Part shown: positions 1 to 64,000 of the stretch, piece by piece | Numbering within the stretch: the first letter of the stretch is position 1 | Layout: each line of letters opens with the position of its first letter | Assembly (NCBI GenBank): GCA_049274945.1 | Contig: JBASTP010000002.1 | Span: 1,125 to 65,124, forward strand | Direction of reading: 5' to 3' | Source of the DNA: Patescibacteria group bacterium | GTDB taxonomy: Bacteria > Patescibacteriota > UBA1384 > GWA2-35-9 > JBASTP01 | DNA: 64,000 nucleotides | Notes under the pieces: generated by a model | Told to the model about the DNA's origin: nothing | Seen by the model: only the letters and a program-made list of their open reading frames with translations | Databases searched by the model: none | Made by a program: the position numbers and the translations under genes

Positions 1-121
1 GGTAGTAACCGGCGAGCGCCGTGCCGCCCGTGAGATAGAACCGCCCAGCAAGCTCGCTGTCTTGAGCTACGGCAGTAATAAACCTGCGCTGGAGGACGGT
101 CAACGACGCTTTTTTTGCCAT
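1..121 (-). CDS. N-terminal part of a nucleotidyltransferase, AbiEii/DUF1814-like (abortive-infection / type IV TA toxin family); gene continues beyond window start
   Basis: Hand translation of minus strand from ATG at 121..119 gives MAKKASLTVLQRRFITAVAQDSELAGRFYLTGGTALAGYY; the FYLTGGTAL motif is typical of the AbiEii N-terminus. Confidence 0.5.
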   Translation of the reverse strand, partial: MAKKASLTVLQRRFITAVAQDSELAGRFYLTGGTALAGYY

Positions 122-309
122 AGCAAATCCTTAAGCAGGGCGCGGCGCTGCGGGCTGATTTTCAATTCCGCCCAGTACCGTTTTAATTCTTTGGCGCTGA
201 TCCGGTCGCCTCGATCGAGCCCATAGTTAATCAGGCGCTCAAGTCGCCACTTCCGGTACGCTGGAGAGCGTTTTCGAACTTTCGCGAGATTGTAATCCCA
301 AACTTTCAT
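100..309 (-). CDS. small basic hypothetical protein (69 aa) overlapping start of downstream AbiEii-like gene by 22 nt; possible cognate partner
   Basis: ORF track; overlap geometry typical of two-gene toxin/antitoxin modules; no recognised motif. Confidence 0.4.
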   Translation of the reverse strand: MKVWDYNLAKVRKRSPAYRKWRLERLINYGLDRGDRISAKELKRYWAELKISPQRRALLKDLLWQKKRR

Positions 310-396
310 GGCACTAGTATATCAAAAAAGGGCGTGCCATGCGGCTGCCCCTGGAGTAGTTGCGGTGGAGTAGTTACGGAGATGGAAAACGCAACT

Positions 397-900
397 TTAT
401 TTCACGTTGAACGTCACCGGAAACTTTTCGCCGAAGCGCTTGAACCAAAGGTGGCCTTCGCTCACCACCTGGACGAGCTGCACAGCAAAACGATACTCGC
501 CGCGCTTCATGTCTGGTGGAATGGTAATGGAGAAGGCAAACTCTGCCTGCTCGTCCCGTGCCACCAGCGCGCCGAATTGAGGCGGTTGGTTTCTGAACAC
601 TCGGCCCTCGATAGTGGGCCAGTCCGGAAGCGACCGGACTATAAACGGCACTCCCACCGGCGGGCTGCCTGGTTGAAAAAACAACAGGAATACGTTTTCG
701 CCCCAGGCTTGAATGTTGGTATTCTTAACCACCGCACTCGCATTGTAGGAGGAGCCGCGACGGACTGTTTTGGGCAGCGCCGTCTTTACAAATGCGCTGT
801 CCAACGTCTTGGACGCCGATTGAGCGGCAAAGTAATCCTTGGCAAGCAATAAACCGCCAACCAGCAAAAATATCATATACAGCCACAAAATTGGTTTCAT
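397..900 (-). CDS. secreted/membrane-anchored hypothetical protein (167 aa)
   Basis: N-terminal hydrophobic signal (MKPILWLYMIFLLVGGLLLA); preferred over overlapping antisense ORF 334..852. Confidence 0.5.
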   Translation of the reverse strand: MKPILWLYMIFLLVGGLLLAKDYFAAQSASKTLDSAFVKTALPKTVRRGSSYNASAVVKNTNIQAWGENVFLLFFQPGSPPVGVPFIVRSLPDWPTIEGRVFRNQPPQFGALVARDEQAEFAFSITIPPDMKRGEYRFAVQLVQVVSEGHLWFKRFGEKFPVTFNVK

Positions 901-1002
901 AACGCCCGCATCCTTTCAATTTTTCAGGAGTTTCGTTGCTATTTTAGTCCTTATAGCAATCCTTGTCAATGTTCGTATTTTGTTCACTATTGAGTGTGCA
1001 AT

Positions 1003-1030
1003 CTATATCCACTCTGGGAGTGGAGTATAG
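1003..1030. repeat. REP-like palindromic hairpin copy (ctatatccactctgggagtggagtatag)
   Basis: Near-perfect 28-bp palindrome; same family as 11009..11037, 11756..11776, 31278..31300. Confidence 0.7.
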
Positions 1031-1066
1031 ATTGTTATTTACTGTGAGGTGATATAATTACCACGA

Positions 1067-2374
1067 ATGGCAGACCTTTTTGACCAACAACTCGAACAAA
1101 ACCGCAGCCGAATAGCACCCCTGGCCGACCGCATGCGCCCCCAGACGTTCGAGGAGTTTGTGGGCCAAGAACACATCGTTGAGCCACTTAAAAACTTGGT
1201 CCACTCGGAGAAACTCCAGTCGCTTATTCTCTGGGGACCCCCGGGTTCCGGCAAAACCACCTTAGCCCGACTCATTGCCAAATACACCAAGGCATTCTTT
1301 GTGGAGTTTTCGGCCGTCACCGCCGGAGTAGGGGAGGTACGCAAAATCTGCCAAGAAGCCGCTGATCGCATTAAATACTCGAGCCGCCGCACCATCCTCT
1401 TTGTCGACGAGATCCACCGCTTCAACAAAGCCCAGCAGGACGCCTTTTTACCCTTTGTGGAAAATGGCACGATTATCCTGATCGGCGCCACCACCGAAAA
1501 CCCGGGATTCGAGGTCAACGCGCCGCTCCTTTCGCGGGCGCAACTTTTGGTACTTAACCAACTGACCGATGAACAAATCCGCAAAATCCTCGAAACCGTG
1601 ATCGCCAAAGCCTACCCCGATGTATTGTTCGATGTAAAAGCGCTCGATTTTATGGCGCTCCAATCAAACGGCGACGGCAGGACTGCGCTCAACGCCCTGG
1701 AAAACGCGGTGAACCTGGCTGGCCCGAACAAGCGGGTAACCGTGGAGCACGTTGCCCAGGCAATCCAGAAAAAAGCCGCGCTCTACGACAAGAAAGGCGA
1801 CCAGCACTACGACGTGATTTCGGCGTTCATAAAGTCGCTGCGTGGCTCGGACCCCGACGCCAGCCTCTACTATATGGCCCGCATGATCCGCAGCGGCGAA
1901 GACCCCAAGTTTATCTGCCGGCGCATGGTGATTTTGGCGTCAGAGGATGTCGGCAACGCCGATCCCCAGGCGCTCATCCTCGCCACAAACTGCATGCAAG
2001 CGGTGCATATGGTAGGCATGCCCGAAGCCGCGCTCATTATGGCCCAGGCAGCAACCTATTTAGCCACCTGCCCCAAAAGTAACGCCAGCTACGAAGCGAT
2101 CAACAAAGCCCTAACCACCGTGGACGAAGCGCGCGTTGAACCGGTGCCCATTCACCTGCGCAACGCGCCAACCAAGGTGGCCAAGCAGCTGGGCCACGGC
2201 CGCACCTACCAGTACCCCCACACCTTCGGCGGCTACGTGAAGCAGCAATACCTACCCGATAACCTCAAAGACGCCAAGTTCTACATTCCTAAAGACATTG
2301 GTTACGAGAAACAAATTAAGGAGTTTCTCGGGGCAATTAAGAAAAAACCAGATGTGATACCATTGACACGCTAA
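1067..2374 (+). CDS. rarA: replication-associated recombination protein A (AAA+ ATPase, RarA/MgsA)
   Basis: Walker A GPPGSGKTTLA, DEIHRFNK, characteristic RarA C-terminal region. Confidence 0.92.
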   Translation: MADLFDQQLEQNRSRIAPLADRMRPQTFEEFVGQEHIVEPLKNLVHSEKLQSLILWGPPGSGKTTLARLIAKYTKAFFVEFSAVTAGVGEVRKICQEAADRIKYSSRRTILFVDEIHRFNKAQQDAFLPFVENGTIILIGATTENPGFEVNAPLLSRAQLLVLNQLTDEQIRKILETVIAKAYPDVLFDVKALDFMALQSNGDGRTALNALENAVNLAGPNKRVTVEHVAQAIQKKAALYDKKGDQHYDVISAFIKSLRGSDPDASLYYMARMIRSGEDPKFICRRMVILASEDVGNADPQALILATNCMQAVHMVGMPEAALIMAQAATYLATCPKSNASYEAINKALTTVDEARVEPVPIHLRNAPTKVAKQLGHGRTYQYPHTFGGYVKQQYLPDNLKDAKFYIPKDIGYEKQIKEFLGAIKKKPDVIPLTR

Positions 2375-2456
2375 AAGTGTCGACAGCTCAGCTATTGCAA
2401 TATGCGGTACGGTGATATATTTTATTGCTGTACAAACTCTCTGGAGGTGACTGTTC

Positions 2457-3302
2457 GTGAATAAATCGGTCTGGTGTATTATCATCGTGCTGTTTGTCCC
2501 AAGTTGCAGCGGGTTACCAATTCCGCCGCTCCAACCACCGGAACATCTTATCTTTGGCAGGAGTAGCTTCCAATCGGTTTCCGACACTGGGCCAATTGCC
2601 CTCTCAAGCGTAGAGGCTTTTAGGAAACTGGGATTTGTCGGGGTCTTCCGGATTGCCATCCAAGGTAGTGCCACATTTTCCGGGAACGTCTCGATTAAGC
2701 ACCGCGCCCAGCGCAGTGATACTGGCGAGTGGAGTACAACTCATTTTCAAACCTTATCGGTTAGCTCATCCACTGGACACGCAATCAATTTCCCAACCGA
2801 GAGAACTGTTCACCCACTGTTCCTTATCCGCCATGAGTTTATCTGCGAGTTCCCTAGTAAAGGTGGTATTGTTGTAGTGGCCACACGGGGTGGCGCGTTG
2901 GTGAAGTTTCTGGACCAACAACCGACCGAGGATTTCTCCGTTGCCATCAGTTTTGCAGAACCAAATGAAATCGAAAAAAAAGCGAAGCAATCGACATTCG
3001 TCACCTCATGGGTAAGTCAAGGAATTGACGAAACAATGGGTAAAACCAAGGAATATACTGCAGCAACTGACTTCCTTCGCGAAGCCGGCGATCAGCTCTG
3101 GATTTGTCGTAGGCAGGGAAAACTTGAATTTTTTTGCCAACTCTTCTCACCGAAACCAGAAGAAGAACCAGAGCTCTCCGTACAATCATTGATCAAAATG
3201 ACCATCAAGCGAGTTGATCCGCTAGAAAAAGACAAAAAAGCAGCTCCTTCGGGAATCGCTATCGCATCAGACAAAACAGCCGATGAAACAATCAATTATT
3301 AG
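2457..3302 (+). CDS. hypothetical secreted protein (281 aa)
   Basis: N-terminal signal peptide MNKSVWCIIIVLFVPSCSG; no known motif. Confidence 0.5.
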   Translation: MNKSVWCIIIVLFVPSCSGLPIPPLQPPEHLIFGRSSFQSVSDTGPIALSSVEAFRKLGFVGVFRIAIQGSATFSGNVSIKHRAQRSDTGEWSTTHFQTLSVSSSTGHAINFPTERTVHPLFLIRHEFICEFPSKGGIVVVATRGGALVKFLDQQPTEDFSVAISFAEPNEIEKKAKQSTFVTSWVSQGIDETMGKTKEYTAATDFLREAGDQLWICRRQGKLEFFCQLFSPKPEEEPELSVQSLIKMTIKRVDPLEKDKKAAPSGIAIASDKTADETINY

Positions 3303-3378
3303 GAACCAAACTGATCAGTGCCGCTCGTTACTCCAGGCGGCGCTTTTTCGTTGATCCTGTTTTTGCTACCATAAATCC

Positions 3379-3804
3379 ATGCCCCGCGACAACCAATGGC
3401 TGGCCGAGCGGCTTGAGACAATCTGGAAAACCCATTTTGCCGACGTGCCGATCCAAAACCAGGTGATCGTGCGGTTTGGCCGGGGGGCGCGCACGCGCCT
3501 GGGCTCCATCAAGTTTGGCCGACGCATCGTTAATCCGCGTACCTACATCACCATCACCGGCTACTTTCGCAGCGAGTTGGTGCCCGAATACGTAGTTGAT
3601 GGCGTGCTGGCCCACGAGCTTACCCACTATGCCCACGGCTTCCACTCGCCCGGGCAGCAGCTCTATTCCCACCCCCACCGCCGCGGAGTGGTTACTAAGG
3701 AGTTGACGAGAAGGGGATTGGGTGATATTGTAAAAAAGCAGAAACGGTGGCTAAAGGCGCACTGGCAAACGTTTATAAGGAAGGAATACAACCACAGATA
3801 TTAA
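3379..3804 (+). CDS. SprT-like zinc metallopeptidase domain protein
   Basis: HExxH (AHELTHYAH) preceded by TRLGSIKFGRRIVNP, matching the SprT N-terminal domain pattern. Confidence 0.6.
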   Translation: MPRDNQWLAERLETIWKTHFADVPIQNQVIVRFGRGARTRLGSIKFGRRIVNPRTYITITGYFRSELVPEYVVDGVLAHELTHYAHGFHSPGQQLYSHPHRRGVVTKELTRRGLGDIVKKQKRWLKAHWQTFIRKEYNHRY

Positions 3805-3876
3805 ACCACTGATTAACACAGATACGTATTACTAGATCGGTGTTTATCCGTGGATCAGATATCAGTGGTTGTAGAT
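3790..3876. repeat. intergenic ~90 bp CAACCAC(T/A)GAT...ATC(T/A)GTGGTTG palindromic repeat, copy 1
   Basis: caaccacagatattaaaccactgatt...gtttatccgtggatcagatatcagtggttg. Confidence 0.8.
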
Positions 3877-3881
3877 ACATT

Positions 3882-4220
3882 ATGTCGGAGTGCATTTTTT
3901 GCAAAATCATTCGCCAAGAGATTCCGGCCAAAATCGTCTGGGAATCAGATGAAATTCTTGCCTTCGACGACGTGAATCCCCAGGCGCCGGTCCACGTGCT
4001 GATTGTGCCAAAGCAGCACACCGAAACGTATACGGTGTTTCTGGGCAAAACTGCGGCCGAGGTGGCAAAAATAAAGGGAGTAGGGGAGTCTGGCTATCGG
4101 CTGATTGTAAACCAAGGCAGCGATGCCGGCCAAGAAATTGCCCACCTCCACATGCATTTACTCGGCGGCAAAAAACTCGGCCCAATGATCGCTCAAAAGC
4201 TTAACGGCTCAAAGACTTAA
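3882..4220 (+). CDS. HIT family (histidine triad) hydrolase
   Basis: HLHMHLLGG histidine triad; start moved to ATG 3882 (MSECIFCKI). Confidence 0.85.
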   Translation: MSECIFCKIIRQEIPAKIVWESDEILAFDDVNPQAPVHVLIVPKQHTETYTVFLGKTAAEVAKIKGVGESGYRLIVNQGSDAGQEIAHLHMHLLGGKKLGPMIAQKLNGSKT

Positions 4221-4231
4221 TGACTTAATAT

Positions 4232-4483
4232 ATGGATCAACCAAAACTACTCGAAAAACAGGATAACACGCGGTTCGGCTACGATTACAAACGCGACGGC
4301 AGATCAAAACGGCCGGAGAGCTTTGAGGTGATGCTGCGCAAGTTCAACCGAGAGATCCAACAGATCGGGCTGCTTACCGAAGTCAAAAAGCGCAAATATT
4401 TTACTAAAGATATGTCGCGGACGATGCGCCGCCAGATTGCCAAGGTTAAATCAGCCCGGCGCAAAGTGAAACGGGGCTACTAG
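4232..4483 (+). CDS. rpsU: 30S ribosomal protein S21
   Basis: EVMLRKFNREIQQIGLLTEVKKRKYFTKDMSRTMRRQIAKVKSARRK, typical S21. Confidence 0.85.
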   Translation: MDQPKLLEKQDNTRFGYDYKRDGRSKRPESFEVMLRKFNREIQQIGLLTEVKKRKYFTKDMSRTMRRQIAKVKSARRKVKRGY

Positions 4484-4486
4484 GAA

Positions 4487-4930
4487 ATGGCGCTCCTAGA
4501 CACAATCGAGCACGATTTCCAGGAAGCGCTCAAAAATAAGGAAGCGGAGCGGCTTTCGGTTCTGCGATTAATTAAAACTGCCCTCACCAACAAAGAAAAA
4601 GAAAAGGGCGAGGCGCCGAGCGACGAAGCAGTCCTCCAAATTCTCAAACAGGAAGCAAAAAAACGCGATGAAGCCGCCAAGCTCTACGATGAGGCGGGTA
4701 AGACCGAGCTCGCACAAAAAGAGCGGCAGGAGCTAGAAATTATCAAAGTGTATGTACCAGCCGAGCTGCCGGACGAAGCAATCATCAAAGCAATCGAAGA
4801 AGTGAAGGCGACCCTTCGACAGAGCTCAGGGCAAGGCGAGTTCGGCCAGGTAATGGGGCAGGTGATGGCGAAATTGAAAGGCCAGGCAGACGGCTCTCGA
4901 GTGGCAGCATTGGTAAAAAAGTCGCTCTAG
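4487..4930 (+). CDS. GatB/YqeY domain protein
   Basis: Size and sequence pattern of YqeY family (LKNKEAERLSVLRLIKTAL...). Confidence 0.8.
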   Translation: MALLDTIEHDFQEALKNKEAERLSVLRLIKTALTNKEKEKGEAPSDEAVLQILKQEAKKRDEAAKLYDEAGKTELAQKERQELEIIKVYVPAELPDEAIIKAIEEVKATLRQSSGQGEFGQVMGQVMAKLKGQADGSRVAALVKKSL

Positions 4931-4936
4931 CGACCT

Positions 4937-5845
4937 ATGTCCAAAACATTAAAATACGCCCTCTGGCTCTTTGCCGTTATCACGGCGATTAATTTTATTG
5001 TGCTCTTACTCTTCAATCTAGTTGGACGAACCTATGCCTTCCCGGCGTGGGGTAGGCTTGCGCTGATTTTTGGCGGGTCGGCGGTTGCCGGGGCGCTCGT
5101 TACGATACTGGTGATTTCAACCGCGCCGGTGCTCCGCGATTTTCTGGCCACCTTCCGGCGGCTACTGCGCCTGGACTCGCTAACCCACCCGCTCCTTGTC
5201 CGACTTTCTCAGGAAGCGCCCTCCACCTACCACCATGCCTTGATGGTCGCCAACTTTGCCCACCGCGCTACGAAAGTGATCGGGGGTGATCCGCTGCTTG
5301 TGAGAATCGGCGCCTACTACCACGACATCGGCAAGCTCGGCCACCCGGCCGCCTACATCGAGAATCAACGGGGTGAAGTTATGAAACGTAACGATACGAA
5401 CCCTAAAAAAATGGCCCGCGTAATCGTTAACCACGTTAAACATGGCATGAAGTTGGCCAAAGAGTACAATTTCCCCGACGAAGTTGCCGCGTTTATTCCC
5501 CAACACCACGGCACCTCGCTGGCGCGCTTTTTCTACCAGAAAGCGCTCGACTCAGGATACAAAGTGCGTACGCAAGATTTCCGATACCCGGGGCCTAAAC
5601 CGCTCTCTAAAGAAGCCGGTATCCTGATGCTGGCCGACGGTGTGGAGGCTAAAATCCGCTCGCTCACCATCCATACTGAAACGGCGATCGAAGCAGCAAT
5701 CGATTCAATTTTTAAAGAAAAACTCGACGACAACCAACTTGAGCTCTCCGGGCTCACCGACACCGATCTCAAAAAAATCCGCCGCTCGTTTATCGAGTCG
5801 GCGAAGATCTTTTCCCACCGCAGAATCAAGTACCCGAAGGGCTAA
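4937..5845 (+). CDS. membrane-anchored HD/HDIG domain phosphohydrolase
   Basis: N-terminal TM helices then HHALMVANFAH...YHDIGK HD motif. Confidence 0.8.
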   Translation: MSKTLKYALWLFAVITAINFIVLLLFNLVGRTYAFPAWGRLALIFGGSAVAGALVTILVISTAPVLRDFLATFRRLLRLDSLTHPLLVRLSQEAPSTYHHALMVANFAHRATKVIGGDPLLVRIGAYYHDIGKLGHPAAYIENQRGEVMKRNDTNPKKMARVIVNHVKHGMKLAKEYNFPDEVAAFIPQHHGTSLARFFYQKALDSGYKVRTQDFRYPGPKPLSKEAGILMLADGVEAKIRSLTIHTETAIEAAIDSIFKEKLDDNQLELSGLTDTDLKKIRRSFIESAKIFSHRRIKYPKG

Positions 5846-5911
5846 ATAACAGGTTTGCATAAAAAAAAGCACGTACCATGCGGTACGTGCTGGCTGCACC
5901 TGTTAAGGTGC

Positions 5912-6757
5912 TTAGGTCCCGGGCTGTTCGCCCTGAGTTTCTACGGTGAGCCCTTTTGGGGCTTGAACAGGAAAGTGGAGTGTCTCGGGCCGAGCGAAGT
6001 CAAGGACCTGCCCTCGTTTCAGAAAACCCCTGAAACCATCCTCGCGCGCGTTCGGCAGTGGCCCTTCATTGAAGTGGTAGAGCCACAGCCTTGCCCGAAT
6101 CTCATCGGGGAGCGTCAGAAGCTGGCTGTAGTGGGCATGGACCCCAGACATGAACTTCGCGGTTTCAGCATCGTGGAACACGATGTCAGCTTGCCTATAG
6201 AAGTCCATAATCTGGTTCGGGGCAAACTGCGTATCACAAGTAAAGTAGATGCGCAGCTTGTCAGTTTCGAACACCAGGCCGTAGCAGGGCATCAGCTCGA
6301 ACCCGTCCATGACATGAATTGCCTGAACCGGCTGGAACTGAACACCCGCCCATTCGAAGGCCTTGTTCGGGCCGATTGGACGAACGTCGAAGTATGTCTC
6401 CAACGTCGTCCGTTTCTGCTGGATCGAGCGCATCGCGCCCGACAAGCCATTTTCCCAGAGAACATCGAGTACCTTCTGGGAAGCATACAGGCGCGGCTTC
6501 GGTAGCCTCGCAAAATACGTCGCGAATCCCAGATATTCGAGCCCCTGGTCGTGATCGCCGTGGGTATGACTCAAGTAGATGTCGGTAATGTCAGCCGGCT
6601 TCAGGCCGGCCTTGCGCATCGAGAAACGGATGTCAGAACCCGCATCGATGAGCAAACGGTGTCCGTTTTGGATCAGCATGAAGTTGGACTGAAAATTTTC
6701 TCCAACTCGCTTTCCAATGTAAAACGCGCTGCCGGAGCCTAACACGAGCATTTTCAT
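5912..6757 (-). CDS. MBL-fold metallo-hydrolase (RNase Z-like)
   Basis: HTHGDHDQG motif; start set at MKMLVLGSG with AAGGAA RBS (longer ORF to 6814 possible). Confidence 0.8.
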   Translation of the reverse strand: MKMLVLGSGSAFYIGKRVGENFQSNFMLIQNGHRLLIDAGSDIRFSMRKAGLKPADITDIYLSHTHGDHDQGLEYLGFATYFARLPKPRLYASQKVLDVLWENGLSGAMRSIQQKRTTLETYFDVRPIGPNKAFEWAGVQFQPVQAIHVMDGFELMPCYGLVFETDKLRIYFTCDTQFAPNQIMDFYRQADIVFHDAETAKFMSGVHAHYSQLLTLPDEIRARLWLYHFNEGPLPNAREDGFRGFLKRGQVLDFARPETLHFPVQAPKGLTVETQGEQPGT

Positions 6758-6835
6758 TGTTAACGTTCCTTTTTTTGATTTTCGAGCCATGAAAGTATAC
6801 CATATCCCACCCAAAAAGTCAATACTAGAAAAGGG

Positions 6836-7750
6836 CTATCCCAAACGCCCGTAGAGCAACTTGAGCCAGAGCACTATTTTTTGGCTAATGGTGAATGGCC
6901 GCGGCGTGTTGCAAACTTGATTCAACGCCTCGAGGTCGGCCTGTAGTAGGTGAGTGCTGTCGGTAATCTGCGGATTCATCAGTGCATCGGCTTGCTCAAG
7001 ATGACCAATACCCAACGCGTGGCCCAGCTCGTGGGCAATCGTCAGCTCAAGCTCGGCGCGGCTCGCAAATTGGTAAATGGTGATCGAGGCCTCGAGCGGC
7101 GAATAGAGCCCTGCCTCGGGCTTCACGGTAAGCGTTTCGTTAAACTCACCGGTAATCTTATTGAACTCGCCAACGCGCAGGTTGAGTTTTTTGGCCAGCG
7201 CGTTAATTTGTTCAACCAGACTATTAATCTCATCAACCATGGCATTCAATTGCCGGCCTTCCTCGCGCAGCCGCTCATACTCAGCGGACGGCGCGCCGCC
7301 CTGGGCATTCCAGTACGCCACGTCCTCGTGGTATTTTTTGAGCTGGGATTGAAATTGCCCGGTGAGTGCCTCGTGCTTGGCCACCAAGGCATTGTAGGAT
7401 TTTTTACCCTGCTCAATATTGCCCTCAATGCCTTCGGCCTGCTGGGTGAGCTGCTGGCGCTCGTCAAATACCAGATTAATGGCAATGCCCTGCGATTCAT
7501 CGAACGCGAACAAATCCCTGCCGCTGGGCTTTTCCCAAATGGTCTCGGCGGAAAGGGCAGCCCGCTTGAGTTCGTTCGGGCTTACGTTGAACCTCTTATC
7601 AATCTGACCAGTGGTATAGCTAATCGGTCTGCGGCAGGAATAAATAAGCGCCTCGAGATCATCGGACACCTTCGGCAGCTGGGGCGCTACCGCCGCACCG
7701 ATACCCAGCACAACCACGAGCCCTAGCAAAACTCGAACTCGCATAGACAC
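6836..7750 (-). CDS. secreted metzincin/matrixin-like zinc metalloprotease with coiled-coil region
   Basis: Signal peptide; HELGHALGIGH (HExxHxxGxxH) near C-terminus. Confidence 0.7.
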   Translation of the reverse strand: MSMRVRVLLGLVVVLGIGAAVAPQLPKVSDDLEALIYSCRRPISYTTGQIDKRFNVSPNELKRAALSAETIWEKPSGRDLFAFDESQGIAINLVFDERQQLTQQAEGIEGNIEQGKKSYNALVAKHEALTGQFQSQLKKYHEDVAYWNAQGGAPSAEYERLREEGRQLNAMVDEINSLVEQINALAKKLNLRVGEFNKITGEFNETLTVKPEAGLYSPLEASITIYQFASRAELELTIAHELGHALGIGHLEQADALMNPQITDSTHLLQADLEALNQVCNTPRPFTISQKIVLWLKLLYGRLG

Positions 7751-7781
7751 ATTATAATTGAGCTGCTACACTAAAGACACG

Positions 7782-9035
7782 ATGCCCAAGCTCAATCCTG
7801 TGGTTGGTCTTGATATTGGTTCAAGCAAAATTGCTGTGGTAGTCGGTCAGATCTCGGAGGGTTTGATCAATGTTGTCGGCGCCGCCAAAGTGCCCTCGGC
7901 CGGCGTGCGCCGCGGCGCGGTGGTGGATATTGAAGATTGCGTTTCGTCGATTTCCGCAGCACTCGAAGAAGCCGAACGCATGGCCGGCTTTCCGCTCGAG
8001 ACTGCCTGGGTTTCGATTGCCGGATCGGGCGTAACGATCACCACGAGCAAGGGGGTGATCGCCGTGTCGCGCGCCGACGGCGAAATTGCCGAGCAAGACG
8101 TCGAACGGGTAATCGAAGCGGCGCGCGCGGTGGCCTTGCCGCCTAACCGCGAAATCCTCCACGTGATTCCGCGGATGTTCCTCGTTGACGGCCAAGAGGG
8201 GATTAAGGACCCGGTGGGGATGAGCGGCATTCGCCTGGAAACCGACACCCTAGTGGTCGGCGGCCAAGTTTCCGCGATTCGCAACTTAAGCAAGTGCATT
8301 TTCCAGGCCGGGCTCACCATTGAAAACATGGTCTTTACGCCGCTTGCCACGGCCCGCGCCCTGCTCACTAAAAAACAGAAAGAAACCGGCGTCGTGCTGC
8401 TTGATTTTGGCGCCGGCACCACCCAGATGGCAGTGTTCGAGGAGGGCGAGCTTGCCCACGCCGCCGTGCTGCCGGTGGGCTCGGGGCATATTACTAACGA
8501 CCTTGCCATTGGGTTCCGCACCTCGCTCGAAGTGGCAGAAGCCCTCAAAACTAAGTTTGGCGCCGCGATTCCCGACCAAGTGCGCGAAACCGAATCAATT
8601 GATCTTTCGAAACTCGATCCGGAACTGCGCGAGCGAATCAAGCGGCGTGAGGTGGCGGAAATTATCGAGGCGCGGCTCAAAGAAACCTTTGCGATGATCC
8701 GCGAGCAGCTCAAGGGCATCGGCAAAGACGGCATGCTGCCGGCGGGTGTGGTGCTAACCGGCGGCGGCAGCCAGCTCGAGGGCCTGATCGATGCCTGTAA
8801 AATCGAACTCCACCTGCCGGCCTCGGGCAGCCACCAAATGCTCGAAATCTCGGGCATGGTAGACAAAGTGGATTCGCCAGTCTACGCTGCCGCAGTGGGC
8901 CTGATGCTCATGGGCATGGAGGCCACCGAACCGGCCAAGGAAGCGCTGCCCAAACTCAACATAAATCTGAGGCAGCTCAATGTCGGTGGTATGTTCGATC
9001 AAGCCAAAAAAATATTTAAGCAAATGCTGCCGTAG
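7782..9035 (+). CDS. ftsA: cell division protein FtsA
   Basis: VGLDIGSSKIAVVVG actin-fold N-terminus; ORF-track start is TTG, ATG 7782 used. Confidence 0.9.
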   Translation: MPKLNPVVGLDIGSSKIAVVVGQISEGLINVVGAAKVPSAGVRRGAVVDIEDCVSSISAALEEAERMAGFPLETAWVSIAGSGVTITTSKGVIAVSRADGEIAEQDVERVIEAARAVALPPNREILHVIPRMFLVDGQEGIKDPVGMSGIRLETDTLVVGGQVSAIRNLSKCIFQAGLTIENMVFTPLATARALLTKKQKETGVVLLDFGAGTTQMAVFEEGELAHAAVLPVGSGHITNDLAIGFRTSLEVAEALKTKFGAAIPDQVRETESIDLSKLDPELRERIKRREVAEIIEARLKETFAMIREQLKGIGKDGMLPAGVVLTGGGSQLEGLIDACKIELHLPASGSHQMLEISGMVDKVDSPVYAAAVGLMLMGMEATEPAKEALPKLNINLRQLNVGGMFDQAKKIFKQMLP

Positions 9036-9045
9036 TGATTTTTTG

Positions 9046-9215
9046 GGAGTGGCGAGAGGTACCAGCCGAGGGCGGGTTGCTAGCGCCACAGGAAGGGAGC
9101 ATCCAGCAGCGAACGAAGTGAGCTCTCTAGGAGCGACCGCTCATGCCCCGCGGAGCGGGGTCCGAAGGATAGAGCGCACGCCCCGAGGCGGCACCCGAGC
9201 CAGGACCCGGATAAC
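9046..9215. repeat. GC-rich modular repeat family, copy A (core gttgctagcgccacaggaag ... atagagcgcacgccccgaggcggcacccgagccaggacccgg)
   Basis: Shares 20-mer and ~40-mer blocks with 22195..22340 and 40262..40400. Confidence 0.65.
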
Positions 9216-9377
9216 ACAAACGGAAAGCGAACACCCACTTGACCCCGCTTCGCTAACGCTCCGGCGGGATCTTCGGCCTTCCCTATAAAACCAGATGAAC
9301 TTGGGAAGGCCTTGACAAACCTATAGCCATGTATCATAAACAAAGTAGAAGTCATGAGAGAGGGGAAAGGAAGACTA

Positions 9378-10484
9378 ATGCCTAAAGAAGATCTCGGGGA
9401 AACATTTGCCGTCATTCGCGTGGTTGGCGTTGGCGGTTCGGGGAGTAACGCGATCAACCGCATGATTACGTCTAAAATGCGCGGCGTTGAATTTATTACC
9501 GTAAACACCGACGCCCAGGCCCTCACCTACTCAAGCGCCCAAACCCGCATCCAAATCGGCAAGGAAACCACCAGGGGGCTCGGCGCTGGCTCGGATATCG
9601 AACTCGGCCGCAAGTCAATTGAAGAAAATAAAGAAGAAGTGTACGAAGCGCTCAAGGGTTCTGATATGGTGTTTGTAACCTATGGCGCGGGCGGCGGCAC
9701 CGGCACCGGCGCTGGGCCCATGGTTGCCCAAATTGCCAAAGAACTCGGCGCGCTCACCGTTGGGGTATGTACTAAACCATTTAGTTTTGAAGGATTGCGG
9801 CGCAAAAAGGTGGCGGACTTAGGCATTGAAGAACTGGCCGACAAAGTGGATACCTTAATTGTCATCCCTAACGACCGACTGCTCCAGGTGATCGACAAGA
9901 AAACCTCGCTCTGGGACGCCTTCGGCGTGGTGGACGATGTGCTCCGCCAGGGCGTGCAGGGTATTTCCGACCTGATTACCCTCCACGGTATTATCAACGT
10001 TGACTTTGCCGACGTGCGGGCAATCATGGCTGACGCCGGTTCCGCGCTTATGGGCATTGGCCGCGCCTCCGGCGACAACCGGGCAATCGAAGCTGCCAAG
10101 AGTGCGATCGATTCGCCCCTGCTGGAACTCTCAATCGACGGCGCCAAGGGCATTCTCTTTAACATCACCGGCGGGCCGGACCTTTCCATGTACGAGGTAG
10201 ATGAAGCCGCCAAAACCATTACCGAGGCAGCCGATGCCGACGCCAACATTATCTTCGGCGCGATTATCGACGAGGCCATGGCTGGCGAGATCAAAATCAC
10301 CGTGATCGCTACCGGCTTTGAGACCGAAGGCAAACCGCTCAAGAAAACCGTTGAGCAGCCGGAACGGCTCGGCACGCCGAGCTTTGAACGGGAAAGTTTC
10401 GCACCGGCGGCCGCCGACGCCGCGCGAGAAGAAGAGGAATCAGAACTCGAAATCCCTGCCTTTATCAGAAGGAAGTTGAAATAA
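9378..10484 (+). CDS. ftsZ: cell division protein FtsZ
   Basis: [25 protein letters not shown] tubulin signature; GGAAAGGAAG RBS before ATG 9378. Confidence 0.95.
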
Positions 10485-10495
10485 TAGGTACTCTC

Positions 10496-10984
10496 TTGGC
10501 TCCAAAAGACACATACACAAAACTTATCGAGCTTCTTGATCAACATGGGGCTCAGTATCGACTGATCGATCATCCACCAGAAGGGCGGACAGAACTGGTC
10601 AGCCCAATGCGCGGACACGACATCTCTCGGGCAGCGAAGTGTATGATCTTGATGGTAAAGATCGGAAAAAAAGATAAAAAGTTTGTTCTAGGTGTCATTC
10701 CGGGCAACGCGAGAATAAGCTTTAACGCCGTCAAAGCGCTATTTGGCGGAACTTATATTTCGTTCGCATCTCCAGATATTGCCGAAAGGCTCGCGGGAAG
10801 TGTTGCAGGTACGGTCCTTCCATTCTCCTTTGACCCAGAGTTAATCTTGATCGTTGATCCATCGTTGAGAAAGAACGAATTTATTTACTTCAATGCGGCA
10901 CGCTTGGATCGGTCCGTTGAACTGAAAACAAGTGATTATCTGAAAATCGCCAACCCGCGCTTCGAACCGATCGCCGAACAATAA
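10496..10984 (+). CDS. YbaK/ProX-type aminoacyl-tRNA deacylase
   Basis: YbaK/EbsC domain pattern (KCMILMVKIG...VLGVIPG). Confidence 0.7.
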   Translation: MAPKDTYTKLIELLDQHGAQYRLIDHPPEGRTELVSPMRGHDISRAAKCMILMVKIGKKDKKFVLGVIPGNARISFNAVKALFGGTYISFASPDIAERLAGSVAGTVLPFSFDPELILIVDPSLRKNEFIYFNAARLDRSVELKTSDYLKIANPRFEPIAEQ

Positions 10985-11008
10985 TTTTGCCTGCAGCATT
11001 GGCTAACA

Positions 11009-11037
11009 TCTATATTCCACTCCGGGAGTGGAATATA
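11009..11037. repeat. REP-like palindromic hairpin (ctatattccactccgggagtggaatatag) immediately 3' of RAYT gene
   Basis: Perfect 29-bp palindrome. Confidence 0.8.
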
Positions 11038-11039
11038 GA

Positions 11040-11717
11040 TTATTCTTCAAATGTAAGGTGATCGACAGTTTTGATTTTTTTCTGATAATCTGAAAAATCG
11101 CTCACGAACCGCTCATAATCTGAGGGTTTTTTGAACTGTTTAAGGACGATCTCTTTGTCGCAAATGTTCTGATCAGTGCCGCCCAGATATTCACGCAAAG
11201 AAGACCATGGATACTGACGAAGTGCACCCATATCTTTGACTAGGTAAGAATCTAGGGGATTGAGGTGAATATACCGAGAAAGGTGCAGCAGTTGGCTATC
11301 ATTCTCAACCCTCACCGCCTTAAATTGTCCCTGGACAAGCGGGCCAATCCGCTCGTGTTTGGTGTTGAAGTAGCGGCTAAAACTGTCCTGCCAGTGCGCC
11401 ACGAATCGTGATATACCATTGTTCTGTAACTGCTTAAGGAGGAAGTGGAAATGGTTAGGCATTAAACAAAATGCAACAATGCCAATCAACCGGTCATTGG
11501 TAGTGAGGAGATTATCCCAAATTTTTTCTCGTTGCGTTAGTGCGAAATTCTTGAACCGAGAGTATTTAATTGTCTGGTTCGCAAACTGATAGAACTTGAT
11601 TAACTCAATCGCCCGCGCATAATCCCGACTATCCAAAAAAATAGGTTGCTTATTAACACCTCGATTGAAAATATGGTAGTACTGACCCTCGACTAACGGC
11701 GTTTTTCTATAAGGCAC
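11040..11717 (-). CDS. IS200-like / REP-associated tyrosine transposase (RAYT, HuH Y1 family)
   Basis: HIFNRG and CLMPNHFHFLL (HuH) motifs; AT-rich relative to surroundings; flanked by REP hairpins. Confidence 0.85.
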   Translation of the reverse strand: MPYRKTPLVEGQYYHIFNRGVNKQPIFLDSRDYARAIELIKFYQFANQTIKYSRFKNFALTQREKIWDNLLTTNDRLIGIVAFCLMPNHFHFLLKQLQNNGISRFVAHWQDSFSRYFNTKHERIGPLVQGQFKAVRVENDSQLLHLSRYIHLNPLDSYLVKDMGALRQYPWSSLREYLGGTDQNICDKEIVLKQFKKPSDYERFVSDFSDYQKKIKTVDHLTFEE

Positions 11718-11755
11718 TTTTTAGTAAAATAGTCCGAATTCCCCGAAGTGTCAAG

Positions 11756-11776
11756 GGTATTCCACTCCCGGAGTGG
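11756..11776. repeat. REP-like hairpin copy (ggtattccactcccggagtgg), 5' flank of RAYT gene
   Basis: Matches REP core; loop variant ccc-gg. Confidence 0.65.
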
Positions 11777-11970
11777 TCATAGTGGTCACCATCAATTCAA
11801 TGAGCGTAAATCCCTTTATTTTCCTCATCACCATCATCTCCTCGTGCGGGATGCTTATATTCTAACGCGAAACCCAATTGTTATCCACCCCAAGAGGTCA
11901 GGGTTGACTTAGAACTCCTGATGAGGTATATTTTTAGCGAAATCCTGAACAACCGACGAAAGGAACGACC

Positions 11971-12690
11971 ATGGACGAAGAGATTAGATCGGGATTGCTG
12001 GTTCGCTATCCAGATACCAAACTCAACTGCGGAGAACAACTCGACTACTTGTTCCGGGAATGGTCGGAACGGCTTCCCAATAGCCTTCGGGTGACAGATA
12101 CCGTGGAGTACACCTTCTGGACGCCGAACCGCAATCTATACCTCACGGATATTAGAGAGGGATTAAAACCTTGGTGGAAAAATAGCTACCCTGCTAACAC
12201 GTTTATCGAGCTACACGTGCGCCCTGATGGCAGGCCCTGGGGTAATGCCCTCATAGCAATCGAAGCAATTGCCCTGATCGGTAATCAAGCCGATAATCGA
12301 CAATCACACTTTCTCTCTGGTGGTACGATAATCGGCCACGCCAAGCTACTGCGGTTCGAGGACAGGGATGAACTGTTTTTCTCCGGTGTGGTGGCGCTGA
12401 CAGAAACAGCTGCCGGTTTGGAAATCTTGTCACCGAATGACCTGATCGGGCAAGTGCGGGTATGTATAGACAAGATTAACGAGGTCTGCGGGAAAGCGGC
12501 AATACCAAAGAGCGCGATCGATTTGATCGAAGTTTTTCTCCCACGACGGCACTACCCGTTTGCCAGTACCATTGTTGAAATGCTCTGGCGCAAGTTTAGG
12601 GCACCCCAAATCAGCTGCCGCCAGGTGGACGGACTGTTCATGGATGGCCTGCTCGTCGAAATCCGCCCGCACGCCGTGGTGTGGAAGTGA
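11971..12690 (+). CDS. hypothetical protein (239 aa)
   Basis: ORF track; no recognised motif. Confidence 0.5.
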   Translation: MDEEIRSGLLVRYPDTKLNCGEQLDYLFREWSERLPNSLRVTDTVEYTFWTPNRNLYLTDIREGLKPWWKNSYPANTFIELHVRPDGRPWGNALIAIEAIALIGNQADNRQSHFLSGGTIIGHAKLLRFEDRDELFFSGVVALTETAAGLEILSPNDLIGQVRVCIDKINEVCGKAAIPKSAIDLIEVFLPRRHYPFASTIVEMLWRKFRAPQISCRQVDGLFMDGLLVEIRPHAVVWK

Positions 12691-12695
12691 TTTAG

Positions 12696-12896
12696 ATGAA
12701 ATATTCAATGATTTATTACAACCAACACGCCAGTGGCGATTGCCCTGAATGCAACGGGACAGGGATTATCCGCTTTTTCTTTGAGAACGATTCGACCGAG
12801 GATGCACCGTGTCCACTGTGCTTCCCCGATGAGAAATCCCTCTACGACGCAAAACTCAATCGTTTTTATGCACCGTCGGCCAACGATGAAGCATAG
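12696..12896 (+). CDS. small zinc-ribbon-like protein (CxxC...CxxC, 66 aa)
   Basis: CPECNG ... CPLC; 6 nt after preceding gene. Confidence 0.45.
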   Translation: MKYSMIYYNQHASGDCPECNGTGIIRFFFENDSTEDAPCPLCFPDEKSLYDAKLNRFYAPSANDEA

Positions 12897-12910
12897 CGAT
12901 GCTTGGCCAG

Positions 12911-12938
12911 AGCAGGGAAACCTGCTCTTTTGTTTTGG
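12911..12938 (+). terminator. intrinsic terminator (agagcagg-gaaa-cctgctct + TTTTGTTTT)
   Basis: GC stem plus U-run after 66-aa gene. Confidence 0.65.
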
Positions 12939-13073
12939 GCAATATATCACTTGATATCACCTCCGAGGTGTGAAGGTTTAGGGTGGTCAGTCACGACAAT
13001 GGCTTTTATTGGTAGGGTATATGTGGTATCATTTGGCTATCGGACCTGAAAAACAAGGAGAAGTGAAACATTT

Positions 13074-13346
13074 ATGCCCAAAGAACTGAAAGCACCGCCT
13101 TACGATCATCCAGCAACAGCTAAAAGGCGCCTTGCGCAGATGAAACAGGAAGAGAAGATTAACAACGATGCGCTCGAAGCAAACAAAGCAACCTGGGCAA
13201 AGCAGTACGCTGGCAAGTGGGTAGCCATTCACCAAGGCAAGGTGGTTGCAGCTCGAACATCTAAACAAAGGCTGAACAACTGGCTTGACACTGATCAAGG
13301 GCAACGGCTAACTGGTGACGTTCTGCTACACGAGTTCCTTAAGTAA
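13074..13346 (+). CDS. hypothetical protein (90 aa), DUF5678-like (GKWVAIHQGKVVA)
   Basis: ORF track; motif resemblance only. Confidence 0.45.
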   Translation: MPKELKAPPYDHPATAKRRLAQMKQEEKINNDALEANKATWAKQYAGKWVAIHQGKVVAARTSKQRLNNWLDTDQGQRLTGDVLLHEFLK

Positions 13347-13368
13347 CAAAGGGAACACAACTTATCAC

Positions 13369-13397
13369 GCTCATAAGAGCAGGTACGTCCTGCTCTT
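13369..13397 (+). terminator. intrinsic terminator (aagagcagg-tacgt-cctgctctt + TTGTTT)
   Basis: Hairpin plus U-run. Confidence 0.65.
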
Positions 13398-13653
13398 TTG
13401 TTTATCCTCTATAAACGAACAATATACGAACTGATTAAGCAGTTTAACGTATCAAGTTTAAGGGTTCAAAGTGAGATTTTGCGATGCGACAGCGTTGTAA
13501 AATCTCGCTGTATTTTACGACACGCATTATGTCGTGTTGTAAAATGACATATTTTGCGACATCGCCGAAGGCGCAATGTGCTCATCGCGCTTCGCGCGAT
13601 AATTTGCGACATTCACAGTGGATAACCTGTGGAAATGGCTTCACAGCAACCCC

Positions 13654-13707
13654 TTGACAACACTACATGTTGTGCGTAGCGTAGAGTGTGGACCCTAGAT
13701 ATAGTGA
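13654..13707 (+). promoter_or_regulatory. nrdR-nrdJ promoter (TTGACA-17-TAGCGT) overlapped by two NrdR-box-like palindromes at 13660..13675 and 13692..13707
   Basis: ACACTACATGTTGTGC and ACCCTAGATATAGTGA resemble the NrdR box consensus acaCwAtATaTwGtgt; 32-bp spacing. Confidence 0.55.
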
Positions 13708-13726
13708 TTTATAAGGAATTTGCGCC

Positions 13727-14182
13727 ATGATTTGCCCCAAATGTAAATCGGAACAGGTCTATGTCATCGACAGCCGGGAGATGGACGAGAAAACCATCCG
13801 CCGCCGGCGCGAGTGCGAGGAATGCAAGCAGCGATTTACCACCTTTGAGCGGATCGATCCGGTAAGTTTTGCAATCGTCAAGAAAGATGGCACGAGCGAA
13901 CCCTACGATCGCACCAAAATCGTGACCGGCATTAAGCGAGCGCTTGAAAAACGCCCGGTGAACGATGAAAGCATTGAAGCCATGGTAGACCGGATCGAGT
14001 GGAAGCTGGTTGAGAGCGGCGAGCAAGAGATTGCATCGAGCAAAATCGGCAACCTGGTGATCCGAGAGTTACGCGCCGTGGATGAGGTTGGCTACTTGCG
14101 GTTTGCTTCGGTTTACCGCGCCTTCCGGAGCCTCGAGGCATTTTCGAAAGAAATGAAACGATTTGAGAAAACGAAAGCATAA
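13727..14182 (+). CDS. nrdR: transcriptional repressor NrdR
   Basis: CPKC...CEEC zinc ribbon plus ATP-cone. Confidence 0.92.
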   Translation: MICPKCKSEQVYVIDSREMDEKTIRRRRECEECKQRFTTFERIDPVSFAIVKKDGTSEPYDRTKIVTGIKRALEKRPVNDESIEAMVDRIEWKLVESGEQEIASSKIGNLVIRELRAVDEVGYLRFASVYRAFRSLEAFSKEMKRFEKTKA

Positions 14183-14219
14183 CGTAATATATAACACTAG
14201 TAAGTTAGGGGGTAATTTC

Positions 14220-17200
14220 ATGGCAAAGAAGGGGAAAAGCTCGCAAGCGGAGCGGATCGAGTTACCAAAGGTCATAATTGACCTGGGCAGCAGTCGAAAC
14301 ACTAACGATAAGCGGTTTGATCTGGTTGCCGGGGTAGTCGCCAAGGAGCCTACCGGCAAAGGGTTGCAGTTTAACCGGGTATTTTCCAAAGCGGGGATCC
14401 ACCCGTTCGATGAAATTACCTGGGAAAAACGCGACGCCAGAATCATCGACGAGAAGGGTAAGGTAATGTTCGAGCAGCTCGGGGTTGAGGTGCCGGAGTT
14501 CTGGACCCAACTTGCCACCGACATTGCCACCTCAAAATACTTCCGCAAAAAAGGCCTGCCTACCCCCGAGGGCCGCGAGGTCTCGGCCAAACAGCTGATT
14601 ACCCGCGTTGCCCATTCTATCCGGAAAGCAGGGGAGAGCCTGGGCAGCTACTTTACAACCACCGACGACGCCGAGGTCTTTGAGGCAGAGTTAACGAGTC
14701 TGCTGATTAACCAACGAGTTGCCTTTAACTCACCTGTGTGGTTCAACTGCGGCCTCTACCAAACATATGGCATTGAAGGGAGCGGCGGCAACTGGTTCTG
14801 GAACCCCGAAACCCGCCAGGTGGAAGAAACCGCCAATGCCTACCAGTACCCCCAGTGCTCGGCGTGCTTTATCCAATCGGTCTCCGACGATCTCCGTTCG
14901 ATTTTTGAGCTCGTCAAAAACGAGGCGATGCTCTTTAAGTACGGCTCTGGCACCGGCACCAACTTTAGTAACCTCCGTTCCAAGGGCGAGGAACTCTCGG
15001 GTGGCGGCAAATCCTCGGGCGTGATGAGCTTTTTGAAGGTACTCGACGCCGGCGCCGGCTCGATCAAATCCGGCGGCACCACCCGGCGCGCCGCCAAGAT
15101 GGTGGTACTCGACATGGACCACCCCGAGATAGTTGATTTTATCGATTGGAAGGTCAAGGAAGAGGAAAAAGCGCGCCTGCTGATTGCCCACGGCGGCTAC
15201 CCGGCTGATTTTAACGGCGAGGCCTACCAAACCGTTTCCGGCCAGAACTCCAACAACTCGGTGCGCATTCCCGACGAGTTCATGAAAGCCTATCTCGACA
15301 ATAAGGAATGGGCCACCCGCTGGCGCACCGATGGCAATGTGGCCCAAACCTACCAAGCCAAAGAACTGATGGACCGAATTGCCCAGGCCGCCTGGCGCTC
15401 GGCTGACCCGGGCGTTCAGTTCGACACCACGATCCAGGAATGGAACCCGGTGGCCAACTCCGATCGCATCAACGCCACCAACCCGTGCTCTGAATTCGTG
15501 TTCATCGACGACACCGCCTGCAACCTGGCGTCGTTCAATCTGATGAAGTTTACGGCGCCCGACGGCAGCTTTAAGGTAGACGAGTTCCGCCACGCCGTCC
15601 GCATCCTGATTACCGCCATGGAAATCCTGGTGGATTTTGCGAGCTACCCGACTAAACAAATCGCCGAGCGCTCCCACCAATTCCGGCCGCTCGGCCTAGG
15701 CTACGCCAATTTGGGGACGCTCCTCATGATCAACGGCATTCCCTACGACAGCCCCGAGGGCCGCGCGTGGGCCGGGGCGATTACCGCTATTTTGCACTGC
15801 GATGCCTACGCCACGTCGGCCGAGCTCGCCAGTCAGGTGGGGCCGTTCGAAGCCTACCAAGCCAACCGCGAGCCGTTCCAAAAAGTGATCCACAAACACG
15901 CCGAAGCGGCCTACAGACTTGATGCCACGGCGTGCCCCAAGCCGCTCATCGAAGCAGCCCACCAGGCGGCCGACCAAATGGTGGCGCTCGGGCAGGGGCA
16001 CGGCTACCGCAACGCCCAGGTTACCAACATCGCGCCAACCGGCACAATCGCGCTTTTAATGGACTGCGACACCACCGGCGTTGAACCCGATTTTGCCCTC
16101 GTGAAGTACAAAAAGCTCGCCGGCGGCGGATTCTTTAAGATTATCAACCAGTCGGTGCCGCGGGCCCTGCGAAAACTGGGCTACAATGCCCGCGAGATCG
16201 ACGAGATTAACCGCTACATTGTTGGCTCCCAAACCCTCGACGGCGTGCCCCACATCAACCGAGAAACCCTCAAAGCCAAAGGGCTGACCGACGAGGAGGT
16301 GGACAGCGTCAACCGGGTGCTGCCCTCGGTGTTCGATTTTTCAAGCGCCTTTGGCGAGTGGACGCTCGGCCAAGCCTGCCTTACCCGGCTCGGTATCAAG
16401 GGCGCCAATGTACTCCTAGAACTTGGCTTCACCGCACAGCAGATCGAGCAGGCCGGCACCTTTACCTGTGGCATGATGACGATCGAAGGCGCCCCCGCCG
16501 TGAAGCCAGCGCACCTGCCGGTGTTCGACTGTGCCAACAAAAACGGCCGCCACGGCGTGCGCTATATTCAAGCAATGGGCCACGTGCGCATGATGGCCGC
16601 GGTCCAGCCGTTCATTTCCGGCGCGATCAGCAAAACCGTAAATCTGCCCGAGGACGCTACGGTGGAGGATATTAAACAAGTTTATATGGAATCGTGGAAA
16701 CAGGGTTTGAAAGCCCTGTCGGTGTATCGCGACAACTCCAAAATGAGCCAACCGCTCTCCACGGTATCCGAGGCGCGGAAGGAGCGCGATAACGATAGTA
16801 GCCAGGGATCAGGAGTCAGTAGCCAGGAGACACCAGACGCTCAGTTCCGCCCCCAGCGCAGGCGGCTGCCGGACGAACGCAAATCAATCACCCACAAGTT
16901 CACGATCGCCGGCCACGACGGCTACCTTACCATAGGCCTGTTTGAGGATGGCTCGCCGGGCGAGATTTTCATCCGCATGGCGAAGGAAGGCTCAACCATT
17001 GCGGGCCTCGTGGATAGCTTTGCCATTGCCGTTTCCATGGGGTTGCAGTACGGCGTGCCCCTGGACACGATTGTTTCCAAGTTCGCCCACGTGCGGTTCG
17101 ATCCATCGGGGTTCACCACCCACCCGAAAATCAGGATCGCCAAATCACTGATTGACTACATTGCCCGCTACCTGGCCTACAAATTTCTGCCCAAGGAACG

Positions 17201-17462
17201 CTGGCACGAGGTGGGGTTGAATGGCGACGATGCCAGTAGCCAGGCATCAGTAGCCAGTAGCCAGGAGATAGGTAAACCAGTGGATCAACCGACCATTTTT
17301 GAGGCGCCACAAAAACCAGAACTAACCACCGGGCCAACCGCGCAAACCAAACTCGATCCAATAGGGGACTCGCCGAGCTGTGGCGAATGCGGCGGCATGA
17401 TGACGCGCTCCGGCAGCTGCTACAAGTGTATGAACTGCGGCTCAACGAGTGGATGCTCCTAG
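14220..17462 (+). CDS. nrdJ: class II (adenosylcobalamin-dependent) ribonucleotide reductase
   Basis: NPCSEF active-site region, C-terminal CGECGG...CYKCMNCG zinc ribbon; RBS AGGGGGT before ATG 14220; two Ser/Gln-rich low-complexity inserts. Confidence 0.9.
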   Translation: MAKKGKSSQAERIELPKVIIDLGSSRNTNDKRFDLVAGVVAKEPTGKGLQFNRVFSKAGIHPFDEITWEKRDARIIDEKGKVMFEQLGVEVPEFWTQLATDIATSKYFRKKGLPTPEGREVSAKQLITRVAHSIRKAGESLGSYFTTTDDAEVFEAELTSLLINQRVAFNSPVWFNCGLYQTYGIEGSGGNWFWNPETRQVEETANAYQYPQCSACFIQSVSDDLRSIFELVKNEAMLFKYGSGTGTNFSNLRSKGEELSGGGKSSGVMSFLKVLDAGAGSIKSGGTTRRAAKMVVLDMDHPEIVDFIDWKVKEEEKARLLIAHGGYPADFNGEAYQTVSGQNSNNSVRIPDEFMKAYLDNKEWATRWRTDGNVAQTYQAKELMDRIAQAAWRSADPGVQFDTTIQEWNPVANSDRINATNPCSEFVFIDDTACNLASFNLMKFTAPDGSFKVDEFRHAVRILITAMEILVDFASYPTKQIAERSHQFRPLGLGYANLGTLLMINGIPYDSPEGRAWAGAITAILHCDAYATSAELASQVGPFEAYQANREPFQKVIHKHAEAAYRLDATACPKPLIEAAHQAADQMVALGQGHGYRNAQVTNIAPTGTIALLMDCDTTGVEPDFALVKYKKLAGGGFFKIINQSVPRALRKLGYNAREIDEINRYIVGSQTLDGVPHINRETLKAKGLTDEEVDSVNRVLPSVFDFSSAFGEWTLGQACLTRLGIKGANVLLELGFTAQQIEQAGTFTCGMMTIEGAPAVKPAHLPVFDCANKNGRHGVRYIQAMGHVRMMAAVQPFISGAISKTVNLPEDATVEDIKQVYMESWKQGLKALSVYRDNSKMSQPLSTVSEARKERDNDSSQGSGVSSQETPDAQFRPQRRRLPDERKSITHKFTIAGHDGYLTIGLFEDGSPGEIFIRMAKEGSTIAGLVDSFAIAVSMGLQYGVPLDTIVSKFAHVRFDPSGFTTHPKIRIAKSLIDYIARYLAYKFLPKERWHEVGLNGDDASSQASVASSQEIGKPVDQPTIFEAPQKPELTTGPTAQTKLDPIGDSPSCGECGGMMTRSGSCYKCMNCGSTSGCS

Positions 17463-17480
17463 AAAACTTAATGAAGGACT

Positions 17481-17567
17481 ACAGCCACAGATATTTGATC
17501 CACTGATTGACACTGATACACTCCATGGTATGATCTGTGGTTATCAGTGGATTAACATCAGTGGTTG
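17481..17567. repeat. intergenic palindromic repeat, copy 2
   Basis: agccacagatatttgatccactgattgacactgat...atctgtggttatcagtggattaacatcagtggttg. Confidence 0.8.
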
Positions 17568-17592
17568 TTTGACTACCTTAATTTAGAAAATT

Positions 17593-18033
17593 ATGCGCAA
17601 ATCCCAAAAGATTGTTTTAATTTCGGTTGTGGTGCTCGTGTCGCTGGGCCTCGTGAGCAACTTTTCGGGTTTCGCAAGCAATTCAGGTGCCAGGCGGCAG
17701 CAACCCCGGAACGTCAAACCTAGAAACGATATTCAGCGCCGAGAGCCAACCAGCGCCGATCTTAAAGTTACCCGTGCACCCGATAACAAAACGGTTAACT
17801 ACCAGGGCTTCGAGGGTAAAACCGCGCTCGAGTTGCTCCGGCTCGTTGCCCACGTAGAGACCAAAAACTTCGGCGAGCTGGGCGATATGGTAACGGAAAT
17901 CGACGGTATTACCGCTGACAAAGGCAACTTTTGGGCGCTCTACGTGAACGGCAAGCAATCTGAAGTCGGGGCAAGTAGTTACAAAACCAAGCCAGGGGAG
18001 AGCGTGGAGTGGCGGTATGAGGAAATCAAATGA
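17593..18033 (+). CDS. membrane-anchored DUF4430 domain protein (transcobalamin-like fold; putative B12 binding)
   Basis: N-terminal TM; GNFWALYVNGKQSEVGASSYKTKPGESVEWRY matches DUF4430 pattern. Confidence 0.65.
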   Translation: MRKSQKIVLISVVVLVSLGLVSNFSGFASNSGARRQQPRNVKPRNDIQRREPTSADLKVTRAPDNKTVNYQGFEGKTALELLRLVAHVETKNFGELGDMVTEIDGITADKGNFWALYVNGKQSEVGASSYKTKPGESVEWRYEEIK

Positions 18034-18038
18034 TGACA

Positions 18039-18122
18039 CAACCACTGATATCTGATCCACTGATAACCACAGATTCTTGTGGCCTATCAGTGATTATCTG
18101 TGGCATAAATCTGTGGTTGTAG
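18039..18122. repeat. intergenic palindromic repeat, copy 3
   Basis: caaccactgatatctgatccactgataaccacagat...tgattatctgtggcataaatctgtggttg. Confidence 0.8.
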
Positions 18123-18131
18123 CCCTTCATT

Positions 18132-18635
18132 ATGACGTATCTCCTCATCTTCCTCGGTCTCGCCGCGCGCCTGCTGCCTCACTCCGCCAATTTCACCCCG
18201 GTGGGCGCGATTGGGCTTTTTGGCGGCGCCCAGCTGCCCAAACGGTTGGCGCTTGCCCTGCCGCTCATTGCGGTGTTCATTTCTGATCTTATCATCGGCT
18301 TTTATACCTGGCAGGTGATGCTATCGGTATACCTTGGTTTCCTGGTGTATGGCCTAGCTGGCCTGTGGATCCGGCAGGACTATTCGATCAAGCGCATGGT
18401 GGCTGGCACGCTCGGCGCCTCGGTATTTTTTTTCCTGCTTACCAACGCCGCGGTTTGGGCCTTTACGCCGCTCTACCCCCACACCCTTACTGGCCTTAGC
18501 GAGAGCTACCTGGCCGCGCTGCCATTTTTTCGCAACTCACTGCTGGGTGATTTCTTCTATACCGGAGCATTCTTCGGGGTCTACGAGTTGACACGATTTT
18601 GGGTTGCGGATAGAGTAAGTTTTGCAAGGAGGTGA
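18132..18635 (+). CDS. polytopic membrane protein, putative ECF-transporter S (substrate-capture) component
   Basis: 5-6 TM helices, LLPHSANFTPVGAIGLFGG N-terminal motif common in ECF S components. Confidence 0.5.
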   Translation: MTYLLIFLGLAARLLPHSANFTPVGAIGLFGGAQLPKRLALALPLIAVFISDLIIGFYTWQVMLSVYLGFLVYGLAGLWIRQDYSIKRMVAGTLGASVFFFLLTNAAVWAFTPLYPHTLTGLSESYLAALPFFRNSLLGDFFYTGAFFGVYELTRFWVADRVSFARR

Positions 18636-18636
18636 C

Positions 18637-18945
18637 ATGGAACAAAAAGATTTAGACCAAATCCGCCAAGTAGTCAAAGAAGAAGTGGTGATCGCGGTTC
18701 AACAAGAGACAAACTCTCTAAATCAAAAAATCGTACAAAATCACCAAGAAGTCATCAAAAAAATTGAGACAGTCAAACAGGAAACAGGCTACCTGAATCA
18801 GAAAATCGAACGCAATCATCGAGAAGTAATACATAAAATTGACCAACTGCGTACCATGGAATCCGAGGATATTGCTCCGCTCTATCAAGCTACAGACAAT
18901 CACGAAAAACGAATCATTAGACTAGAAAAAGCCATCGCCAAATAG
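18637..18945 (+). CDS. coiled-coil hypothetical protein with internal 23-aa tandem duplication
   Basis: AGGAGGTG RBS; NSLNQKIVQNHQEVIKKIETVKQE / GYLNQKIERNHREVIHKIDQLRT. Confidence 0.5.
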   Translation: MEQKDLDQIRQVVKEEVVIAVQQETNSLNQKIVQNHQEVIKKIETVKQETGYLNQKIERNHREVIHKIDQLRTMESEDIAPLYQATDNHEKRIIRLEKAIAK

Positions 18946-18947
18946 CC

Positions 18948-19205
18948 ATGATCGAATTAATTGATTTCTACGCCGATTGGTGCCACCCCTGCCACCTGAT
19001 GCACCCGATTATCGAGGAGATTGAAAAGGAGCACGCGGGCAAGCTGACCGTTACCAAAATTGATGTGGACAAGGAGCCGGAGCGGGCGGCCGAGTTCAAC
19101 GTACTCTCGATTCCAACCTATGTAATCAAAAAAGACGGCAAGGTGGTGGAACAGTTCTCGGGTGCGGTATCCAAGGAAGTGCTCGTGGGTAAGCTTGGGC
19201 TCTAA
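18948..19205 (+). CDS. trxA: thioredoxin (CHPC active site)
   Basis: DFYADWCHPCHLM, thioredoxin fold length. Confidence 0.88.
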   Translation: MIELIDFYADWCHPCHLMHPIIEEIEKEHAGKLTVTKIDVDKEPERAAEFNVLSIPTYVIKKDGKVVEQFSGAVSKEVLVGKLGL

Positions 19206-19782
19206 CCCTGGTACGCCGCATTTGACAGGGAAGTATTGACCTCTATACAATTAGAGCGGCTAAGCGCTTATCTCTGCTTTGCGCTTGCCCCCGAGGGGGC
19301 TCGACTTCCGTCAGCCCCCTCGGGATGGGGTTCTTGAAAAAGTTGATTGAGAAAGGAGGAATGCCCGCATGATAAGGAAGTTCTTCGCCAAGAAGAGCAG
19401 CAATGGCTAAGTGCGACCGCAAGTGCGCATAAGCCGAAAGGGCGGCCGCGCTGAGCCAGAAAAACTCCTGGCCCACCCAAGCGCGCCGCCCTGCACTCAT
19501 TTTTCATTCCTCAATTGATCAGTTTTGTGTGCGTTGTGGCACTCGAGGGATAGCGGCTGCAACCAGCCACGCGTGCACAGGGAACCCGCCAGGCCGATGG
19601 TCCCATCCTCACCGTTGGCCTGGCCATACAATAACCGTACTCTACAGGGTGTGGAGTACGTTACCTTTTCCATTTTTGCAGTTGGCGACGCCACGGACCG
19701 CCCCTCAGCCTCCCCAAGGTCCCACGCCATCTGTACCAGGGGGTGTGGATACCGAACGCGCAGCCCCACCCCGTGGCATCCC

Positions 19783-19836
19783 TCCGCCGTCCGTTTGAGC
19801 AACCTATCGCTTGAATTGGACGGCGTTTTTTTGTGC
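19783..19836 (+). terminator. plus-strand intrinsic terminator (gccgtcc...ggacggc + TTTTTTT)
   Basis: Stem with long loop followed by T7 run. Confidence 0.55.
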
Positions 19837-19840
19837 CAAT

Positions 19841-19900
19841 AAAAAAAAGCCCCGAGATACCGAGCGGCACAGGTGGGGCCTATGCTTGTATCAGTATATC
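19841..19900 (-). terminator. minus-strand intrinsic terminator (gccccgatata...tatctcggggc + UUUUUUUU)
   Basis: On plus strand: A8 run then gccccgagata...tatatcggggc. Confidence 0.65.
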
Positions 19901-20411
19901 GGGGCGAAATGAGCGGGGATGGTTGAAAAACGGGCCGGGTCGCTGGGAGGAAGAGGCTGGTCAACGCCCAGCGAACCCGGACACCGCTGCCGAAACAGAA
20001 GTGCGGGCGGTGGCACCCGCCGACAGGCTTGCGCCCATCGTAGAGCACTCAAACGAGGAGAGGATTTGTGCGGTGCTTGAAGGCCCCTTTCAGGCCCCAG
20101 GTCAAAAAACATCCTTGCGGACGCACCTCTCGGGGGATTTTTCTTACCCCCTACCTGACTTGATTGCTGGATAGCGGCTCGCGGTCAAATTCCGCAAAGC
20201 CGCCATCCGTGCAGCCGCTCACTACAGATCTCTTCTCATACTAAGTCTGACCGCCCAGACTATAACCCTCCTGCCTTGCGGCAGGGTGCGCAGGCAGCAT
20301 GAGAGGCGTAGATTGAGCGCCACCAATTAGCAGGTTGTTCTCGTTCAAGCAAGAATGATCGTACTACGGCCATTTGACAGCTGTCAAGCCCTTGCACTAC
20401 GCTCAAGGTGT

Positions 20412-21689
20412 ATGAAGTTCCTCCACTTTGCCGACATTCACTTTGGCATGGAAAATTACGGCCGCACCGATAGCGCCAGCGGCTTAAGTTCTCGGCTCAC
20501 TGATTGGCAGCGCTCCTATCAATTTTTGATCGATACCGCCCTGAAAGAACAAGTTGATTTCGTGATTTTTTCCGGCGATGCCTACAAAACTCGCGATCCG
20601 GCGCCCACCTACCAGCGCGCCTTTTGCCAAGGCGTCCGCCAGCTGGCGGACGCAGGGATACCGGTGGTCATGATCACCGGCAACCACGATATTCCGAATG
20701 CCCTGGGCAAAGCCACCAGTCTCGATATTTTCGCCGCGCTCAAGGTGCCCCATGTATTGCTGGCCACTGAACCCATACTCCTGGAACTCGATTTGAGCAA
20801 GCACAACCCGGCCAAGCAGGGGATTGTGCAACTGGCGCTCCTACCCTGGCTCACCAAATCAAAGTTCCTGACCGATGAAAAATTGAAACTGATGACCAGC
20901 GAGCAGTTAAGCGGCTATTTTCAGGCAGCAGTAGGCCGCTACATCAAGGATTTTTCAAGCCAGCTCAACCCGCACCACCCGGCAATTTTGGTGGCCCATG
21001 GTTCGGTGGAGGGCGCGGTATTCGGCTCGGAACGGACTATTATGCTCGGCTCGGATATTGTGATCCCGGCCCAGGCGCTGGCGGAGTCGAAATTTGACTA
21101 CGTGGCGCTCGGCCATATTCACAAACACCAGGTGGTGCTCACGCAGCCACTCACCGTATATGCTGGATCGATCGAACGGATTGATTTTGGCGAAGCGAGC
21201 GACGACAAGGGGTTTGTGATTGGGAACATTAGTAGCACAGTAGCCAGTAGCGCGGTAGCGCAGGGGAAAGTTAGTTGGAAATTTGTGAGAGGGCCGGCAC
21301 GACCCTTCACGGTCGTTCAAGTTAAAAGTGAAAAGTTTACCGTGAAAAATTTGGAGCCTACCGAAGTAATACTCCAAGAAATCAGAAAACACGATCTCAA
21401 AGGGGCGGTGGTAAAGGTGGTGATTGAGTGCGACGAGCAGACGGCGCCCCAGATTCTAGAAAACCCCATTCGCCAGCAACTCGAGGTACAAGGCGTGGAC
21501 TTTATTGCCTCAATCCAAAAAGAGGTGGCGGTGGCTGGACGAACAGAAACCGAACTAGGCTACTCTGATTCGCTCGTGGCTGCCTCGCCGCTGGAGCTCC
21601 TCGAAAAGTTTTTTGAGAGCAAAAACACGCCCAAAAAAGAGGTAGCGCGGTTGCGCCAAATGGCGGAACAACTGCTGGCAGAACGTTAA
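20412..21689 (+). CDS. sbcD: DNA repair exonuclease SbcD (Mre11-like)
   Basis: LHFADIHFG, GDAYK, ITGNHD phosphoesterase motifs; start at MKFLHF. Confidence 0.85.
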   Translation: MKFLHFADIHFGMENYGRTDSASGLSSRLTDWQRSYQFLIDTALKEQVDFVIFSGDAYKTRDPAPTYQRAFCQGVRQLADAGIPVVMITGNHDIPNALGKATSLDIFAALKVPHVLLATEPILLELDLSKHNPAKQGIVQLALLPWLTKSKFLTDEKLKLMTSEQLSGYFQAAVGRYIKDFSSQLNPHHPAILVAHGSVEGAVFGSERTIMLGSDIVIPAQALAESKFDYVALGHIHKHQVVLTQPLTVYAGSIERIDFGEASDDKGFVIGNISSTVASSAVAQGKVSWKFVRGPARPFTVVQVKSEKFTVKNLEPTEVILQEIRKHDLKGAVVKVVIECDEQTAPQILENPIRQQLEVQGVDFIASIQKEVAVAGRTETELGYSDSLVAASPLELLEKFFESKNTPKKEVARLRQMAEQLLAER

Positions 21690-21735
21690 TAAGACCAGGA
21701 ATACCAAGGGTTACTCGAAGCAACAACCCCTGGGG

Positions 21736-22158
21736 TTACTTTTTTACTTTTTTGGGTTCGAACTTGAGCGAGCACGAGTTAATGCAGTACCTCATTCCCG
21801 AAGCCGGCTTGCCGTCGGACATACTCGAGGGGCCGTCGGGGAAAACGTGGCCTAAATGCGCGCCGCAGTGTTTGCACATTACCTCGATGCGCGTCATGCC
21901 GTGGGAGGTATCGGTGGCGGTGGTGATGTTCTCGGCGACCGCCGGATCGGTAAAGCTGGGCCAACCGGTGCCGGATTCGAATTTGGCGTCGGAGGCAAAC
22001 AAGGGAGCGTTACACACCAAACAATGGTACATGCCATCATCGTGATTGTTCCAATATTTGCCGGAAAACGCCCCTTCGGTACCTTTTTCCTGGGTTACCC
22101 GATACTCGTCCGGGGATAGTTTCTTTTTGAGGTCTGCTTTGTTTAATTTTGTGGTCAT
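21736..22158 (-). CDS. msrB: peptide methionine sulfoxide reductase MsrB
   Basis: CLVCNAPLF...[12 protein letters not shown]. Confidence 0.92.
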
Positions 22159-22194
22159 TTTTCTTCTATATTACTGACTTATTATTAATTAGCG

Positions 22195-22340
22195 ACGGGT
22201 GGCGAGAGGTGCGAGGGGACGGGCGGGTTGCTAGCCTGCCTGCCGGTAGGCAGGCGCCACAGGAAGCCCGTTATGGCCGACGCGCTCCTGTAGAGCGCAC
22301 GCCCGAGGCGGTACCTGAGCCAGGACCCGCCGCTAAAAAA
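22195..22340. repeat. GC-rich modular repeat family, copy B (with 22-bp palindromic insertion tgcctgccggtaggcagg)
   Basis: gtggcgagaggt...gggcgggttgctagc[insert]gccacaggaag...tagagcgcacgcccgaggcggtacctgagccaggacccg. Confidence 0.65.
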
Positions 22341-22350
22341 TACATTGCTA

Positions 22351-22851
22351 CTAAATGTGGCAGGTTGCCTTAATGCCGCGCTTGGCGTAATACTGTTGGT
22401 GATAATCTTCGGCTTCGAAAAACCCCTTGGCCGGCACGATTTGGGTAACAATTTTTTGAGTCAACTCTTTCTGGTACGCGTCGCGGGATTTTTCGGCAGC
22501 GTTCTTTTGTTCGGCATTTTTGTAAAAAATCACCGAACGATACTGGCTGCCAACGTCAACCCCTTGGCGATTAGGGGTAGTAGCGTTATGATTTTTCCAG
22601 AAGATATTCAGGAGCGCTTCGTAGGAAATTATTTTGGGATCATAGGTCACTTCCACCGCCTCGGCGTGGCCCGTGGCATCAGCGCAGACTTGCTCGTAAC
22701 TCGGATTTTTTACGCTGCCGCCGCTGTAGCCAACCCGCGTTGACTTGACCCCTTTTTGCATGCGGAAAATCTCCTCCACACCCCAAAAACACCCGGCGGC
22801 AAAGGTGGCGGTAGAAAGCTTTCCAAGTGGCTGTTTTGGCATAGTACTCAT
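22351..22851 (-). CDS. msrA: peptide methionine sulfoxide reductase MsrA
   Basis: ATFAAGCFWGVE active site. Confidence 0.92.
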   Translation of the reverse strand: MSTMPKQPLGKLSTATFAAGCFWGVEEIFRMQKGVKSTRVGYSGGSVKNPSYEQVCADATGHAEAVEVTYDPKIISYEALLNIFWKNHNATTPNRQGVDVGSQYRSVIFYKNAEQKNAAEKSRDAYQKELTQKIVTQIVPAKGFFEAEDYHQQYYAKRGIKATCHI

Positions 22852-22957
22852 TTAACCTAGCCGTTGAGTCTTTATTCTACCATCTCCTTGACTTTTTGTC
22901 AATTTTGGTGATAGGCGGTATAGACGGTTTTATGCCAGGTGTCGTAGTATTGGGCGT

Positions 22958-25030
22958 ATGATCCCCGTTAAACTCACCCTCCACAACTTCCTCTCCTACG
23001 CCGATGCCCAGCTCGATTTCGGGCCGTTTGATTTGGCGGTGCTGACCGGCCCCAACGGGGTAGGCAAGTCATCACTCCTGGAAGCGATCACCTGGTGTGT
23101 GTGGGAGCAGGCGAGAGCCAGTGCTAATGAGCTGATCCGCCAGGGCGAGCAAACTATGTGGACCGAGTTCATCTTCGAGCACGAGGGCGGCGTGTACCGC
23201 ATCGTGCGGCGCCGAGCGCGCAAAAGCCGGGGCGGCGAAACCACGTTGGAGTTCCAGATTAAAAATAGTAGTCAGGGACAGTGGAAAAGTCTCACCGAAG
23301 GGACGATTCGACTGACTCAGGAAAAGATCATCAGCACGCTGCGGTTGCCGTACGAAATTTTTGTAAACTCGAGCTACCTGCGCCAAGGCCATGCCGATGA
23401 GTTTACCGTGAAAACCCCGGCTGAGCGCAAAGCGCTCCTGGCAGAGATCTTAGGGTTGTCATTGTACGACACGCTCGAGGAGCGAGCACGCGAGAAAATG
23501 CGCCAAGCCCAGTCGCGGCTCGAACTACTCAAAGTGCAGACCATTGAGCTCAAGCTGCAGCTTGCGAGGCAGCCAGAAATTGAAGCGGCGCTCAAAACCA
23601 GCCAACAAGACCACGAACGAATCAATAAAACAGTGGGCATTGCCACTGAAAACCTCGAAAAATTAAACGAGGATCGGCTGCAGTTTGAGAAAATCGGCCA
23701 GCAACTTGAACTTGAACGTAAACATTTTGCGACATTGCAAGGACAGATTAAGGAGCTGATGGAGCAAAAAGACGCCACGGCCAAGGAGCTCAAGGAACTG
23801 AAGGAAAGCTTAACTCATAAAGAAGAGACCGAAACAAAATTCAAGGAGTACCAAGTGGTAAAAAAACGGCTCGATACGCTGTCGCATACGCTAATGGTTG
23901 CCCAAAAAATTGAGCAGGATTTGGCGGTAGGGGAGTCGAAGCAGAACGATTTGGCGAGTATTACCAAACGGCTGGGCGAACTGAAACACTGCCCAACCTG
24001 CCTGCGGCCGCTGCCTAAAACCGAAGCCCAAACAATCATTAAGGAACTGGAAGCTGAGTTTGCCAAAACCACCGGCAGCGCGCTCACCCAGCTCAGGGCT
24101 TCGCTTGCCAAGCTGGGGTTTTCGAAGGACGAGTATGCCAAGCTCCAGGCCCAGTACCGTGAGCTCGATAGCACGGTAGGCGAAATGCAGGAACTCAAAG
24201 TTGCCCAGACTAAAATCAGTGAAAAGCAACAATTTGTGGCTACCCTGGAACACCAGGTAGTCGCCCAGACTAAACAACTTGCCGAAATCACGGCATCGGG
24301 CCGCAAGCTCAAACTCGAACAGGTGAAATTCGAGCACGCTTCAACGATGTACCAGCAAGAAAAAACGCGGCTCGATGCACTGCAACTCCAAAAATCGCAA
24401 CTCGAACGGACCCTGGGCGGCCTCCAGGAACAGGTGAAAGGGATCAAGGAACAGCAAACAAGGAACAAAGAACTCACTAAAGAACTAACTAAACTCCAAG
24501 AGGAAACGCAGAGCTGGCAGGCGCTGGCACTGGCATTTTCCAAAAAGGGTATTCAGGCCATGATTATTGAACAGTCGCTCCCGGCGATCGAGCAGGAGGC
24601 CAACGTGATTTTGGGGCGGCTCTCTGACTCCCGGCTCAAAGTGGCGTTCGAAACGCAGCGCGCGAAAAAAACCTCTGACGAGCTCATCGAAACGCTCGAC
24701 ATTATTGTGTCCGACGAGCTAGGGGAGCGCGCCTATGAACTCTTTTCCGGCGGCGAAGGATTTCGGATCAACTTTGCCATTCGGGTGGCAATCAGCAAAT
24801 TGCTTTCTATGCGGGCCGGCGCCAAACTTAAGTTTTTGGTGATTGACGAGGGTTTTGGCATGCTCGATATGGCCGGCCAGCAAGACATCATTGCCGCGAT
24901 TAATGCCATCAGGGAAGATTTTGCCAAGGTGATTGTGGTGAGCCACATCGAGACGATTAAGGATGCGTTCCAGACCAGAATTGAAGTCTCGAAGGGGGTG
25001 CATGGCTCGCAGATCTCGCTTGTAACCTAG
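22958..25030 (+). CDS. sbcC: SbcC/Rad50-like coiled-coil ATPase
   Basis: N-terminal GPNGVGKSS Walker A, long coiled coil with CPTC zinc hook, C-terminal signature/Walker B (VIDEGFGMLD). Confidence 0.85.
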   Translation: MIPVKLTLHNFLSYADAQLDFGPFDLAVLTGPNGVGKSSLLEAITWCVWEQARASANELIRQGEQTMWTEFIFEHEGGVYRIVRRRARKSRGGETTLEFQIKNSSQGQWKSLTEGTIRLTQEKIISTLRLPYEIFVNSSYLRQGHADEFTVKTPAERKALLAEILGLSLYDTLEERAREKMRQAQSRLELLKVQTIELKLQLARQPEIEAALKTSQQDHERINKTVGIATENLEKLNEDRLQFEKIGQQLELERKHFATLQGQIKELMEQKDATAKELKELKESLTHKEETETKFKEYQVVKKRLDTLSHTLMVAQKIEQDLAVGESKQNDLASITKRLGELKHCPTCLRPLPKTEAQTIIKELEAEFAKTTGSALTQLRASLAKLGFSKDEYAKLQAQYRELDSTVGEMQELKVAQTKISEKQQFVATLEHQVVAQTKQLAEITASGRKLKLEQVKFEHASTMYQQEKTRLDALQLQKSQLERTLGGLQEQVKGIKEQQTRNKELTKELTKLQEETQSWQALALAFSKKGIQAMIIEQSLPAIEQEANVILGRLSDSRLKVAFETQRAKKTSDELIETLDIIVSDELGERAYELFSGGEGFRINFAIRVAISKLLSMRAGAKLKFLVIDEGFGMLDMAGQQDIIAAINAIREDFAKVIVVSHIETIKDAFQTRIEVSKGVHGSQISLVT

Positions 25031-25039
25031 ACCTGACCT

Positions 25040-25068
25040 ATTGACAAACCATTGCAATATACTTAAAA
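25040..25068 (+). promoter_or_regulatory. sigma70-like promoter TTGACA-17-TAAAAT
   Basis: ttgacaaaccattgcaatatacttaaaat. Confidence 0.5.
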
Positions 25069-25555
25069 TATTGCGTTAATAAAAGAAGCTGGGTTGGGCT
25101 ATGGATCAGTAACGGCATGGCGCCGATTCACGCCCTACCTAGCAACTTTCGAAGTTGAACAATAGTTTACCCGCCTCGGACGAACACCAAGCAACTGCGC
25201 CTGCGCATTACGCGCCGCCTCTCGATAGAGGCCCTCAAAGTGCAGTATTGCAAAGTGGAGCCCGAGGCGGGGCGCGCCAAGGTGACCGCGGCGGTATTTG
25301 TTCCAGAGCCTCATAAGCTTTGGAGCCGCGGTCACCTGGCCATTTCAATCAACGTCCACCGGTCCTCGTTCGCGCCATTGCTCCCACCCAAGGAGTAAAG
25401 GCCGAATTATCCCACTCACCGGACCGGTGATGGACGGAGGATTTTCCTGCTGTCGGCTCACGATGGGCTGATGGTGGGGGCTTTTGGCCCGGTTTTCCTC
25501 ACGTTGTTTTCTTACTGTATTCATTTTATTCTTTGTGAGAGACCGGGCTTTTGTT

Positions 25556-26212
25556 ATGAAAACAATTTACGAAGACGACCATATATTGGTAATCGACAAA
25601 CCCGCAGGAGTTGAGATGGGAGAGTTTACCACCCGAAGCCTTGGCGAAGGGTGGCCGGCCCATCGCCTCGATAAAGACACCTCGGGCCTTTTGGTGGTGG
25701 CGAAAAACGCCGCGGTACTCGAAAAATTGCAGGACCAATTCAAAAAGCGCCAGGTTACGAAAGCCTACCTGGCGCTGGTGTATGGGGAAATGGCGAAAGA
25801 AGGGGAACTGGTGACTGAGATTGTGCGCGATCCTTCGCGCAAGGTGCCGTTTAAGGCGGTAGCCGTAGCAAGCGGGTTGGAGCGGGGCGATCCGCGGGTG
25901 GCGAAAACGGCATGGCAGGTGGTGAAAAAATTAACCATTAACCATTACCCATTAACCCTTGTGCGGGTTCACATCACCACCGGCCGCACCCACCAGATCC
26001 GCGTTCATATGAAATACCTTGGTTACCCAATCATGGGGGACCAAGTATACTTCACCAAGCCTTCGCGAGAACTGAGCAGAAAACTCGGCCTCAAACGGCA
26101 GTTCCTCCACGCGGCGAGGCTTGATTTCACTCATCCGGTGAGCGGCAAAAAACTGTACTTTAAGACCGATCTCCCGGCGGATTTAACCATGGATCGTATT
26201 GGATTAATGTAA
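25556..26212 (+). CDS. RluA-family pseudouridine synthase
   Basis: HRLDKDTSGLLVVAKN catalytic motif. Confidence 0.85.
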   Translation: MKTIYEDDHILVIDKPAGVEMGEFTTRSLGEGWPAHRLDKDTSGLLVVAKNAAVLEKLQDQFKKRQVTKAYLALVYGEMAKEGELVTEIVRDPSRKVPFKAVAVASGLERGDPRVAKTAWQVVKKLTINHYPLTLVRVHITTGRTHQIRVHMKYLGYPIMGDQVYFTKPSRELSRKLGLKRQFLHAARLDFTHPVSGKKLYFKTDLPADLTMDRIGLM

Positions 26213-26378
26213 CATCTATCTCTTTTTTGCTCGATGGGGCATCTTTGCTTATCTCAGTATGAAAATCATCGAGCTCGGCGCGCAATCGCTTGATACTTGG
26301 GAGGTATTCGGCAAGGAATACAAGCCCACCATAAACCACAAAAACCAACCACACGAACCACGGCACACCGAATAACAT
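26160..26378 (-). CDS. possible small membrane protein (72 aa), overlaps 3' end of rluA-family gene on opposite strand
   Basis: Hydrophobic N-terminus FGVPWFVWLVFVVYGGLVFL; weak. Confidence 0.3.
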   Translation of the reverse strand: MLFGVPWFVWLVFVVYGGLVFLAEYLPSIKRLRAELDDFHTEISKDAPSSKKEIDVTLIQYDPWLNPPGDRS

Positions 26379-26447
26379 GGCCAACTCCTTGCTTCAAGAT
26401 ACGGGCAACGCTGAGTATAGCAAAAAAGTAGGGTATAATAAAGCACT

Positions 26448-27005
26448 ATGCCGCGGATTTTTGTGATTTCTGGGCCTGCCGGAGTAGGCAAGGGCACCAT
26501 TGTAAAAGGCTTAATGGGGCGCCCGGGACTTAACTTGGTGTGGGCGAAATCCTACACCACCCGGCCGCCGCGGCCGTCTGACCGGCTAGAACATCACTAC
26601 TTTTTTGTTTCACCGGAAAAGTTTAAGGAGCTCCAGCAAGTGGGTGAGATCTTTGAATCCAACTTCTACAACGGCGCCTGGTATGGCAGTTCCAAACAAT
26701 CAATCCAGGAGGCCCTGGCCGCGAGCAAGAACGTGGTGATGGAAGTTGAGGTGAACGGCGGCAATGCCTACCGCGAGCAATATCCAACTTCGGTACTTAT
26801 TTTTATTAAAGCACCGCTTGAACAGATCGAACGCCAGCTCACTGGCCGCCGCCAGAATACCCGTGAGGAAATCTTGGAACGGCTTGCCACCGCGAAAACC
26901 GAACTCGAAGCGGCAAGCTGGTACGACCATGTGATTGAAAATCTACCCGGCAGGGCCGAACAGGCAATCGAGCAGGTGGCCGAAATTATGAAACGCTCCC
27001 AATGA
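26448..27005 (+). CDS. gmk: guanylate kinase
   Basis: SGPAGVGKGT P-loop; YTTRPPR. Confidence 0.92.
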   Translation: MPRIFVISGPAGVGKGTIVKGLMGRPGLNLVWAKSYTTRPPRPSDRLEHHYFFVSPEKFKELQQVGEIFESNFYNGAWYGSSKQSIQEALAASKNVVMEVEVNGGNAYREQYPTSVLIFIKAPLEQIERQLTGRRQNTREEILERLATAKTELEAASWYDHVIENLPGRAEQAIEQVAEIMKRSQ

Positions 27006-27056
27006 AAACCAGCGCTCAACCTTGAACCTTACCTCCGGGAGCGCTACAATCCTCCT

Positions 27057-28109
27057 ATGACTTCGAACGACCACTTCTATGTTGTGATTATGGCCGGCGG
27101 GGTGGGGACGCGGCTGTGGCCAAAATCGCGCAGAGCTATCCCCAAGCAGTTCCAAAAGATTATCGGCGACGAAACACTCCTGCGGACCACCTTCAAACGG
27201 GTGCTACCACTAGTAGCTTCGGTTAACCATATTCTTGTGTCCACCAATGCCGAGTACGCAAAGCTCGTCCGCAAGGAGCTGCCGGAGCTGCCGACCAAAA
27301 ACCTGATTGTCGAACCGCAGCCACGCAATACGGCGCCGGCCATGGCCGTGGCCGCCTGGGTGATTGCCAAACGCGATCCCCAGGCGATCGTGGCGACCGC
27401 CGCGTCTGACCACGTGGTACTCAAAGAGAAAAACTTTCACCATGCCATTGGGCAAGCGGTGAACGTGCTGCAACGCGACCCCGCTCAATTGACAGCAATC
27501 GGCATTAAGCCCACGTACCCGGAAACTGGGTATGGCTATATTAAACTCGGGCGACCATATCGACCGAACAAATCCAAAATCTTTCACGTTGATAAATTTG
27601 TGGAAAAACCGGATGAAAAAACCGCGAAAAAGTACCTGGAATCGGGTAAGTATCTCTGGAACGCCAGTTACTTTGTTTGGACTGCCCAGCACTTCCTTAG
27701 TCTGGTAAAACAGCACCTGCCGGTGGTCTACCGAAAACTACCGGAGTATCCGCGCCACTTCAAAACCTTTCCGAACGTGCCGGTGGACACCGCCATTGCC
27801 GAAAAAACCACCACGATGGTGGTAGTGCCGGCAGATTTGGGGTGGTCAGACATTGGCTCCTGGGCGGCGGTGTTTGATGTTATGAAACCCAAGCATGGCG
27901 AGAACGTAATCTCTGGGCTCCACGTTGGGATCGATACCAACAACTGCTTGATTCACGGCGCTGATCGGCTAATCGCTACGGTGGGGCTCGAGAACATGGT
28001 GCTGGTGGACACCGGCGACGTGATCTTGGTAGCCAAGAAAGATCGGGCCCAAGATGTGAAGCACATTATTGATAAGCTGCGGGAACAAGGTGAGAAAAAA
28101 TATTTTTAA
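27057..28109 (+). CDS. manC: mannose-1-phosphate guanylyltransferase-like nucleotidyltransferase
   Basis: VIMAGGVGTRLWP N-terminal NTP-transferase motif. Confidence 0.8.
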   Translation: MTSNDHFYVVIMAGGVGTRLWPKSRRAIPKQFQKIIGDETLLRTTFKRVLPLVASVNHILVSTNAEYAKLVRKELPELPTKNLIVEPQPRNTAPAMAVAAWVIAKRDPQAIVATAASDHVVLKEKNFHHAIGQAVNVLQRDPAQLTAIGIKPTYPETGYGYIKLGRPYRPNKSKIFHVDKFVEKPDEKTAKKYLESGKYLWNASYFVWTAQHFLSLVKQHLPVVYRKLPEYPRHFKTFPNVPVDTAIAEKTTTMVVVPADLGWSDIGSWAAVFDVMKPKHGENVISGLHVGIDTNNCLIHGADRLIATVGLENMVLVDTGDVILVAKKDRAQDVKHIIDKLREQGEKKYF

Positions 28110-29343
28110 ACTGGTTTTTATTATTCTGGTGGTAGCGCTCGCCGGCGTGGTGGTGTGGCCGAAAGGCCCGGAAATCAAACTCGGCAGCTACCACAAAGCA
28201 ATATTGGTCCATAAGGGGCTCGATTTAGCCGGTGGTTCGCGATTGGTGTACGAACTTGACACCAGTAAAGTTGAACCAAAAGAACGTGAAGGCGCGGTAG
28301 TGGGGGTAGTACGCATTATTGAGAACCGCGTGAATGGCCTGGGAGTGGCGGAACCGGTGATCCAGGCTGCTAAGATTGCTGGCAAGGATGCCATTGTCGT
28401 GGAGCTGCCCGGCATCGAAGATTCCAAACAGGCAATCGAACTGATCGGCAAGACCGCCCAGTTAGAATTTTGGGAGTCCAGTGGAGCAGGGGAGAAAACT
28501 ACCTTTGGTCCAAGCGGTCTCACCGGCAAACACCTGGTTCACGCTCAGGTTGACTTCCAGCAAGGTGGGGCAGCCGCGACAGGCGAGCCGGTAGTTTCAC
28601 TCCAGTTCAACGGCGAGGGCACGCGGCTCTTCCGCGAAATTACGGAGCGGAACCTTGGTAAACCGGTGGCAATTGTGCTCGATCAGCAGATTGTCTCAGC
28701 GCCCACCGTCCAGTCAGCGATTGAAAACGGCAACGCCGTAATTTCCGGCAATTTCGATATCACCACGGCAAAACTCCTGGCAATTCAGCTCAACTCGGGC
28801 GCGCTGCCAGTGCCAGCAACCCTCATAGAAGAGCGAACGATCGGGCCGACGTTAGGCCGTAGTTCCGTTGAAAAATCACTCCTGGGGGGCCTTATGGCGG
28901 TGGTAGTTGTGGCCCTCTTTATGGTGAGTTACTACCGCGGAAGTGGCCTCGTGGCCGTAGTGGCGCTCGCTTGCTACGTGCTCCTGGTCCTGGCGCTCTT
29001 TAAGCTGATTCCGGTTACGCTCACCCTAGCGGGGATTGCCGGGTTTATTCTGACGATCGGGGCGGCGGTAGACGCTAATATTTTGATCTTTGAGCGCATG
29101 AAAGAAGAGCAGCGGCAGGGTAAAGGCGCCGCGGCAGTGCTTGATGAAGGCTTCCGCCGGGCCTGGAGTTCGATCCGAGATTCCAACGTTTCATCGCTCA
29201 TTACCGCCGCAATCTTATTTTATTTTGGCACCGGCTTGGTACGCGGCTTTGCCCTAACATTGGCGATTGGGATATTGGTGAGTATGTTTACGGCGATATA
29301 TGTAAGTAAGACATTATTAAAACTGATAATAAGGGAAAGGTAG
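28069..29343 (+). CDS. secD: protein translocase subunit SecD
   Basis: SecD periplasmic and TM regions; start may be GTG 28090. Confidence 0.88.
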   Translation: MISCGNKVRKNIFKLVFIILVVALAGVVVWPKGPEIKLGSYHKAILVHKGLDLAGGSRLVYELDTSKVEPKEREGAVVGVVRIIENRVNGLGVAEPVIQAAKIAGKDAIVVELPGIEDSKQAIELIGKTAQLEFWESSGAGEKTTFGPSGLTGKHLVHAQVDFQQGGAAATGEPVVSLQFNGEGTRLFREITERNLGKPVAIVLDQQIVSAPTVQSAIENGNAVISGNFDITTAKLLAIQLNSGALPVPATLIEERTIGPTLGRSSVEKSLLGGLMAVVVVALFMVSYYRGSGLVAVVALACYVLLVLALFKLIPVTLTLAGIAGFILTIGAAVDANILIFERMKEEQRQGKGAAAVLDEGFRRAWSSIRDSNVSSLITAAILFYFGTGLVRGFALTLAIGILVSMFTAIYVSKTLLKLIIRER

Positions 29344-29377
29344 CACCCTTCGCCACCCGTCAAAATAATTAAAAATC

Positions 29378-30286
29378 ATGCACTTAATGTACAAACGAAA
29401 AACTTGGTGGTTCGTTCTATCTGGTCTCACGGTCGTAATTGGCGTGATCAGCTTATTATTGTACGACATCCCATTTGGACTCGATTTTAAGGGTGGTGCG
29501 AACCTGGAAGTGAAGGTAGCTACAGGAGATAAAAAAACCGTAGAGGAAGCGGTCAAGGGAGTACTCGAACGGGCGACGGTGGTGGAAACCGATAAGAGTA
29601 CGTTCTTAATTAAATCCGAGAGCTACGACCAGAAGAAAAAAGAAGAGATATTGAATAAATTGGGGCAGGCCACCTCCGCCGAGGCTACGGCGGCCAAGGA
29701 GGTGCGGTTTGAAAATGTGGGGCCCACGGTTTCAAAGGATTTAACGCGCAAAGCAATTCTGGCCGTGGTGGCGGCGTCGGCCGGCATTATCCTCTACATC
29801 GCCTGGGCGTTCCGCAAGGTGGCGAAACCCGCCTCATCTTGGCGGTTTGGCATCTCGGCGATCGTGGCCATGCTCCATGATTTGTTTATTGTGATCGGCC
29901 TCTATAGCTTGGTGGCGCATTTCACCGGCTACGAGTTTGATTCGCTCACCGTTACGGCACTCCTTACCGTGATGGGATTCTCGGTGCACGATACCATTGT
30001 GGTGTTCGATCGGATTCGAGAGAACCTGCTGCTCCACCCGGGGGAATCGTTTGAGAGCCTGGTGGACCGCTCGGTTGTCCAAACCCTGGCGCGCTCGCTC
30101 AACACCTCGCTTACGGTAATTCTGGCCCTCCTGACGCTGTACCTGTTAGGAGGTGAGACCACACGCGGCTTTGTGTTTGCGCTCCTTATCGGTATTACGG
30201 TAGGCACCTATTCGAGTATCTTCGTGGCCTCGCCGCTCCTCGTGGTGTGGCAATCGTATGTTGCGAAACGACAAGATAACAGGTAA
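29378..30286 (+). CDS. secF: protein translocase subunit SecF
   Basis: FGLDFKGG N-terminal motif, 6 TM. Confidence 0.9.
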   Translation: MHLMYKRKTWWFVLSGLTVVIGVISLLLYDIPFGLDFKGGANLEVKVATGDKKTVEEAVKGVLERATVVETDKSTFLIKSESYDQKKKEEILNKLGQATSAEATAAKEVRFENVGPTVSKDLTRKAILAVVAASAGIILYIAWAFRKVAKPASSWRFGISAIVAMLHDLFIVIGLYSLVAHFTGYEFDSLTVTALLTVMGFSVHDTIVVFDRIRENLLLHPGESFESLVDRSVVQTLARSLNTSLTVILALLTLYLLGGETTRGFVFALLIGITVGTYSSIFVASPLLVVWQSYVAKRQDNR

Positions 30287-30296
30287 CATATAACAA

Positions 30297-30674
30297 ATGA
30301 TCTTCACCCTCATCGGTCTTATGATTGGCATCCTGGTTGGCTACTTTGCACCGGTTACCATTCCGGTGGTGTTTGCGCGCTACAGCGCGATTGCCATTTT
30401 GGGCATTGTTGACTCGCTCTTTGGCGCGTGGCGCGCCAACTTGCAGGGCAAATTTGACCAGACAATCTTCGTTTCCGGGCTGATTTTTAACATGGTGCTG
30501 GCGGTGCTGATTACCTACCTTGGCGACCAGCTGAACCTCGATCTTTACCTGGCGGTGATCATTGTGTTTACCTTGCGTATCTTCCAAAACATCGCCACCG
30601 TTCGCTACTCGTTCCTGACTCGGTTCCTAGGGCGCAAACGGGTACAGCAGGAGCTGTTTAAGGAAGAAAGCTAG
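30297..30674 (+). CDS. small basic membrane protein, DUF1290 (Sbp-like)
   Basis: IAILGIVDSLFGAWRANLQGKFD...LYLAVIIVFTLRIFQNIA matches DUF1290. Confidence 0.7.
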   Translation: MIFTLIGLMIGILVGYFAPVTIPVVFARYSAIAILGIVDSLFGAWRANLQGKFDQTIFVSGLIFNMVLAVLITYLGDQLNLDLYLAVIIVFTLRIFQNIATVRYSFLTRFLGRKRVQQELFKEES

Positions 30675-30701
30675 AGCGTACCTGAAAAAAGGAGTCAAAC
30701 T

Positions 30702-31196
30702 ATGTCAGATCAGGAACTACCTGAAGGAATTACGATTGATCGCGAGTTTTGGCAGGACGATCCACGGGGCGTTAATGTCAACTACGCAAAGGGCGAAATT
30801 GAAATCCAGGCGGAGTGCGTCGTAGAATACTACAATGAACAATCAGATTTATTCAGGATTGTACTGAAAGCACAAAACAGAGAAGACGATCATATCAAAA
30901 TTGGAAGATGTTTCAATTCCGTAGCACAGGCGGTGGCATGGATAAACAGCGATGTGGCAAACACATTCTTGGCTGGGCTTAGATGGCCGGGAGATATGGA
31001 GCACCCCACCCACGCCGTCTTCACCTTATGCTATACCATGGCCGATGAGTTGCCCCGCTTGGCGGAATTCGTAAAAAACGACCCTGGGCAGAAGGCTATC
31101 GAAGAGGCACTTATGCAACACTTCGAGACAGCGAAAGAGGCATTAGCTGTATTCGATCGCCTGCAAATAGAGAACGGAACAACGATGTCCACCTGA
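30702..31196 (+). CDS. hypothetical protein (164 aa) inside a direct-repeat-flanked insertion
   Basis: GGAG RBS; no known motif. Confidence 0.5.
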   Translation: MSDQELPEGITIDREFWQDDPRGVNVNYAKGEIEIQAECVVEYYNEQSDLFRIVLKAQNREDDHIKIGRCFNSVAQAVAWINSDVANTFLAGLRWPGDMEHPTHAVFTLCYTMADELPRLAEFVKNDPGQKAIEEALMQHFETAKEALAVFDRLQIENGTTMST

Positions 31197-31277
31197 TAAA
31201 GACTCAGAGCGCAATCATCCAGGTACGCAACAGGTTTGTGTACCTGTTTTTTTAAGGGGACGCACCCGGAGTGCCCA

Positions 31278-31300
31278 GGGTATTCCACTCCCGGAGTGGA
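31278..31300. repeat. REP-like hairpin copy (ggtattccactcccggagtggaa)
   Basis: Same core as 11009..11037. Confidence 0.7.
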
Positions 31301-31351
31301 AAGTGGACAGGAGCTGTTTAAGGAAGAAGGGTAAAAAAAAGACCCACGGAC

Positions 31352-32821
31352 TCATAGAGCCGTGGGTTGTTCGGTTGACGATCCAGGTTCGTAACCGATA
31401 TCTCGATCATGGTAGGTAAACAAAGGCGGCAGGTTCTCAACTTCCTGGTAACCGCGTTCGTGTTCGCGAACGAACGTGTAGCACTCAGGTGGCAGCCCGA
31501 TCGTGGCAGCTGCCAAACGAACTGCCTCTTCTGAAGCTTGGTAGCCCTCTGGCAACCGCCTGAAGTGAGGCCTCACTTGCTGGAAAAGGCGAAACAAGGG
31601 AGCCCGGGCACCGTCCTGGCGAACCAGTCTCACCTGAGTAACCTCTCGTATGCCCATCACAGCATCGAGTTTACCGGTGATAATTTTCCAGTAACTGTGG
31701 AGGCCAATATAGTAGAGGATGCGGTCTATTAAGATCTGACCATACCGAGGATCGTCACGCTCGAACACTAGGTCGGGATTCACGGAATTAAGCCGCGGAT
31801 TGAGCGTGAAGCTGATCGAGACGGGTTGGTCAAACTCCGTCAGCCAGAGCTTGGCTCGGGCATTAGGAAACTGGTCGGGAAGAAGCTGGAGTGAGGTGTA
31901 CTTTATCTGACGCATCTGGAGCGCTGAAACGTTCAGTTTAACTCGGTCAGCGCCACCAGTTCTCAGGCCATAGCGTGGTTCATCGATGATCTCGTGCCAC
32001 ATTTGAGCTTCGTGATCAAGGTACTGCTGCTCGTGTCGGTCGAACCACTCGATTAGCTCATTGAGCTTGAATTCATCCCTCTCAAACTGTTGATGAATCG
32101 AATGAACCAACTCGCTAAATTGGGAGGCTACAGCATCCGGTACCGGCAGACGAACTATCTCAGTCGCATTCCCGGCGAGCATGTAAAAAGCTGCCATGGA
32201 ATTCAATGCCTCCCCTGGCTGCCATTGACTGATCGGGACGATGGACAACTGGGTTGCTATGGTGCCGTAGTGAAGTAAGAGCATCTCAATCACCCTGACC
32301 GCCTGGCAATGACCTTGGACAGCCCCGATCAGGAGATTCTGCCAGGTTGCGCAACGATGCGCCAGATACACAACCTCACCAAACATATGGTGGAGGCTTG
32401 TGTACCACTTCAAGTTATCCTGTTGGTCGATTTCACCCCAGAGCGACTTCCTGGCGCGGTGGAAGAGATCGAAGAGCCTGACTGCGCGATCTACCTGCCC
32501 TCGCTCGGAGGTGAGAAAAACCAGCGCGAAGCGGGTCGGTTTCGCTTGATTCATTACAATCGAGCAGTAGGCTTTGGCAATCTTGATCACAGTCTCTGGG
32601 GAGAGTTGTTCAAAACGCTCGCCAACCTTCCGGCATGACCGTTCGATCAACCGTATTTGATGTCTCTTCAAGTTAGGCAGGTTCCAACACTGACCGAGGG
32701 CAAGACAAAAACGAAGCGTCTCAGGAATATCTTGCCAAGCCTGGCTGGCGGCAGCGCTAACAACGCGATCCCTGCCAGTCAGGATGGCCTGTTCAAACTC
32801 TGAAGTTTGCACAACTTTCAT
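31352..32821 (-). CDS. hypothetical protein (489 aa)
   Basis: Long uninterrupted ORF, no recognised motif. Confidence 0.55.
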   Translation of the reverse strand: MKVVQTSEFEQAILTGRDRVVSAAASQAWQDIPETLRFCLALGQCWNLPNLKRHQIRLIERSCRKVGERFEQLSPETVIKIAKAYCSIVMNQAKPTRFALVFLTSERGQVDRAVRLFDLFHRARKSLWGEIDQQDNLKWYTSLHHMFGEVVYLAHRCATWQNLLIGAVQGHCQAVRVIEMLLLHYGTIATQLSIVPISQWQPGEALNSMAAFYMLAGNATEIVRLPVPDAVASQFSELVHSIHQQFERDEFKLNELIEWFDRHEQQYLDHEAQMWHEIIDEPRYGLRTGGADRVKLNVSALQMRQIKYTSLQLLPDQFPNARAKLWLTEFDQPVSISFTLNPRLNSVNPDLVFERDDPRYGQILIDRILYYIGLHSYWKIITGKLDAVMGIREVTQVRLVRQDGARAPLFRLFQQVRPHFRRLPEGYQASEEAVRLAAATIGLPPECYTFVREHERGYQEVENLPPLFTYHDRDIGYEPGSSTEQPTAL

Positions 32822-33367
32822 CTCCTTTGAGTTAGGTTGTCAAACAGACGGCAGTGCCAGTATACCTTAAAACTTTTGATATGTCAAGGTAAATACGGAG
32901 TAAAATTAGGTTCAAAACAGGGGACTGGCGTGAAAAATGGCGAGGTATGGGAGTCGGGTAGGGGAGTCTCGCCGATTTTTTGAGGGGATGTCACCGGCTG
33001 ACGAAAGTAGGGTATATACACGCCCACATTTTGCGATGGCCGGGCAGGGGAGGACGTTGTAAAATGTGGGCCTGATTTTGCGTCATCACTCTTGAACCTG
33101 ATTTGATGACGCAAAATCAACATTGTACGACCTACCATCTCCATCTCTTTTAAGCCCCTTCACCAACCGATCGGGCAGATCGCGGATCATCGTTTTATTA
33201 TTTCCCTACCCTCCCCTGCATCCCCGGCGCTACCGGCAGTATTCCCCCGCTAAAAGGTGGGTGATAGCGCAATAAACACCCCTACTCCGCTATCCCCTGT
33301 CTCTATAAAAAAATAACAGGTTAGATAACCTGTAGTTGCCTACCTGTTTCTAACCTGTTGGAACCTG

Positions 33368-33658
33368 CTATTCCTGCCCTAAGGCCTGCTCGGCCTCTAG
33401 GAGATCTCTCCAGGTGAACGAATGGACAACGCCGGGCGCTGTAACTAAGTCAACCGGCATGCCGCTCGGAATGGTTGGCTTTTTGTCGCCTTTCGCGGCT
33501 GCCTCCGATGCATGTTCAATGGCATGGATGATAACGCTCACACAATGTAGGGCAACCTGCGTTGGCTCGGCGTGATCGGGTTCAAGGGAATCTGCCCCGA
33601 TTGCCATAGCATGCACATCAATTTCCACCCGGATACGGTTTTTGTGTCGTTTTGTCAT
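33368..33658 (-). CDS. hypothetical small protein (96 aa)
   Basis: ORF; 4-nt overlap (ATGA) with upstream gene. Confidence 0.45.
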   Translation of the reverse strand: MTKRHKNRIRVEIDVHAMAIGADSLEPDHAEPTQVALHCVSVIIHAIEHASEAAAKGDKKPTIPSGMPVDLVTAPGVVHSFTWRDLLEAEQALGQE

Positions 33659-33993
33659 TTCCCTACCTCCTGGATTTTCGTCACCGGTTGACTATGGCGC
33701 AAATCCAACTCCCCTACTTTTGTAACCAAGTATCTATCAAACACCTCGGCCATTTTGCGGTCAGTATTCAGCACCTCGAACACAGCCATATTCTCTGACG
33801 GATGCCGTATATTCAGGAAAAAGGCGCGAAAATATATGGAGTCGCCTAACCGTTCCACCCAACGGCTATCTCGCTGGATTTCGTTGAGCAGCTGGACAAC
33901 ATTCGCTGTCGATCCGGTGACGATGTGCCGCTTAATATCACTCGATTGAATCTTTCGCCGAACAGTGTGGAAAAGAGTATGAAGCGCGCCCAC
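33655..33993 (-). CDS. hypothetical small protein (112 aa)
   Basis: ORF; translationally coupled with 33368..33658. Confidence 0.45.
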   Translation of the reverse strand: MGALHTLFHTVRRKIQSSDIKRHIVTGSTANVVQLLNEIQRDSRWVERLGDSIYFRAFFLNIRHPSENMAVFEVLNTDRKMAEVFDRYLVTKVGELDLRHSQPVTKIQEVGK

Positions 33994-34039
33994 CTAAACC
34001 ACCTCAATTCTTCAAGAACTATGAGAACACTATACCAGA

Positions 34040-36655
34040 TTACTCCCCTATTTTCACGGTCTCGCCCGGTTTGACTTCCTGGACAGGACTCTCCCCTATC
34101 TTGGGGCGCTCACTCTGATTTTGCGGCGGAACCCCCTGCTCGAAGTAATGCCACGTTTTGCCCTGCTCGTCTTTGAGTTCCTGATGGTCTTTTACCGGTT
34201 GCTTTCGCGCCTCGCCGGCAATAGCTTTGTCGGTACTCGGGCCCGCCGGCGCTCTCCCCTCCTGCGACCATTCGCGAATCTTTTGCTCCACCAATTCTCG
34301 CGGCCGGCCATAACGCTCGTGAGAAAACGCAATAATTTTTTCCTTAAGACCGGCCCCTTCGCGCTGGGGCGGCAAGGTGATCGCCGAGAACGGATTTGAG
34401 GTAACGCCATCAATCGCCATCTTGACATAGACATGATGATTATCGAGGTTTACCAAATCGGTGGCCTCGAAGACCGGCTCAAACTCCTTAACAAGAAGCG
34501 GCGCGTCTTGCGCCCCCACCCGAAATGTCACGAGCGTACCTACGTTGCCAAAAATGGCTTTAGCCACAATTTCCTCCATCTGAGCGATGTACTGGTTGGT
34601 CATAATGAGGTTCAAGTGGTACTTGCGGGCCTCGGAAAGGATCACGGCGAACGACTCGGTGGCAAAGTTTTGGAACTCGTCAACGTAGAGGTAAAAATCA
34701 ACCCGCTCCGGCTCCGCCACGTTGGCGCGCTCGAGCGCCGCAATCTGAATCTTAGTGATCAGCAGAGCCCCCAGCAGCGCCGAGGTATCCTCACCGATCT
34801 TGCCGATTGAAAGGTCCATCAGCAGAATCTTCTTGCTGTCCATAATCTCCTTCATCGAAATGGTCGAAACCGGTTGACCGACAATGTTCCGAATAGTGGA
34901 GGTTGCCAAAAACTGGCCAACCTTGTTTTGAATCGGCGCCACTGCCTCGGTGCGGAACTTGGGGTCGTACTTTTCGTACTCGTTGATCCAAAAATCCTTG
35001 AGTACCGGGTCATCGAGGGCATCAACCACCTTCTTGCGGTAGCCCTTGTCTACCAGGATGCGCGTGACGCCCAGCATGGTGGCGTTGGGGTAGCCGATCA
35101 ACGAAAGAATCGCGTTGCGCAAAATGTACTCCAGGCGCGGCCCCCAGCTCTCGCCGAAAATCTTTTTGAAAATCCCCACCACACCGGAGGCAACGATATT
35201 TTTTAAATCCGGATCAACCTCCTCCATCACGTTGAACCCGATCGGGAAATCGCGGTCCCAGGGCGCCAGCCACACCACATCCTTGACCCGTTCCTCGGGA
35301 ATAAAGTCCAAAATGTGGCCGATCAAATCGCCGTGAGGATCAACCACGCCCACTCCCCTACCTTCGAGAATATCGTTAATAATCATATTCTCGAGCATCG
35401 TGGACTTGCCGGTGCCGGTTTTGCCGATGGCGTAGAGGTGGAGCCGCCGATCGTTACTCTTGATACCAAATCTAGAACTGACATTGCGGAAGTTGGTTTC
35501 GGCAAAGAGGGTAAGCTCCCCGGCGGGCACCGAGCCTTCGATCGGCAAATTGAGTGGCGGCTCGCCTTTCTTACTACCTACCCAAGCGATTGAGGGGGTG
35601 GCCACTGAAATGTTGGGCAGATGGAAAATCGAGGCAAGCTCCTCGATGTTCAGGACAAAGCCAGTCTCGGCAAAGCGGCGCTTCCGGAAATCCTCCAAGA
35701 ACTCGGGGGCGCTCGTGGGCGGCTTGCCAATGAAACCATTAAGGTTTGTGGTATTGAATTGCTTGAAGGCGCCCACAATGCCGTTTAGACGCAGGAGCGC
35801 GCTTGCTTCGTCGGCTGCTACTGCACCCAGGCGAATTTTAGTCTCAAAAGCGAGTTTGGTTACCTTGGTCTCAATCCCCTCGACTGCCGCGGCTTCAGGG
35901 CCTGAGAGTTCAACCTTGGTTGCCGACGGTTTTTCCCCTTCCGCAGGAGCTGGCCGAGTGAATGAGGTTACCGCCTCCGAAGCGAACGACAAGAGGCCCT
36001 TGGACACCCCGCTCACAATTGACTCCCCTTCCGGGTGTTGGCCGGCTTTCAGCATTCGTGCCCAGGTGATCCCCTTATTTTTCCAGGAGTCAGGCACCGG
36101 GCGCATCAATACCTGAATCCAGGCTCCTTCCCCTTCGGCAATTTTAGAAAGCACGCCGGTAATGCCGGCAAGCGGGTCAACTTCGAAGTTTAGAAAGGTT
36201 TTAATGGGAAAGACATCAGAGCGGACGAGCGTTACTTCCGCGCCCACAAACGAACGGTTCTCCGGCGGCGATTCTGGCACGTAGTCTTCGATCTCCTTAA
36301 TCTCTACCGTCGGATACTGGGCATAAATCTGACCTTCCACAAAATCACGCAGCGTTACCGGCACCCAGGCGTAGAACAGAATCTGGTTAGCCCGTGCCAC
36401 AATCTCAAAACCAAACTGTTCCTGGACCGGCACGCTCGCCGAGTAAATGCCGTGGAGCGCCGCAAACATATTTTCGGCCGAGAGCGGGCCTTTCTCGTTG
36501 TTCTTAGGCACTAAAATTAGCAGGAGTTGGTAGCGCCGGCCAGCCAGGTACTCGAGCTTCTTGCGGGTATCCTTCATGCGCAGCCACAGCACGATAACCG
36601 CCACCAATGAGGCGTAGATTACAAGCGCAGCGAGGATGCGGAGAAATAATTCCAT
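34040..36655 (-). CDS. membrane-anchored DUF87/VirB4/HerA-like P-loop ATPase with TraG/TraD-like C-terminal domain (871 aa)
   Basis: N-terminal TM helix; LHLYAIGKTGTGKST Walker A, VVDPHGD, YLYVDEFQNF Walker B, ARKYHLNLIMTNQY. Confidence 0.8.
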   Translation of the reverse strand: MELFLRILAALVIYASLVAVIVLWLRMKDTRKKLEYLAGRRYQLLLILVPKNNEKGPLSAENMFAALHGIYSASVPVQEQFGFEIVARANQILFYAWVPVTLRDFVEGQIYAQYPTVEIKEIEDYVPESPPENRSFVGAEVTLVRSDVFPIKTFLNFEVDPLAGITGVLSKIAEGEGAWIQVLMRPVPDSWKNKGITWARMLKAGQHPEGESIVSGVSKGLLSFASEAVTSFTRPAPAEGEKPSATKVELSGPEAAAVEGIETKVTKLAFETKIRLGAVAADEASALLRLNGIVGAFKQFNTTNLNGFIGKPPTSAPEFLEDFRKRRFAETGFVLNIEELASIFHLPNISVATPSIAWVGSKKGEPPLNLPIEGSVPAGELTLFAETNFRNVSSRFGIKSNDRRLHLYAIGKTGTGKSTMLENMIINDILEGRGVGVVDPHGDLIGHILDFIPEERVKDVVWLAPWDRDFPIGFNVMEEVDPDLKNIVASGVVGIFKKIFGESWGPRLEYILRNAILSLIGYPNATMLGVTRILVDKGYRKKVVDALDDPVLKDFWINEYEKYDPKFRTEAVAPIQNKVGQFLATSTIRNIVGQPVSTISMKEIMDSKKILLMDLSIGKIGEDTSALLGALLITKIQIAALERANVAEPERVDFYLYVDEFQNFATESFAVILSEARKYHLNLIMTNQYIAQMEEIVAKAIFGNVGTLVTFRVGAQDAPLLVKEFEPVFEATDLVNLDNHHVYVKMAIDGVTSNPFSAITLPPQREGAGLKEKIIAFSHERYGRPRELVEQKIREWSQEGRAPAGPSTDKAIAGEARKQPVKDHQELKDEQGKTWHYFEQGVPPQNQSERPKIGESPVQEVKPGETVKIGE

Positions 36656-36677
36656 AACTTAACGACTCAATATTCGG

Positions 36678-37256
36678 TCAATGCTTTGCGCTAATGACAT
36701 TCTCCAGCGCCGCGAAGGTTGATTCTTCATTGCGGGGTACCACAATCGTCAGTTCATCCCCTGGCCGGGCCCTGAAGTACGTCACCGAGGCCAGGAGCAC
36801 ACTGTAGCGCTTACCGGATGCCACCACCTCGTAACGGCCGCCGGATTCTTCGAGTTTCCCAATCAGTTTCTTGCGATCAACCGGGCCGATTTGCTTGTAA
36901 ATAAAGGTGCCATCGCCGCCCACCGTTAACTTAAGAATGTCGCCAGGCACCAGCTTGCTCTTGCTGGCGTAGTTAGGTGGTACCGGGTAGCGCTTGCCGC
37001 CCGACGCCACCATCATCTCGCCATCGAACACTCCCTCGATTACCTTGGCCTCGTCGCCCTCTTTCTGGTGGAGCTGTTTAGCCTTTTCGCCATACAGGCC
37101 ACCAAAGAGCAGCGCTCTTGCCTGGCGAATCTGATTTTCAGCCGAATCAAGCAGCTGCCTCACACGATCGAGTTCCACTTTAGGGGCAGTGTTTTGCTTT
37201 TCTATTTTCGTTTGGGTTTTAGATGGTGATTTCGTCTTTGTTTGTTTGGTAGCCAT
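36678..37256 (-). CDS. hypothetical protein (192 aa) with internal duplicated GKRY...PGD..L motif
   Basis: ORF between the two ATPase paralogs. Confidence 0.5.
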   Translation of the reverse strand: MATKQTKTKSPSKTQTKIEKQNTAPKVELDRVRQLLDSAENQIRQARALLFGGLYGEKAKQLHQKEGDEAKVIEGVFDGEMMVASGGKRYPVPPNYASKSKLVPGDILKLTVGGDGTFIYKQIGPVDRKKLIGKLEESGGRYEVVASGKRYSVLLASVTYFRARPGDELTIVVPRNEESTFAALENVISAKH

Positions 37257-37265
37257 TGATATTTT

Positions 37266-39731
37266 TTAAACTTTTACTAATGGTTCGTTACTCCCTGTTG
37301 GCACACTCGCCGGTTTGGTACGCTCGGTAAGCTCGCTCTCGATCATCTTGCGGTCCTTGCCGTAGGAAAGCCTCGAAAGTTGCCTCGTTGCCTCTGCCAT
37401 TTGCTTATCCTTAACGACTGGCGATTTGATCCCGCGCATCGAGAAGGGTTTGCTGGGGGTGCCGTCAATCAGCAGTTTAACATATGTCGAGAACCGGTCA
37501 AGGTTCGCAAGGTCGTCAATCGACACCCCCGGGAACTCCTTGACCATAAACTCGGCGTCAGACGCGCCGATCCGGTAACTGATAAGCGTGCCGGCGTTGC
37601 CGACCACTGAATCGCGGATCTTTTCGGTGAGCTGGGCAATATATTGGTTGGTGATATGGAGGCCAATGTGGTACTTGCGCGCTTCAGAGAGAATGGTGGC
37701 AAAGCTGTCGGTTGTGAAATTTTGGAACTCGTCAACGTAGACGTAAAAATCTCTGCGCTCTTCCTCGGGGGTGTCGGCCCGCGAAAACGCGGCGGTCTGG
37801 AGCTTGGCAATAATAATCATGCCCAAAAGGTAGCTATTCATCTCGCCGATCTTGCCCTTGGACAGGTTAACCAGCAGGATTTTGCGATCGTCCATTAGCT
37901 TGCGCATATCAAACCCTGATTTAGCCTGGCCAATGATGTTCCGCATTAAGTCGTTCGTCATAAATCGGCCGAATTTGGAAATAAAATAGTTGTACATTTC
38001 GGACTTATGGAAATCGGCCGTTTTGGCGAGCTGCTGCTCCCAAAAACTCCGCACCACGGGATCGGTCACAAAACTCACCGCGCGTTCGCGGAAACTGTCG
38101 TCGGTAAAGAGGCGCGGAATCTCAATGAGCGAGCCGCCTTCGGGCAGGTTCATCACCGTGAGGGCGGCATTGCGGCCCCAGTGCTCGAATTGGGGCCCTA
38201 CAATGCCGGTGCGGTTGGGATCGTACAGCTTGTAGAAAATCTCGATCCATTCCTGGATCAAAAAGTCCTTTTCCTCGGGCCGCTTCCACTCCAGGAGGTT
38301 CAGCCCAACCGGCCGCTCGGTGTCTGAGGGGTCAAACAGAATTACATCTTCTGCCCGCTCCTTGGGAATCTTGGCGAGAATCGATTCAATGGCATCGCCC
38401 AGCGGATCAATAAAGCAGCAGCCGGCGCCCGAACGAATATCCTGCTCGATCATGTTTTCAAACAGCGTCGTCTTGCCTACGCCAGTTTTGCCGATCATGA
38501 AAATGTGGCGGAGCCGATCAGGCGGCTTAATGCGCACCTCGTTGGTCTCGCCCCGATAGACCGACTCGCCAATCACCGTGCCCTCCCGGGGCAGGTTTGG
38601 CGGCGGCGCCAAGACTTTGCTCATCATCCAGCGGATGTTCGGGGTGTCGGTGTAGCGATTGGGCAGGTGAAAGAGCGAGGCGAGCTCCTCGGAGTTCATA
38701 ATCAGTGACTTGGCCCTGTCAAAAGTCCGGAAAATGAAATCTGTGGCAACTTGGGCCGAATCTCGGGCAATAATCGGCTTAAAGCCGTTCCAGGCCGGTG
38801 TGGCAAACTGGGAGAAGGCCGAAACAATGTTGTCGCGGTGGGCCTGGGCGGTCATGGCATCCGGGCCAACCGCCACAATGCGGATCACGGTCTTGAACCC
38901 GGGCTTACTCCCCTTCTCGTTGAACGCCTTCATGAGATCCTCCTGTACCGGTGTCAGCCGCCAGGATTTGTTGCCGCTGCTCTCGGGCCCGGCCCTGCCT
39001 GCAGCCGAGGCCGCTACCCCGCCCGAGAACGCCTCAAAAAGCTCGTGGACCACCCGCATGGTTGGTGAGCGGTAGATGTAGCCGGTTTTGCCCTCGAGCA
39101 CGTGTTTGGCGGCAATCGCCGGGTGCACCCGCCAGCCCTCATCGAGCGGTTTAATGAGAATCTGAATCGCCGCGGCTGATTTATCGCCCAGTTTGGCAAA
39201 GGCGCCGGTCAGGTTATTGATCGGATCTGCCTCCAGATATTTGAAGGTGCGGATCGGAAAAATGAACCGCTTGGTGAACTCGAGGGTTGCGGCGGCGATC
39301 ATGCCCTTGGTTTGGAAAATGTTGTGCCCGGTCGCCCGCTCAACCGAAACCTTGGGGAAAAAACTGTAGAGCTGCCGCTCTAAAAGACTCGCCAGGTGGC
39401 CCGGGCAGGAAACGTAAAAAGAAACCAAATTACCCTCAACCACCATCTCAAAACACATAATATCCTGCTCGCCGGTCAGCTTGTGGGCTAAATCGCGTTT
39501 GAGAGTGGAAGATAACGAGGCAAAAAATTGTTCAGTGGGCGCGAGCGCCTCCTTAAAATCCTTAGGTTGGTTGGCATTAGCATCATCCTGCTGACGGAAA
39601 ATCTCTTTTGGCATGGTCACGAGAAATGTGACTTGATCAACAATATGGTGGGCCTTGTGCTTGCGAACATGGCGCCAAACCACAAAAAGCCCAATCGCCC
39701 AGAGTACAAGGAAGAGGAGAAGGTAAATCAT
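37266..39731 (-). CDS. membrane-anchored DUF87/VirB4/HerA-like P-loop ATPase paralog (821 aa)
   Basis: HIFMIGKTGVGKTT, FIDPLGD, FYVYVDEFQNF, ARKYHIGLHITNQY; same architecture as 34040..36655. Confidence 0.8.
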   Translation of the reverse strand: MIYLLLFLVLWAIGLFVVWRHVRKHKAHHIVDQVTFLVTMPKEIFRQQDDANANQPKDFKEALAPTEQFFASLSSTLKRDLAHKLTGEQDIMCFEMVVEGNLVSFYVSCPGHLASLLERQLYSFFPKVSVERATGHNIFQTKGMIAAATLEFTKRFIFPIRTFKYLEADPINNLTGAFAKLGDKSAAAIQILIKPLDEGWRVHPAIAAKHVLEGKTGYIYRSPTMRVVHELFEAFSGGVAASAAGRAGPESSGNKSWRLTPVQEDLMKAFNEKGSKPGFKTVIRIVAVGPDAMTAQAHRDNIVSAFSQFATPAWNGFKPIIARDSAQVATDFIFRTFDRAKSLIMNSEELASLFHLPNRYTDTPNIRWMMSKVLAPPPNLPREGTVIGESVYRGETNEVRIKPPDRLRHIFMIGKTGVGKTTLFENMIEQDIRSGAGCCFIDPLGDAIESILAKIPKERAEDVILFDPSDTERPVGLNLLEWKRPEEKDFLIQEWIEIFYKLYDPNRTGIVGPQFEHWGRNAALTVMNLPEGGSLIEIPRLFTDDSFRERAVSFVTDPVVRSFWEQQLAKTADFHKSEMYNYFISKFGRFMTNDLMRNIIGQAKSGFDMRKLMDDRKILLVNLSKGKIGEMNSYLLGMIIIAKLQTAAFSRADTPEEERRDFYVYVDEFQNFTTDSFATILSEARKYHIGLHITNQYIAQLTEKIRDSVVGNAGTLISYRIGASDAEFMVKEFPGVSIDDLANLDRFSTYVKLLIDGTPSKPFSMRGIKSPVVKDKQMAEATRQLSRLSYGKDRKMIESELTERTKPASVPTGSNEPLVKV

Positions 39732-40141
39732 GCTACTTGCTCCTTTTGCCCTAGGTCGTGGTGGGCCTCAATATGCGCGGGTCTCAGTTGGTTAACCCCT
39801 GCTTGAATATCTGCAGGGCCCTTTGCTTTATTCATAAGCTCTCGAATACTCCGCTCGGCGTCATCAGGATGAGAAATGTCTAGAATTTGCTTTCCCACCT
39901 GCCTAGCTGGCGCGCTAACCACTTGCTGTACCTGATCTGGAAGATCTTTGATAGTATCTTGAACGGCCTCGAGTCGCTCTTTTGTTGCAGCGGCTTCAGC
40001 TTGGTGGTCTGGTTGCCCCTGGACTACCTCAGGTTGGGTAACCTGGGACGGTTTAGACACCTCAAAAGAAGCAGCTACTTTGGCGGCTAATTCCTGCTCA
40101 GTTCCTCCCCCTGCTCCTGGTTGTGGTACTGCACTAGGCAA
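39728..40141 (-). CDS. hypothetical protein (137 aa), start-stop overlap (ATGA) with downstream ATPase
   Basis: ORF track. Confidence 0.45.
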   Translation of the reverse strand: MPSAVPQPGAGGGTEQELAAKVAASFEVSKPSQVTQPEVVQGQPDHQAEAAATKERLEAVQDTIKDLPDQVQQVVSAPARQVGKQILDISHPDDAERSIRELMNKAKGPADIQAGVNQLRPAHIEAHHDLGQKEQVA

Positions 40142-40261
40142 AACAGCCCTCCCTTTTGCTATTAGAGCCTACCTAGTACTCAAAAATACCAGCTTTTGAT
40201 CGGGGTGTCAAAGAAAATAATAGAAAAATTCGATCATATAATGCCGTAGCTTGCCTGATGA

Positions 40262-40400
40262 GGGGCAGTTGCTAGCGCCACAGGAAGCGAAGCGCTCCTG
40301 CCCCGCGGAGCTGCCTGGACGACGGGACCCATCGAAGATGGGCAGGAGTTACCAAGCAGCGGAGCGGAAGGTCCCGCCGTAGGCGGGATAGAGTGCTGCC
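40262..40400. repeat. GC-rich modular repeat family, copy C (more diverged)
   Basis: Identical 20-mer gttgctagcgccacaggaag; ccccgcggagc and gggatagag..gccccgag blocks. Confidence 0.55.
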
Positions 40401-40426
40401 CCGAGTGGGCAAGCAGGCATTATTAT

Positions 40427-40933
40427 TTATTTCAACTCAATCTTGCCACCAGCCGCTTCGATCTTCTTTTTGGCTTCTTCCGCTGCGTCTTTCTTGGCGT
40501 CTTTCAAGAGTTCTTTGGGCGGGGCGTCAACAAGGTCCTTGGCTTCTTTGAGGCCAAGGTCTGAGCGAATTTCCCGCACGGCTTTAATCACGGCGATTTT
40601 CTGGGCGCCAGAATCGGTGAGTACTACGGTGAACGATGATTTTTCATCTGCGGCATCGGCACCAGCAGCTGGTGCGGCACCGGCCGCGGGAGCGGCCATC
40701 ATTGCGGCCGATACGCCAAAGCGGTCTTCAAGTTCCTTGACAAGCTCGGCTAAATCGGCAACCTTGAGGTTCTCGATTTCTTTGATGATATCTTTAAACT
40801 TGCCGCTTGGTGCCGCCTTTTCTTCTTTGGCTGGCGCCGCTGGCTTTTCTTCAGCTTTATCTTCTTCAACGTTTGCCTCTTCGGCTTTTGGTTCTTCTGT
40901 TTTAGTTTCTTCTTTTGGTTGTTCGTCGGCCAT
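40427..40933 (-). CDS. rplL: 50S ribosomal protein L7/L12 with ~45-aa Lys/Glu-rich N-terminal extension
   Basis: [26 protein letters not shown]...[22 protein letters not shown]. Confidence 0.9.
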
Positions 40934-40949
40934 ACTATTTCTCCATTAT

Positions 40950-41046
40950 AAGGTAGTAAAACAACCACTGATGTTAATCCACTGATAATCACTGATTGGG
41001 CATACCTGATCTGTGTTTATCTGTGGATCAAATATCTGTGGTTGTA
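40950..41046. repeat. intergenic palindromic repeat, copy 4
   Basis: taaggtagtaaaacaaccactgatgttaatccactgataatcactgatt...atctgtgtttatctgtggatcaaatatctgtggttg. Confidence 0.85.
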
Positions 41047-41067
41047 CTCCTTCATTACTTATTAATT

Positions 41068-41583
41068 TTAACTTTTACTTGACATATATTGTCTCAACAC
41101 ACTCGCCACTCCCCTACCTGGCCAGGAAAGCGCGTTGACAAACCTGAAGATCGGCGCATTCAACGTTCCCACCAATTTTGCCTTCAGCTCATCGGCACTT
41201 GGCAACGCGGCGAATACGGCAATCTTTGCTTGATCAATGTTCTCGCCCTCCACATAGCCGCCGTAGATACTTAGATTCGGGTGGTCTTTGGTAAACTCTT
41301 TCAAAATCTTGGCGCTAGCCAGGTAATCCTCGCCCGTTAGTAAGGCAATCGGCTTGTCGAGCAGCTCTTTCGGGAGCGCCTTGCCTATTTTCTCGAGCGC
41401 CTTAGCGAGCAGACGGGTTTTAATAACGCGGACCTTCGCCGACTTGACGCGGAGCAGGCCTCGCAGCTCACTCATCTCGGGGTACATAAGGCCGGCAAAC
41501 CCGACGAAATACCAAGATTCTTGGGTTTTGAGCTCGTCGGAAAGTTTATTTACCAGTTCGATTTTTTGGGCTTTTTTGAGCAT
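41068..41583 (-). CDS. rplJ: 50S ribosomal protein L10
   Basis: L10 family pattern. Confidence 0.9.
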   Translation of the reverse strand: MLKKAQKIELVNKLSDELKTQESWYFVGFAGLMYPEMSELRGLLRVKSAKVRVIKTRLLAKALEKIGKALPKELLDKPIALLTGEDYLASAKILKEFTKDHPNLSIYGGYVEGENIDQAKIAVFAALPSADELKAKLVGTLNAPIFRFVNALSWPGRGVASVLRQYMSSKS

Positions 41584-41768
41584 GATATTAAAAAAATCTG
41601 CGGTCGCAGACTGTGAAAGTAGTCAGTAGTTAGTAGTCAGGAGAAACCCTGACTACTGAACCCTGATTACTTGTGCGCGTACGCGCACCCGTCTCGGTAG
41701 GAATTATGGCCGCCTGTGGCGAGCCGCCTACGGTCTGCGACTAACGCTATTTAACCAACAATTGTGGG

Positions 41769-42482
41769 TTATGTCAAGGCCAGTTTAACCCCCGGGCCCA
41801 TGGTGGATGAGAGCACGGCCCCCGCGAGGCGGGTGCGGGGCAGAACTTTGAGCAGCGCCTCAACGTTGGCTTTGATTTTGGCAGCGTCCCAGGAGACTTT
41901 ACCAACGGCTACGTGGATATTGCCCAGTGAATCGGCGCGGTACTCAATTTTGCCCTTAGTAAACTCCTCGGCAGCCTTCTTGGCATCTTCCACAATAGTG
42001 CCGGCCTTAGGATTGGGCATCAGCCCCTTGGGCCCGAGCACCTTCGCCACTTTAGCTAATTTTGGCATCATCGCTGCCTCGGCTAGCAGGACATCGAACT
42101 CGAGTTTGCCTTTGGCGATCTCCTCGATCAAACTGTCCGAGGCAATGGCAACTTTTGGGAGTTTTGGCGTGCCAGCTGGCAACGTGAGCGTGCCGCGCAG
42201 CGCGTCTTGCCCCTTTTTGCTAAGCGTGGCAATGTGAAATTCAATCGTGCCGTCGAACTTGGTCCATGAAGTCTTTTTTGCGAGCTCGATCGCTTCGTCA
42301 AGATCGTAGCGATTGCGGCGGTCTACTTGGGAGCGTGCTTCAATAAACCGTTTGCCGCGCACGCGGGGCGGGCGGACCCGCTGCACCTTCTTCTTTTCTT
42401 CTTCAACTTTAGCAGGAGCAGCTTCGTTAGTTCCTGGCTGCTCTTGTAAGTCTTGAATTACTTTGGTCTTGGTTTGGCCCAT
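41769..42482 (-). CDS. rplA: 50S ribosomal protein L1 (N-terminal extension)
   Basis: L1 family pattern (KFDGTIEFHIATL...). Confidence 0.92.
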   Translation of the reverse strand: MGQTKTKVIQDLQEQPGTNEAAPAKVEEEKKKVQRVRPPRVRGKRFIEARSQVDRRNRYDLDEAIELAKKTSWTKFDGTIEFHIATLSKKGQDALRGTLTLPAGTPKLPKVAIASDSLIEEIAKGKLEFDVLLAEAAMMPKLAKVAKVLGPKGLMPNPKAGTIVEDAKKAAEEFTKGKIEYRADSLGNIHVAVGKVSWDAAKIKANVEALLKVLPRTRLAGAVLSSTMGPGVKLALT

Positions 42483-42498
42483 GATAATTTTCCTTAAA

Positions 42499-42597
42499 AA
42501 GGTAGGTAAACAACCACTGATGTTAATCCACTGATAATCACTGATTGGGGCATACCTGATCTGTGTTTATCTGTGGATCAAATATCTGTGGTTGTGG
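42499..42597. repeat. intergenic palindromic repeat, copy 5
   Basis: Near-identical to copy 4. Confidence 0.85.
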
Positions 42598-42607
42598 TAC
42601 TTCATGC

Positions 42608-43099
42608 TTAAATTGTGATTGTTTTTTCCTCAAACTTCCCTGTACCAAGTGAGTCTAGCACAAGCTGAGCGGCAGCGTCAATCACCTTCTCCAGCTCCTC
42701 TATCTCGCTTTTGGTGAATGACTTGAGCACATACTCCTCGGCCTCCACGCCCTGGGGCGGCCGTGAAACACCAATGCGCACGCGCACAAAATCATCAGAA
42801 CCGAGGGTATCAATAATTGACTGCACTCCCTTATGCCCGCCCGAGGCCCCGCCCATTCGCACCCGCAGAGTCCCCAGCGGTAGGTCGATATCATCATGAA
42901 TCACCACCAACTCCCCTACTCTATCCTTGAACTGTGCCACTGCCTCGCCCGACCGGTTCATGAAGGTGTCAGGTTTAATAATTTTGAGTTTTGAGTTTTG
43001 AGTTTTGAGTTGAATCTTATCCGCCACCATAAAACCCACGTTGTGGCGCGTATTTTCGTATTTTTTACCCGGATTCCCGAGAGCGACGATGGTATACAT
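42608..43099 (-). CDS. pth: peptidyl-tRNA hydrolase
   Basis: IVALGNPGKKYENTRHNVGF; contains in-frame (TTTTGAG)x4 heptamer run at 42978..43010. Confidence 0.92.
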   Translation of the reverse strand: MYTIVALGNPGKKYENTRHNVGFMVADKIQLKTQNSKLKIIKPDTFMNRSGEAVAQFKDRVGELVVIHDDIDLPLGTLRVRMGGASGGHKGVQSIIDTLGSDDFVRVRIGVSRPPQGVEAEEYVLKSFTKSEIEELEKVIDAAAQLVLDSLGTGKFEEKTITI

Positions 43100-43110
43100 C
43101 TTATCTTAAT

Positions 43111-43205
43111 GAAGTTATACAACCACTGATATCTGATCCACTGATAACCACTGATTATACCTAGCGTGATCTGTGTTGATCTGTGGCATAAATCTGTGGT
43201 TGTGG
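43111..43205. repeat. intergenic palindromic repeat, copy 6
   Basis: gaagttatacaaccactgatatctgatccactgataaccactgatt...gatctgtggcataaatctgtggttg. Confidence 0.85.
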
Positions 43206-43219
43206 TCCTACCTTATTTA

Positions 43220-43525
43220 TCACATTCCCGGCAGGTTCACGCCCAAATCTTTCATCACGCCCTTGGTCTTCTCCGCTGCCATGGTTTGAGCTTGAGAAAT
43301 CGCTTCTGCCATCACCTTAATGAGCGTTTTTTCTAGCCCATCTTTGTTGTCGGGCCGCAAGGCGCTTGCGTCAATCTTGAGATCCACAATATGCTGCTCG
43401 CCGTTGATCACTACAGCCACCGTGCCATCGTCAGAACGCGCTTCGATCTCCGTTTCCTTGAGCTCTTTCTGAATGTCTTTTGCTTTTTTCTGCAGTTCGT
43501 AAAGTTGTTTGAATTTGTCGAGCAT
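43220..43525 (-). CDS. ybaB: YbaB/EbfC nucleoid-associated protein
   Basis: Family pattern, ~100 aa. Confidence 0.88.
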   Translation of the reverse strand: MLDKFKQLYELQKKAKDIQKELKETEIEARSDDGTVAVVINGEQHIVDLKIDASALRPDNKDGLEKTLIKVMAEAISQAQTMAAEKTKGVMKDLGVNLPGM

Positions 43526-43541
43526 AATGTTAACCTCTAAA

Positions 43542-43634
43542 GGAAGTTATACAACCACTGATATTTAATCCACTGATAGACACTGATTTAGGTATCTTAT
43601 CTGTGATTATCTGTGGCATAAATCTGTGGTTGTA
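43542..43634. repeat. intergenic palindromic repeat, copy 7
   Basis: ggaagttatacaaccactgatatttaatccactgatagacactgatt...ttatctgtggcataaatctgtggttg. Confidence 0.85.
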
Positions 43635-43647
43635 GTCCTACCTTATT

Positions 43648-44613
43648 TTATTTAGGTTGCTGTTTTAAATATTCTTGCACAAATTGGTCGAGTCCGCCAC
43701 CCAGCACGCTTGCCGTATCGGCCGTTTCATACCCGGTGCGGTGGTCTTTGACGAGTTGGTACGGCTGCAGCACGTAGCTGCGAATTTGGTTACCCCACTC
43801 GACCGATAATTTCTCGCCGCGCAATTCATCGACTTTTTCTTTGTGCTTTTGCTGCAGTAACGTCGCGAGCTTGGCTTTGATGACTTTCATGGCGATTTCT
43901 CTGTTTTGCGACTGTGATCGCTCGTTCTGGATCGCCACGGTAATGCCGGTTGGCACATGGGTTACCCGAACCGCGGTCTCCAACTTGTTGACATTCTGGC
44001 CGCCGTGGCCGCCCGCGCGGTAGGTATCAATTTTGAGGTCTTGCGCCGGAATATCTGCCACGGTTTGCGATTCAATTTCCGGCACGATTTCAACGAGCGA
44101 AAAACTGGTATGTCGCGCTTTATCGGCGTCGTAGGGCGAGATCCGCACCAGCCGGTGCACGCCAGCTTCGGATTTAAGCAGGCCATAGGCGCTGCCCCCG
44201 CTCACTTTGGCCTGGGCTGATTTTATGCCTGCTTCCTGGCCGGCCGACTCTTCGAGCAATTGGAATGTGAGCCCTTTGCGCTCGCTGTAGCGGCGGTACA
44301 TTTCAAGGAGCATGCTGGCCCAATCTTGGGCTTCGGTGCCGCCGGCGCCGGCGTGGATTCCCAGGTAGGCGGGCTTGTCGTCGTAGGGGCCGGAAAACTG
44401 GGCAAGCTGCGTAAGCGGCGCGAGGTCGGCATCGGTTTGCGCCGCGTCAAATTGCCCAATTAAGCCCTGGAGCTGGCTGTACTGGCTCGAAACCGCCCGC
44501 GCATTTTCTTGATCGCGCCAAAAATCAGGCGCAGCCATCGCGGTTTCAAACTCGCGCACCTGTGCCCGCTTTTCGTCGATTTTGAGCAATGCTCCAATTT
44601 CTACCTTATTCAT
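43648..44613 (-). CDS. prfB: peptide chain release factor 2 (no programmed +1 frameshift apparent)
   Basis: GGQ motif ([11 protein letters not shown]), SPY(F) motif; ATG 44613 (ORF track begins at TTG). Confidence 0.85.
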
Positions 44614-44616
44614 AAT

Positions 44617-44666
44617 GAAGTTAAACAACCACTGATATTAAACCACAGATAACCACTGATAATTAC
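44617..44666. repeat. intergenic palindromic repeat, half copy 8 (left arm only)
   Basis: gaagttaaacaaccactgatattaaaccacagataaccactgataatt. Confidence 0.7.
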
Positions 44667-45044
44667 TTACTTGATGAGGCGTTTGATTTTAATACCATTA
44701 GGAGTAATAAGACAGAGTAGCCCAATACGCAATTTTTCAGCCTTAAGATAACTCAGTATTTGTTGCACATGGCTATTATAAAATTCATTTGCAACTTTTA
44801 ATTCAACGACTACCTTATTATCAACCAAAAAATCGGTGTAATAGCGACCCACTGGCTTTCCGGCAATTTGCACTAATCCATACTGCTCTCGCTTGAAAGG
44901 GATAGCATGATGCTCAAGCTTATAGGCAAATGCGCGTTGATAAAATCGTTCTTGGTAGCCAAACTGTAACTCGTTGAACACTTCGAATATCAAACCAATG
45001 ATGCGTTTTGTTAATTCGCTGTAAGGATACTCCTTCAGGGGCAT
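44667..45044 (-). CDS. GxxExxY family protein
   Basis: Length and pattern (ERFYQRAF...VVELKV) typical of GxxExxY/PD-(D/E)xK-like small proteins. Confidence 0.7.
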   Translation of the reverse strand: MPLKEYPYSELTKRIIGLIFEVFNELQFGYQERFYQRAFAYKLEHHAIPFKREQYGLVQIAGKPVGRYYTDFLVDNKVVVELKVANEFYNSHVQQILSYLKAEKLRIGLLCLITPNGIKIKRLIK

Positions 45045-45087
45045 AACGGCCCTATTTTACCAGAAAACCCTGGCTTATCCCAGGGTT

Positions 45088-45137
45088 TTCTTATCTGTGT
45101 TTATCAGTGGATCAGATATCTGTGGTTGTAGTCCTAC
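45088..45137. repeat. intergenic palindromic repeat, half copy 9 (right arm only)
   Basis: cttatctgtgtttatcagtggatcagatatctgtggttgtagtcctacc. Confidence 0.7.
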
Positions 45138-45147
45138 CTTATTATTG

Positions 45148-45837
45148 TTATCCGAGTAGCGCGTCGAGCAGTTTGCGCTCTTTGCGGTAGCGGCCGTAGG
45201 TCAGAGAAGCGGCGGCGAGCGATGCGGCGGTAAAGCCGTCGAGCGCACCAGCTTTGGGAAGCTGCTTAGGCTTAACGGGATTAGTTTCCTGCTTTGGAGC
45301 TTGAGCAACTACTGTGGCTGGGCTGGTTGAGGATTGGGCTGATCCGCCCGCACCGCCGGCACCACCACCTGCGCCGCCGCCAGATCCGCCTGCGCCACCT
45401 GTAGCAGTTACCGAACCACTACCAGAACTTGAGGATGCGGCTCCGCCTCCTCCACCGGCGCCTCCTGCGGCACCTGAAGAACCGGTAGCAGCAGCGCCAC
45501 CACCGCCTCCGCCACCACCGCCTCCGCCGGCTGCGGTAGCTACTTGATTAGAACCCGAAGAGCTAGACGCGGCACCGCCACCGCCTCCACCTCCACCAGC
45601 GCCGCCACCTGCGGCCGAACCGGTCGAACTAGAGGATGCGGCTCCGCCGCCTCCACCGCCACCGCCGGCACCACCGGCGGCACCTGAAGAACCGGCTGAA
45701 CCGCTCGCACCCGCGGTGCCTGAAGCACCCGGTGCGCCAGCAGCTCCGCCAGCACCGCCCGTAGCTTGCGCTAAGGCAGCGGCAGCTAACATAACAGAGA
45801 GAATGATTGATGAAGAAATGATTAGATACTTTTTCAT
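45148..45837 (-). CDS. Gly/Ala/Ser-rich secreted low-complexity protein with C-terminal LPKAG sortase-like sorting signal
   Basis: Signal peptide, long G/A/S repeats, QLPKAG + hydrophobic stretch + RYRKERK tail; AAGGAG RBS. Confidence 0.6.
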   Translation of the reverse strand: MKKYLIISSSIILSVMLAAAALAQATGGAGGAAGAPGASGTAGASGSAGSSGAAGGAGGGGGGGGAASSSSTGSAAGGGAGGGGGGGGAASSSSGSNQVATAAGGGGGGGGGGGAAATGSSGAAGGAGGGGGAASSSSGSGSVTATGGAGGSGGGAGGGAGGAGGSAQSSTSPATVVAQAPKQETNPVKPKQLPKAGALDGFTAASLAAASLTYGRYRKERKLLDALLG

Positions 45838-45925
45838 GCCTATGACTCCTTTATTAGTAAACACTTGATTATATACCTTTTTTCTATTTTGTCAACCCCT
45901 CCTACCCATAATAAAAGCTCCTTGC

Positions 45926-46474
45926 TTACAGGGCAAACAAGGAGCGGGCGATGATGAGGTAAACGAGTGAACTTTCCAGGATTGCCTGAGTCATGAGCCA
46001 GAGCAGGACTCGTAGCCTCGAAAGGCCCAGCACGTTGGCATTGATTACAAACCTGCCAAGGCACAAAACCAGGCATGCTGAAGCCACAATCTCTCCCATG
46101 AGGATAAGGTAGCACGCGGCGTCACTCGGGACTGCTGGCAGCGTAAGCGCCTGGAACCACCAGCCGGCAACCAGCAGAGTAATGCAGAACCCTTGGCCAG
46201 CCACCACGCCATAGTTTAGCCCTGGAATCTGCTGATCAAAGCTGTGCATGAACAGCAGCACTCCGAATACACTACAGATTATGGTTATGATGAGCACTTC
46301 GGCAGCCGCCTGCTCGCGTTCAAGGTTTGATGCTGCCCATTTATTGCGCAAGGCCAGCATAGTGAACAGTACGTAACAAAAAATGGTTAGGCTACCGACT
46401 ACTGAAATCTTGAAGCTGTCCCAATGGTCATAGTCTTGTAATTCGGCCGGGATTTGATTGTCAACGTCCGTCAT
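45926..46474 (-). CDS. integral membrane hypothetical protein
   Basis: 4-5 predicted TM helices; GGAGGG RBS before ATG 46474. Confidence 0.5.
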   Translation of the reverse strand: MTDVDNQIPAELQDYDHWDSFKISVVGSLTIFCYVLFTMLALRNKWAASNLEREQAAAEVLIITIICSVFGVLLFMHSFDQQIPGLNYGVVAGQGFCITLLVAGWWFQALTLPAVPSDAACYLILMGEIVASACLVLCLGRFVINANVLGLSRLRVLLWLMTQAILESSLVYLIIARSLFAL

Positions 46475-46600
46475 TTTTCCCTCCGTTCCAAACAATCTAT
46501 ACCATAATAGATTACTTTGGACAAAAGAAAAAGGGGTGCACCGTGCGGTGCACCCCCTGTGGTCCCGATAAATCGGGACCAACCCCTCCGGACTGCGTTA

Positions 46601-47515
46601 TTATCTGGTGGCTCCACCACCCCCTCCACCAGCGCCACCGCCACCACCGGCACCTCCGGCACCTCCTTGGATAGTGCCAGTGTTGCCGGTACCACCCATA
46701 CCGCCAAGACCACCAGCGCCGCCAAGTCCGCCGGCTCCACCGACGCCACCTTCGCCCCCGACGCCGCCGGCACCTCCCTCACCCTTGCCGCCTTCGCCAC
46801 CCTTACCGCCATCGGCTTTGCCACCCTCGACATTACCGCCGACACCCGTAGTGGTGTTTTGGTAAAAATCCGGCTTTCGGAGCAACATGCCAACCGGGAA
46901 GGACGCGGCCTGGGCGAACCCAAGCAGATAATCGCCAAAATCTTTCCGGTAGTACTGCTGCGCCAAGGCGACTGGCTGGCTCGCGCTGCCGGTTAACTGG
47001 TACCGCGGTTGCTGGCCGAGATACAGCTTCATGACATCGCGCGTCTCCACCAGCGCTGAAACGATTGGCGCAATGTCAGCGGGCTTTCCAGGAGGTCCCT
47101 GGACACCGGGCTCTCCCGGCAAGCCGGCTGGACCCTGGGAGCCGGCGTGGCCGGCAATTCCGTGCTGTCCGGGTGCGCCATCGCGTGGCGCCCGAGTGAT
47201 GGCGCCGGTCGGGCGACCGGCCAACTGGTGGTCAGTATACGCGGTGGCGTAAGTAACCACCTGATACGCCCGCCACACGCCATTCGAATCGCCGTCGAAC
47301 TTGCCGGACTTCGGAACGTGGAACACGTTCCGCGCCAGCAGTTGACTGTAGGCGTCGCGCAAACCGTCCTTATCGGGAACGGTAAGGAGGAACTTCTCCT
47401 CCTGCGCGGTGAGCTCCCGGGGCACTTCGCTGCCGCCATACTGCATCTTTTCGTCAGCGGCGGCAGCGCCAGCTAACGACACCAGGATTACGCATACTGT
47501 CACGATACGAAACAT
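46601..47515 (-). CDS. secreted collagen-like (Gly-X-Y repeat) protein with Gly-rich C-terminus
   Basis: Signal peptide MFRIVTVCVILVSLAGAAAA; GAPGQHGIAGHAGSQGPAGLPGEPGVQGPPGKP; AAAGGAG RBS. Confidence 0.6.
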   Translation of the reverse strand: MFRIVTVCVILVSLAGAAAADEKMQYGGSEVPRELTAQEEKFLLTVPDKDGLRDAYSQLLARNVFHVPKSGKFDGDSNGVWRAYQVVTYATAYTDHQLAGRPTGAITRAPRDGAPGQHGIAGHAGSQGPAGLPGEPGVQGPPGKPADIAPIVSALVETRDVMKLYLGQQPRYQLTGSASQPVALAQQYYRKDFGDYLLGFAQAASFPVGMLLRKPDFYQNTTTGVGGNVEGGKADGGKGGEGGKGEGGAGGVGGEGGVGGAGGLGGAGGLGGMGGTGNTGTIQGGAGGAGGGGGAGGGGGGATR

Positions 47516-47516
47516 A

Positions 47517-48488
47517 CTAACCATCTCCTTTCTTCGACTGGAAAACGTAGACGGCAAAAGAAATGCTCTCCTTGTTGCCGCTTTCGTCTTCGGTCTCGAT
47601 CCGCAGATCGTACGGCGGGTCGCCCGGATCAAGTGGGGCGAGTCCGCCTTTGCCGCCCGTGGCAGACTTGAGGCAAAGCTTCTCGAGCTTGGTGTAGCGT
47701 TGCTCGAAGAAGACTTCGTCCTCAAAACTACCGACCAGCCGAACTGCCTTGACCGATGGCGCAAATTCGAAGGTGAGCTCAACCGGGTGGATAACCACGA
47801 TTTGCTCACCTTGCGCCAATAGCCGGCCGTTGCGCAGCACGCGGACCGCCGCTTTGGGTGGCTTACGCTCTTGCTGCGCCTTTTTCTCGGCCTCCAGCCG
47901 GGCGACAACTTCGTCGTAGTCCTTCTTTTGTTGTTGCATCTGCTGCTTCAGTGCTTCGATCGTTTGATTGAATCGTTGCTCAATCGCAGCAGCAAGTTGG
48001 GCCGGATCGACGGCCAAGGGATCGAGACGGAAGGAAACAGTCGGCGAGGCTTGCTTGCCCCGAACGATTCTTCCCTTGCTGTCCCTCACCGTAAACCAGG
48101 CTTCGAAGACGTGATCGAGACCGTCGTTAAGCAAGATCGGCGCCACGTTTTCTTGGCCCTCGATTTTGCCGAGCAGGTCCTTGTCGGGATAGATTGCCTG
48201 CTCCACCGGTAACTCGAAGTAGTATGGCGGCTTCACAAACTGCTTAACCACCACACCGGACAATCGGAGCTCGAGCGAACCCGAGCGGCCCTCACCCGTG
48301 GTTGGATTGACAATCCCAACCAGCACTTCCACGTCCGTGTACCTGTCTTCCTTCGGGACTTTGACCTTGACTTTGACCACCTTCAGGCTAATCGCGCCCG
48401 AAGGCTGCCAGGTCAGCCGCCAGCCCGCCAGAGCTGGGGTGGCGAACAAAAACACTGCCGCAAGGGCAGCGCACAACTTCCCTCTCAT
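47517..48488 (-). CDS. secreted hypothetical protein (324 aa)
   Basis: Signal peptide MRGKLCAALAAVFLFATPALA; AAAGGAG RBS; 2-nt gap to downstream gene. Confidence 0.55.
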   Translation of the reverse strand: MRGKLCAALAAVFLFATPALAGWRLTWQPSGAISLKVVKVKVKVPKEDRYTDVEVLVGIVNPTTGEGRSGSLELRLSGVVVKQFVKPPYYFELPVEQAIYPDKDLLGKIEGQENVAPILLNDGLDHVFEAWFTVRDSKGRIVRGKQASPTVSFRLDPLAVDPAQLAAAIEQRFNQTIEALKQQMQQQKKDYDEVVARLEAEKKAQQERKPPKAAVRVLRNGRLLAQGEQIVVIHPVELTFEFAPSVKAVRLVGSFEDEVFFEQRYTKLEKLCLKSATGGKGGLAPLDPGDPPYDLRIETEDESGNKESISFAVYVFQSKKGDG

Positions 48489-48743
48489 GATTGACTCCTT
48501 TCCGCCTCTACCAAGTTGGAGGGTTGCTTGGATCGGGCGTTTGGTTTTCAACGTACTGCGCTTCACCATTGACGGCGCAGGTCCGGCCAGGACAAGGGAC
48601 GAGGACTGCTCCATGGTGTTTAATGGAACGCTCGCCCAGATCCTAGCCAGGCCCACGCAAACAAAGGGTTGCTAACCCCCTCCTTTATCGATCCAGATTG
48701 TCGGTTCCAGTATACCTTACAGTCAGTCAGAAGTCAAGATCTG

Positions 48744-48830
48744 GGACCACTGATCTTGTCCACAGATAAACACTGATCCTATCTGTGATTATCAGTGGTA
48801 TAAATCTGTGGTTGTGGTCCTACCTTATGA
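48744..48830. repeat. intergenic palindromic repeat, copy 10
   Basis: gggaccactgatcttgtccacagataaacactgat...atctgtgattatcagtggtataaatctgtggttg. Confidence 0.8.
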
Positions 48831-50091
48831 AGCGCACCCCATCTGGAGTATCCTCGAGTGCAATCCCCTGCTTTGCCAGCTCGTGGCGAATCTGGTCGGC
48901 CTGCGCAAACTTGCCGGATCTGCGGAGCGCTTCGCGTTTTTTGAGCAAGCGCCGCTGCGGTGCCGACAGTTTAACGTTTAAGGGTTTAAGGTTTAGGCCG
49001 AGCACCGAATCAAAGTGGAGCCAAAGTGCCGGATCGTTGGCAGTGTGGAGCAGCGCAAGCGCTTTGGGAATGCTAAGATCATCGGCTAACGCCGCCTCGA
49101 TTTCCCCCTGGACTTTTTCCTGTGCTACTGTGCTACTAACTACTGCACTACTGCGCTGCAAGGTTTGCCGAATGTGGCGCAGCGCTTCTTCGGCCGCGGT
49201 GAGCGATTCCCACGTGAAATTCATTTTTTCGCGGTAGTGGACGGATAGGAAAAGATAGCGCAGGGCAAGCGGATCAAAGCCCTTGTCGACCACATCGCGG
49301 AGCGTAACGTAGTTGCCCTCGGATTTGGCCATTTTTTTACCATCCACCAGCAAGTGCTCGTTGTGCAAAAAATACCGCGCCAATGGCGTGCCGTACGCGC
49401 CAGCCGATTGGGCGATCTCGTTTTCGTGGTGGGGGAAAATCAGGTCCACGCCGCCGGTGTGAATATCGAACGGCTGACCCAGGTATTTGCGGCTCATGGC
49501 GGAACATTCGATATGCCACCCCGGGCGATCCCCTTCCTTTTTCCACAACGCAAAATCCGCGGGAGATTGCTTGTCGTAAGCATCAACATCCACCCGCGCG
49601 CCGGGCATGAGTTGCCGTTTCTTAAGCCCCGAGAGTTTGCCGTAGGCTTTATATTTTGCAATCGCAAAGTAAGTGCCATCCTCAGCGTCGTACGCCAATC
49701 CCCTGGCCTTTAACTTCGCGATGATCACGCGCATTTCCTTAATGTGATCGGTGGCACGGGGGTACGCCGAAGCAGGTGTAAGGTTTAAGAGTTTAAGGTC
49801 TAAGAGGAACAGGTCAGTGTACTTTTTGGTAAACGCTTTGAGGGTGGTTTTGGCGCGGGCCGCGGCGGCAATGGTTTTGTCGTCGATATCGGTAATGTTC
49901 ATCACCCACTTGACGCGGTAACCAAAAAACTTGAGGGTGCGCACGAGCCCATCGGCAAACACGTAGCTGCGCAAGTTGCCAATGTGGGCATAGTCGTAGA
50001 CCGTGGGGCCGCAGGTGTAGACGCCCACCGTTTTGTCGTGGAGTGGCCCGAACAGCTCGGTGCGGTGAGTAAGGGTGTTATAAAATTTCAC
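48820..50091 (-). CDS. cysS: cysteinyl-tRNA synthetase
   Basis: CGPTVYDYAHIGN (HIGH), KMAKSEGN (KMSKS). Confidence 0.92.
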   Translation of the reverse strand: MKFYNTLTHRTELFGPLHDKTVGVYTCGPTVYDYAHIGNLRSYVFADGLVRTLKFFGYRVKWVMNITDIDDKTIAAAARAKTTLKAFTKKYTDLFLLDLKLLNLTPASAYPRATDHIKEMRVIIAKLKARGLAYDAEDGTYFAIAKYKAYGKLSGLKKRQLMPGARVDVDAYDKQSPADFALWKKEGDRPGWHIECSAMSRKYLGQPFDIHTGGVDLIFPHHENEIAQSAGAYGTPLARYFLHNEHLLVDGKKMAKSEGNYVTLRDVVDKGFDPLALRYLFLSVHYREKMNFTWESLTAAEEALRHIRQTLQRSSAVVSSTVAQEKVQGEIEAALADDLSIPKALALLHTANDPALWLHFDSVLGLNLKPLNVKLSAPQRRLLKKREALRRSGKFAQADQIRHELAKQGIALEDTPDGVRFIR

Positions 50092-50315
50092 TAGAACTCT
50101 TCCTCTCGCTCTTCTTTCGGGAGTTCCTCTTCGGCGAAATCATCAACCAGCTCGAGATCAGGCGCTAGATCATTATCGTTGGCAAGCTCGGCGCGCACCG
50201 TGGCAGAACTCTCGCCGACATCGAGCGGTTCGGAGGGCTGGGAACAAATGGGGCAAATCGGCTCGCCCCCTTCCCAACCGTCATCCAAGCAAAAATAATT
50301 GGCTTGTTTTTTCAT
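50091..50315 (-). CDS. small zinc-ribbon protein with acidic C-terminal tail (74 aa)
   Basis: CPICS plus upstream C/D/G cluster; overlaps cysS start. Confidence 0.45.
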   Translation of the reverse strand: MKKQANYFCLDDGWEGGEPICPICSQPSEPLDVGESSATVRAELANDNDLAPDLELVDDFAEEELPKEEREEEF

Positions 50316-50334
50316 GGCAATTGGTTTCTAACAA

Positions 50335-50445
50335 GGTAGGACTCCAACCACTGATTTATGCCACAGATAAACACAGATTATTTCACGGTAAGGTAAATGG
50401 ATCAGTGTCTATCAGTGGATCAGATATCTGTGGTTGTGGGACTTC
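50335..50445. repeat. intergenic palindromic repeat, copy 11 (expanded, ~110 bp)
   Basis: aaggtaggactccaaccactgatttatgccacagataaacacagat...tgtctatcagtggatcagatatctgtggttg. Confidence 0.8.
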
Positions 50446-50451
50446 ATTAAT

Positions 50452-51078
50452 CTAGTATTCCTTTCTCCCTTCCAGCGCCCGCGAGAGCGTTACCTCGTCG
50501 GCGTACTCAAGATCGCCGCCCACCGGCAGGCCTCGGGCGATTCTGGTAACCTTGAGAGTTTTGGTGACTGACCCCTGCCCCTTAAGTTTGATGATCTCGC
50601 GGTCAATATACATCGCGGTGGCCTCGCCCTCAAGCGACGGATCGGTTGCAAGAATCACCTCTTTTATTTTAGGCTCAGCTTGGCGCAGTTTGTCAAGTAG
50701 ACTACCTACGTTGAGCTCGGCCGGGCCGATGCCATCGATCGGCGAAATTACGCCGCCCAGTACGTGGTAGCGGCCGCTATAGCCGGTTTTCTCAAGCGCC
50801 ACGATATCGAGCGGTTCTTCCACCACCATGACTTCGGTAGTCTCGCGCTTGGGATCGCTACAAATGGCGCAGGGTGAGGCTTCGGCAATGTTGCCGCAGA
50901 TTTCGCAGCGGGTGAGTTTGTTCTTTAGGCTAGCGATTGCGCCGGCAAGCTCGGTGATTTCGGTCTCGGGGCGGGTGAGGAGCCAAAACGTCAGCCGCGA
51001 CGCCATTTTAGGCCCAATGCCCGGCAAGCGGGTGAGCTGATCGATGAGGGATTGGACGGATTTGGGTAAAATAGACAT
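50452..51078 (-). CDS. recR: recombination protein RecR
   Basis: LPGIGPKMASRL HhH, C4 zinc finger, Toprim. Confidence 0.93.
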   Translation of the reverse strand: MSILPKSVQSLIDQLTRLPGIGPKMASRLTFWLLTRPETEITELAGAIASLKNKLTRCEICGNIAEASPCAICSDPKRETTEVMVVEEPLDIVALEKTGYSGRYHVLGGVISPIDGIGPAELNVGSLLDKLRQAEPKIKEVILATDPSLEGEATAMYIDREIIKLKGQGSVTKTLKVTRIARGLPVGGDLEYADEVTLSRALEGRKEY

Positions 51079-51095
51079 ATCTAATATTGTAGGCG

Positions 51096-51183
51096 TACAA
51101 CCACTGATGTTAATTCACTGATCATCACTGATTAAGATTTTTATCTGTGTTAATCCGTGGATCAGATATCTGTGGTTGTGGTA
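51096..51183. repeat. intergenic palindromic repeat, copy 12 (overlaps last codons of topA)
   Basis: gtacaaccactgatgttaattcactgatcatcactgatt...tatctgtgttaatccgtggatcagatatctgtggttg. Confidence 0.85.
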
Positions 51184-53230
51184 CTACATTAGCTTGTGCT
51201 GGCGCCTCCCAACTTGAATATTTGCACTCCGGATACCGGCTGCAGCCCCAAAATACCTTACCGCGGCGGCTCCGCCGCTGCAAGATTTCACCCTGCTTGC
51301 AATCCGGGCAGCTAACCCCGGTGGGCGCCACGATCGACTTGGTGTTCTTGCACTCGGGGTAGCCTGAGCAGGCCAGGAACTGGCCGAACCGGCCCAAGCG
51401 CACTACCATATCGCGGCCGCACTTGCTGCATTTTTCGCCACTGGCTTGGTTTTGAATAGACTCGTCTTTGGTCACGCTGGTGTATTTTTCGGCAAGGTTT
51501 TTGGCAAATGGCCCGTAAAATTCAGCCAGCACCTCGTGCCAGTCTTTGGCGCCTTCGGCAATGGCGTCAAGCTTGCCCTCAAGCTCCGCGGTAAAACCAA
51601 TATCAACAATGTCGGAAAAATTAGTTTTGAGCATGTCAGTCACAATTGTGCCAACCTCCTCGGGATAGAACACCCGGTTTTGCAATCGCACGTATCCCCT
51701 ATCCTGGATGGTTGAAATAATCGGCGCGTAGGTGGAGGGTCGGCCAATACCGTGCTCCTCGAGCGCCTTAACGAGGGTGGCTTCGGAGAAGCGGCGGGGC
51801 GGCTGCGTAGCGTGCTGGCCTGGGATTAATTGCTTGAGCTGCGCCGGTTCCCCAGGCTTGGCAGCGAATAGCAGTTTTTCCTCGATTTTAATGGGATACA
51901 CCTTGAGCCAACCGTCAAAGGTAATGGTTTGACCATTGGCGCGGAAGGTGCTGTGGCCCCCTTCGATATCGACATGAGCCACATTGAGTTTGGCTGGCGC
52001 CATTTGGCAGGCCACCATGCGATTCCAAATCAGCTGGTAGAGCTGTTTGTGGTCGGGGGTCCACTTGTCTACAGCGGGTTTTTTGGTTTTGCCTTTGGTC
52101 TTACCCTTGACGGTGGCGCCCAGGATTTTGCGATCAATGTAGGTTGGCCGAATCGCCTCGTGGGCCTCTTGGGCGCCGAGGGCTTTGGTGCGGTACTGGC
52201 GCGGTTTTTCGCTAAGGTATTCTTTGCCCAACTCCTCCTCAATCAGCTTGCGGGTAGTGTTCACCGCCACCCAAGCCAGATTCATGGAGTCGGTGCGCAT
52301 GTAGGTAATGTAGCCGGATTCGTAGAGATCCTGAGCGAGTTTCATGGTCTTTTTTGATGAAAACCCGAGGCGTCGGTTGGCGTCTTGCTGAAGGCTTGAG
52401 GTGGTGAACGGCGGGAACGACCATTTAAGCTCTTCTTGCGAAGAGAAATCCGAAATTCTAAACTCTAAACTCGAAACTGATAAGGTTTTTACTATTTCGT
52501 CGGCCCGGGCTTTGGTGGCAATATCGAGCTTCTCGAGCGGCTTGCCCTCGTACACAATTAAGGTGGCTTGGAGCTCGCTCGAAGCAGCCGCAAAGTCGCC
52601 GAGGATAGTCCAATATTCTTGCGGGATGAACTGTTCGATTTCTCGCTCACGATCAACAATGAGCCGAACCGCCACCGACTGCACCCGGCCGGCCGAGAGT
52701 CCCTTGAACACTTTTTCCCATAGAAATGGAGAGAGTTTGTAGCCGACCAGCCGATCGAGGATCCGGCGGGCCTGCTGGGCATTAACCAGTTTAAGATCAA
52801 GCTCGCGAGGATTTTTGACCGCCTCTTCAATCGCCTGCTGGGTAATTTCGTGGAACGTGATGCGCTTCACCGGTTTAAGGTTTAAAGTATCAGGTCCCGA
52901 CGTAAAGTCGGGATCCCGACCGGAGCGTCGGGATTTAAGGCCAAGGGCCTCGGCGACATGCCAGGCAATGGCCTCGCCTTCGCGGTCGTAGTCTGTGGCA
53001 AGGTAGATTTGCCCCGCCCCCTCCGCCGCTTCCTTAAGCTTGGCGATTGTCTTCACGGCACGGGGTATTACGATGTAATCGGGTTTAAAATCGTGGTCAA
53101 CATCAACGCCAAGCTCCTTTGCCGGCAAATCGCGGACATGACCAAACGAGGCAACGACCTTGTAGTCGCCGCCCAGGAACCGTGCAATTGTTCTACCTTT
53201 GGCAGGTGATTCGACAATAACTAGATTCAT
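51125..53230 (-). CDS. topA: DNA topoisomerase I
   Basis: MNLVIVESPAKGRTI Toprim start, C-terminal C4 zinc ribbons; last ~17 codons (ISDPRINTDKNLNQ) are encoded by the repeat element. Confidence 0.92.
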   Translation of the reverse strand: MNLVIVESPAKGRTIARFLGGDYKVVASFGHVRDLPAKELGVDVDHDFKPDYIVIPRAVKTIAKLKEAAEGAGQIYLATDYDREGEAIAWHVAEALGLKSRRSGRDPDFTSGPDTLNLKPVKRITFHEITQQAIEEAVKNPRELDLKLVNAQQARRILDRLVGYKLSPFLWEKVFKGLSAGRVQSVAVRLIVDREREIEQFIPQEYWTILGDFAAASSELQATLIVYEGKPLEKLDIATKARADEIVKTLSVSSLEFRISDFSSQEELKWSFPPFTTSSLQQDANRRLGFSSKKTMKLAQDLYESGYITYMRTDSMNLAWVAVNTTRKLIEEELGKEYLSEKPRQYRTKALGAQEAHEAIRPTYIDRKILGATVKGKTKGKTKKPAVDKWTPDHKQLYQLIWNRMVACQMAPAKLNVAHVDIEGGHSTFRANGQTITFDGWLKVYPIKIEEKLLFAAKPGEPAQLKQLIPGQHATQPPRRFSEATLVKALEEHGIGRPSTYAPIISTIQDRGYVRLQNRVFYPEEVGTIVTDMLKTNFSDIVDIGFTAELEGKLDAIAEGAKDWHEVLAEFYGPFAKNLAEKYTSVTKDESIQNQASGEKCSKCGRDMVVRLGRFGQFLACSGYPECKNTKSIVAPTGVSCPDCKQGEILQRRSRRGKVFWGCSRYPECKYSSWEAPAQANVVPQPQISDPRINTDKNLNQ

Positions 53231-53233
53231 GGA

Positions 53234-53878
53234 TTAGTCTTTTTCCCAGAGTACCTCTTCAACTTGTTTATCCGCCTCGGCGATTGAATCGAGCTGTTTT
53301 GGAGTGAGATACTCGGGTAGTGGCGCGGTTTCGTCGAACCGCACCAGATCAGGGTTGGTAACCCCGTTCTTTTTTAAGATTTCAGTTGCCGAGAGCTTGG
53401 CGGTCTGATTGCTCTCGTAGCCGAGTTTAGCTACCAACTCGCTCGTTGCCGCAGCGGTATCGCCCTCGAGCACAAGGTATGCCGGAACATTCGGGTACTG
53501 ATCAAGTTCGACTGCCACTGCCGGAAATTGAAACACGGTGCGCTTTTTCTCCTGGTAACGGAACGGGTAAAAGCCAGCCAGCCGCAGCAGCTCGCACATT
53601 TTATCGAATGCTTCTATGGTAAGTTCCGTTTCCTGGAGTAATTTAGTCGGTCCCACTTGGGGCCCGCTGGCATGCTTGATATTTAGGTACGCCCGGCCAC
53701 CGAGCTCTCGTACCCGAATGGGGACCCCCTGTTCCCTGAGCTTGAGTTTGGGGTGGTCGAATAACACCGTTTTTAGTAGCCCCGGGCCAAAACTGATTGT
53801 GCCGCCCAACTTTTGGAGTTTGGCAACGAGCTCCGCTGGATTAACATTTAAAATCTTGACCTCGTATTCCTGCTTCAT
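53234..53878 (-). CDS. CYTH-domain protein (triphosphate tunnel metalloenzyme-like)
   Basis: N-terminal MKQEYEVKIL (ExExK) CYTH signature. Confidence 0.65.
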   Translation of the reverse strand: MKQEYEVKILNVNPAELVAKLQKLGGTISFGPGLLKTVLFDHPKLKLREQGVPIRVRELGGRAYLNIKHASGPQVGPTKLLQETELTIEAFDKMCELLRLAGFYPFRYQEKKRTVFQFPAVAVELDQYPNVPAYLVLEGDTAAATSELVAKLGYESNQTAKLSATEILKKNGVTNPDLVRFDETAPLPEYLTPKQLDSIAEADKQVEEVLWEKD

Positions 53879-53914
53879 TCGCTTCCAAGGTAGCATAATT
53901 ATCGCAAATGTCAA

Positions 53915-53993
53915 AGCTCAAAATTCAAAACTGCAACTCAAATCTTAAAGCTTTTAGTTTTACGTTGTAGTTTTGACATTTGAGTTTTAAGTT
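53915..53993. promoter_or_regulatory. divergent intergenic region with ~80 bp imperfect palindrome built from CTCAAAA/TTTTGAG units
   Basis: gctcaaaattcaaaactgcaactcaaatcttaaagc / gctttaagatttgagttgcagttttgaattttgagc-like arms. Confidence 0.4.
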
Positions 53994-54014
53994 TTGAGTT
54001 ATATAATAAATCCA

Positions 54015-54476
54015 ATGGCGAAAAAGGTGGGGCGATCGATTCTAGTTCCCGTGCTACTCATCAACTCAGCGGTGCTGGCGCTCCTTGTGCTCGGCTGCCA
54101 GCTTAAGGGCCAAAACGAACCCCAAGCCAGCCGGCTGCCGCGCGTGGCAGGGGCCCAAGCCATTCGACTGAGCGGCCAAAGTGTAGCGCTTGAGGGCTAT
54201 GGTAAGGTTTCGGCAAGCGGCGAGCTGCGGCTCGAAGCCACTGGATCATTTGCGGTGGTTAGTAACAGCGGCGTGGCTACGGTGAACGGCGAGCTTTTGC
54301 CGATCGGTAGAATTATGAGAGTTACCGAGCAAACCCATGTAGTGATCGAAGGCTCTGATATTTATGCCGAACTCACCGGCTCACCGCTTCAGCTACTTGC
54401 GGCTGGCACCGGCGGGCTCATTCCGGACATACGAACTACCCCCGAGGTTCCGCACGAGCCCGCGCAGCTCGAGTAA
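54015..54476 (+). CDS. membrane-anchored hypothetical protein
   Basis: N-terminal TM; start ambiguous (53994 or 54015); 3' end overlaps dprA convergently. Confidence 0.4.
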   Translation: MAKKVGRSILVPVLLINSAVLALLVLGCQLKGQNEPQASRLPRVAGAQAIRLSGQSVALEGYGKVSASGELRLEATGSFAVVSNSGVATVNGELLPIGRIMRVTEQTHVVIEGSDIYAELTGSPLQLLAAGTGGLIPDIRTTPEVPHEPAQLE

Positions 54477-55430
54477 TACTAGTTCGGATTGCACTCTGGC
54501 AACCGGTAGCTTGGATGATTTAACGAGCTCGTCAACGTGGCGAGGTTCTTTTGTAAGTAACGCCATAAGAATTGCGCCTTCGCTCGATAAGCCAACCGTA
54601 GTTTGGCTACCACGATGAACTGACCCGGAGGTGAGATTAAGCTCACTTAACACATCGTCTGGCCGAGTTACAAGCTTGGCGCCCAGGGCGATGAGTTGAT
54701 TGGGCCCCACGCCCATTTCCGAGAAAATCGGGTGGGGCACGGCCAGGAGCTCACGGTTGTATTCGAGCGTTGAGCGGGCGGTTAGCATGGTGCCTGAGCG
54801 TTCGGCGCCTTCCACCACGAGCGTACCAAGGGAGAGCCCGGCGATAATGCGATTTCGAACGCCGAAGTTGCCTTTGTAGGCGGTTACCCCGGGCGGGTAC
54901 TCTGAAATGAGCGCGCCGCCGCTTGTAATAATTTCTTGAGCTAATTCATGGTGTTGGCGCGGAAATACCGTATCGAGTCCACCTGGCAACACTGCCACCG
55001 TTGTGCCGCCAACCTCGAGCGTTGCCCGGTGAGCCACCGAATCAATGCCGTAGGCCAACCCGGAGACTACCGTAACACCTTTACTCGCCAGTCCTTTGGC
55101 AAAGTATTGGGCTGCGGCTATGCCATAATCGGTTGGCTTGCGGGTGCCGACAATCGCCACGGTCGGCTCTTGGGCCGGGAGCGCGCCCCTGCAGTAAAGC
55201 AGGAGCGGCGGATCGGTAATTTGTTTAAGCAGGGCTGGGTAGCGCTTGTCGTTAATCGGTATGAGATCAATCCCGTGGGATTGGCATTTTTTAAGTACCG
55301 TTTGGGTAAGTCCCGGAATATTGAGGGGGTTTACCAGAGGGTGGCGGAGGATGCGAGCCGGATCGCGGTACTCGTTCCAAAGCCGGGCAAGCGTGAGCGG
55401 GCCGAGTTTGGGTAAAAGGAGTGAGAGCAT
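54393..55430 (-). CDS. dprA: DNA processing protein DprA (Smf)
   Basis: GLAYGIDSVAHRATLEVGGTTVAVLPGGLD Rossmann core. Confidence 0.85.
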   Translation of the reverse strand: MLSLLLPKLGPLTLARLWNEYRDPARILRHPLVNPLNIPGLTQTVLKKCQSHGIDLIPINDKRYPALLKQITDPPLLLYCRGALPAQEPTVAIVGTRKPTDYGIAAAQYFAKGLASKGVTVVSGLAYGIDSVAHRATLEVGGTTVAVLPGGLDTVFPRQHHELAQEIITSGGALISEYPPGVTAYKGNFGVRNRIIAGLSLGTLVVEGAERSGTMLTARSTLEYNRELLAVPHPIFSEMGVGPNQLIALGAKLVTRPDDVLSELNLTSGSVHRGSQTTVGLSSEGAILMALLTKEPRHVDELVKSSKLPVARVQSELVLLELRGLVRNLGGSSYVRNEPAGASRK

Positions 55431-55493
55431 GATAAATTGTTCGAGCGGCTGAGCCATAGCTCTATTCTAACAAAAGATCCGCCCCGCGGCGGA

Positions 55494-56771
55494 TCAAGTG
55501 GATTGGGGAGGAGTGTATACCCTACGCGAGAAAGCGATCGGTTTTTCTCCTCCGAAACAGTAGCTACAAATCTTGCTACCAAAGATTTCTCGCAAATCAT
55601 CAAGATTCACTATGGTAAGAGAATCGAGCCCCAGTTTCAAAATTACATCACCGGCAGTTCCATTTTCAATAATGCCCCCGGCCGGCCAGTTGGGAACGCC
55701 GTATTGACAGGGTTTGGTAATCAACGGATTCATCGCTACCCCGTGGATAATTTCAACGCCTCGCTGCCTAAGTCGTCTGGCAATCCCTGCCATAGTCTCT
55801 CCGGAGCGCACTGAGTCATCTACCAGGGCTACTCGCCGAAGACCATTAAGCTGACTTTCGATAAAACTGAACTTCAAGTCAACCGGATCTAAACCAGCCA
55901 CGTGATTGCCAATGCGATTGTGGTAACGGTTATAGTACAAAACCTCCCGATAGGGGATATCCAACGCGGCAGCGAAGGCTTGAGCGCCCACGAGAGCTGC
56001 GCGAGGAATTGGGATAACCGCGTCAGCCGGGTAGCTGAAACGGCTTGCCAGGTGCTCCGCCAACTGCTGCCGCCAATGTTCCACCGAGCGGTTATGCCAA
56101 TCTGAGTTAAACATCATCCGCGATGTCACCTCCGACACACAGGGGCGTTTAGCAAAATATGTAATTCCAGGCTGGACCTCCATACCTTTTGAGCTCAGAC
56201 AGACAATTTGACCCGGTTCAAGATTGCCTTGGACGGTCGCTCCGGCCGCGGCGATGCTGGCTGACTCAGTCGCCACAAACCAACTGCCATCTTCGCTCGC
56301 GCCAATTGACAGCTGCCTAACTCCCCTCGGGTCGCGGCAAACCAGCAGTTGATCGGGGAATCCGACGAGGAGACCATAGGCACCGGGAAAACTTTTCATA
56401 TACTGAACTAAATGAGTTGCGGCGCGGGCTCGGTCACGTAGGAGCTGCCTAGGACTACCTGAAAGCTGTCCCTCATAGATGATCGCCCCATTGGTATTGG
56501 CGTTTAGGATCGGGTTCGTAAATGCCTCGGGAAAATTGCAGCCAACCCTCCCTAACACTACGGTGCCATCGTAATCAGGCCAACTGGTTCCGTGGAATGC
56601 GTCACCCAAGAGGCGTTCTTTCTGTTTTGATTTAACCGGTTGATCGGGAAACAGTGCCGTTATCGAGCAGTTATGCTCGCCCCGATGCTGGACGGTAAAT
56701 AGCCCTTGAAAAACTCGATAGCCGAGATCGGCCCGCCGCTCGAAATTGCAGCCCACCATGATTCCTGCCAT
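55494..56771 (-). CDS. amidophosphoribosyltransferase-like protein (class II GATase fold + PRTase motif) lacking the N-terminal catalytic Cys
   Basis: MAGIMVGCNF where PurF has MCGIVGI; C-terminal VALVDDSVRSGETM PRTase motif; GGAGGTG RBS. Confidence 0.7.
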   Translation of the reverse strand: MAGIMVGCNFERRADLGYRVFQGLFTVQHRGEHNCSITALFPDQPVKSKQKERLLGDAFHGTSWPDYDGTVVLGRVGCNFPEAFTNPILNANTNGAIIYEGQLSGSPRQLLRDRARAATHLVQYMKSFPGAYGLLVGFPDQLLVCRDPRGVRQLSIGASEDGSWFVATESASIAAAGATVQGNLEPGQIVCLSSKGMEVQPGITYFAKRPCVSEVTSRMMFNSDWHNRSVEHWRQQLAEHLASRFSYPADAVIPIPRAALVGAQAFAAALDIPYREVLYYNRYHNRIGNHVAGLDPVDLKFSFIESQLNGLRRVALVDDSVRSGETMAGIARRLRQRGVEIIHGVAMNPLITKPCQYGVPNWPAGGIIENGTAGDVILKLGLDSLTIVNLDDLREIFGSKICSYCFGGEKPIAFSRRVYTPPQST

Positions 56772-56797
56772 TTGTTCAGGTTCACCTCCTGAAGGTC

Positions 56798-56826
56798 TTG
56801 ACATTTACGGTAATTTGTGCTATAAT
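56798..56826 (+). promoter_or_regulatory. perfect sigma70 consensus promoter TTGACA-17-TATAAT
   Basis: cttgacatttacggtaatttgtgctataattacc. Confidence 0.7.
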
Positions 56827-56832
56827 TACCGG

Positions 56833-57058
56833 TTGCCAAGTTGAGATTTCTGTACTGGGGAGGATGCTCGTAGCAAGTTTTCGATGTTTCCCCCTCCTTG
56901 CATCGTAGCTTGTTGCGAGCATTCTCTCCAGTATCCCACTACCCCACCCGCCATATTTAACACATAATGTTGCGGGAATTGGACAAATGGCGCAAGCCTG
57001 GTGGTGGGCTCTACAGGGGGAAAACGAAAAACGATCTGGTGCAAACCGGATCGTTTTT
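56833..57058 (+). ncRNA. candidate small RNA (~220 nt) between consensus promoter and intrinsic terminator; identity unknown
   Basis: No ORF >60 aa on plus strand; terminator hairpin aaaacgatctgg-tgcaaa-ccggatcgtttttcg. Confidence 0.4.
57020..57058. terminator. bidirectional intrinsic terminator hairpin
   Basis: Stem acgatcYgg/ccRgatcgt with U-runs on both strands. Confidence 0.6.
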
Positions 57059-57073
57059 CGTGTTCCTATATTC

Positions 57074-57622
57074 CTATCTGTATATCCTCCCAAAACGATG
57101 TCTGTCCTGTTTAGCTAAATCTTGCTCTTCTTTTGTAAAACCATCATCTATCTGTAACAATACGCTTGAAGGGTTAATTTCTGAAGCTAGCTGTGCATTT
57201 TCCTTATTCAATAAATCTCGAATATTTGTTCCGTGGTCTTTAGTACCTACGCCTTCGGTGATGAAATTGGCGAGTTTAATCTCTCCCATAGGATTTACAA
57301 ACATTAAAAGACGTTCTGCGGTATGGCCGTTTCCCTCCTCTCTTTCATCCCATTTCACATCTACTGCAATAATTCCTGTTCTTTCAAAGTTTTCTTGTAG
57401 TCTCCCAACAGTTTCGCCCTTTTTCACATCTGGGGGTAATTGCATAGAAGCTCTAACGGCCACAGTTCTTAGCTTATCATTTATCACTAGATCAGTTTCA
57501 TATCTATTGACTTGAGGACTGTTCTCATGAATCGCTTCAACTTCTTTGACAATTGATTTAAGATGCCCATAAACAGCTGCACTTCTTTCTGCAGTTAATT
57601 CTTTTTCGGGTTCATGAACCAT
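57074..57622 (-). CDS. hypothetical protein (182 aa) in AT-rich island
   Basis: Strong SD GGAGGAAAT-ATG; local GC ~38% vs ~55% elsewhere. Confidence 0.6.
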   Translation of the reverse strand: MVHEPEKELTAERSAAVYGHLKSIVKEVEAIHENSPQVNRYETDLVINDKLRTVAVRASMQLPPDVKKGETVGRLQENFERTGIIAVDVKWDEREEGNGHTAERLLMFVNPMGEIKLANFITEGVGTKDHGTNIRDLLNKENAQLASEINPSSVLLQIDDGFTKEEQDLAKQDRHRFGRIYR

Positions 57623-57720
57623 ATTTCCTCCTGGTTCAATAGTATTAGTTCACAGTATATATGTCAAGAGTAGTAGTAAATTAAAAGGCCTCGGAGTATA
57701 TGCACCCTCGGTATTGAATT

Positions 57721-57767
57721 TTATCTGTGTTTATCTGTGGATAAAATCTGTGGTTGTAGTGACTACC
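57721..57767. repeat. intergenic palindromic repeat, half copy 13 (right arm)
   Basis: ttatctgtgtttatctgtggataaaatctgtggttgtagtgactacc. Confidence 0.7.
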
Positions 57768-57768
57768 T

Positions 57769-58194
57769 TTATTTGGTCACTTCGATGCCCATGCTTCGCG
57801 CCGTTCCTTCGATAATCTTGACTGCCTGGCCAATATCGCGTGCGTTCAGATCGGGCAGTTTGATCCTGGCAATGTCGGCAACTTGAGCCCCACTGACCTT
57901 GCCCACTTTCTCGCGCTTAGGGGTGCCGGAGCCTTTCTCCAGGCCGGCCGCCTTCTTAAGCAAGAACGAGGCAGGCGGCGTTTTGATAATAAAACTGAAG
58001 GTGCGGTCCTCGTAGATCGTCAGGAGTACCGGCAGGACAATGCCTGGCTGATCTTTAGTTTGCTCGTTGAACTTCGAGACGAACTCGCCAATATTGATAC
58101 CTTGGGGACCGAGGGCGGTTCCGACGGGAGGTGCAGGAGTGGCTTGGCCGCCCGGTACCTGGAGCTTAACCGTTGTTTTAATCTTCTTGGCCAT
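57769..58194 (-). CDS. rplK: 50S ribosomal protein L11
   Basis: L11 family pattern. Confidence 0.93.
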
Positions 58195-58210
58195 GCGACA
58201 GTTAGTTTAA

Positions 58211-58311
58211 TAAGGTAGTAAAACAGCCACTGATATTAATCCACTGATAATCACTGATTAAGATTTTTATCTGTGGTAATCTGTGGATCAGATATCTGTG
58301 GTTGTGATACT
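58211..58311. repeat. intergenic palindromic repeat, copy 14
   Basis: taaggtagtaaaacagccactgatattaatccactgataatcactgatt...tatctgtggtaatctgtggatcagatatctgtggttg. Confidence 0.85.
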
Positions 58312-58323
58312 TCATTATAATTT

Positions 58324-58914
58324 TTACAATTTCTTGACTTGCAGGAAATCGAGCGTTACCGGCGTTTCGCGGCCAAACATCGACGCGAGCACTTTCACTT
58401 TGCCTTTATCGTCGTCAATTTCCATAACTTTGCCTTCAAAGTTTTTGAGCGGGCCGTCGACAATGCGAACCAAATCATCCACCTTGAGCTCGATTTTATA
58501 CTTAGGCTCCTCAACTGCCATGCGCGACTTGATGCGTTCCACTTCCTCGGAGGCAATCGGGGTGGGCCGAACGCCAAGACCAATGAAACCGGTGACGTTC
58601 GGCGTGTTGCGGACCACATACCAGCTGTCGTCGTCAACGATCATGTCGACCAAAACATACCCTGGGTAGATTTTTTTCTCAACGATTTGCCGCTTGCCAG
58701 ACTTGATCTCGATCTGTTTCTCTTTCGGTACTACCACATCAAAAATCCGATCGGTCATGGTGAACGATTCGATCCGCTGGCGCAAGTTTTCGGCAACCTG
58801 ATCCTCATACCCTGAATAGGTATGAATTACATACCAGCTGCGCGTGCCGGCCTGCTTACCCACCGAACGGGCGATTTTGGATGTCTGCGATGGTTGTGAT
58901 ACGTTATCGGACAT
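58324..58914 (-). CDS. nusG: transcription antitermination factor NusG
   Basis: NGN + KOW pattern (KIYPGYVLVDM...). Confidence 0.92.
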   Translation of the reverse strand: MSDNVSQPSQTSKIARSVGKQAGTRSWYVIHTYSGYEDQVAENLRQRIESFTMTDRIFDVVVPKEKQIEIKSGKRQIVEKKIYPGYVLVDMIVDDDSWYVVRNTPNVTGFIGLGVRPTPIASEEVERIKSRMAVEEPKYKIELKVDDLVRIVDGPLKNFEGKVMEIDDDKGKVKVLASMFGRETPVTLDFLQVKKL

Positions 58915-59104
58915 AGGCTAGGAGTAACTTTACCAAGAAAGCAAACACGCCGTCAACGACAGTCAGGAAACCAACCATAATCACGATCGCGCTCACCACC
59001 ACAAGAGTGTGGATGGCGACATCGCGCCTGGAGGGGAAGCTCACCTTACGGAACTCGGCAGCAACACCCGTTAGGTAGTCAACGCTTGCAGCAATCGGCT
59101 TCAT
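58904..59104 (-). CDS. secE: preprotein translocase subunit SecE
   Basis: Small single-TM protein immediately upstream of nusG. Confidence 0.85.
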   Translation of the reverse strand: MKPIAASVDYLTGVAAEFRKVSFPSRRDVAIHTLVVVSAIVIMVGFLTVVDGVFAFLVKLLLAYVR

Positions 59105-59361
59105 GTAATCTTATTTACCGTGAGTGGGGTAAACTGCGGGCGCTCTCCTGCTCGCTTGAGTTCACGCGTCTTGGCACGGAACTTAAGAATCTTAATTTTG
59201 GGACCCTTGCGGCGCTCTCCTGCTTCCAGTTGCACCGATTGGCCCGACAATAAATCATTGAGTTTTACCTTACCTTGCAGCTTCTCTTGCGTCACAATCG
59301 TATCACCCTCTTTTACGAGGTATTGCCGCCCGCCGGTTTCAATGACCGCTAGTTTCGTCAT
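59101..59361 (-). CDS. rplU: 50S ribosomal protein L21
   Basis: AVIETGGRQYLVKEGD...KILKFRAKTRELKRAGERPQFT. Confidence 0.8.
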   Translation of the reverse strand: MTKLAVIETGGRQYLVKEGDTIVTQEKLQGKVKLNDLLSGQSVQLEAGERRKGPKIKILKFRAKTRELKRAGERPQFTPLTVNKIT

Positions 59362-59403
59362 GATGTTCGTATGGTAGCAGATTCTAGGGATTCAAGCAAT
59401 CCC

Positions 59404-59925
59404 TTACCAGCTGCGTGCGCCGCCAGTTGCTAGCCCGAGAGCCCAGGTTGGTCGGATTGCGTCGTAGAACGGCGAGAAACTATCGATTGCGCTCTCAACC
59501 GTACAATAACCAATTAATTTATAATCTCTGCCGTCTGAGGCGTAGCGGTAACCAGCGGGGCCACTAGTGCACGTTGCTTGATGAGCAATAGCGAATGCTG
59601 ATGGCTTACCTACTAACGGATCCAGTGGCAGCGATCCAACATAATCCGGGGCAAGATTCGGGATGTAGCTCCCCGGCTCACTGCAGAGCGGTGGCCCAGT
59701 CGCTCCAGCAAAACAAGTTGCGAGGCCTAGGGTTGAAGGATAATTCCCCTTTTCTTCGGCATAGACTTCTAGGGCGGTTTGAACGGATTTGAGATCGGCC
59801 TTGCGCCTGGCGTCGCGGGCACGGGTACGGGCGAGCGAAAGATTAACTACCACGGAAGAAGCAAGAATTCCGATGATTGCGACAACAATCAGGAGTTCTA
59901 TCAGGGTAAAAGCCCTTTGAGACAT
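59404..59925 (-). CDS. type IV pilin / pseudopilin (class III signal MSQRA|FTLIELL)
   Basis: FTLIELLIVVAIIGILA prepilin N-terminus. Confidence 0.8.
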   Translation of the reverse strand: MSQRAFTLIELLIVVAIIGILASSVVVNLSLARTRARDARRKADLKSVQTALEVYAEEKGNYPSTLGLATCFAGATGPPLCSEPGSYIPNLAPDYVGSLPLDPLVGKPSAFAIAHQATCTSGPAGYRYASDGRDYKLIGYCTVESAIDSFSPFYDAIRPTWALGLATGGARSW

Positions 59926-60408
59926 CTAGAACGCTGCGCCACCACCGGAGTACACCGCATAGGTGCTCGGCCTGCCAGCAGGGTCCCTCATGATGTCGGT
60001 TGACGCAACCGTATTTTCGACGGTGCACGCGGCAATCAGCTTATACTCCGAGCCAGTCGATTTATAGGCATAGCCAGCGGGAATCGTCGCACAACCATCA
60101 ACCACTCGCCGATGGGTAGGATCGACCGGCAGCACCGGAAGGAATGTTGGGGTAAGCGCCGGGGTGCCGGTAATCCAGGGTTGTGAGCCGGTGTCGGAAA
60201 CCCACGCACTCGCGGTTGTGGGGTAGACGCCGTTTTCATCGTTGTAGGCCTCAAGCGCGGTTTGGAGCGTTTTGAGATCGGCCTTGCGGCGAGCGTCGCG
60301 GGCACGGTTGCGAGAACGGGAGACGTTAACTACTACGGTTGAGGCCAAGATGCCAATAATCCCTATGACAACCAAGAGTTCCACTAGAGTAAAACCGCGC
60401 TTGAACAC
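59926..60408 (-). CDS. type IV pilin (GTG start; MFKRG|FTLVELLVV)
   Basis: AAAGGAGG RBS 5 nt before GTG at 60408; prepilin motif; ORF-track start 60486 lacks RBS. Confidence 0.75.
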   Translation of the reverse strand: MFKRGFTLVELLVVIGIIGILASTVVVNVSRSRNRARDARRKADLKTLQTALEAYNDENGVYPTTASAWVSDTGSQPWITGTPALTPTFLPVLPVDPTHRRVVDGCATIPAGYAYKSTGSEYKLIAACTVENTVASTDIMRDPAGRPSTYAVYSGGGAAF

Positions 60409-60506
60409 ACTGCCTCCTTTGATCTTTGAAGTAGTCAGGAGAAACCCCTGGCTACTATTGTTGTTACATCTATAGTATGAAAGCAATATGCTATTGTCAA
60501 TTAAGT

Positions 60507-61589
60507 TTAGGCAAATCGGATTTTCTTGTGGCGAGCGTAGATCGACTGCAGGATACCAACTACGGCAAGCGCAGTGATAGTTTGGGTACCACCATAACTG
60601 ACAAAGGGTAAGGGGACTCCGGTGGCAGGCAATAAACCTAAGTTCACGCCAATATTGATGGTCGATTGGATCAATATCATGAAAGCCATTCCAAAAGCGA
60701 AGTAATAACCAAACTCATCTTGCGCGACCCGGGCAACGTTGAAGGTTCGGCTGATGAGCACGGTAAGTAGAATAAGCACTAACCCAGAACCGATAAAGCC
60801 GGTGGCCTCGGCCACGCCGGCAAAAATAAAATCGGTATGGGCAACTGGTAAGAATTGGAGTTGTGATTGGGATCCCTGACCTAAACCCCTGCCGAAAAGC
60901 CCTCCTGAACCAACGGCGATAAGCGATTGCTGGACATTATAGCCGCTCCCGAGGGGATCTGCCGAAGGGTTGGTAAAACTCTTGAGTCGTTCGCGTTGGT
61001 AGGGTTTGAGACTAGCAAAAAGCAACGGAACAACAAGGATAAGGGCCACCCCAGCAATGAGCCAGATTCGGCGTGGCAACCCCTTGAGCGCTACCATTAC
61101 GACCGCGCCAACAAGGAGAATACTGGCAGTCCCAAGATCTGGCTGACGAGTGACCAGGAGCACTGGGATAATGGTAGCGACTGCCGCAACCAGCGCGGTT
61201 TTAATATCTCTTGGCCATTCGGTGAGGAGTTTAGCAAGCCCCATCGCCAAAATTGGCTTAAATAGCTCAGAAGGTTGGAATTGGAACAGCCCCAGGTCAA
61301 TCCAACGGGTCGCACCAAAAACCTTCGAACCAACCGCGAGGACAATAAGTAAGCCGATAACCCCGACGATATAAAGGTAATAGGCAATTGCCTTAAACGT
61401 TCGATAATCAAGCAAGGTCAGTACTATCATGAGCAAAACCCCAATGATAGTGAAAATTGCTTGGTTAACAGCAAGCTCGGTGCGGGAGGTGCTGCCGAGC
61501 GATGCTATGACTGCGATGCCAAAAATCTGCAGGGCAATCGCCCCAAGGTAGAGCGACCAATCAATTGGTCGGGGAAATCGTACGATCAT
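60507..61589 (-). CDS. ftsW: SEDS family FtsW/RodA peptidoglycan glycosyltransferase
   Basis: 10-TM SEDS pattern. Confidence 0.88.
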   Translation of the reverse strand: MIVRFPRPIDWSLYLGAIALQIFGIAVIASLGSTSRTELAVNQAIFTIIGVLLMIVLTLLDYRTFKAIAYYLYIVGVIGLLIVLAVGSKVFGATRWIDLGLFQFQPSELFKPILAMGLAKLLTEWPRDIKTALVAAVATIIPVLLVTRQPDLGTASILLVGAVVMVALKGLPRRIWLIAGVALILVVPLLFASLKPYQRERLKSFTNPSADPLGSGYNVQQSLIAVGSGGLFGRGLGQGSQSQLQFLPVAHTDFIFAGVAEATGFIGSGLVLILLTVLISRTFNVARVAQDEFGYYFAFGMAFMILIQSTINIGVNLGLLPATGVPLPFVSYGGTQTITALAVVGILQSIYARHKKIRFA

Positions 61590-64000
61590 CGTCTCTTACT
61601 CACCGCAAGGCGTAACGTCTCAGTGCTAAACTCTTTATCAAATACGTGCGGTATCCCCTGTTGTAAGCTAGTAAGCGTCTCTGATTCGATCATTGTTCGA
61701 TGGACGCCAAGCGCTTGATTCGTTTTTTGGTCAGCTGTTTCATAGAAGGCAGCGACCTGGTCGCTAAATCCATAGCCGGCTTGTTTGCGCAAGTCCTGGA
61801 TAGCGCGGATCACATCGCGCGCGATCCCCTCTTCCCTAAGTTCGGGAGTAATTTTAGTATCGAGCGCGACTCCCCTACCAACAACAATTTTTTTAACGTT
61901 CAGCTCGTCGGTAATGAGCTCATGAAAGTCTTTTAATGCGGAGTTGTTAATGGTTAATTGTTTGAGCGGCTGACGGACTTTGATCCCGCTCGCAGAACGA
62001 AGCTTAAGAGCTTCCGAGACAATGGTGCGTACCAGCAGCGTATCGGCGATTAATTTTTGATCGATCATTTTTTTGTCGGCTTTTGGCCAATCCTGCAAAT
62101 GAACGCTTTCCTTGCCAAACTCGAGATGGAGCGCATCGGCATTAAACGGCATAAACGGGGCAATAAGTTTTGCGGTAGTTTCCAGTACGTTTTTCAATGT
62201 AGCGAAAAATGCTTCGTCAGTTCTACCGCGTGAACGGCGCACATACCACGTTGACGTATCATCAATTAATGCCATGATCTCCCGCGCTGCCTCCGTGATT
62301 TCATACCGTTCCAGCTGATTGGTAACATGGTTAATCGTGACATGTAGACGCGACGTGATCCACTGATCTAAAATTTTGAATTTTGATTTGTCAGTTTGAT
62401 CTTTGATTTTTGATTTTTGCATTCTTGAATATGTTTCATAATACGCATACACGTTCCACAGTAAACCCAAGGTTTTATTCTTATATGTCACGAGGTCTTT
62501 TTCAACGAATGCCTTATTGTCACCAGGCTGATTCATGATGTAGAAATACCAGCGCAACGCATCGGCGCCGTGTTTTTCAATGATGGTATTTGGATCAATC
62601 ACGTTGCCCTTTGATTTGGACATCTTCTTGCCCTTTTCGTCGAGCACTAACCCGTTTGAGATAACCGTTTTGTACGGTGGTCCATCACCTAGGGCAGTCG
62701 AAACTGCCAGGAGCGTGTAGAACCAGCCGCGAGTTTGATCGATCCCCTCGGCAATAAAGTCAGCCGGGAATCGACCGGCCTTCTGTTCACCGCTCGCGTA
62801 TGGCATGGCGCCGGAATCGAACCAGCCATCCACGACGTATGGCTCTCGGTGCATTGTTTCGTTACATTCGCTGCACTCAAATATTATTTCATCGATCAAC
62901 GGCCGGTGGAGATCGTCGAGTTTTTTTGGCAGCTCAGTTACTGAACCAATCACCTTGGTATGACCGTTTTTGCACATCCACACCGGTAGCGGCGTTCCCC
63001 AATACCGCTCGCGCGAGAACGCCCAATCTTTTGCTTCTTTAAGGAACTCCCCAAAACGGCCTTGCTTGAGATGGGCAGGTGTCCAAGTAATCTTGTTGTT
63101 ATTTGCAACGAGCTCCTTGCGTAACGTGCTCATCGCTACGAACCACGAATCCTTGGCATAATAGAGGAGTGGCGTGCCGCAGCGCCAACAAAACGGATAG
63201 CTGTGGGTGTAGTTTTCGGCTTTTAATAACAGTCCCCTATCTTTAAGGTCCTTGATGATATCTCGATCGGCGTCTTTAACAAATTTTCCGGCGAACGGCT
63301 TAACAAAATCCTTAAATGTTCCATCGTCGTCAACGGTGTGGATTTTTGGCAAATCAAAACGATCGGCAAGCTTGTAATCATCTTCCCCGTACATCACCGC
63401 AGTGTGGACAATGCCAGTTCCCTCATCAGTTGATACAAAATCAGCATCGATAATTGTATGTACATCTTTGGCCTTACCGGCCAAAAATGGATACAACGGT
63501 TCATAATGAGAACCAATTAACTTATTCACATCAACTGATTGTACCGATGTGCCACCTGTACCCACTTCGGAAGTGTCCTCGGAAGTGTCCGACGATTTAG
63601 CCATGATTAAATCCCCTACTTTGACGTACGCAATGTCTTTGCCGACCGCCAGCGCCACGTTGCCCGGCAGGGTCCATGGCGTCGTTGTCCAGGCCACAAT
63701 GGATGTATCTTTATATGCCCCATCGAGAATCTTGAATTTGACGTACACCGATTCCTCGGTAACATCTTCATACCCTTGCGCCACTTCGTGTGACGAGAGC
63801 GAGGTGCCGCAGCGCGGGCAGTGCGGCACGACTTTGTAACCTTTGTAGAGCAATCCCTTTTCGTGGAATTGCTTGATGATGCCCCAGAGCTCGCTAATAT
63901 AGGAGCTTTCGTAGGTAATATAGGGATTTTTAAGATCGAGCCAAAAACCGATCCGTTCGGTTAGTGCTTCCCAATCTTTTTGGTAACGAAAAACCAGCTC
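61586..64000 (-). CDS. ileS: isoleucyl-tRNA synthetase (N-terminal part lies beyond window end)
   Basis: KMSKSKGNVIDP, WFDSGAMPY, SRERYWGTPLPVW; reading frame continues to position 64000. Confidence 0.9.
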   Translation of the reverse strand, partial: ELVFRYQKDWEALTERIGFWLDLKNPYITYESSYISELWGIIKQFHEKGLLYKGYKVVPHCPRCGTSLSSHEVAQGYEDVTEESVYVKFKILDGAYKDTSIVAWTTTPWTLPGNVALAVGKDIAYVKVGDLIMAKSSDTSEDTSEVGTGGTSVQSVDVNKLIGSHYEPLYPFLAGKAKDVHTIIDADFVSTDEGTGIVHTAVMYGEDDYKLADRFDLPKIHTVDDDGTFKDFVKPFAGKFVKDADRDIIKDLKDRGLLLKAENYTHSYPFCWRCGTPLLYYAKDSWFVAMSTLRKELVANNNKITWTPAHLKQGRFGEFLKEAKDWAFSRERYWGTPLPVWMCKNGHTKVIGSVTELPKKLDDLHRPLIDEIIFECSECNETMHREPYVVDGWFDSGAMPYASGEQKAGRFPADFIAEGIDQTRGWFYTLLAVSTALGDGPPYKTVISNGLVLDEKGKKMSKSKGNVIDPNTIIEKHGADALRWYFYIMNQPGDNKAFVEKDLVTYKNKTLGLLWNVYAYYETYSRMQKSKIKDQTDKSKFKILDQWITSRLHVTINHVTNQLERYEITEAAREIMALIDDTSTWYVRRSRGRTDEAFFATLKNVLETTAKLIAPFMPFNADALHLEFGKESVHLQDWPKADKKMIDQKLIADTLLVRTIVSEALKLRSASGIKVRQPLKQLTINNSALKDFHELITDELNVKKIVVGRGVALDTKITPELREEGIARDVIRAIQDLRKQAGYGFSDQVAAFYETADQKTNQALGVHRTMIESETLTSLQQGIPHVFDKEFSTETLRLAVSKRR

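Follow-up and report, generated by a model that had tools for sequence, protein, structure and literature searches.

Near-palindromic heptad-armed repeats in a candidate-phyla-radiation bacterium as probable gene-less derivatives of a GxxExxY-nuclease cassette

Described systems that resemble the repeats

In bacteria such as Leptospira, Coxiella and Salmonella, the intervening sequences (IVS) of 23S rRNA have terminal inverted repeats that form a stem, and a loop that is either short or carries one small ORF. IVS occur sporadically, mobility by a mechanism that is not known has long been suspected, and their stems are cut by RNase III (PMC4990558). The repeats described here, found in a 64-kb stretch of DNA from a candidate-phyla-radiation bacterium (hereafter the window), share this design, and in one other lineage (L133) arms of this design enclose an operon-borne ORF of the IVS-protein family (PF05635) that adjoins a cassette encoding a GxxExxY protein. 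Unlike IVS, the window copies lie between protein-coding genes and not in helix 9, 25 or 45 of 23S rRNA (no rRNA is present in the 64-kb window), their arms are phased heptad arrays with fixed mismatches, and their cargo is a PD-(D/E)XK nuclease (PF13366) rather than a four-helix-bundle protein (PF05635).

Bacterial MITEs such as Correia/CREE, ERIC and RUP are similarly short (<300 bp) and non-coding, with inverted ends and a variable centre; they too insert between genes, are co-transcribed, are present or absent between relatives, and originate by internal deletion of a longer gene-carrying element. The repeats here likewise have a longer counterpart bearing the same arms, but its gene encodes a GxxExxY nuclease not known to act as a transposase. 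The repeats further differ from MITEs in having three phased sub-repeats per end and no visible target-site duplication, and no sequence similarity to any named MITE family was found. High-copy intergenic palindromes of ~100 nt with GTAG near the stem foot, in a genome that also encodes a RAYT-like protein, recall REP/REPIN sequences; here, however, the associated gene lies inside the element and encodes a PD-(D/E)XK nuclease, and the RAYT-like gene has another palindrome. Free-standing homing endonuclease genes, exemplified by seg and mob of the T4-like phages and by the PD-(D/E)XK enzyme I-Ssp6803I, resemble the cassette as small promoter-less nuclease genes between conserved operon genes that are missing in relatives. 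In contrast to these, the cassettes occupy many unrelated sites, have inverted arms of their own and leave numerous gene-less copies. The nuclease gene within one copy is the key to the repeat family: the copies are probably gene-less, MITE-like derivatives of a small, IVS-like GxxExxY-nuclease insertion cassette, co-transcribed within operons.

Copies and anatomy of the repeat

The window contains 14 sites of a ~110-bp near-palindrome, comprising ten full copies, one truncated copy and three single arms (Table 1). An nhmmer profile built from the ten full copies and run against the 64-kb window recovered precisely the 14 sites listed in an earlier note on this DNA, and none besides. The terminal 11-mers CAACCACTGAT and ATCTGTGGTTG each have 26 matches at ≤1 mismatch against 0.8 expected, a count equalled by none of 100 shuffled windows. 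The earlier note would have been undone by an assembly artefact, but identical junctions are present in independent assemblies (L006 from Logan; L130/L131 from ENA and JGI). Apart from its being repetitive, nothing about the sequence favours a chance low-complexity feature or an artefact, and with the excess of matches and the same copies in independent assemblies against it, this explanation is vanishingly improbable.

Table 1. Positions of the repeat copies, the gene-bearing cassette and the RAYT-like gene in the window
Feature	Position	Strand	Basis
Copy 1, full (3+3 heptads), between 3379-3804 ORF and HIT gene	3775..3879	-	nhmmer E=1e-25; sequence; translation
RAYT-like Y1_Tnp gene, 225 aa	11040-11717		Pfam 31 bits; NCBIfam REP-associated tyrosine transposase 51.7 bits
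Copy 2, full, between nrdJ and DUF4430 gene	17469..17580	-	nhmmer E=2e-30; Pfam of neighbours
Copy 3, full, between DUF4430 and DUF6580 genes	18029..18133	+	nhmmer E=8e-27
Copy 4, full, between rplJ and rplL	40948..41057	+	nhmmer E=2e-32
Copy 5, full, between pth and rplA	42497..42606	+	nhmmer E=7e-32
Copy 6, full, between ybaB and pth	43107..43216	+	nhmmer E=1e-28
Copy 7, full, between prfB and ybaB	43539..43646	+	nhmmer E=4e-28
Cargo-bearing cassette	44613..45142	-	both arms match element profile, E=5e-14 and 7e-10; sequence
Cassette arm 2 (last in transcript order)	44613-44666	-	element profile
GxxExxY ORF, 378 bp, 125 aa	44667-45044	-	Pfam PF13366 E=1e-26; TIGR04256 98.6 bits
Cassette terminator-like hairpin, after arm 1	45062-45091	-	sequence
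Cassette arm 1 (first in transcript order)	45087-45142	-	element profile
Copy 10, degenerate outer left unit, 3-nt loop, downstream of cysS	48746..48828	+	nhmmer E=3e-19
Copy 11, full, longest loop, between recR and 74-aa ORF	50331..50449	+	nhmmer E=2e-26
Copy 12, full, between topA and recR	51085..51191	+	nhmmer E=2e-29; translation
Copy 13, solo arm directly 3' of rplK stop codon	57717..57768	+	nhmmer E=4e-8; sequence
Copy 14, full, between nusG and rplK	58210..58317	+	nhmmer E=5e-30; Pfam of neighbours

A full unit measures 105-119 bp, with inverted arms of ~45 bp each. Every arm consists of an outer foot, TAAGGTAG, and three CACWGAT heptads set ~14 and 10 bp apart, giving six copies of the 7-base motif per full element (3+3), and the palindrome extends outward as TAAGGTAG...CTACCTTA. 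The earlier description of an imperfect palindrome built from reiterated units is thus borne out, with three CCACWGAT/CACWGAT units in every arm; the individual arms are direct heptad arrays and not palindromes themselves. In all 3276 pairwise comparisons among the 14 copies the heptad cores match exactly, whereas the spacers and loops are ~52% identical. All 23 consensus pairs in the alignment are invariant, with no compensatory change; the spacers are unpaired, those of the two arms are unlike each other in length and sequence with no complementarity kept, and a mismatch is maintained at the middle of each heptad pair. Invariant heptads, drifting spacers and the lack of compensatory changes fit protein recognition sites better than a selected RNA helix. 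An RNA-level element, in which the hairpin is an inter-cistronic processing or stabilising site (e.g., an RNase III target as in phage T7 or the 23S IVS) and is conserved for that reason, would agree with the long hairpins into which both strands fold (-27 to -48 kcal/mol, z-scores -2.6 to -7.8), with the intra-operon location and biased orientation of the copies, and, by analogy, with the likeness to IVS stems. It is nevertheless unlikely, as the pairing lacks compensatory substitutions, the arm spacers and the mismatched heptad-pair centres behave as described above, single-arm arrays are common, and no Rfam family matches (0 matches at gathering score in the window and 16 related loci). As a side effect, RNA processing or stabilisation of this kind is compatible with the nuclease-cassette explanation.

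Copies 4 and 5 are near-identical, as previously reported, and have both loop and flanks in common, while copies 12 and 14 have a common loop; judged from the alignments, such common loops and flanks among paralogous copies are a copy-and-paste signature. The flipped orientation reported for copies 1 and 2 and the ending of an ORF at copy 1 were likewise evident, the 3379-3804 ORF having its stop codon within the element. Copy 12 does donate the end of topA (tail ...ANVVPQPQISDPRINTDKNLNQ*), supplying the stop codon and the ~21 last codons rather than the 17 originally counted.

The element core begins 5-23 nt past a stop codon and stops 12-35 nt ahead of the next start codon, and 13 of the 14 copies are oriented with transcription, copy 3 being the sole exception. 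Located inside operons and co-oriented with transcription, the cassettes and their short derivatives would therefore be read through. A shared promoter/terminator/operator cassette, one of the roles first suggested, is not supported: weak promoter-like matches were seen in 2-3 copies only, and a hairpin with a T-run in none. A sigma-70 promoter with -35 and -10 elements 16-18 bp apart, or an intrinsic terminator, was rejected on these grounds, with no GC hairpin followed by a T-run after any stem of the copies. Canonical TTGACA-N17-TATAAT promoters occur elsewhere in the organism, and a promoter scan found a hairpin and then the canonical promoter of the next gene downstream of copy 13.

Empty junctions and the gene-bearing cassette

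The syntenic relative L127 has the same gene order as the window (dprA-topA-recR-small ORF-cysS...prfB-ybaB-pth...rplA-rplJ-rplL), with gaps of 8-31 bp where the window has 105-119-bp elements: 31 bp at topA-recR (copy 12), 15 bp at recR-small ORF (copy 11), 8 bp at prfB-ybaB (copy 7) and 16 bp at rplJ-rplL (copy 4). No copy of the element was found in L128 or L129. Orthologous junctions lacking the element, for which the earlier note had proposed a search, are thus confirmed in L127, and on this comparison the element is shown to be an insertion absent from relatives. At the site of copy 6 (ybaB-pth), L127 retains only a decayed three-unit array, implying either long persistence or repeated insertion there. 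No target-site duplication was identified at the element ends in the window copies or in the L127 comparison; a TTA/TAA duplication is compatible with some copies only and is indistinguishable from the inverted repeat because the ends are themselves palindromic (TAAGGTAG/CTACCTTA).

Three half copies had been reported, at 44617, 45088 and 57721. All three arm matches are real, but the first two, at 44613 and 45087 by the profile, are the arms of one gene-bearing element and not independent fragments, the loop between them holding a 378-bp gene; the original inventory was right about the repeats and overlooked the nuclease gene inside one of them. The encoded protein belongs to the GxxExxY (PDDEXK_3) family, in whose alignment the D71, E81 and K83 triad is invariant. 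Its AF2 model (pLDDT 92.6) has a PD-(D/E)XK fold, and a fold search with the model matched PD-(D/E)XK nucleases, including the homing endonuclease I-Bth0305I. With its invariant triad, confident model and fold matches, the cassette nuclease looks intact. The GxxExxY family comprises 25,733 clusters at 50% identity, and no function has been assigned to it. At 125 aa, the protein is small for sequence-specific binding and catalysis together. The rarity of the gene-bearing copy (one, vs 12 gene-less copies in 64 kb) counts against the nuclease-cassette reading.

An orthologous GxxExxY cassette is present in L130/L131. Arms of 3+3 inverted heptads were found on both sides of the GxxExxY gene in 7 of 8 other bacterial loci inspected, all at different genomic sites (L132, L178, L181, L179/L180, L133, L182 and L183), and the eighth (L137) has the upstream arm alone; with the window included, both-side bracketing holds for 8 of 9 loci and one-side bracketing for the ninth. 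The eight other loci come from lineages spanning 37-61% GC. The gene precedes prfB in the window, frr in L132 and ligA in L182 and follows rplI in L183; it is absent before prfB in L127. Among diverse GxxExxY representatives, N- and C-terminal extensions are translated heptad arrays. At the level of sequence, then, the arms are shown to bracket the nuclease gene in many lineages. L179 also carries two tandem short copies consisting of an arm and ~16 nt of the 5' end of the ORF. This remnant identifies these gene-less copies as deletion derivatives of the gene-bearing form, and the example shows that short copies can arise in this way. Two observations count against the nuclease-cassette reading: no GxxExxY gene was found near any of >100 CACAGAT-triplet arrays in genuine phage contigs, and giant-virus-type GxxExxY homologues have no arms.

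The window encodes a second candidate for mobilising the repeats, a 225-aa Y1_Tnp protein with HUH-like (HFH) and YIHLNP motifs. Under this alternative the repeats would be REP/REPIN doublets moved by the RAYT-like Y1 transposase (11040-11717), an HUH enzyme recognising single-stranded hairpins, as their REPIN-like size and hairpin shape might suggest. GTAG, positioned 5-6 nt outside the stem, is found at ~60% of element ends, but GAAG replaces it at the remaining ~40%, and the single arms are not palindromes. A RAYT gene flanked by the REPs it mobilises was sought and rejected, since the flanks of 11040-11717 carry a different, classical short palindrome, TTCCACTCCSGGAGTGGAA (four copies in the window), instead of heptad arms; the nearest CACWGAT copy is >5 kb away, and the NCBIfam score of 51.7 is below the curated cut-off of 80. 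In L178, another RAYT-like gene likewise has its own flanking palindrome in place of heptad arms. There is accordingly little chance that this enzyme accounts for the repeats.

The invariant heptads could also be host regulatory arrays, the 3+3 units being operators through which a host protein of, for example, DnaA-like, MraZ-like or nucleoid type coordinates translation and replication genes. Their perfect conservation, a spacing of about one helical turn, an outer unit in the wider family (TTARCCACA) that is one mismatch off the DnaA box, and the ribosomal and replication genes flanked by copies are in line with this. Orthologous junctions in relatives, however, are too short to hold such sites, common loops and flanks are expected from duplication and not from convergent site evolution, and in other phyla these arms also flank, at unrelated sites, a nuclease gene that looks selfish. 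A DnaA-box cluster was rejected, as the elements contain only five 9-mers at ≤1 mismatch from TTATCCACA, with at most one per copy. Host operators are thus quite an improbable source of the family.

Proposed origin and spread

The element-free junctions, the common loops and flanks, and the gene-carrying version with the same arms all support the earlier suggestion of a MITE-like mobile element, and we infer mobilisation by the GxxExxY nuclease. The complete form would be a promoter-less GxxExxY (PD-(D/E)XK) nuclease gene enclosed by two inverted arms; like its short derivatives, it would insert in the gap of a few bases that separates a stop codon from the following ribosome-binding site. The heptads would be bound by a multimeric protein, most probably the nuclease of the cassette itself, which would cut at or between the arms; the unit could then be copied to new sites or yield gene-less copies in a homing- or transposition-like manner, with short copies relying on the nuclease in trans. 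In the transcript, the arms are predicted to pair into a hairpin of 35 bp broken by fixed 1x1 mismatches, which may render the insertion harmless to the operon. No paper describing a heptad-armed element was found in the literature, and the cassette, small and widespread, is apparently undescribed.

A broader and more tentative possibility is that GxxExxY proteins are the mobility nucleases of cross-phylum, hairpin-armed mini-cassettes, with heptad triplets as their recognition sites and gene-less hairpins as both non-autonomous offspring and landing pads. Such hairpins are scattered through this genome, through other metagenomic bacteria and across many phage contigs. By extension, this reading may also cover the ORFs for four-helix-bundle proteins in 23S rRNA IVS, and puzzles about IVS that are 30 years old would gain a mechanism.

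Copies of the repeat and their placement in operons

An nhmmer profile was built from ten aligned full copies and searched against the window with filters off, and it recovered exactly the 14 sites that the earlier note had reported and no others: ten are full copies, three are single arms, and the remaining one has a degenerate outer unit. For each terminal 11-mer of the element there are 26 matches at ≤1 mismatch in the window, against 0.8 expected. An arm is composed of three CCACWGAT/CACWGAT units separated by ~14 and ~10 bp, with spacer lengths that are not always equal in a copy's two arms, and the palindrome runs on outward as TAAGGTAG...CTACCTTA or CTTCATTA, giving units of 105-119 bp. 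The near-identity of copies 4 and 5, which extends to their loops, and the flipped orientation of copies 1 and 2 are directly visible. Translation confirms that copy 12 supplies the end of topA (ANVVPQPQISDPRINTDKNLNQ and the stop codon), over ~21 codons and not the 17 first proposed, and that the shadow ORF noted at copy 1 ends within that copy. Two of the single arms, previously taken for separate half copies, are actually the two arms of one element. The repeat is not an assembly artefact, because identical junctions are found in independent assemblies, and the finding in the window is real; one Logan contig (L006) terminates at an element copy, and repeats of this element break short-read assemblies.

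The element cores start 5-23 nt past the upstream stop codon and end 12-35 nt ahead of the next start codon, with the upstream stop codon inside the element in two cases; the extended unit therefore occupies essentially the whole intergenic space. Orientation is with transcription in 13 of the 14 copies, the exception being copy 3. The best named match of the window's Pth is from Candidatus Berkelbacteria (68% identity). In L127, a 40-kb contig of a relative with a Pth 67% identical to that of the window, the gene order dprA-topA-recR-small ORF-cysS-...-prfB-ybaB-pth-...-rplA-rplJ-rplL is as in the window. At four of these orthologous junctions, a comparison proposed in the earlier note, the element is absent: the gaps measure 31 bp (topA-recR), 15 bp (recR-ORF), 8 bp (prfB-ybaB) and 16 bp (rplJ-rplL), and stop codon and Shine-Dalgarno sequence nearly abut (e.g., TAAGGAGAAAAATG). 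The single profile match in L127 is weak and corresponds to a decayed three-unit array at ybaB-pth, and two further relatives' contigs, L128 (Berkelbacteria) and L129, gave zero matches to the profile. The element is thus shown to be an insertion. The MITE-like character first suggested for it is borne out by the empty L127 junctions as regards insertion, while its mobility is something we infer. A promoter/terminator cassette was rejected, as a promoter/terminator scan gave it no support. A host operator or DnaA-box array, in whose favor the outer unit has the consensus TTARCCACA across the wider family, is contradicted by the junctions empty in relatives, and a DnaA-box cluster was rejected, with only 5 near-consensus boxes found.

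The usual nusG-rplK-rplA-rplJ-rplL cluster is divided by ~15 kb between rplK and rplA, where comF-like, dprA, CYTH, topA, recR, cysS, prfB, ybaB and pth genes are located. Most of that order is present in L127, so the split is ancestral to the lineage and was not caused by the repeat. Two large TrwB/TraG-like (DUF8128) ATPase genes lie beside rplL, as they also do in L127 and L128, a conserved and unusual neighbourhood. The window also encodes a 238-aa predicted secreted protein that consists almost wholly of Gly/Ala/Ser runs, carries an LPxAG-like sorting motif at its C terminus and has no Pfam match.

Positions of the features discussed in the text
Feature	Sequence	Coordinates	Strand
Gene-bearing form of the element	window	44613-45142	-
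Arms of the gene-bearing form	window	44613-44666, 45087-45142	
GxxExxY ORF	window	44667-45044	-
Copy with degenerate outer unit	window	48746-48828	
ORF ending within copy 1	window	3379-3804	
rplK	window	57769-58194	
rplA	window	41769-42482	
DUF8128 ATPases	window	34040-36655, 37266-39731	-
Gly/Ala/Ser protein	window	45148-45864	-
SbcD-like (Metallophos)	window	20355-21689	+
SbcC-like (AAA_23, Rad50 zinc hook)	window	22958-25030	+
Y1 (IS200-type) transposase, 225 aa	window	11040-11717	-
TTCCACTCCSGGAGTGGAA palindrome, four copies	window	1000-1032, 11008-11040, 11760-11778, 31283-31301	
Second heptad hairpin type (rplA-rplJ spacer)	window	41617-41672	
PF05635 ORF	L133	2101-2478	
Array in recombinase CDS	L001	7033-7066	
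Tandem hairpin elements	L002	2470-3010	

Conservation and folding of the heptad arrays

Conservation was assessed on 14 copies, of which 11 lie in the window and 3 come from other metagenomes. At the 36 heptad-core positions no difference was seen in any of the 3276 pairwise comparisons, and the spacers and loops are 52% identical; RNAalifold reports 23 pairs, all of them invariant and 0 compensatory, with the spacers unpaired. Judged from sequence, this pattern is the signature of putative sequence-specific recognition sites spaced about one helical turn apart, rather than of an RNA helix under selection. A long hairpin is predicted for the transcript (-27 to -48 kcal/mol, z -2.6 to -7.8), in agreement with the earlier suggestion of an RNA-level element, but with 0 compensatory pairs that suggestion does not account for the conservation. 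RNA processing leaves the pattern unexplained as the role of the element and may be a side effect. Rfam searches gave 0 matches in the window and 16 related loci.

Heptads that face each other in the hairpin have, read on the same strand, the same centre base in 32 of 36 pairs (T.T or A.A), the remainder being one Watson-Crick pair and three other mismatches. An A on one side goes with an A on the other (pooled Fisher p=1.3e-4, with the kinship of copies ignored). This rule also holds in L178, another GxxExxY locus, and fails in L132 and L183, and so does not extend to the whole class. A double constraint could be the reason: A/T would be needed in the duplex and non-pairing in the folded form. 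An SbcCD-type gene pair is present in the window; SbcCD is a hairpin-cleaving nuclease pair that attacks long perfect palindromes, and its presence is a possible reason for keeping mismatches in the palindrome.

The gene-bearing form and its proposed mobility

The loop between the two arms of the gene-bearing form holds a terminator-like hairpin and a 125-aa ORF of the GxxExxY/PDDEXK_3 family (PF13366, E=1e-26; TIGR04256, 98.6 bits). The 8-mer TATGCCCC is common to the loops of copies 4 and 5 and the start region of this ORF, a sharing that is not significant by our estimate of ~0.1 expected by chance. Residues D71, E81 and K83 and the G-E-Y motif are invariant in an alignment of eleven homologues. 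A confident AlphaFold model (pLDDT 92.6) has as its closest solved folds Cas4, lambda exonuclease, tRNA-splicing endonuclease, the I-Bth0305I homing endonuclease and the Holliday-junction resolvase Hjc, at TM ~0.45-0.55. On this model the protein is a predicted minimal PD-(D/E)XK nuclease core, with no narrower assignment. Searches of PDB sequences, PHROGs and PADLOC gave no matches, and viral GxxExxY homologues are mostly of the giant-virus type and lack arms. PF13366 is on record as a PD-(D/E)XK family that lacks an assigned function and has been transferred multiple times (PMC3424549), which is all that the searchable literature lists for it. A profile search of 1.84 billion representatives identified 25,733 GxxExxY clusters, and many N- or C-terminal extensions of these proteins are translated heptad arrays (TTDFERTDHTD, ENTEYTE, TQKTQR, ...SAPSV). 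Many top representatives (P0132, P0134, P0137 and others) are 260-275 aa long and contain two full domains; they are genuine tandem fusions or else the result of reading through the arms of two adjacent cassettes.

Every other retrievable bacterial GxxExxY locus was compared with that of the window. The bracket of three plus three units is present on both sides in 8 of 9 independent loci including the window, and the ninth has an upstream arm only. At every locus the cargo gene lacks a promoter of its own and points the same way as the host operon. Two gene-less copies arranged in tandem in L179 retain an arm and ~16 nt of the 5' end of the ORF, which marks these short copies as derived from the gene-bearing form by deletion. 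The type IV secretion-like operon of L133 also contains, one gene from its GxxExxY cassette, a member of the 23S-rRNA-IVS protein family (PF05635) whose ORF is bracketed in like manner by inverted arrays, here of a different unit, ATTGTNA.

Other GxxExxY loci, with protein identity and flanking arms
Locus	Identity	Context	Arms
L130/L131	94% to window protein	orthologous site	same cassette
L132	62% to window protein	before frr	CACAGAT; separate gene-less copy downstream
L181	55% to window protein		CACWGAT
L178	46% to window protein	after transketolase gene	CACWGAT
L133 (Nealsonbacteria)	50% to window protein	within type IV secretion-like operon	CACTAAT/CACGAAT
L179/L180	38% to window protein	after DNA methyltransferase gene	CACTGAA, 9-bp spacing
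L182	58% to protein P0139	GC 0.60, before ligA	CACWGAT
L183	50% to protein P0139	GC 0.61, after rplI	CGCGGAT
L137	42% to window protein	viral contig, GC 0.61	CCACGGAT, upstream only

The unit is thus shown to occur both in a form that carries a nuclease gene and in one that does not, and what is conserved in it is the six phased heptads. As to how the cassette moves, we infer that a multimer of the nuclease would bind the heptad arrays and cut at or between the arms, after which a copy of the cassette would enter either a new stop/RBS junction or a gene-less copy, whose arms could supply ~45 bp of homology per side. Nuclease acting in trans would allow gene-less copies to spread or persist. 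Movement by a Y1 transposase, as in REP/RAYT systems, must be considered as the window encodes a RAYT-like Y1 protein, but this gene is flanked on both sides by its own short GC palindrome, TTCCACTCCSGGAGTGGAA, and not by heptad arms, and the Y1 gene in L178 is likewise flanked by its own palindrome; a RAYT is therefore an unlikely mobiliser of the element. The Y1 gene and the TTCCACTCCSGGAGTGGAA copies look like a CPR example of a classical REP/RAYT pair, separate from the element. The closest design to the proposed nuclease cassette is that of 23S rRNA intervening sequences, in which the termini form a 28-bp stem and a small ORF may be present; RNase III cuts these sequences, and their mobility has long been suspected (PMC4990558). 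The cassette differs in residing in messenger operons and in carrying a nuclease.

The wider motif class and its significance

Viral contigs scanned for three phased CACWGAT units yielded at least 120 loci, where ~1-2 would be expected by chance (an estimate assuming ~1e11 bases). With coding tandem repeats removed, about 100 of the matches listed conform to the array pattern TTAR-CCACAGAT-nnn-CACAGAT-nnn-CACAGAT. Among the matches listed, an inverted partner arm occurs within 160 nt in about one third, GC content spans 0.29-0.68, and orientation relative to crude ORF calls has no clear bias. The array-bearing contigs are genuine phage genomes, with arrays located between terminase, portal and capsid genes; the neighbours of the >100 viral arrays listed are ordinary phage structural genes only, with no recurrent DNA-binding protein, GxxExxY or Y1 gene. 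A metagenome contig of GC 0.66 (L002) carries four tandem 3+3 CACAGAT-type hairpin elements with ~50-nt loops and a ~140-bp period. A scan of the genome collection for the arm gave one match, in a recombinase gene of a CPR MAG. The three-unit CACAGAT array of L001 (MAG ADurb.Bin212) lies in the CDS of a XerC-like recombinase, is read as ...NTTTDILHRSTQMG..., and may be an in-frame insertion of an arm into a protein.

The window also contains a second type of heptad hairpin, in which AAGTAGTCAGTAGTTAGTAGTCAGG pairs with CCTGACTACTGAACCCTGATTACTT, and intergenic arrays of yet other short units (AAAGTGA, AATGCAAAAT) occur in L128, so hairpins of phased short repeats may be general in these genomes. 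A different phage feature was observed near a terminase gene in nine viral contigs (L016, L019, L030, L041, L042, L050, L088, L106 and L107), consisting of tandem CCACTGATTAG units, then TCAGTGG, a run of 20-60 T and repeated GTCTCA units; it may serve in packaging or as a replication origin. In the searchable literature on the motif, on GxxExxY/PF13366/PF05635 and on CPR intergenic palindromes, no description of the element was found. TIGR-Tas arrays were considered and are tandem guide arrays unrelated to the element.

The element is more than a plain repeat family because it brings together a high-copy palindrome, a huge nuclease family and a motif class that crosses phyla, and we place it with MITE/IVS-like selfish cassettes, with mobility by the putative route proposed here. 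If this is true, a very large family annotated only as "GxxExxY protein" would gain a role that can be tested, that of a mobility or homing nuclease, spurious peptide tails on real genes (ISDPRINTD, TTDFERTDHTD, ...SAPSV) would be accounted for, and operon-embedded cassettes would be tied to 23S rRNA intervening sequences, for which neither origin nor mobility has been explained. Selfish DNA enters even the tightly packed, reduced genomes of the CPR, between stop codon and RBS in essential operons.

Follow-up and report, generated by a model that had tools for sequence, protein, structure and literature searches.

GC-rich imperfectly palindromic repeats resembling small mobile DNA in spacers of a Candidatus Berkelbacteria genome

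Introduction

ERIC is an imperfect palindrome of about 127 bp that lies in transcribed intergenic regions, is classed with the MITEs and can alter the fate of mRNA when co-transcribed (PMC3184786). The repeat family described here was found in three copies in the window, the whole 64-kb stretch of DNA that was analysed, which belongs to a Candidatus Berkelbacteria (CPR) MAG. It shares with ERIC a palindromic intergenic unit that occurs in either orientation, but it has no sequence relationship to ERIC, is GC-rich (62-71%) within a CPR genome, is apparently low in copy number and has termini that are less conserved than its core. Size variants of ERIC, as Wilson and Sharp are said to have found in 2006, arise from internal insertions and deletions.

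The BOX, RUP and SPRITE repeats of pneumococcus were judged to be parasitic, with slow transposition (PMC3049150). Like the present family, they are modular and built from sub-elements, are confined to one species and its closest relative and have extensive secondary structure. However, they have no homology to it, and BOX is made of tandem boxA-boxB(n)-boxC units, whereas here the hairpins are nested in one long hairpin.

REP, BIME and REPIN-RAYT systems are also similar, since they comprise GC-rich extragenic imperfect palindromes, vertically inherited genome-specific populations and a single-copy RAYT-like gene (PMC3116915, PMC3337134). The present unit, in contrast, is a composite hairpin of 126-186 nt instead of a 20-40-nt REP or a simple doublet, the RAYT gene of the window is flanked by hairpins other than this element, and the family has no consistent tag of the GTAG and CGTC type described for REP (PMC3733652). 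Correia elements of Neisseria and bacterial MITEs are non-coding units of 100-160 bp whose ends pair, which are present or absent in close relatives and which come in length variants (PMC3184786, Table 1). The present family is like them in these respects and, as expected of a MITE, is small, lacks coding capacity and occurs dispersed in several copies, but it has no demonstrable TA duplication and no terminal inverted repeat clearly conserved across all members, and no parent IS was found for it.

CPR bacteria have very small, gene-dense genomes. Literature searches brought up no account of interspersed palindromic repeats from this group.

Results

An earlier note on this DNA had reported a repeat at three positions, and a sequence of the family is indeed present at each of them. 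Copy A (9045..9210, plus strand; covariance model score 66.3 bits, E=2e-13) lies in the ftsA/ftsZ spacer, oriented like the genes on either side, with the ftsA stop codon (9033-9035) on its 5' side and the TTGACA of an ftsZ promoter (near 9306) on its 3' side. Copy B (22190..22335, plus strand; 95.2 bits) separates msrA (22351-22851) from msrB (21736-22158), both on the minus strand, and is antisense to the two genes. Copy C (40238..40423, plus strand; 26.2 bits, E about 1e-3) follows rplL (40427-40933, minus strand) and is antisense to the genes; the rplL stop codon is 3 nt from its end, and the copy lies upstream of a minus-strand promoter (40211-40183). Copy C had been located correctly at 40262..40400, but the palindrome is larger than this. 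The proteins encoded beside the copies are FtsA, FtsZ, MsrB, MsrA and L7/L12. The copies, which measure 146-186 bp, stand in short AT-rich spacers. A covariance model built from the family found only A, B and C in the 64 kb, the next match (16 bits) being noise; further members B', C' and D' are present in relatives. The absence of credible ORFs was borne out, as only spurious ORFs overlap the copies, and the indels between copies are not multiples of three.

The 20-mer GTTGCTAGCGCCACAGGAAG, for which chance expectation is none even with three mismatches, is exact at 9076..9095 in copy A and at 40268..40287 in copy C, on the plus strand in both. In the structure alignment it supplies the 5' strands of P4 and P5 together with the asymmetric bulge AGCGCCAC. 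It had been described as shared exactly by all three copies; it is unbroken in A and C, and B holds the same 20-mer split into the halves GTTGCTAGC (22227-22235) and GCCACAGGAAG (22256-22266). The split by a hairpin is as clean as was claimed, but the insertion, CTGCCTGCCGGTAGGCAGGC (22236..22255, plus strand), is 20 nt long and not 19 nt. It holds a perfect 7-bp stem (GCCTGCC/GGCAGGC) with the loop GGTA, and cmsearch aligns it as a single insert within the conserved asymmetric bulge. The hairpin is missing from A, C and the ortholog B'. Because B' is without it, it is a real lineage-specific insertion, and these data show that the 20-nt hairpin of copy B was inserted recently.

The long block ATAGAGCGCACGCCCCGAGGCGG.ACC.GAGCCAGGACCCG, attributed to three copies, is found in A and B, whereas C retains only ATAGAGTGCTGCCCCGAG as its 3' core (40388..40405, plus strand). 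Together with the outer arm, the 3' core spans 9169..9209 in copy A (ATAGAGCGCACGCCCCGAGGCGGCACCCGAGCCAGGACCCG) and 22290..22329 in copy B, both on the plus strand; the block of copy B is a variant with GTAGAG and one C fewer. C likewise lacks the gtggcg...cgccac pairing, which A and B possess and which is in competition with a pairing between the 5' and 3' ends seen throughout the family. A, B, B' and D' have GGG(A)GTGGCGA...GAGCCAGGACCCG in common, and B and B' share the terminal sequence TAGCGRYGGGT...ACCCGCCGCTR. The ends of copy C (ATAATGCC...GGCATTAT) pair but differ in sequence from those of the other members. Overall, the family is best kept in its internal core and in the bulge, which is unpaired, and less so at its termini. 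The opposite would be predicted for a transposase recognising terminal repeats, and this conservation of the core over the termini, together with the different ends of copy C, speaks against the interpretation that we favour below.

Each copy forms one long imperfect hairpin of stacked stems P1-P5 that contains the conserved asymmetric bulge (also found as AGGAAG) and purine-rich GA internal loops. The family looks modular because nested small hairpins replace or expand its apical and outer parts. When B, B' and C were aligned with their own reverse complements, each scored above all 200 shuffles. Compared with shuffles, the fold of copy C (-96.4 kcal/mol) had z=-5.2 and that of copy B z=-2.7, and the fold of copy A was hardly better than the shuffles (z=-1.8). 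B' folds into a single hairpin both as RNA (-73.5 kcal/mol) and as DNA (z=-3.3), and folding was equally good on both strands. In a six-member alignment 85.4% of the cells pair, against 33-43% in slid controls, and 21 of the 46 pairs were changed on both sides, which none of 500 shuffles reached; these covariation counts come from very few sequences, aligned by fitting to the model and with C and C' as near-duplicates. The comparison shows that compensatory changes maintain the palindromic architecture. A structure under selection, whether RNA or single-stranded DNA, is also expected to show such changes. G·U and A·C oppositions were equally common (11:11), and therefore neither strand looks like a selected RNA.

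When related genomes were compared, the sites of A, B, C and D' were each filled in some and empty in others. In sister species the ftsA-ftsZ and rplL sites are empty. Site A is an empty AT-rich spacer of 148 bp in the related locus L018 and an empty spacer of 72 bp in L023, and site B is empty in three relatives (L024, L025 and L031). At site C, the conspecific contig L019 carries a 99% identical copy, and the copy is absent from L022. The sister species GCA_016196985.1 has the msrA-msrB ortholog B' (L030, 1597-1722), which is inverted: its flanks match the minus strand of the window and the element matches the plus strand. The orientation to the host genes is mixed in the family, with A and B' sense and B, C and D' antisense. 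All three window copies have the same 20-mer, from which the ortholog B' deviates at 4 of its 20 positions; this pattern points to spread or homogenisation inside the genome. The copies of the sister genome have GGCGAAG in common where the window copies have GGCGAGAG. Only six to seven members are known and these are quite diverged, so that nothing suggests a burst in recent times, a point that also speaks against the favoured interpretation.

The only transposase-like gene among the window proteins scanned is a RAYT-like Y1 (HUH) transposase gene (11040..11717, minus strand; PF01797, 31.3 bits; NF047646, 51.7 bits with a cut-off of 80), which lies 1.8 kb from copy A and is given here as context, with no membership in the element implied. 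It is flanked by the hairpins ATCTATATTCCACTCC-G-GGAGTGGAATATAGAT (11008-11040) and TATTCCACTCCCGGAGTGG (11758-11776). The window and about 66 kb of related loci yielded neither a cognate transposase nor an autonomous element whose ends match those of the repeat.

Discussion

The copies are probably lineage-restricted, non-coding, GC-rich and imperfectly palindromic interspersed repeats of a MITE-, REP/REPIN- or ERIC-like kind in a Candidatus Berkelbacteria genus. Among the possibilities that the earlier note had raised, a small non-autonomous element is favoured by the lack of coding capacity, the filled and empty sites, the inverted ortholog and the fact that the whole element is one long imperfect palindrome. 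The dispersal of the copies in unrelated spacers (ftsA/ftsZ, msrA/msrB and after rplL) supports this as well. On the best reading, the repeat behaves like small mobile or recombining palindromic DNA and not like an RNA gene, and it represents a new family of a familiar kind. Against this reading, no unambiguous target-site duplication was found at these sites, as TA...TA at B and C is inseparable from the palindrome and the empty sites are too diverged to define junctions. The copies may spread or be homogenised within the genome, either through transposition in trans by some enzyme or through recombination or gene conversion between copies, and recombination between terminal inverted repeats could produce the inversion. 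Any effect on the host would presumably come from the hairpin in single-stranded DNA or, whichever way the element points, in read-through mRNA; the hairpin might hinder 3' exonucleases or keep neighbouring transcription units apart.

It is unlikely that the copies serve the host as transcription barriers or 3'-end mRNA stabilisers between transcription units, a role that would be compatible with a selfish origin. Such a function has been suggested for both REP/BIME and ERIC, and in other bacteria mRNA stability is reported to change when repeats are co-transcribed (PMC3184786, PMC3049150). Every copy lies just 3' of a stop codon, A and C are also upstream of the next promoter, the long GC-rich hairpin forms whichever the orientation, and the same spacers carry other palindromes in related genomes, as in the RNR/DUF4430 spacer with D' in L030 and a CCACWGAT palindrome in the window. 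However, the hairpin has no U-tract behind it in the direction of transcription, close relatives manage with spacers of 36-148 bp without such a hairpin, and termination at copy B would do harm, since this copy stands within the msrA-msrB pair. The proposal that the repeats are elaborate terminators is not supported either, as the U-tract is absent in both directions of transcription: scans for intrinsic terminators (a GC-rich hairpin followed by a U-tract) found none at A, B or C, and T-runs come before, not after, copy A and, on the minus strand, copy B. Equally, scans beside A, B and C found no promoter or terminator consensus and no sigma-70-like site upstream on the element strand. This bears on a structured ncRNA family, which we regard as quite unlikely. 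In such a family of trans-acting small RNAs or cis-acting modules the bulge and the GA loops would bind a protein or ligand, and B would have gained a peripheral stem. This agrees with the conservation of unpaired or junction nucleotides while the stems covary, with folds of B and C that are stabler than shuffles and with a 20-nt insertion that is placed in a loop and disrupts none of the stems. The insertion had been read as an RNA gaining a stem, but a DNA palindrome gaining a nested hairpin is equally expected, so that it is no argument for RNA. The Rfam scan that had been proposed as a check gave nothing at the gathering score in the window and eight related loci, and only noise at E<=10. 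In addition, the fold of copy A is barely beyond shuffles, both strands are equal in folding energy with G·U and A·C oppositions in balance, and the orientation is mixed. B and B' point in opposite directions although their flanks are unchanged, so that a promoter encoded in the flanks could not drive both, and the functionally unrelated host genes exclude a riboswitch or leader.

We consider it highly unlikely that the copies are REPIN-type elements that the RAYT-like Y1 transposase moves in the form of single-stranded DNA hairpins. The gene is kept at the same place in both species, the three window copies are all on one strand, copy C has one 14/15 match to a RAYT-flanking hairpin of L018, and the elements form imperfect hairpins in which extrahelical bases are conserved, the type of substrate that HUH Y1 enzymes (TnpA_REP) recognise (PMC3116915, PMC3337134). 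On the other hand, the hairpin that borders the RAYT genes, TTCCACTCCSGGAGTGGAA, is a different one, and local alignments of these flanks with five elements were not above shuffled controls when 20 tests were allowed for. GTAG stands at the relevant place only in B, the others having ATAG, and the CCACWGAT palindromes are the more obvious candidate REPIN population in the window. There is a slim chance that the element is a functional structured RNA or single-stranded DNA whose bulge and GA loops form a putative site for a CPR-specific protein, for example the fast-evolving RAYT-like HUH enzyme. If this were true, it would be a new REPIN-like replicator system in ultra-small bacteria, growing by nested mini-hairpins.

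The repeat reveals no new kind of system, and its value lies elsewhere. For annotation, the repeats should be treated as neither RNA genes nor riboswitches. They matter for the assembly and binning of MAGs, in which contigs are broken by repeats, and for strain typing, and they offer a small tractable case for the persistence of repeat populations in reduced genomes.

At least three different families of palindromic repeats are present in one Berkelbacteria lineage, with turnover from one sister species to another at shared spacers beside core genes such as ftsZ, rplL and msrAB. GCA_016196985.1 carries D' (L030, 6204-6300; 22.9 bits) in its RNR/DUF4430 spacer, where the window has the CCACWGAT palindrome instead. 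Upstream of ftsZ, L032 has a GC-rich insert with GGGTGGCGAGG in reverse complement at its end, in the opposite orientation to copy A.

A GC-rich repeat in three spacers of the window

Direct reading of the sequence confirmed the three GC-rich copies described in the earlier note, and a covariance model of the family recovered all of them: copy A at 9045-9210, copy B at 22190-22335 and copy C at 40238-40423, in one common sense on the plus strand. With filters off, the model scored 95, 66 and 26 bits at the three copies, and the next match in the window (16 bits) was noise. Copy C had been placed correctly but is longer than the 40262-40400 assigned to it. The 20-mer GTTGCTAGCGCCACAGGAAG, for which no chance match is expected in the window even at three mismatches, is exact in A and C, and had also been reported for B, where it is split by an insert. 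This insert is indeed a hairpin, in which a perfect 7-bp stem closes a GGTA loop, but measures 20 nt (CTGCCTGCCGGTAGGCAGGC, 22236-22255) rather than 19 nt. A 41-nt 3′ block thought to be shared by all three copies was found in A and B; C retains only ATAGAGTGCTGCCCCGAG. The claim that no credible ORFs cover the copies held, as only spurious ORFs cross them and the indels between copies are not multiples of three.

Neighbouring genes were identified by Pfam. Copy A, sense to its genes, lies between FtsA (7758-9035) and FtsZ (9378-10484); the ftsA stop codon is 10 nt before it and the conserved ftsZ promoter about 95 nt after it. Copy B lies between the minus-strand genes for MsrB (21736-22158) and MsrA (22351-22851), 15 nt past the msrA stop codon and 31 nt ahead of the msrB start, in antisense. 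Copy C, also antisense, ends 3 nt from the stop codon of rplL (L7/L12; 40427-40933, minus strand) and precedes a minus-strand TTGACA-17-TATTTT promoter. On the element strand, neither a sigma-70-like site nor a hairpin-plus-T-run terminator adjoins A, B or C.

Two further features were noted at these sites. About 90 additional nt (9214-9305), missing in relatives, separate copy A from the ftsZ promoter and contain a 9-bp perfect hairpin GGCCTTCCC...GGGAAGGCC abutting the -35 TTGACA. Ahead of its dimerisation domain, L7/L12 (40427-40933, minus strand) has about 45 extra N-terminal residues, many of them Lys, Glu and Ala.

Filled, empty and inverted sites in relatives

The closest match to the window FtsZ (97% identical) came from GCA_016196985.1, and the organism was placed in Candidatus Berkelbacteria (CPR/Patescibacteria). 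When orthologous loci were retrieved via FtsZ, L10 and MsrA homologues, site A of GCA_016196985.1 (L018) was an AT-rich spacer of 148 bp without the element, and that of a Logan relative (L023) an empty spacer of 72 bp. In another relative, L032 (FtsZ 96% identical), a GC-rich insert lies directly upstream of the ftsZ promoter. It terminates in ...CCTCGCCACCCGC, which is the family 5′ end GGGTGGCGAGG in reverse complement, and would thus be oriented opposite to copy A. As this contig stops within the insert and the covariance model gives the insert no score, it is assigned to the family only by its end motif.

At site C, the conspecific contig L019 (GCA_964342885.1), with 97.5% overall nucleotide identity to the window, harbours a copy C that is 99% identical. 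Copy C is not present in GCA_016196985.1 (L022), where an AbiE toxin-antitoxin insertion was found instead. Among the loci compared, A and C occurred only in the species of the window. At site B, the element is missing from the spacers of L024, L025 and L031 (53, 36 and 44 bp, respectively), whereas GCA_016196985.1 carries an orthologous msrA-msrB copy, B′ (L030 1597-1722), which is about 88% identical to B and does not have its 20-nt hairpin. B′ lies inverted, as its neighbouring genes in L030 align with the minus strand of the window but the element itself with the plus strand, and the conserved flanks TAGTAGCAAT...TTTTAGCGG adjoin opposite element ends in the two genomes. The same genome contains a further member, D′, in the spacer between ribonucleotide reductase and DUF4430 (L030 6204-6300; 22.9 bits, E about 5e-3 with the family model), which has only the outer module GGGTGGCGAAG...CGAGCCAGGACCCG in common with the family. 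The equivalent spacer of the window holds an unrelated palindrome (17466-17594). The element has been gained, lost, inverted and nested.

The insertion in L022 (1556-2444) is a DUF6922 and AbiEii toxin-antitoxin pair, and because it occupies the place of copy C, the spacer after rplL looks like an insertion hot spot. Next to this site, the window L10 (40934-41585) and that of L019 (1478-2130) share only 86% protein identity beside 5 kb of DNA that is about 99% identical, which suggests a local recombination mosaic.

A single hairpin with nested insertions

The predicted fold of B′ is a single continuous hairpin (RNA, -73.5 kcal/mol; DNA, -35.4 kcal/mol, z=-3.3). Its outermost stem P1 (GGGU-GGC/GCC-ACCC, with an AGG bulge) is followed inward by a GA-rich internal loop, P2 (GGUGCC/GGUACC, then GCC/GGC), a GA/(C)GA loop, P3 (GGGCG/CGCCC), P4, an asymmetric bulge AGCGCCAC, and P5 (YAGGA/UCCUR) with a variable tip. 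This frame is preserved in the other copies, which are set apart by nested hairpins: the 20-nt insert of B sits in the asymmetric bulge, the tip of A is enlarged by about 60 nt, and that of C by about 100 nt, including CCCGCCGTAGGCGGG, which is similar to the insert of B. When each sequence was aligned to its own reverse complement, B, B′ and C scored above all 200 shuffles; A and D′ did not.

On three sequences alone, covariation could not be distinguished from shuffled controls. Two double changes separate B from B′ (G-C to A-U and U-A to C-G). In an alignment of six members, which was fitted to the covariance model, includes the near-duplicates C and C′ and extends the outermost columns of copy C into AT-rich flanks, 85.4% of cells were paired and 21 of 46 pairs had changed at both positions. 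Not one of 500 shuffles reached this level, and slid alignments gave 33-43% paired cells and at most seven such pairs. Compensatory changes were seen in P1 (GGC/GCC to GCC/GGC) and P3 (GGGCG/CGCCC to GGGGCAG/CUGCCCC).

RNA selected on one strand should tolerate G·U and purge A·C. Here the two oppositions occurred 11:11 among paired positions. Moreover, both strands fold equally well (plus/minus: A -67.6/-70.6, B -75.9/-74.3, C -96.4/-94.1), the orientation of the copies relative to host genes is mixed, and B and B′ are inverted. All these data point away from a strand-specific RNA. The inversion of the element between B and B′, with the flanks left as they are, excludes cis action within the msrAB transcript as well as a flank-encoded promoter, and since the host genes are functionally unrelated, a riboswitch or leader is excluded.

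Searches for related sequences

A structured ncRNA family had been one of the readings put forward for the repeat. Neither the window nor eight related loci matched Rfam 15 at the gathering score, and searching the copies at E<=10 gave only noise. The pattern GTTGCTAGCN{0,30}CGCCACAGGAAG and variants were scanned over genome, metagenome and viral contig collections, where every match was a chance match in coding DNA (in the genome collection, 5 observed and about 8 expected by chance). BLAST against plasmids and phages gave no match to the repeat. The scans hint weakly that the repeat is absent outside its clade, as they used the exact 20-mer of the window, a pattern too strict for B′, which departs from it at 4 of 20 positions, so the family could extend beyond what they reveal. 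Searches of the literature turned up no account of comparable repeats from CPR bacteria.

Several resemblances were dismissed. A match upstream of metK (L002), taken as a riboswitch lead, was not recognised by Rfam and can be accounted for by chance. The hammerhead core CUGAUGA of copy C is not found in A or B and its GAAA part is missing. An RNase P likeness (GCCACAGRAA, GUAAGAGCGCAC) gave no RNase P match at E<=10. GAGCCAGGACCCG resembles a B12 box, and L025 has a true cobalamin riboswitch upstream of DUF4430, but D′ is on the opposite strand in L030 and has no cobalamin match there. A K-turn reading of the GGC-GAGAG/CGA-GCC loop is not kept in B′ or D′.

Nature and spread of the family

The family is probably an interspersed DNA repeat of the MITE/REP/ERIC kind, palindromic and modular in build and restricted to its lineage. 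In its behaviour it is nearest to ERIC sequences, the pneumococcal BOX/RUP/SPRITE repeats, Correia elements and REP/BIME elements (PMC3184786, PMC3049150, PMC3116915, PMC3337134, PMC3733652), although it belongs to none of these by sequence, and several of their defining properties are either lacking or ambiguous in it. As a side effect, the hairpins might also act as terminators or transcript stabilisers, but they lack U-tracts, and close relatives get by without them. We think it improbable that the family is a structured element recognised by a protein.

New copies of this DNA repeat may have been spawned within a lineage, A and C being confined to the window species. The 20-mer is exact in all three window copies, that of B being interrupted, whereas the true ortholog B′ reads GACGCTAACGCCATAGGAAG; in the sister genome, both copies have GGCGAAG in the place of the GGCGAGAG of the window copies. 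At the sequence level, the copies are closer to their genome-mates than to their orthologs, as would be expected from spawning inside the lineage or, alternatively, from homogenisation by gene conversion.

A RAYT-like gene and a second repeat family

A RAYT-like Y1 transposase gene is located at 11040-11717 on the minus strand (PF01797, 31.3 bits; NF047646, 51.7 bits, below cut-off). The sister genome has a syntenic gene downstream of ftsZ, but the two proteins share only 50% identity. Its flanks carry a hairpin, TTCCACTCCSGGAGTGGAA, that differs from the GC-rich element, and alignments of flanks to elements reached z=3 in one of 20 comparisons, which is not above shuffles after allowing for 20 tests. 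A REPIN-RAYT relationship of the GC-rich family is hence not supported by these sequences.

This single gene is bracketed by perfect hairpins ATCTATATTCCACTCC-G-GGAGTGGAATATAGAT (window 11008-11778; L018 11527-11582 and 12300-12325), a type also found at window positions 1005 and 31281. A second, much commoner intergenic family consists of arms of about 50 nt with three CCACWGAT units (e.g. ACAACCACTGATATCTGATCCACTGATAACCACTGAT), each pairing with an inverted arm over a short spacer with systematic T·T mismatches. Its repeats lie at 3757-3882, 17466-17594, 18023-18133, 40930-41058, 42479-42608, 43104-43216, 43536-43646, 44594-44664, 45082-45142, 48746-48828, 50327-50450, 51066-51192, 57718-57770 and 58192-58318. 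The window holds 54 CCACWGAT motifs, compared to 0-1 in about 46 kb of other species' loci, so the family is species-specific. TCCACT/AGTGGA is common to this family and the RAYT-flanking hairpins, and as a candidate REPIN population the CCACWGAT family is more convincing than the GC-rich element.

Other features of the window and its relatives

A 1.1-kb GC-rich stretch without a called gene (L030 3469-4579, between the sbcD and thioredoxin genes) and a gene-free stretch of 306 bp upstream of sbcD in the window (20049-20354) had no Rfam match at the gathering score. In the more distant relative L025, a cobalamin riboswitch (RF00174, 44.4 bits; 9287-9410, minus strand) lies upstream of DUF4430-DUF6580 genes; Rfam detected no counterpart at the equivalent spacers of L030 and the window. 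In the sister genome, the ribonucleotide reductase (L030 6308-10157), at least 1282 residues long and cut off by the contig end, contains an intein that includes a LAGLIDADG endonuclease domain. The window ORF (14163-17462) is shorter (1099 aa) and may therefore be without the intein. Dense GC-rich repeats with a 9-nt period (CCACCGCC and similar) at 45300-46850 are contained in three successive ORFs of the minus strand (45148-45864, 45926-46582 and 46601-47908), which probably encode Gly-rich low-complexity proteins.

Follow-up and report, generated by a model that had tools for sequence, protein, structure and literature searches.

RNase P RNA, OLE, ROOL, GOLLD, and HEARO/omega RNA have each proved to be a ribozyme, the core of a ribonucleoprotein, a guide RNA, or a self-assembling cage. 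To our knowledge, new RNAs that are several hundred nucleotides long and have a conserved architecture are rare in bacteria, and our searches of the literature on structured RNAs of CPR bacteria, Patescibacteria, and Berkelbacteria turned up no account of one that is specific to a lineage. Here, we describe a gap of about 1.2 kb between trx and sbcD in a Berkelbacteria-like host (positions 19206-20411 of the window, which is the entire 64-kb stretch of DNA that was analyzed). This gap is probably non-coding, and its minus strand probably contains a genuine gene for a structured RNA. The RNA matches no known family, and we consider its family likely to be new.

The OLE, ROOL, GOLLD, and raiA motif RNAs are, like the minus-strand RNA, stand-alone RNAs of a few hundred nucleotides with their own promoter and terminator. 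They also share with it helices capped by GNRA or UUCG loops, long-range pairings (which for the minus-strand RNA are proposed here), and variable peripheral insertions, and in each case the neighboring genes do not reveal the function. Whereas those RNAs come from Bacillota or phages, the minus-strand RNA is known from about six sequences of one narrow clade of Patescibacteria, always between trx and sbcD, and we did not recognize any associated protein genes. The covariance models for OLE, ROOL, GOLLD, HEARO, and raiA gave no hits to it, either at the gathering thresholds or by E-value. RNase P RNA (types A and B) belongs to the same size class and likewise has a multi-helix core, and the proposed pseudoknot between conserved single-stranded segments of the minus-strand RNA recalls P4 or P6 of RNase P. 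But Rfam recognizes no conserved region of RNase P RNA in it, and it is missing from this slot in some related genomes.

A gene-free gap with two convergent units

The likeliest start codon of sbcD is the ATG at 20412 (MKFLHFADIHFG), which gives a full-length match (100% identity) to an SbcD protein from NCBI, and hence the gap extends to 20411. The first-pass annotation had described a slightly smaller region between these genes as free of credible ORFs, and this held up. Over 19225-20350, codon-usage log-odds stay flat or fall below zero in every one of the six frames (the flanking genes scored +0.25 to +0.46). A Pfam search with the 10 longest ORFs found nothing better than E = 0.08; these included a 183-amino-acid ORF on the minus strand, which had already been dismissed as a coding sequence. 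A conserved frame among the relatives would have pointed to a protein instead, and we did not find one: translated similarity between relatives jumps from frame to frame. We recommend annotating the region as a candidate non-coding RNA, rather than leaving it blank or giving it the spurious 183-amino-acid ORF.

The order trx, gap, sbcD is kept in relatives whose SbcD proteins are 74-94% identical. Three loci are complete from trx to sbcD (L161, L162, and L164), and there the gap is about 1.1-1.5 kb. Two other loci (L163 and L168) show a gap of about 0.5 kb on contigs that start inside or just before trx.

From these comparisons, the gap appears to hold two independent non-coding units that would be transcribed convergently. 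Two convergent units bounded by terminators had been proposed before, and the promoters and terminators are indeed present and are kept at the same places in relatives. The proposal that these are one or two structured RNA genes fits the minus-strand unit; it does not clearly apply to the plus-strand unit. The counts of these signals are not significant by themselves (three promoters versus 1.7 expected by chance, and five terminators versus 3.5 expected), and what lifts them above chance is that relatives keep them at corresponding positions. Gains and losses of one unit among the relatives are independent of those of the other.

Predicted folding energies also favor structure. The z-scores of the sense strands were -6.2 for the plus-strand unit and -5.1 for the minus-strand unit (antisense, -3.8 and -3.5, respectively). 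Both sense strands scored lower than every one of 50 control windows, which averaged -1.1 and reached -4.8 at the lowest. These values lie only slightly beyond the tail of the controls, and we consider them supportive, not decisive.

The probable minus-strand RNA and its promoter

The minus-strand RNA gene would span about 510 nt (19841-20350, minus strand), with its start placed 7-8 nt past the -10 box. It would be transcribed from a sigma-70-type promoter, TTGACA-18-TACGAT (20387-20358, minus strand), that stands back-to-back with the sbcD promoter and shares its -35 palindrome. The -10 box (20358-20363) is TACGAT in the window and TACAAT in L161 and L164. The two -35 hexamers, for sbcD on the plus strand (20374-20379) and for the RNA on the minus strand (20387-20382), form a perfect 14-bp palindrome, TTGACAGCTGTCAA (20374-20387). 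The palindrome occurs only once in the window and is kept in L161, L162, L163, L168, and L175; in L164 it reads TTGACAACTTGTCAA. L175 has neither the RNA nor the minus-strand -10 box, and since the palindrome persists there, it is primarily part of the sbcD promoter. It could also be an operator. The sbcD promoter has a -10-like box, TACGCT (20398-20403), shortly before the ATG (20412-20414), and the sbcD mRNA would be nearly leaderless. This arrangement of opposite-strand -35 hexamers in a palindrome is like that of divergent promoter pairs with a common operator; unlike those pairs, this one has no known regulator. The common palindrome probably couples transcription of the minus-strand RNA with that of sbcD.

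The transcript would be about 430-510 nt long, with a first stop after a hairpin and U5 and a second one after a strong terminator and U8. The first of these terminator-like 3' ends is a long hairpin, CCGGGUUCGCUGGG ... CCCAGCGACCCGG, followed by CCCGUUUUUC (19925-19980, minus strand), which is also found in L161, L162, and L168. Alternatively to the full length, the RNA may end here, near 19925. The strong intrinsic terminator (19841-19905, minus strand) comprises a 57-nt hairpin (19849-19905) and U8 (19841-19848), and it is present, with altered stem sequences, in L161, L162, L163, L168, L164, and L174.

We would expect the transcript to fold into a domain of about 300 nt closed by helix P1, with several hairpins capped by GNRA or UUCG loops, followed by two further 3' hairpins. 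In the 5' domain (20051-20346, minus strand), P1 pairs GAACGAG (20340-20346) with CUCGUUU (20051-20057) and contains P2, P3, P4, P6 (with a GCAA loop), P7, P8, and variable hairpins. P3 (20313-20318 with 20217-20222) and P4 (20298-20303 with 20235-20240) together span 20217-20318 on the minus strand and enclose the hairpins P6 (20270-20285) and P7 (20244-20261). The helices of this domain recur when the homologues are folded independently (minimum free energy).

To quantify covariation, we relied on E-INS-i alignments and a table for each helix, instead of whole-length MAFFT alignments with RNAalifold. The whole-RNA alignments misaligned the modules and gave only weak covariation terms, and a MAFFT sub-alignment was out of register in two of five sequences. 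The sample was five clearly homologous sequences, among them two close pairs (the window with L161 and L162 with L168), which is too few for R-scape, and the registers were placed by hand. In P3, five of six positions change on both sides, and 29 of 30 cells are canonical pairs. As controls, sliding the partner strand left 7-14 of 30 cells canonical, and pairing strands across sequences gave 74 of 120. P4 has changes on both sides at three of six positions (29 of 30 cells canonical), and P1 has two covarying positions of seven (35 of 35 cells canonical). When 5' segments of one homologue were paired with 3' segments of another, the matrix of duplex energies did not discriminate. There is also a strong strand bias in the tetraloops: across six sequences, we counted 18 GNRA or UNCG tetraloop hairpins on the sense strand (14 GNRA and four UNCG) and none on the antisense strand. 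The minus-strand unit thus has the general features of a stand-alone non-coding RNA gene, namely a promoter and terminator that are kept, no conserved reading frame, and compensatory changes in helices.

It is doubtful that the act of transcription matters here rather than the RNA, such that the divergent promoter and the convergent terminators would only tune sbcD, through promoter competition at the palindrome, and insulate trx and sbcD from read-through. The -35 hexamers are back-to-back and just 2 bp apart, and there are tandem terminators on each strand, as this explanation would suggest. But P3, P4, and P1 covary far from the promoter and the terminators, the GNRA and UUCG loops are strand-specific, and an insulator does not need a conserved folded domain of 300 nt.

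The RNA may also contain a long-range pseudoknot (GGUGG with CCACC). The proposed 5' strand, UUGGUGG (20320-20326, minus strand), is single-stranded near the 5' end, and its complement is the CCACC loop in a conserved 3' hairpin, GCGGGUGCCACCGCCCGC (20003-20020, minus strand), with which it would probably pair. This hairpin is preceded by another with a GCAA cap (20021-20040). The GGUGG core is identical in all six sequences, and the bases flanking it on the 5' side differ (ACUGGUGG in L168 and AAUGGUGG in L164). A sixth pair covaries: it is C-G in the window and in L164 and G-C in L162.

Relatives, known families, and possible roles

With nhmmer, we found the minus-strand unit in the same slot in L161, L162, L163, and L168 (E <= 4e-81). 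L164 carries a probable distant homologue, judging from its architecture and one 25-nt block; nhmmer gives no link, and the hairpin at 20003-20020 is the sole stretch that ties L164 to the minus-strand RNA by BLAST. Two further relatives, L175 and L166, lack the RNA at this locus, and it is therefore dispensable or replaceable. In L165 (SbcD identity, 64%), there is an analogous unit; it is about 310 nt long and includes a TTGACA...TGTCAA element as well as a terminator on the minus strand. We could not establish that this unit is homologous to the minus-strand RNA.

Wider searches returned nothing outside of the close clade. An nhmmer profile of the RNA had no further hits in about 2 Mb of fetched loci, and all 70 hits of three conserved 16-18-mers in IMG/VR were chance matches. 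Scans of GTDB genomes and JGI metagenomes that were anchored on SbcD yielded relatives at about 40% identity with no usable upstream region; the one exception to this level of identity, L081, starts inside sbcD. The RNA gives covariance-model searches of groundwater metagenomes something concrete to look for.

We also considered whether the gap is decaying DNA, with remnants of a lost gene or a mobile element in which the terminators and the promoter persist by inertia. The contents of the slot do vary (an 84-amino-acid gene in L166 and additional insertions in L161 and L164), and the presence or absence of one unit is independent of the other. Still, this seems very unlikely. No protein similarity is consistent in frame, the gap has no BLASTN match in phage or plasmid collections, and the window contains no repeats or paralogues. 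Furthermore, the helices are maintained by compensatory changes, and the unit is kept down to about 74-82% identity of SbcD. CPR genomes are compact and tiny, with little spare DNA.

The first-pass annotation suggested RNase P RNA, tmRNA, 6S RNA, or SRP RNA and proposed a scan with all Rfam models, which we ran. Across the whole window, cmscan with 4,227 families (release 15) gave no hit at the gathering thresholds. At E <= 10, on both strands of 19000-20600, the only hit was a terminator look-alike, Esr41 (E = 7). At E <= 1, there was no match in the trx-sbcD slot of eight related loci. ARAGORN predicted neither a tmRNA nor a tRNA in the window. Specifically, neither the window nor the eight related loci matched the models for RNase P RNA (RNaseP_bact_a and RNaseP_bact_b) or for SRP RNA (4.5S or long SRP), tmRNA had no hit from ARAGORN or Rfam, and there was no Rfam hit for 6S RNA, whose rod of roughly 180-200 nt differs from the minus-strand RNA with its 510 nt or so and multi-branch fold. 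Within the reach of sequence and structure models, the suggested identities are excluded.

We therefore consider it extremely unlikely that the units are divergent copies of one of these universal housekeeping RNAs. The size does roughly fit RNase P RNA or tmRNA, none of the four classes was found elsewhere in the 64-kb window, and RNAs of CPR bacteria are often aberrant. But besides the lack of matches from Rfam and ARAGORN and in the eight related loci, the unit is missing from the locus in L175 and L166, which is unexpected if it is essential (although a copy could be elsewhere), and 510 nt is far too long for a 6S or SRP RNA. A cis-regulatory leader or riboswitch was rejected as well: the terminators of the minus-strand RNA face trx or the plus-strand unit in every homologue, and the terminator of the plus-strand unit faces the minus-strand unit, with no regulated ORF immediately downstream.

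As there is no gene downstream on the minus strand, we infer that the RNA would act in trans as a folded molecule. It is possible, and we suggest this tentatively, that it is a protein-binding scaffold or a ribozyme-type RNA. Just as tentatively, it might be the founding member of a new class of large RNAs in CPR bacteria: a compact, pseudoknotted, trans-acting ribozyme or ribonucleoprotein core of about 500 nt, perhaps functionally tied to its neighbors, either the DNA-repair genes (SbcCD) or those for redox or dNTP metabolism (Trx and class II RNR). That a tiny CPR genome keeps a structured RNA gene of 0.5 kb suggests a function worth finding.

The plus-strand unit

The plus-strand unit (19222-19833) has a conserved promoter, a Shine-Dalgarno sequence with a short ORF, and three terminator-like hairpins. 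The promoter, TTGACA-18-TACAAT (19222-19251, plus strand; -35 at 19222-19227 and -10 at 19246-19251), lies directly after the stop codon of trx, has 11 of 12 consensus positions, and is kept in L161, L162, L174, and L175 (five loci including the window). The first-pass annotation was right that there is a promoter here and placed it at 19223 with a 17-nt spacer, instead of 19222 and 18 nt. Similarly, its perfect 12-bp hairpin exists at 19290-19324 and not at 19296-19332, and its two terminators are both present, with coordinates that differ by a few bases.

The Shine-Dalgarno sequence, AAGGAGG (19353-19359), and a 13-codon ORF (19369-19410) that encodes MIRKFFAKKSSNG lie together at 19353-19410 on the plus strand. 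A Shine-Dalgarno sequence with an ORF of 9-20 codons, whose product begins with M(I/L)R(K/R/N)(F/L)(F/L), is found in the window, L161, L162, and L175 and not in L174. The first terminator-like hairpin, AGGGCGGCCGCGCU ... AGCGCGCCGCCCU followed by GCACUCAUUUUUC (19439-19508, plus strand), comes after the ORF.

These features are shared with leader-peptide attenuators and small-ORF sRNAs, in which a promoter likewise precedes a strong ribosome-binding site, a tiny ORF, and an intrinsic terminator. It is unlikely, though, that the plus-strand unit is a micropeptide gene or a leader-peptide attenuator. In this reading, the ORF would be translated, and the position of the ribosome on its 9-20 codons would decide between stopping at the hairpin at 19439-19508 and reading through. 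In its favor, four loci share the strong Shine-Dalgarno sequence, the start codon, and the N-terminus, and the terminator-like hairpin comes directly after the short ORF. On the other hand, the length and C-terminus of the peptide vary among the loci, with no conservation past the first six residues, and L174 has the plus-strand unit without the ORF. Also, an attenuator would have a regulated protein gene, and there is none downstream; the unit has two more terminator-like hairpins; and an unsystematic look did not find an alternative antiterminator pairing. More broadly, we think the likeliest identity of the plus-strand unit is a small-ORF or leader transcript that evolves fast, or an sRNA. 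We found no tetraloop signature in it.

The unit may also stop transcripts that read through from the trx operon, and its signals could largely be terminators for that operon. The final intrinsic terminator (CCGCCGUCC ... GGACGGCG plus U7; 19784-19833, plus strand) has arms CCGCCGTCC (19784-19792) and GGACGGCG (19818-19825) followed by T7, and it is kept in L161, L162, and L174. For this unit, it is plausible that the act of transcription is what matters, as its signals are kept and its body, which evolves fast and is barely alignable between relatives, is poorly conserved. For example, the CCCGCACUCAUUUU tail of the first hairpin is kept in L161 and L162. The second terminator-like hairpin is CGUACUCUACA-GGG-UGUGGAGUACG followed by UUACCUUUUCC (19636-19675, plus strand), and at its position, L161 and L162 have another hairpin sequence with an identical GUUACUUUUUU tail.

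The interval between trx and sbcD

The thioredoxin gene trx occupies 18948–19205, and there are no genes from its end to the start of sbcD. The mechanically called sbcD ORF, from 20355, begins too far upstream; its true ATG is at 20412 (MKFLHFADIHFG), so the gap is 19206–20411. From this start, SbcD has a 100% full-length match to the SbcD of an NCBI "Patescibacteria group bacterium" MAG (166-kb contig). The ATG is only ~9 nt 3' of a -10-like TACGCT, so the sbcD mRNA is predicted to be nearly leaderless.

The first-pass annotation had seen no credible CDS in this gap, and we agree. Codon-usage log-odds, with 23 long genes of the window as the training set, are +0.25 to +0.46 in trx and sbcD; across 19225–20350, each of the six frames gives a flat or negative signal. 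Among the ten longest ORFs of the gap, including a 183-aa minus-strand ORF that had already been dismissed, the best Pfam E value was not below 0.08. When stop-to-stop segments were compared with relatives in translation, similarity appeared in every frame and switched frame along the alignment, so no conserved coding frame emerged. The earlier observation as a whole was confirmed: the promoter- and terminator-like sites exist, with positions off by a few bases, as does a 12-bp hairpin, shifted by 6–8 bases. Its interpretation is partly supported, as to ncRNA genes but not as to the classes proposed.

When species-representative genomes and JGI metagenomes were scanned with SbcD, the relatives obtained were only ~40% identical, with the sole exception of a contig that begins inside sbcD. 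A large protein collection contained closer relatives (94, 85, 84, 82, 74, 64, 61, and 60% identical), one of them annotated as Candidatus Berkelbacteria. We compared the window with the contigs of these closer relatives and with two trx-anchored contigs (together L161–L168, L174, and L175). Relatives keep the gene order DUF4430, DUF6580, small protein, trx, gap, sbcD. Where both flanking genes are entire (L161, L162, and L164), the gap is ~1.1–1.5 kb and has no called genes; ~0.5 kb of it is visible in L163 and L168, where the contig starts within trx or immediately ahead of it.

When these loci are aligned, the gap proves to be a mosaic. The window, L161, and L162 have both a plus-strand unit (19222–19833, directly after trx) and a minus-strand unit (~20350 to 19841, ~510 nt). 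L174 has the plus unit and, of the minus unit, at least the terminator; L175 has the plus unit only; and L163 and L168 have the minus unit only, with its terminator directly after the trx stop codon. Judged from these alignments, the two units are independent modules. The slot also carries other lineage-specific inserts: a 165-nt AT-rich stretch from the promoter palindrome to sbcD in L161 (4138–4304), ~480 nt of GC-rich, non-coding sequence between the minus unit and sbcD in L164 (1657–2130), and, in place of the units, a minus-strand 84-aa gene in L166 (4641–4895).

A probable structured RNA on the minus strand

The window has a single copy of a perfect 14-bp palindrome, TTGACAGCTGTCAA (20374–20387), which provides one -35 hexamer per strand. 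TACGCT and then the sbcD start come after it on the plus strand; in the minus direction, a -10 box (TACGAT, 20363–20358) follows the -35 after 18 nt, with a predicted transcript start near 20350. Conservation of the palindrome and of this minus -10 box extends to L161 and L164 (both TACAAT), L162, L163, and L168. In L175, which lacks the minus RNA, the palindrome is kept and the minus -10 box is gone. Because the back-to-back -35 hexamers are 2 bp apart, binding of RNA polymerase at the sbcD and RNA promoters might be mutually exclusive or jointly controlled. There are two predicted 3' ends, a long hairpin with U5 (19925–19980) and a 57-nt hairpin with U8 (19841–19905); the latter terminator is kept in every homologue, with a different stem sequence.

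A profile of the minus unit recovered four close homologues (each E ≤ 4e-81) and no further match in ~2 Mb of retrieved loci. L164 is too diverged for nhmmer and has the same layout: promoter palindrome, P1-like closure (GGACAUUG/CAAUGCCC), hairpin, pseudoknot hairpin, and terminator. Upstream of sbcD in L165 (SbcD 64% identical), at 1350–1700, there is a ~310-nt unit with a TTGACA...TGTCAA element, two GGUGGCAC motifs, and a minus-strand terminator; homology to the window's minus RNA could not be established.

The same helices (within P1–P8) recur in minimum free energy folds made independently for the homologues. P1 links the 5' end with sequence ~190–290 nt downstream (35 of 35 cells canonical, two covarying positions), and P2 pairs CCUGC with GCAGG. 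Two hairpins lie inside P3 and P4, namely P6 (with a GCAA or GAAA cap) and P7; P8 has a UUCG cap in three members. The strands of P3 are GCUCA/UGAGC in the window, ACUUAC/GUAAGU in L161, GUUCAU/AUGAAU in L162, and AAUACA/UGUAUU in L163. Both sides change at five of its six positions, and 29 of 30 cells are canonical, as compared to 7–14 of 30 if the partner strand is slid by 1–3 nt and 74 of 120 if strands are paired across sequences. P4 covaries at three of six positions (29 of 30 cells canonical). Across six homologues, the sense (minus) strand has 14 GNRA and 4 UNCG tetraloop hairpins and the antisense strand has none of either. The folding z score is mildly discriminating (-5.1 sense versus -3.5 antisense, with 50 controls no lower than -4.8).

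Near the 5' end, UUGGUGG is invariant (its GGUGG core is unchanged in 6/6 sequences). Because it is complementary to CCACC, the loop sequence of a conserved hairpin (20003–20020), and because a sixth pair is C-G in the window and L164 and G-C in L162, a long-range pseudoknot is suggested. Taken together, the shared folds, covariation, tetraloops, folding score, and this complementarity support the reading that the minus unit encodes a structured RNA with the minus strand as its sense strand. Four of the control windows, 6001–6505(-), 48501–49005(-), 53501–54005(+), and 43501–44005(-), had folding z scores of -4.3 to -4.8 (25 shuffles each); these could contain other structured elements or may reflect noise.

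Known RNA families and possible roles

RNase P RNA, tmRNA, 6S, and SRP RNAs had been proposed for the gap. At gathering thresholds, cmscan with all 4,227 Rfam 15 families found no matches across the 64-kb window; at E ≤ 10, the sole match in 19000–20600 was a meaningless one of Esr41 to the plus terminator. ARAGORN found neither a tmRNA nor a tRNA. In eight related loci, there was no Rfam match (E ≤ 1) within the slot; the matches, all in L166, were a cobalamin riboswitch and a chance sX12 look-alike (E = 0.84). Because of these empty scans, the four proposed classes, along with OLE, ROOL, GOLLD, HEARO, and raiA, are ruled out to the extent that sequence and structure models allow. (The riboswitch, at 3149–3272 with 44 bits, is upstream of DUF4430-DUF6580; in the window, none was detected 5' of DUF4430-DUF6580 (17593–18635) or of the class II B12-dependent ribonucleotide reductase (14163–17462).)

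A cis-regulatory role for the minus RNA is not supported because its strand has nothing further downstream. Of the readings considered, the one with the most support is that it would be a stand-alone, trans-acting structured RNA. Because it is missing from some relatives, it does not appear to be universally essential. It is similar in kind to the orphan large structured RNAs OLE, ROOL, GOLLD, and raiA but is a member of none, and literature searches turned up no account of one like it from Patescibacteria or Berkelbacteria. On comparative evidence from only five or six sequences of one clade, we classify it as a candidate new family of a known kind of feature.

The plus unit and neighboring genes

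The promoter of the plus unit (19222–19251), directly after trx, is conserved in five loci. It is followed by a strong Shine-Dalgarno site with a short ORF (MIRKFFAKKSSNG in the window, MLRNLFAINRTKKAAKKRFG in L161, MIRRFFVIA in L162, MLRKFLVVTGAT in L175; absent from L174) and then by three terminator-like hairpins, at 19439–19508, 19636–19675, and 19784–19833. All three are kept in L161 and L162, and the third also in L174; L175 has, on a reading of its sequence, three of its own, and these do not line up with the window's. The sequence separating these signals can hardly be aligned. There are no GNRA or UNCG loops on the sense strand, and the folding z score of -6.2 comes mostly from the long terminator hairpins. 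We regard the plus unit as a real transcription unit, though its nature is uncertain: candidates are a micropeptide or leader transcript, an sRNA, and a terminator cassette serving the trx operon.

At 85 aa, the thioredoxin is very short; it lacks the usual N-terminal strand and has WCHPC instead of the canonical WCGPC at its active site. Between DUF6580 and trx (18622–18945) is a 102–107-aa protein without a Pfam match, with a coiled-coil look and repeated "...NQKI..NH.EVI.KI" segments. L161 and L162 have a gene of comparable size at this position, also without a Pfam match; L164, L174, and L175 have no such gene. In the Berkelbacteria relative, the class II ribonucleotide reductase (L162 1–2162, 1,282 aa) contains an intein (Intein_splicing and LAGLIDADG_3 matches); the window's (1,099 aa) shows no intein domains. 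In the window and L162, msrB and msrA (minus strand; window 21736–22851) lie between sbcD and sbcC; in the more distant L165, L166, and L167, sbcC directly follows sbcD. This neighborhood is prone to rearrangement.
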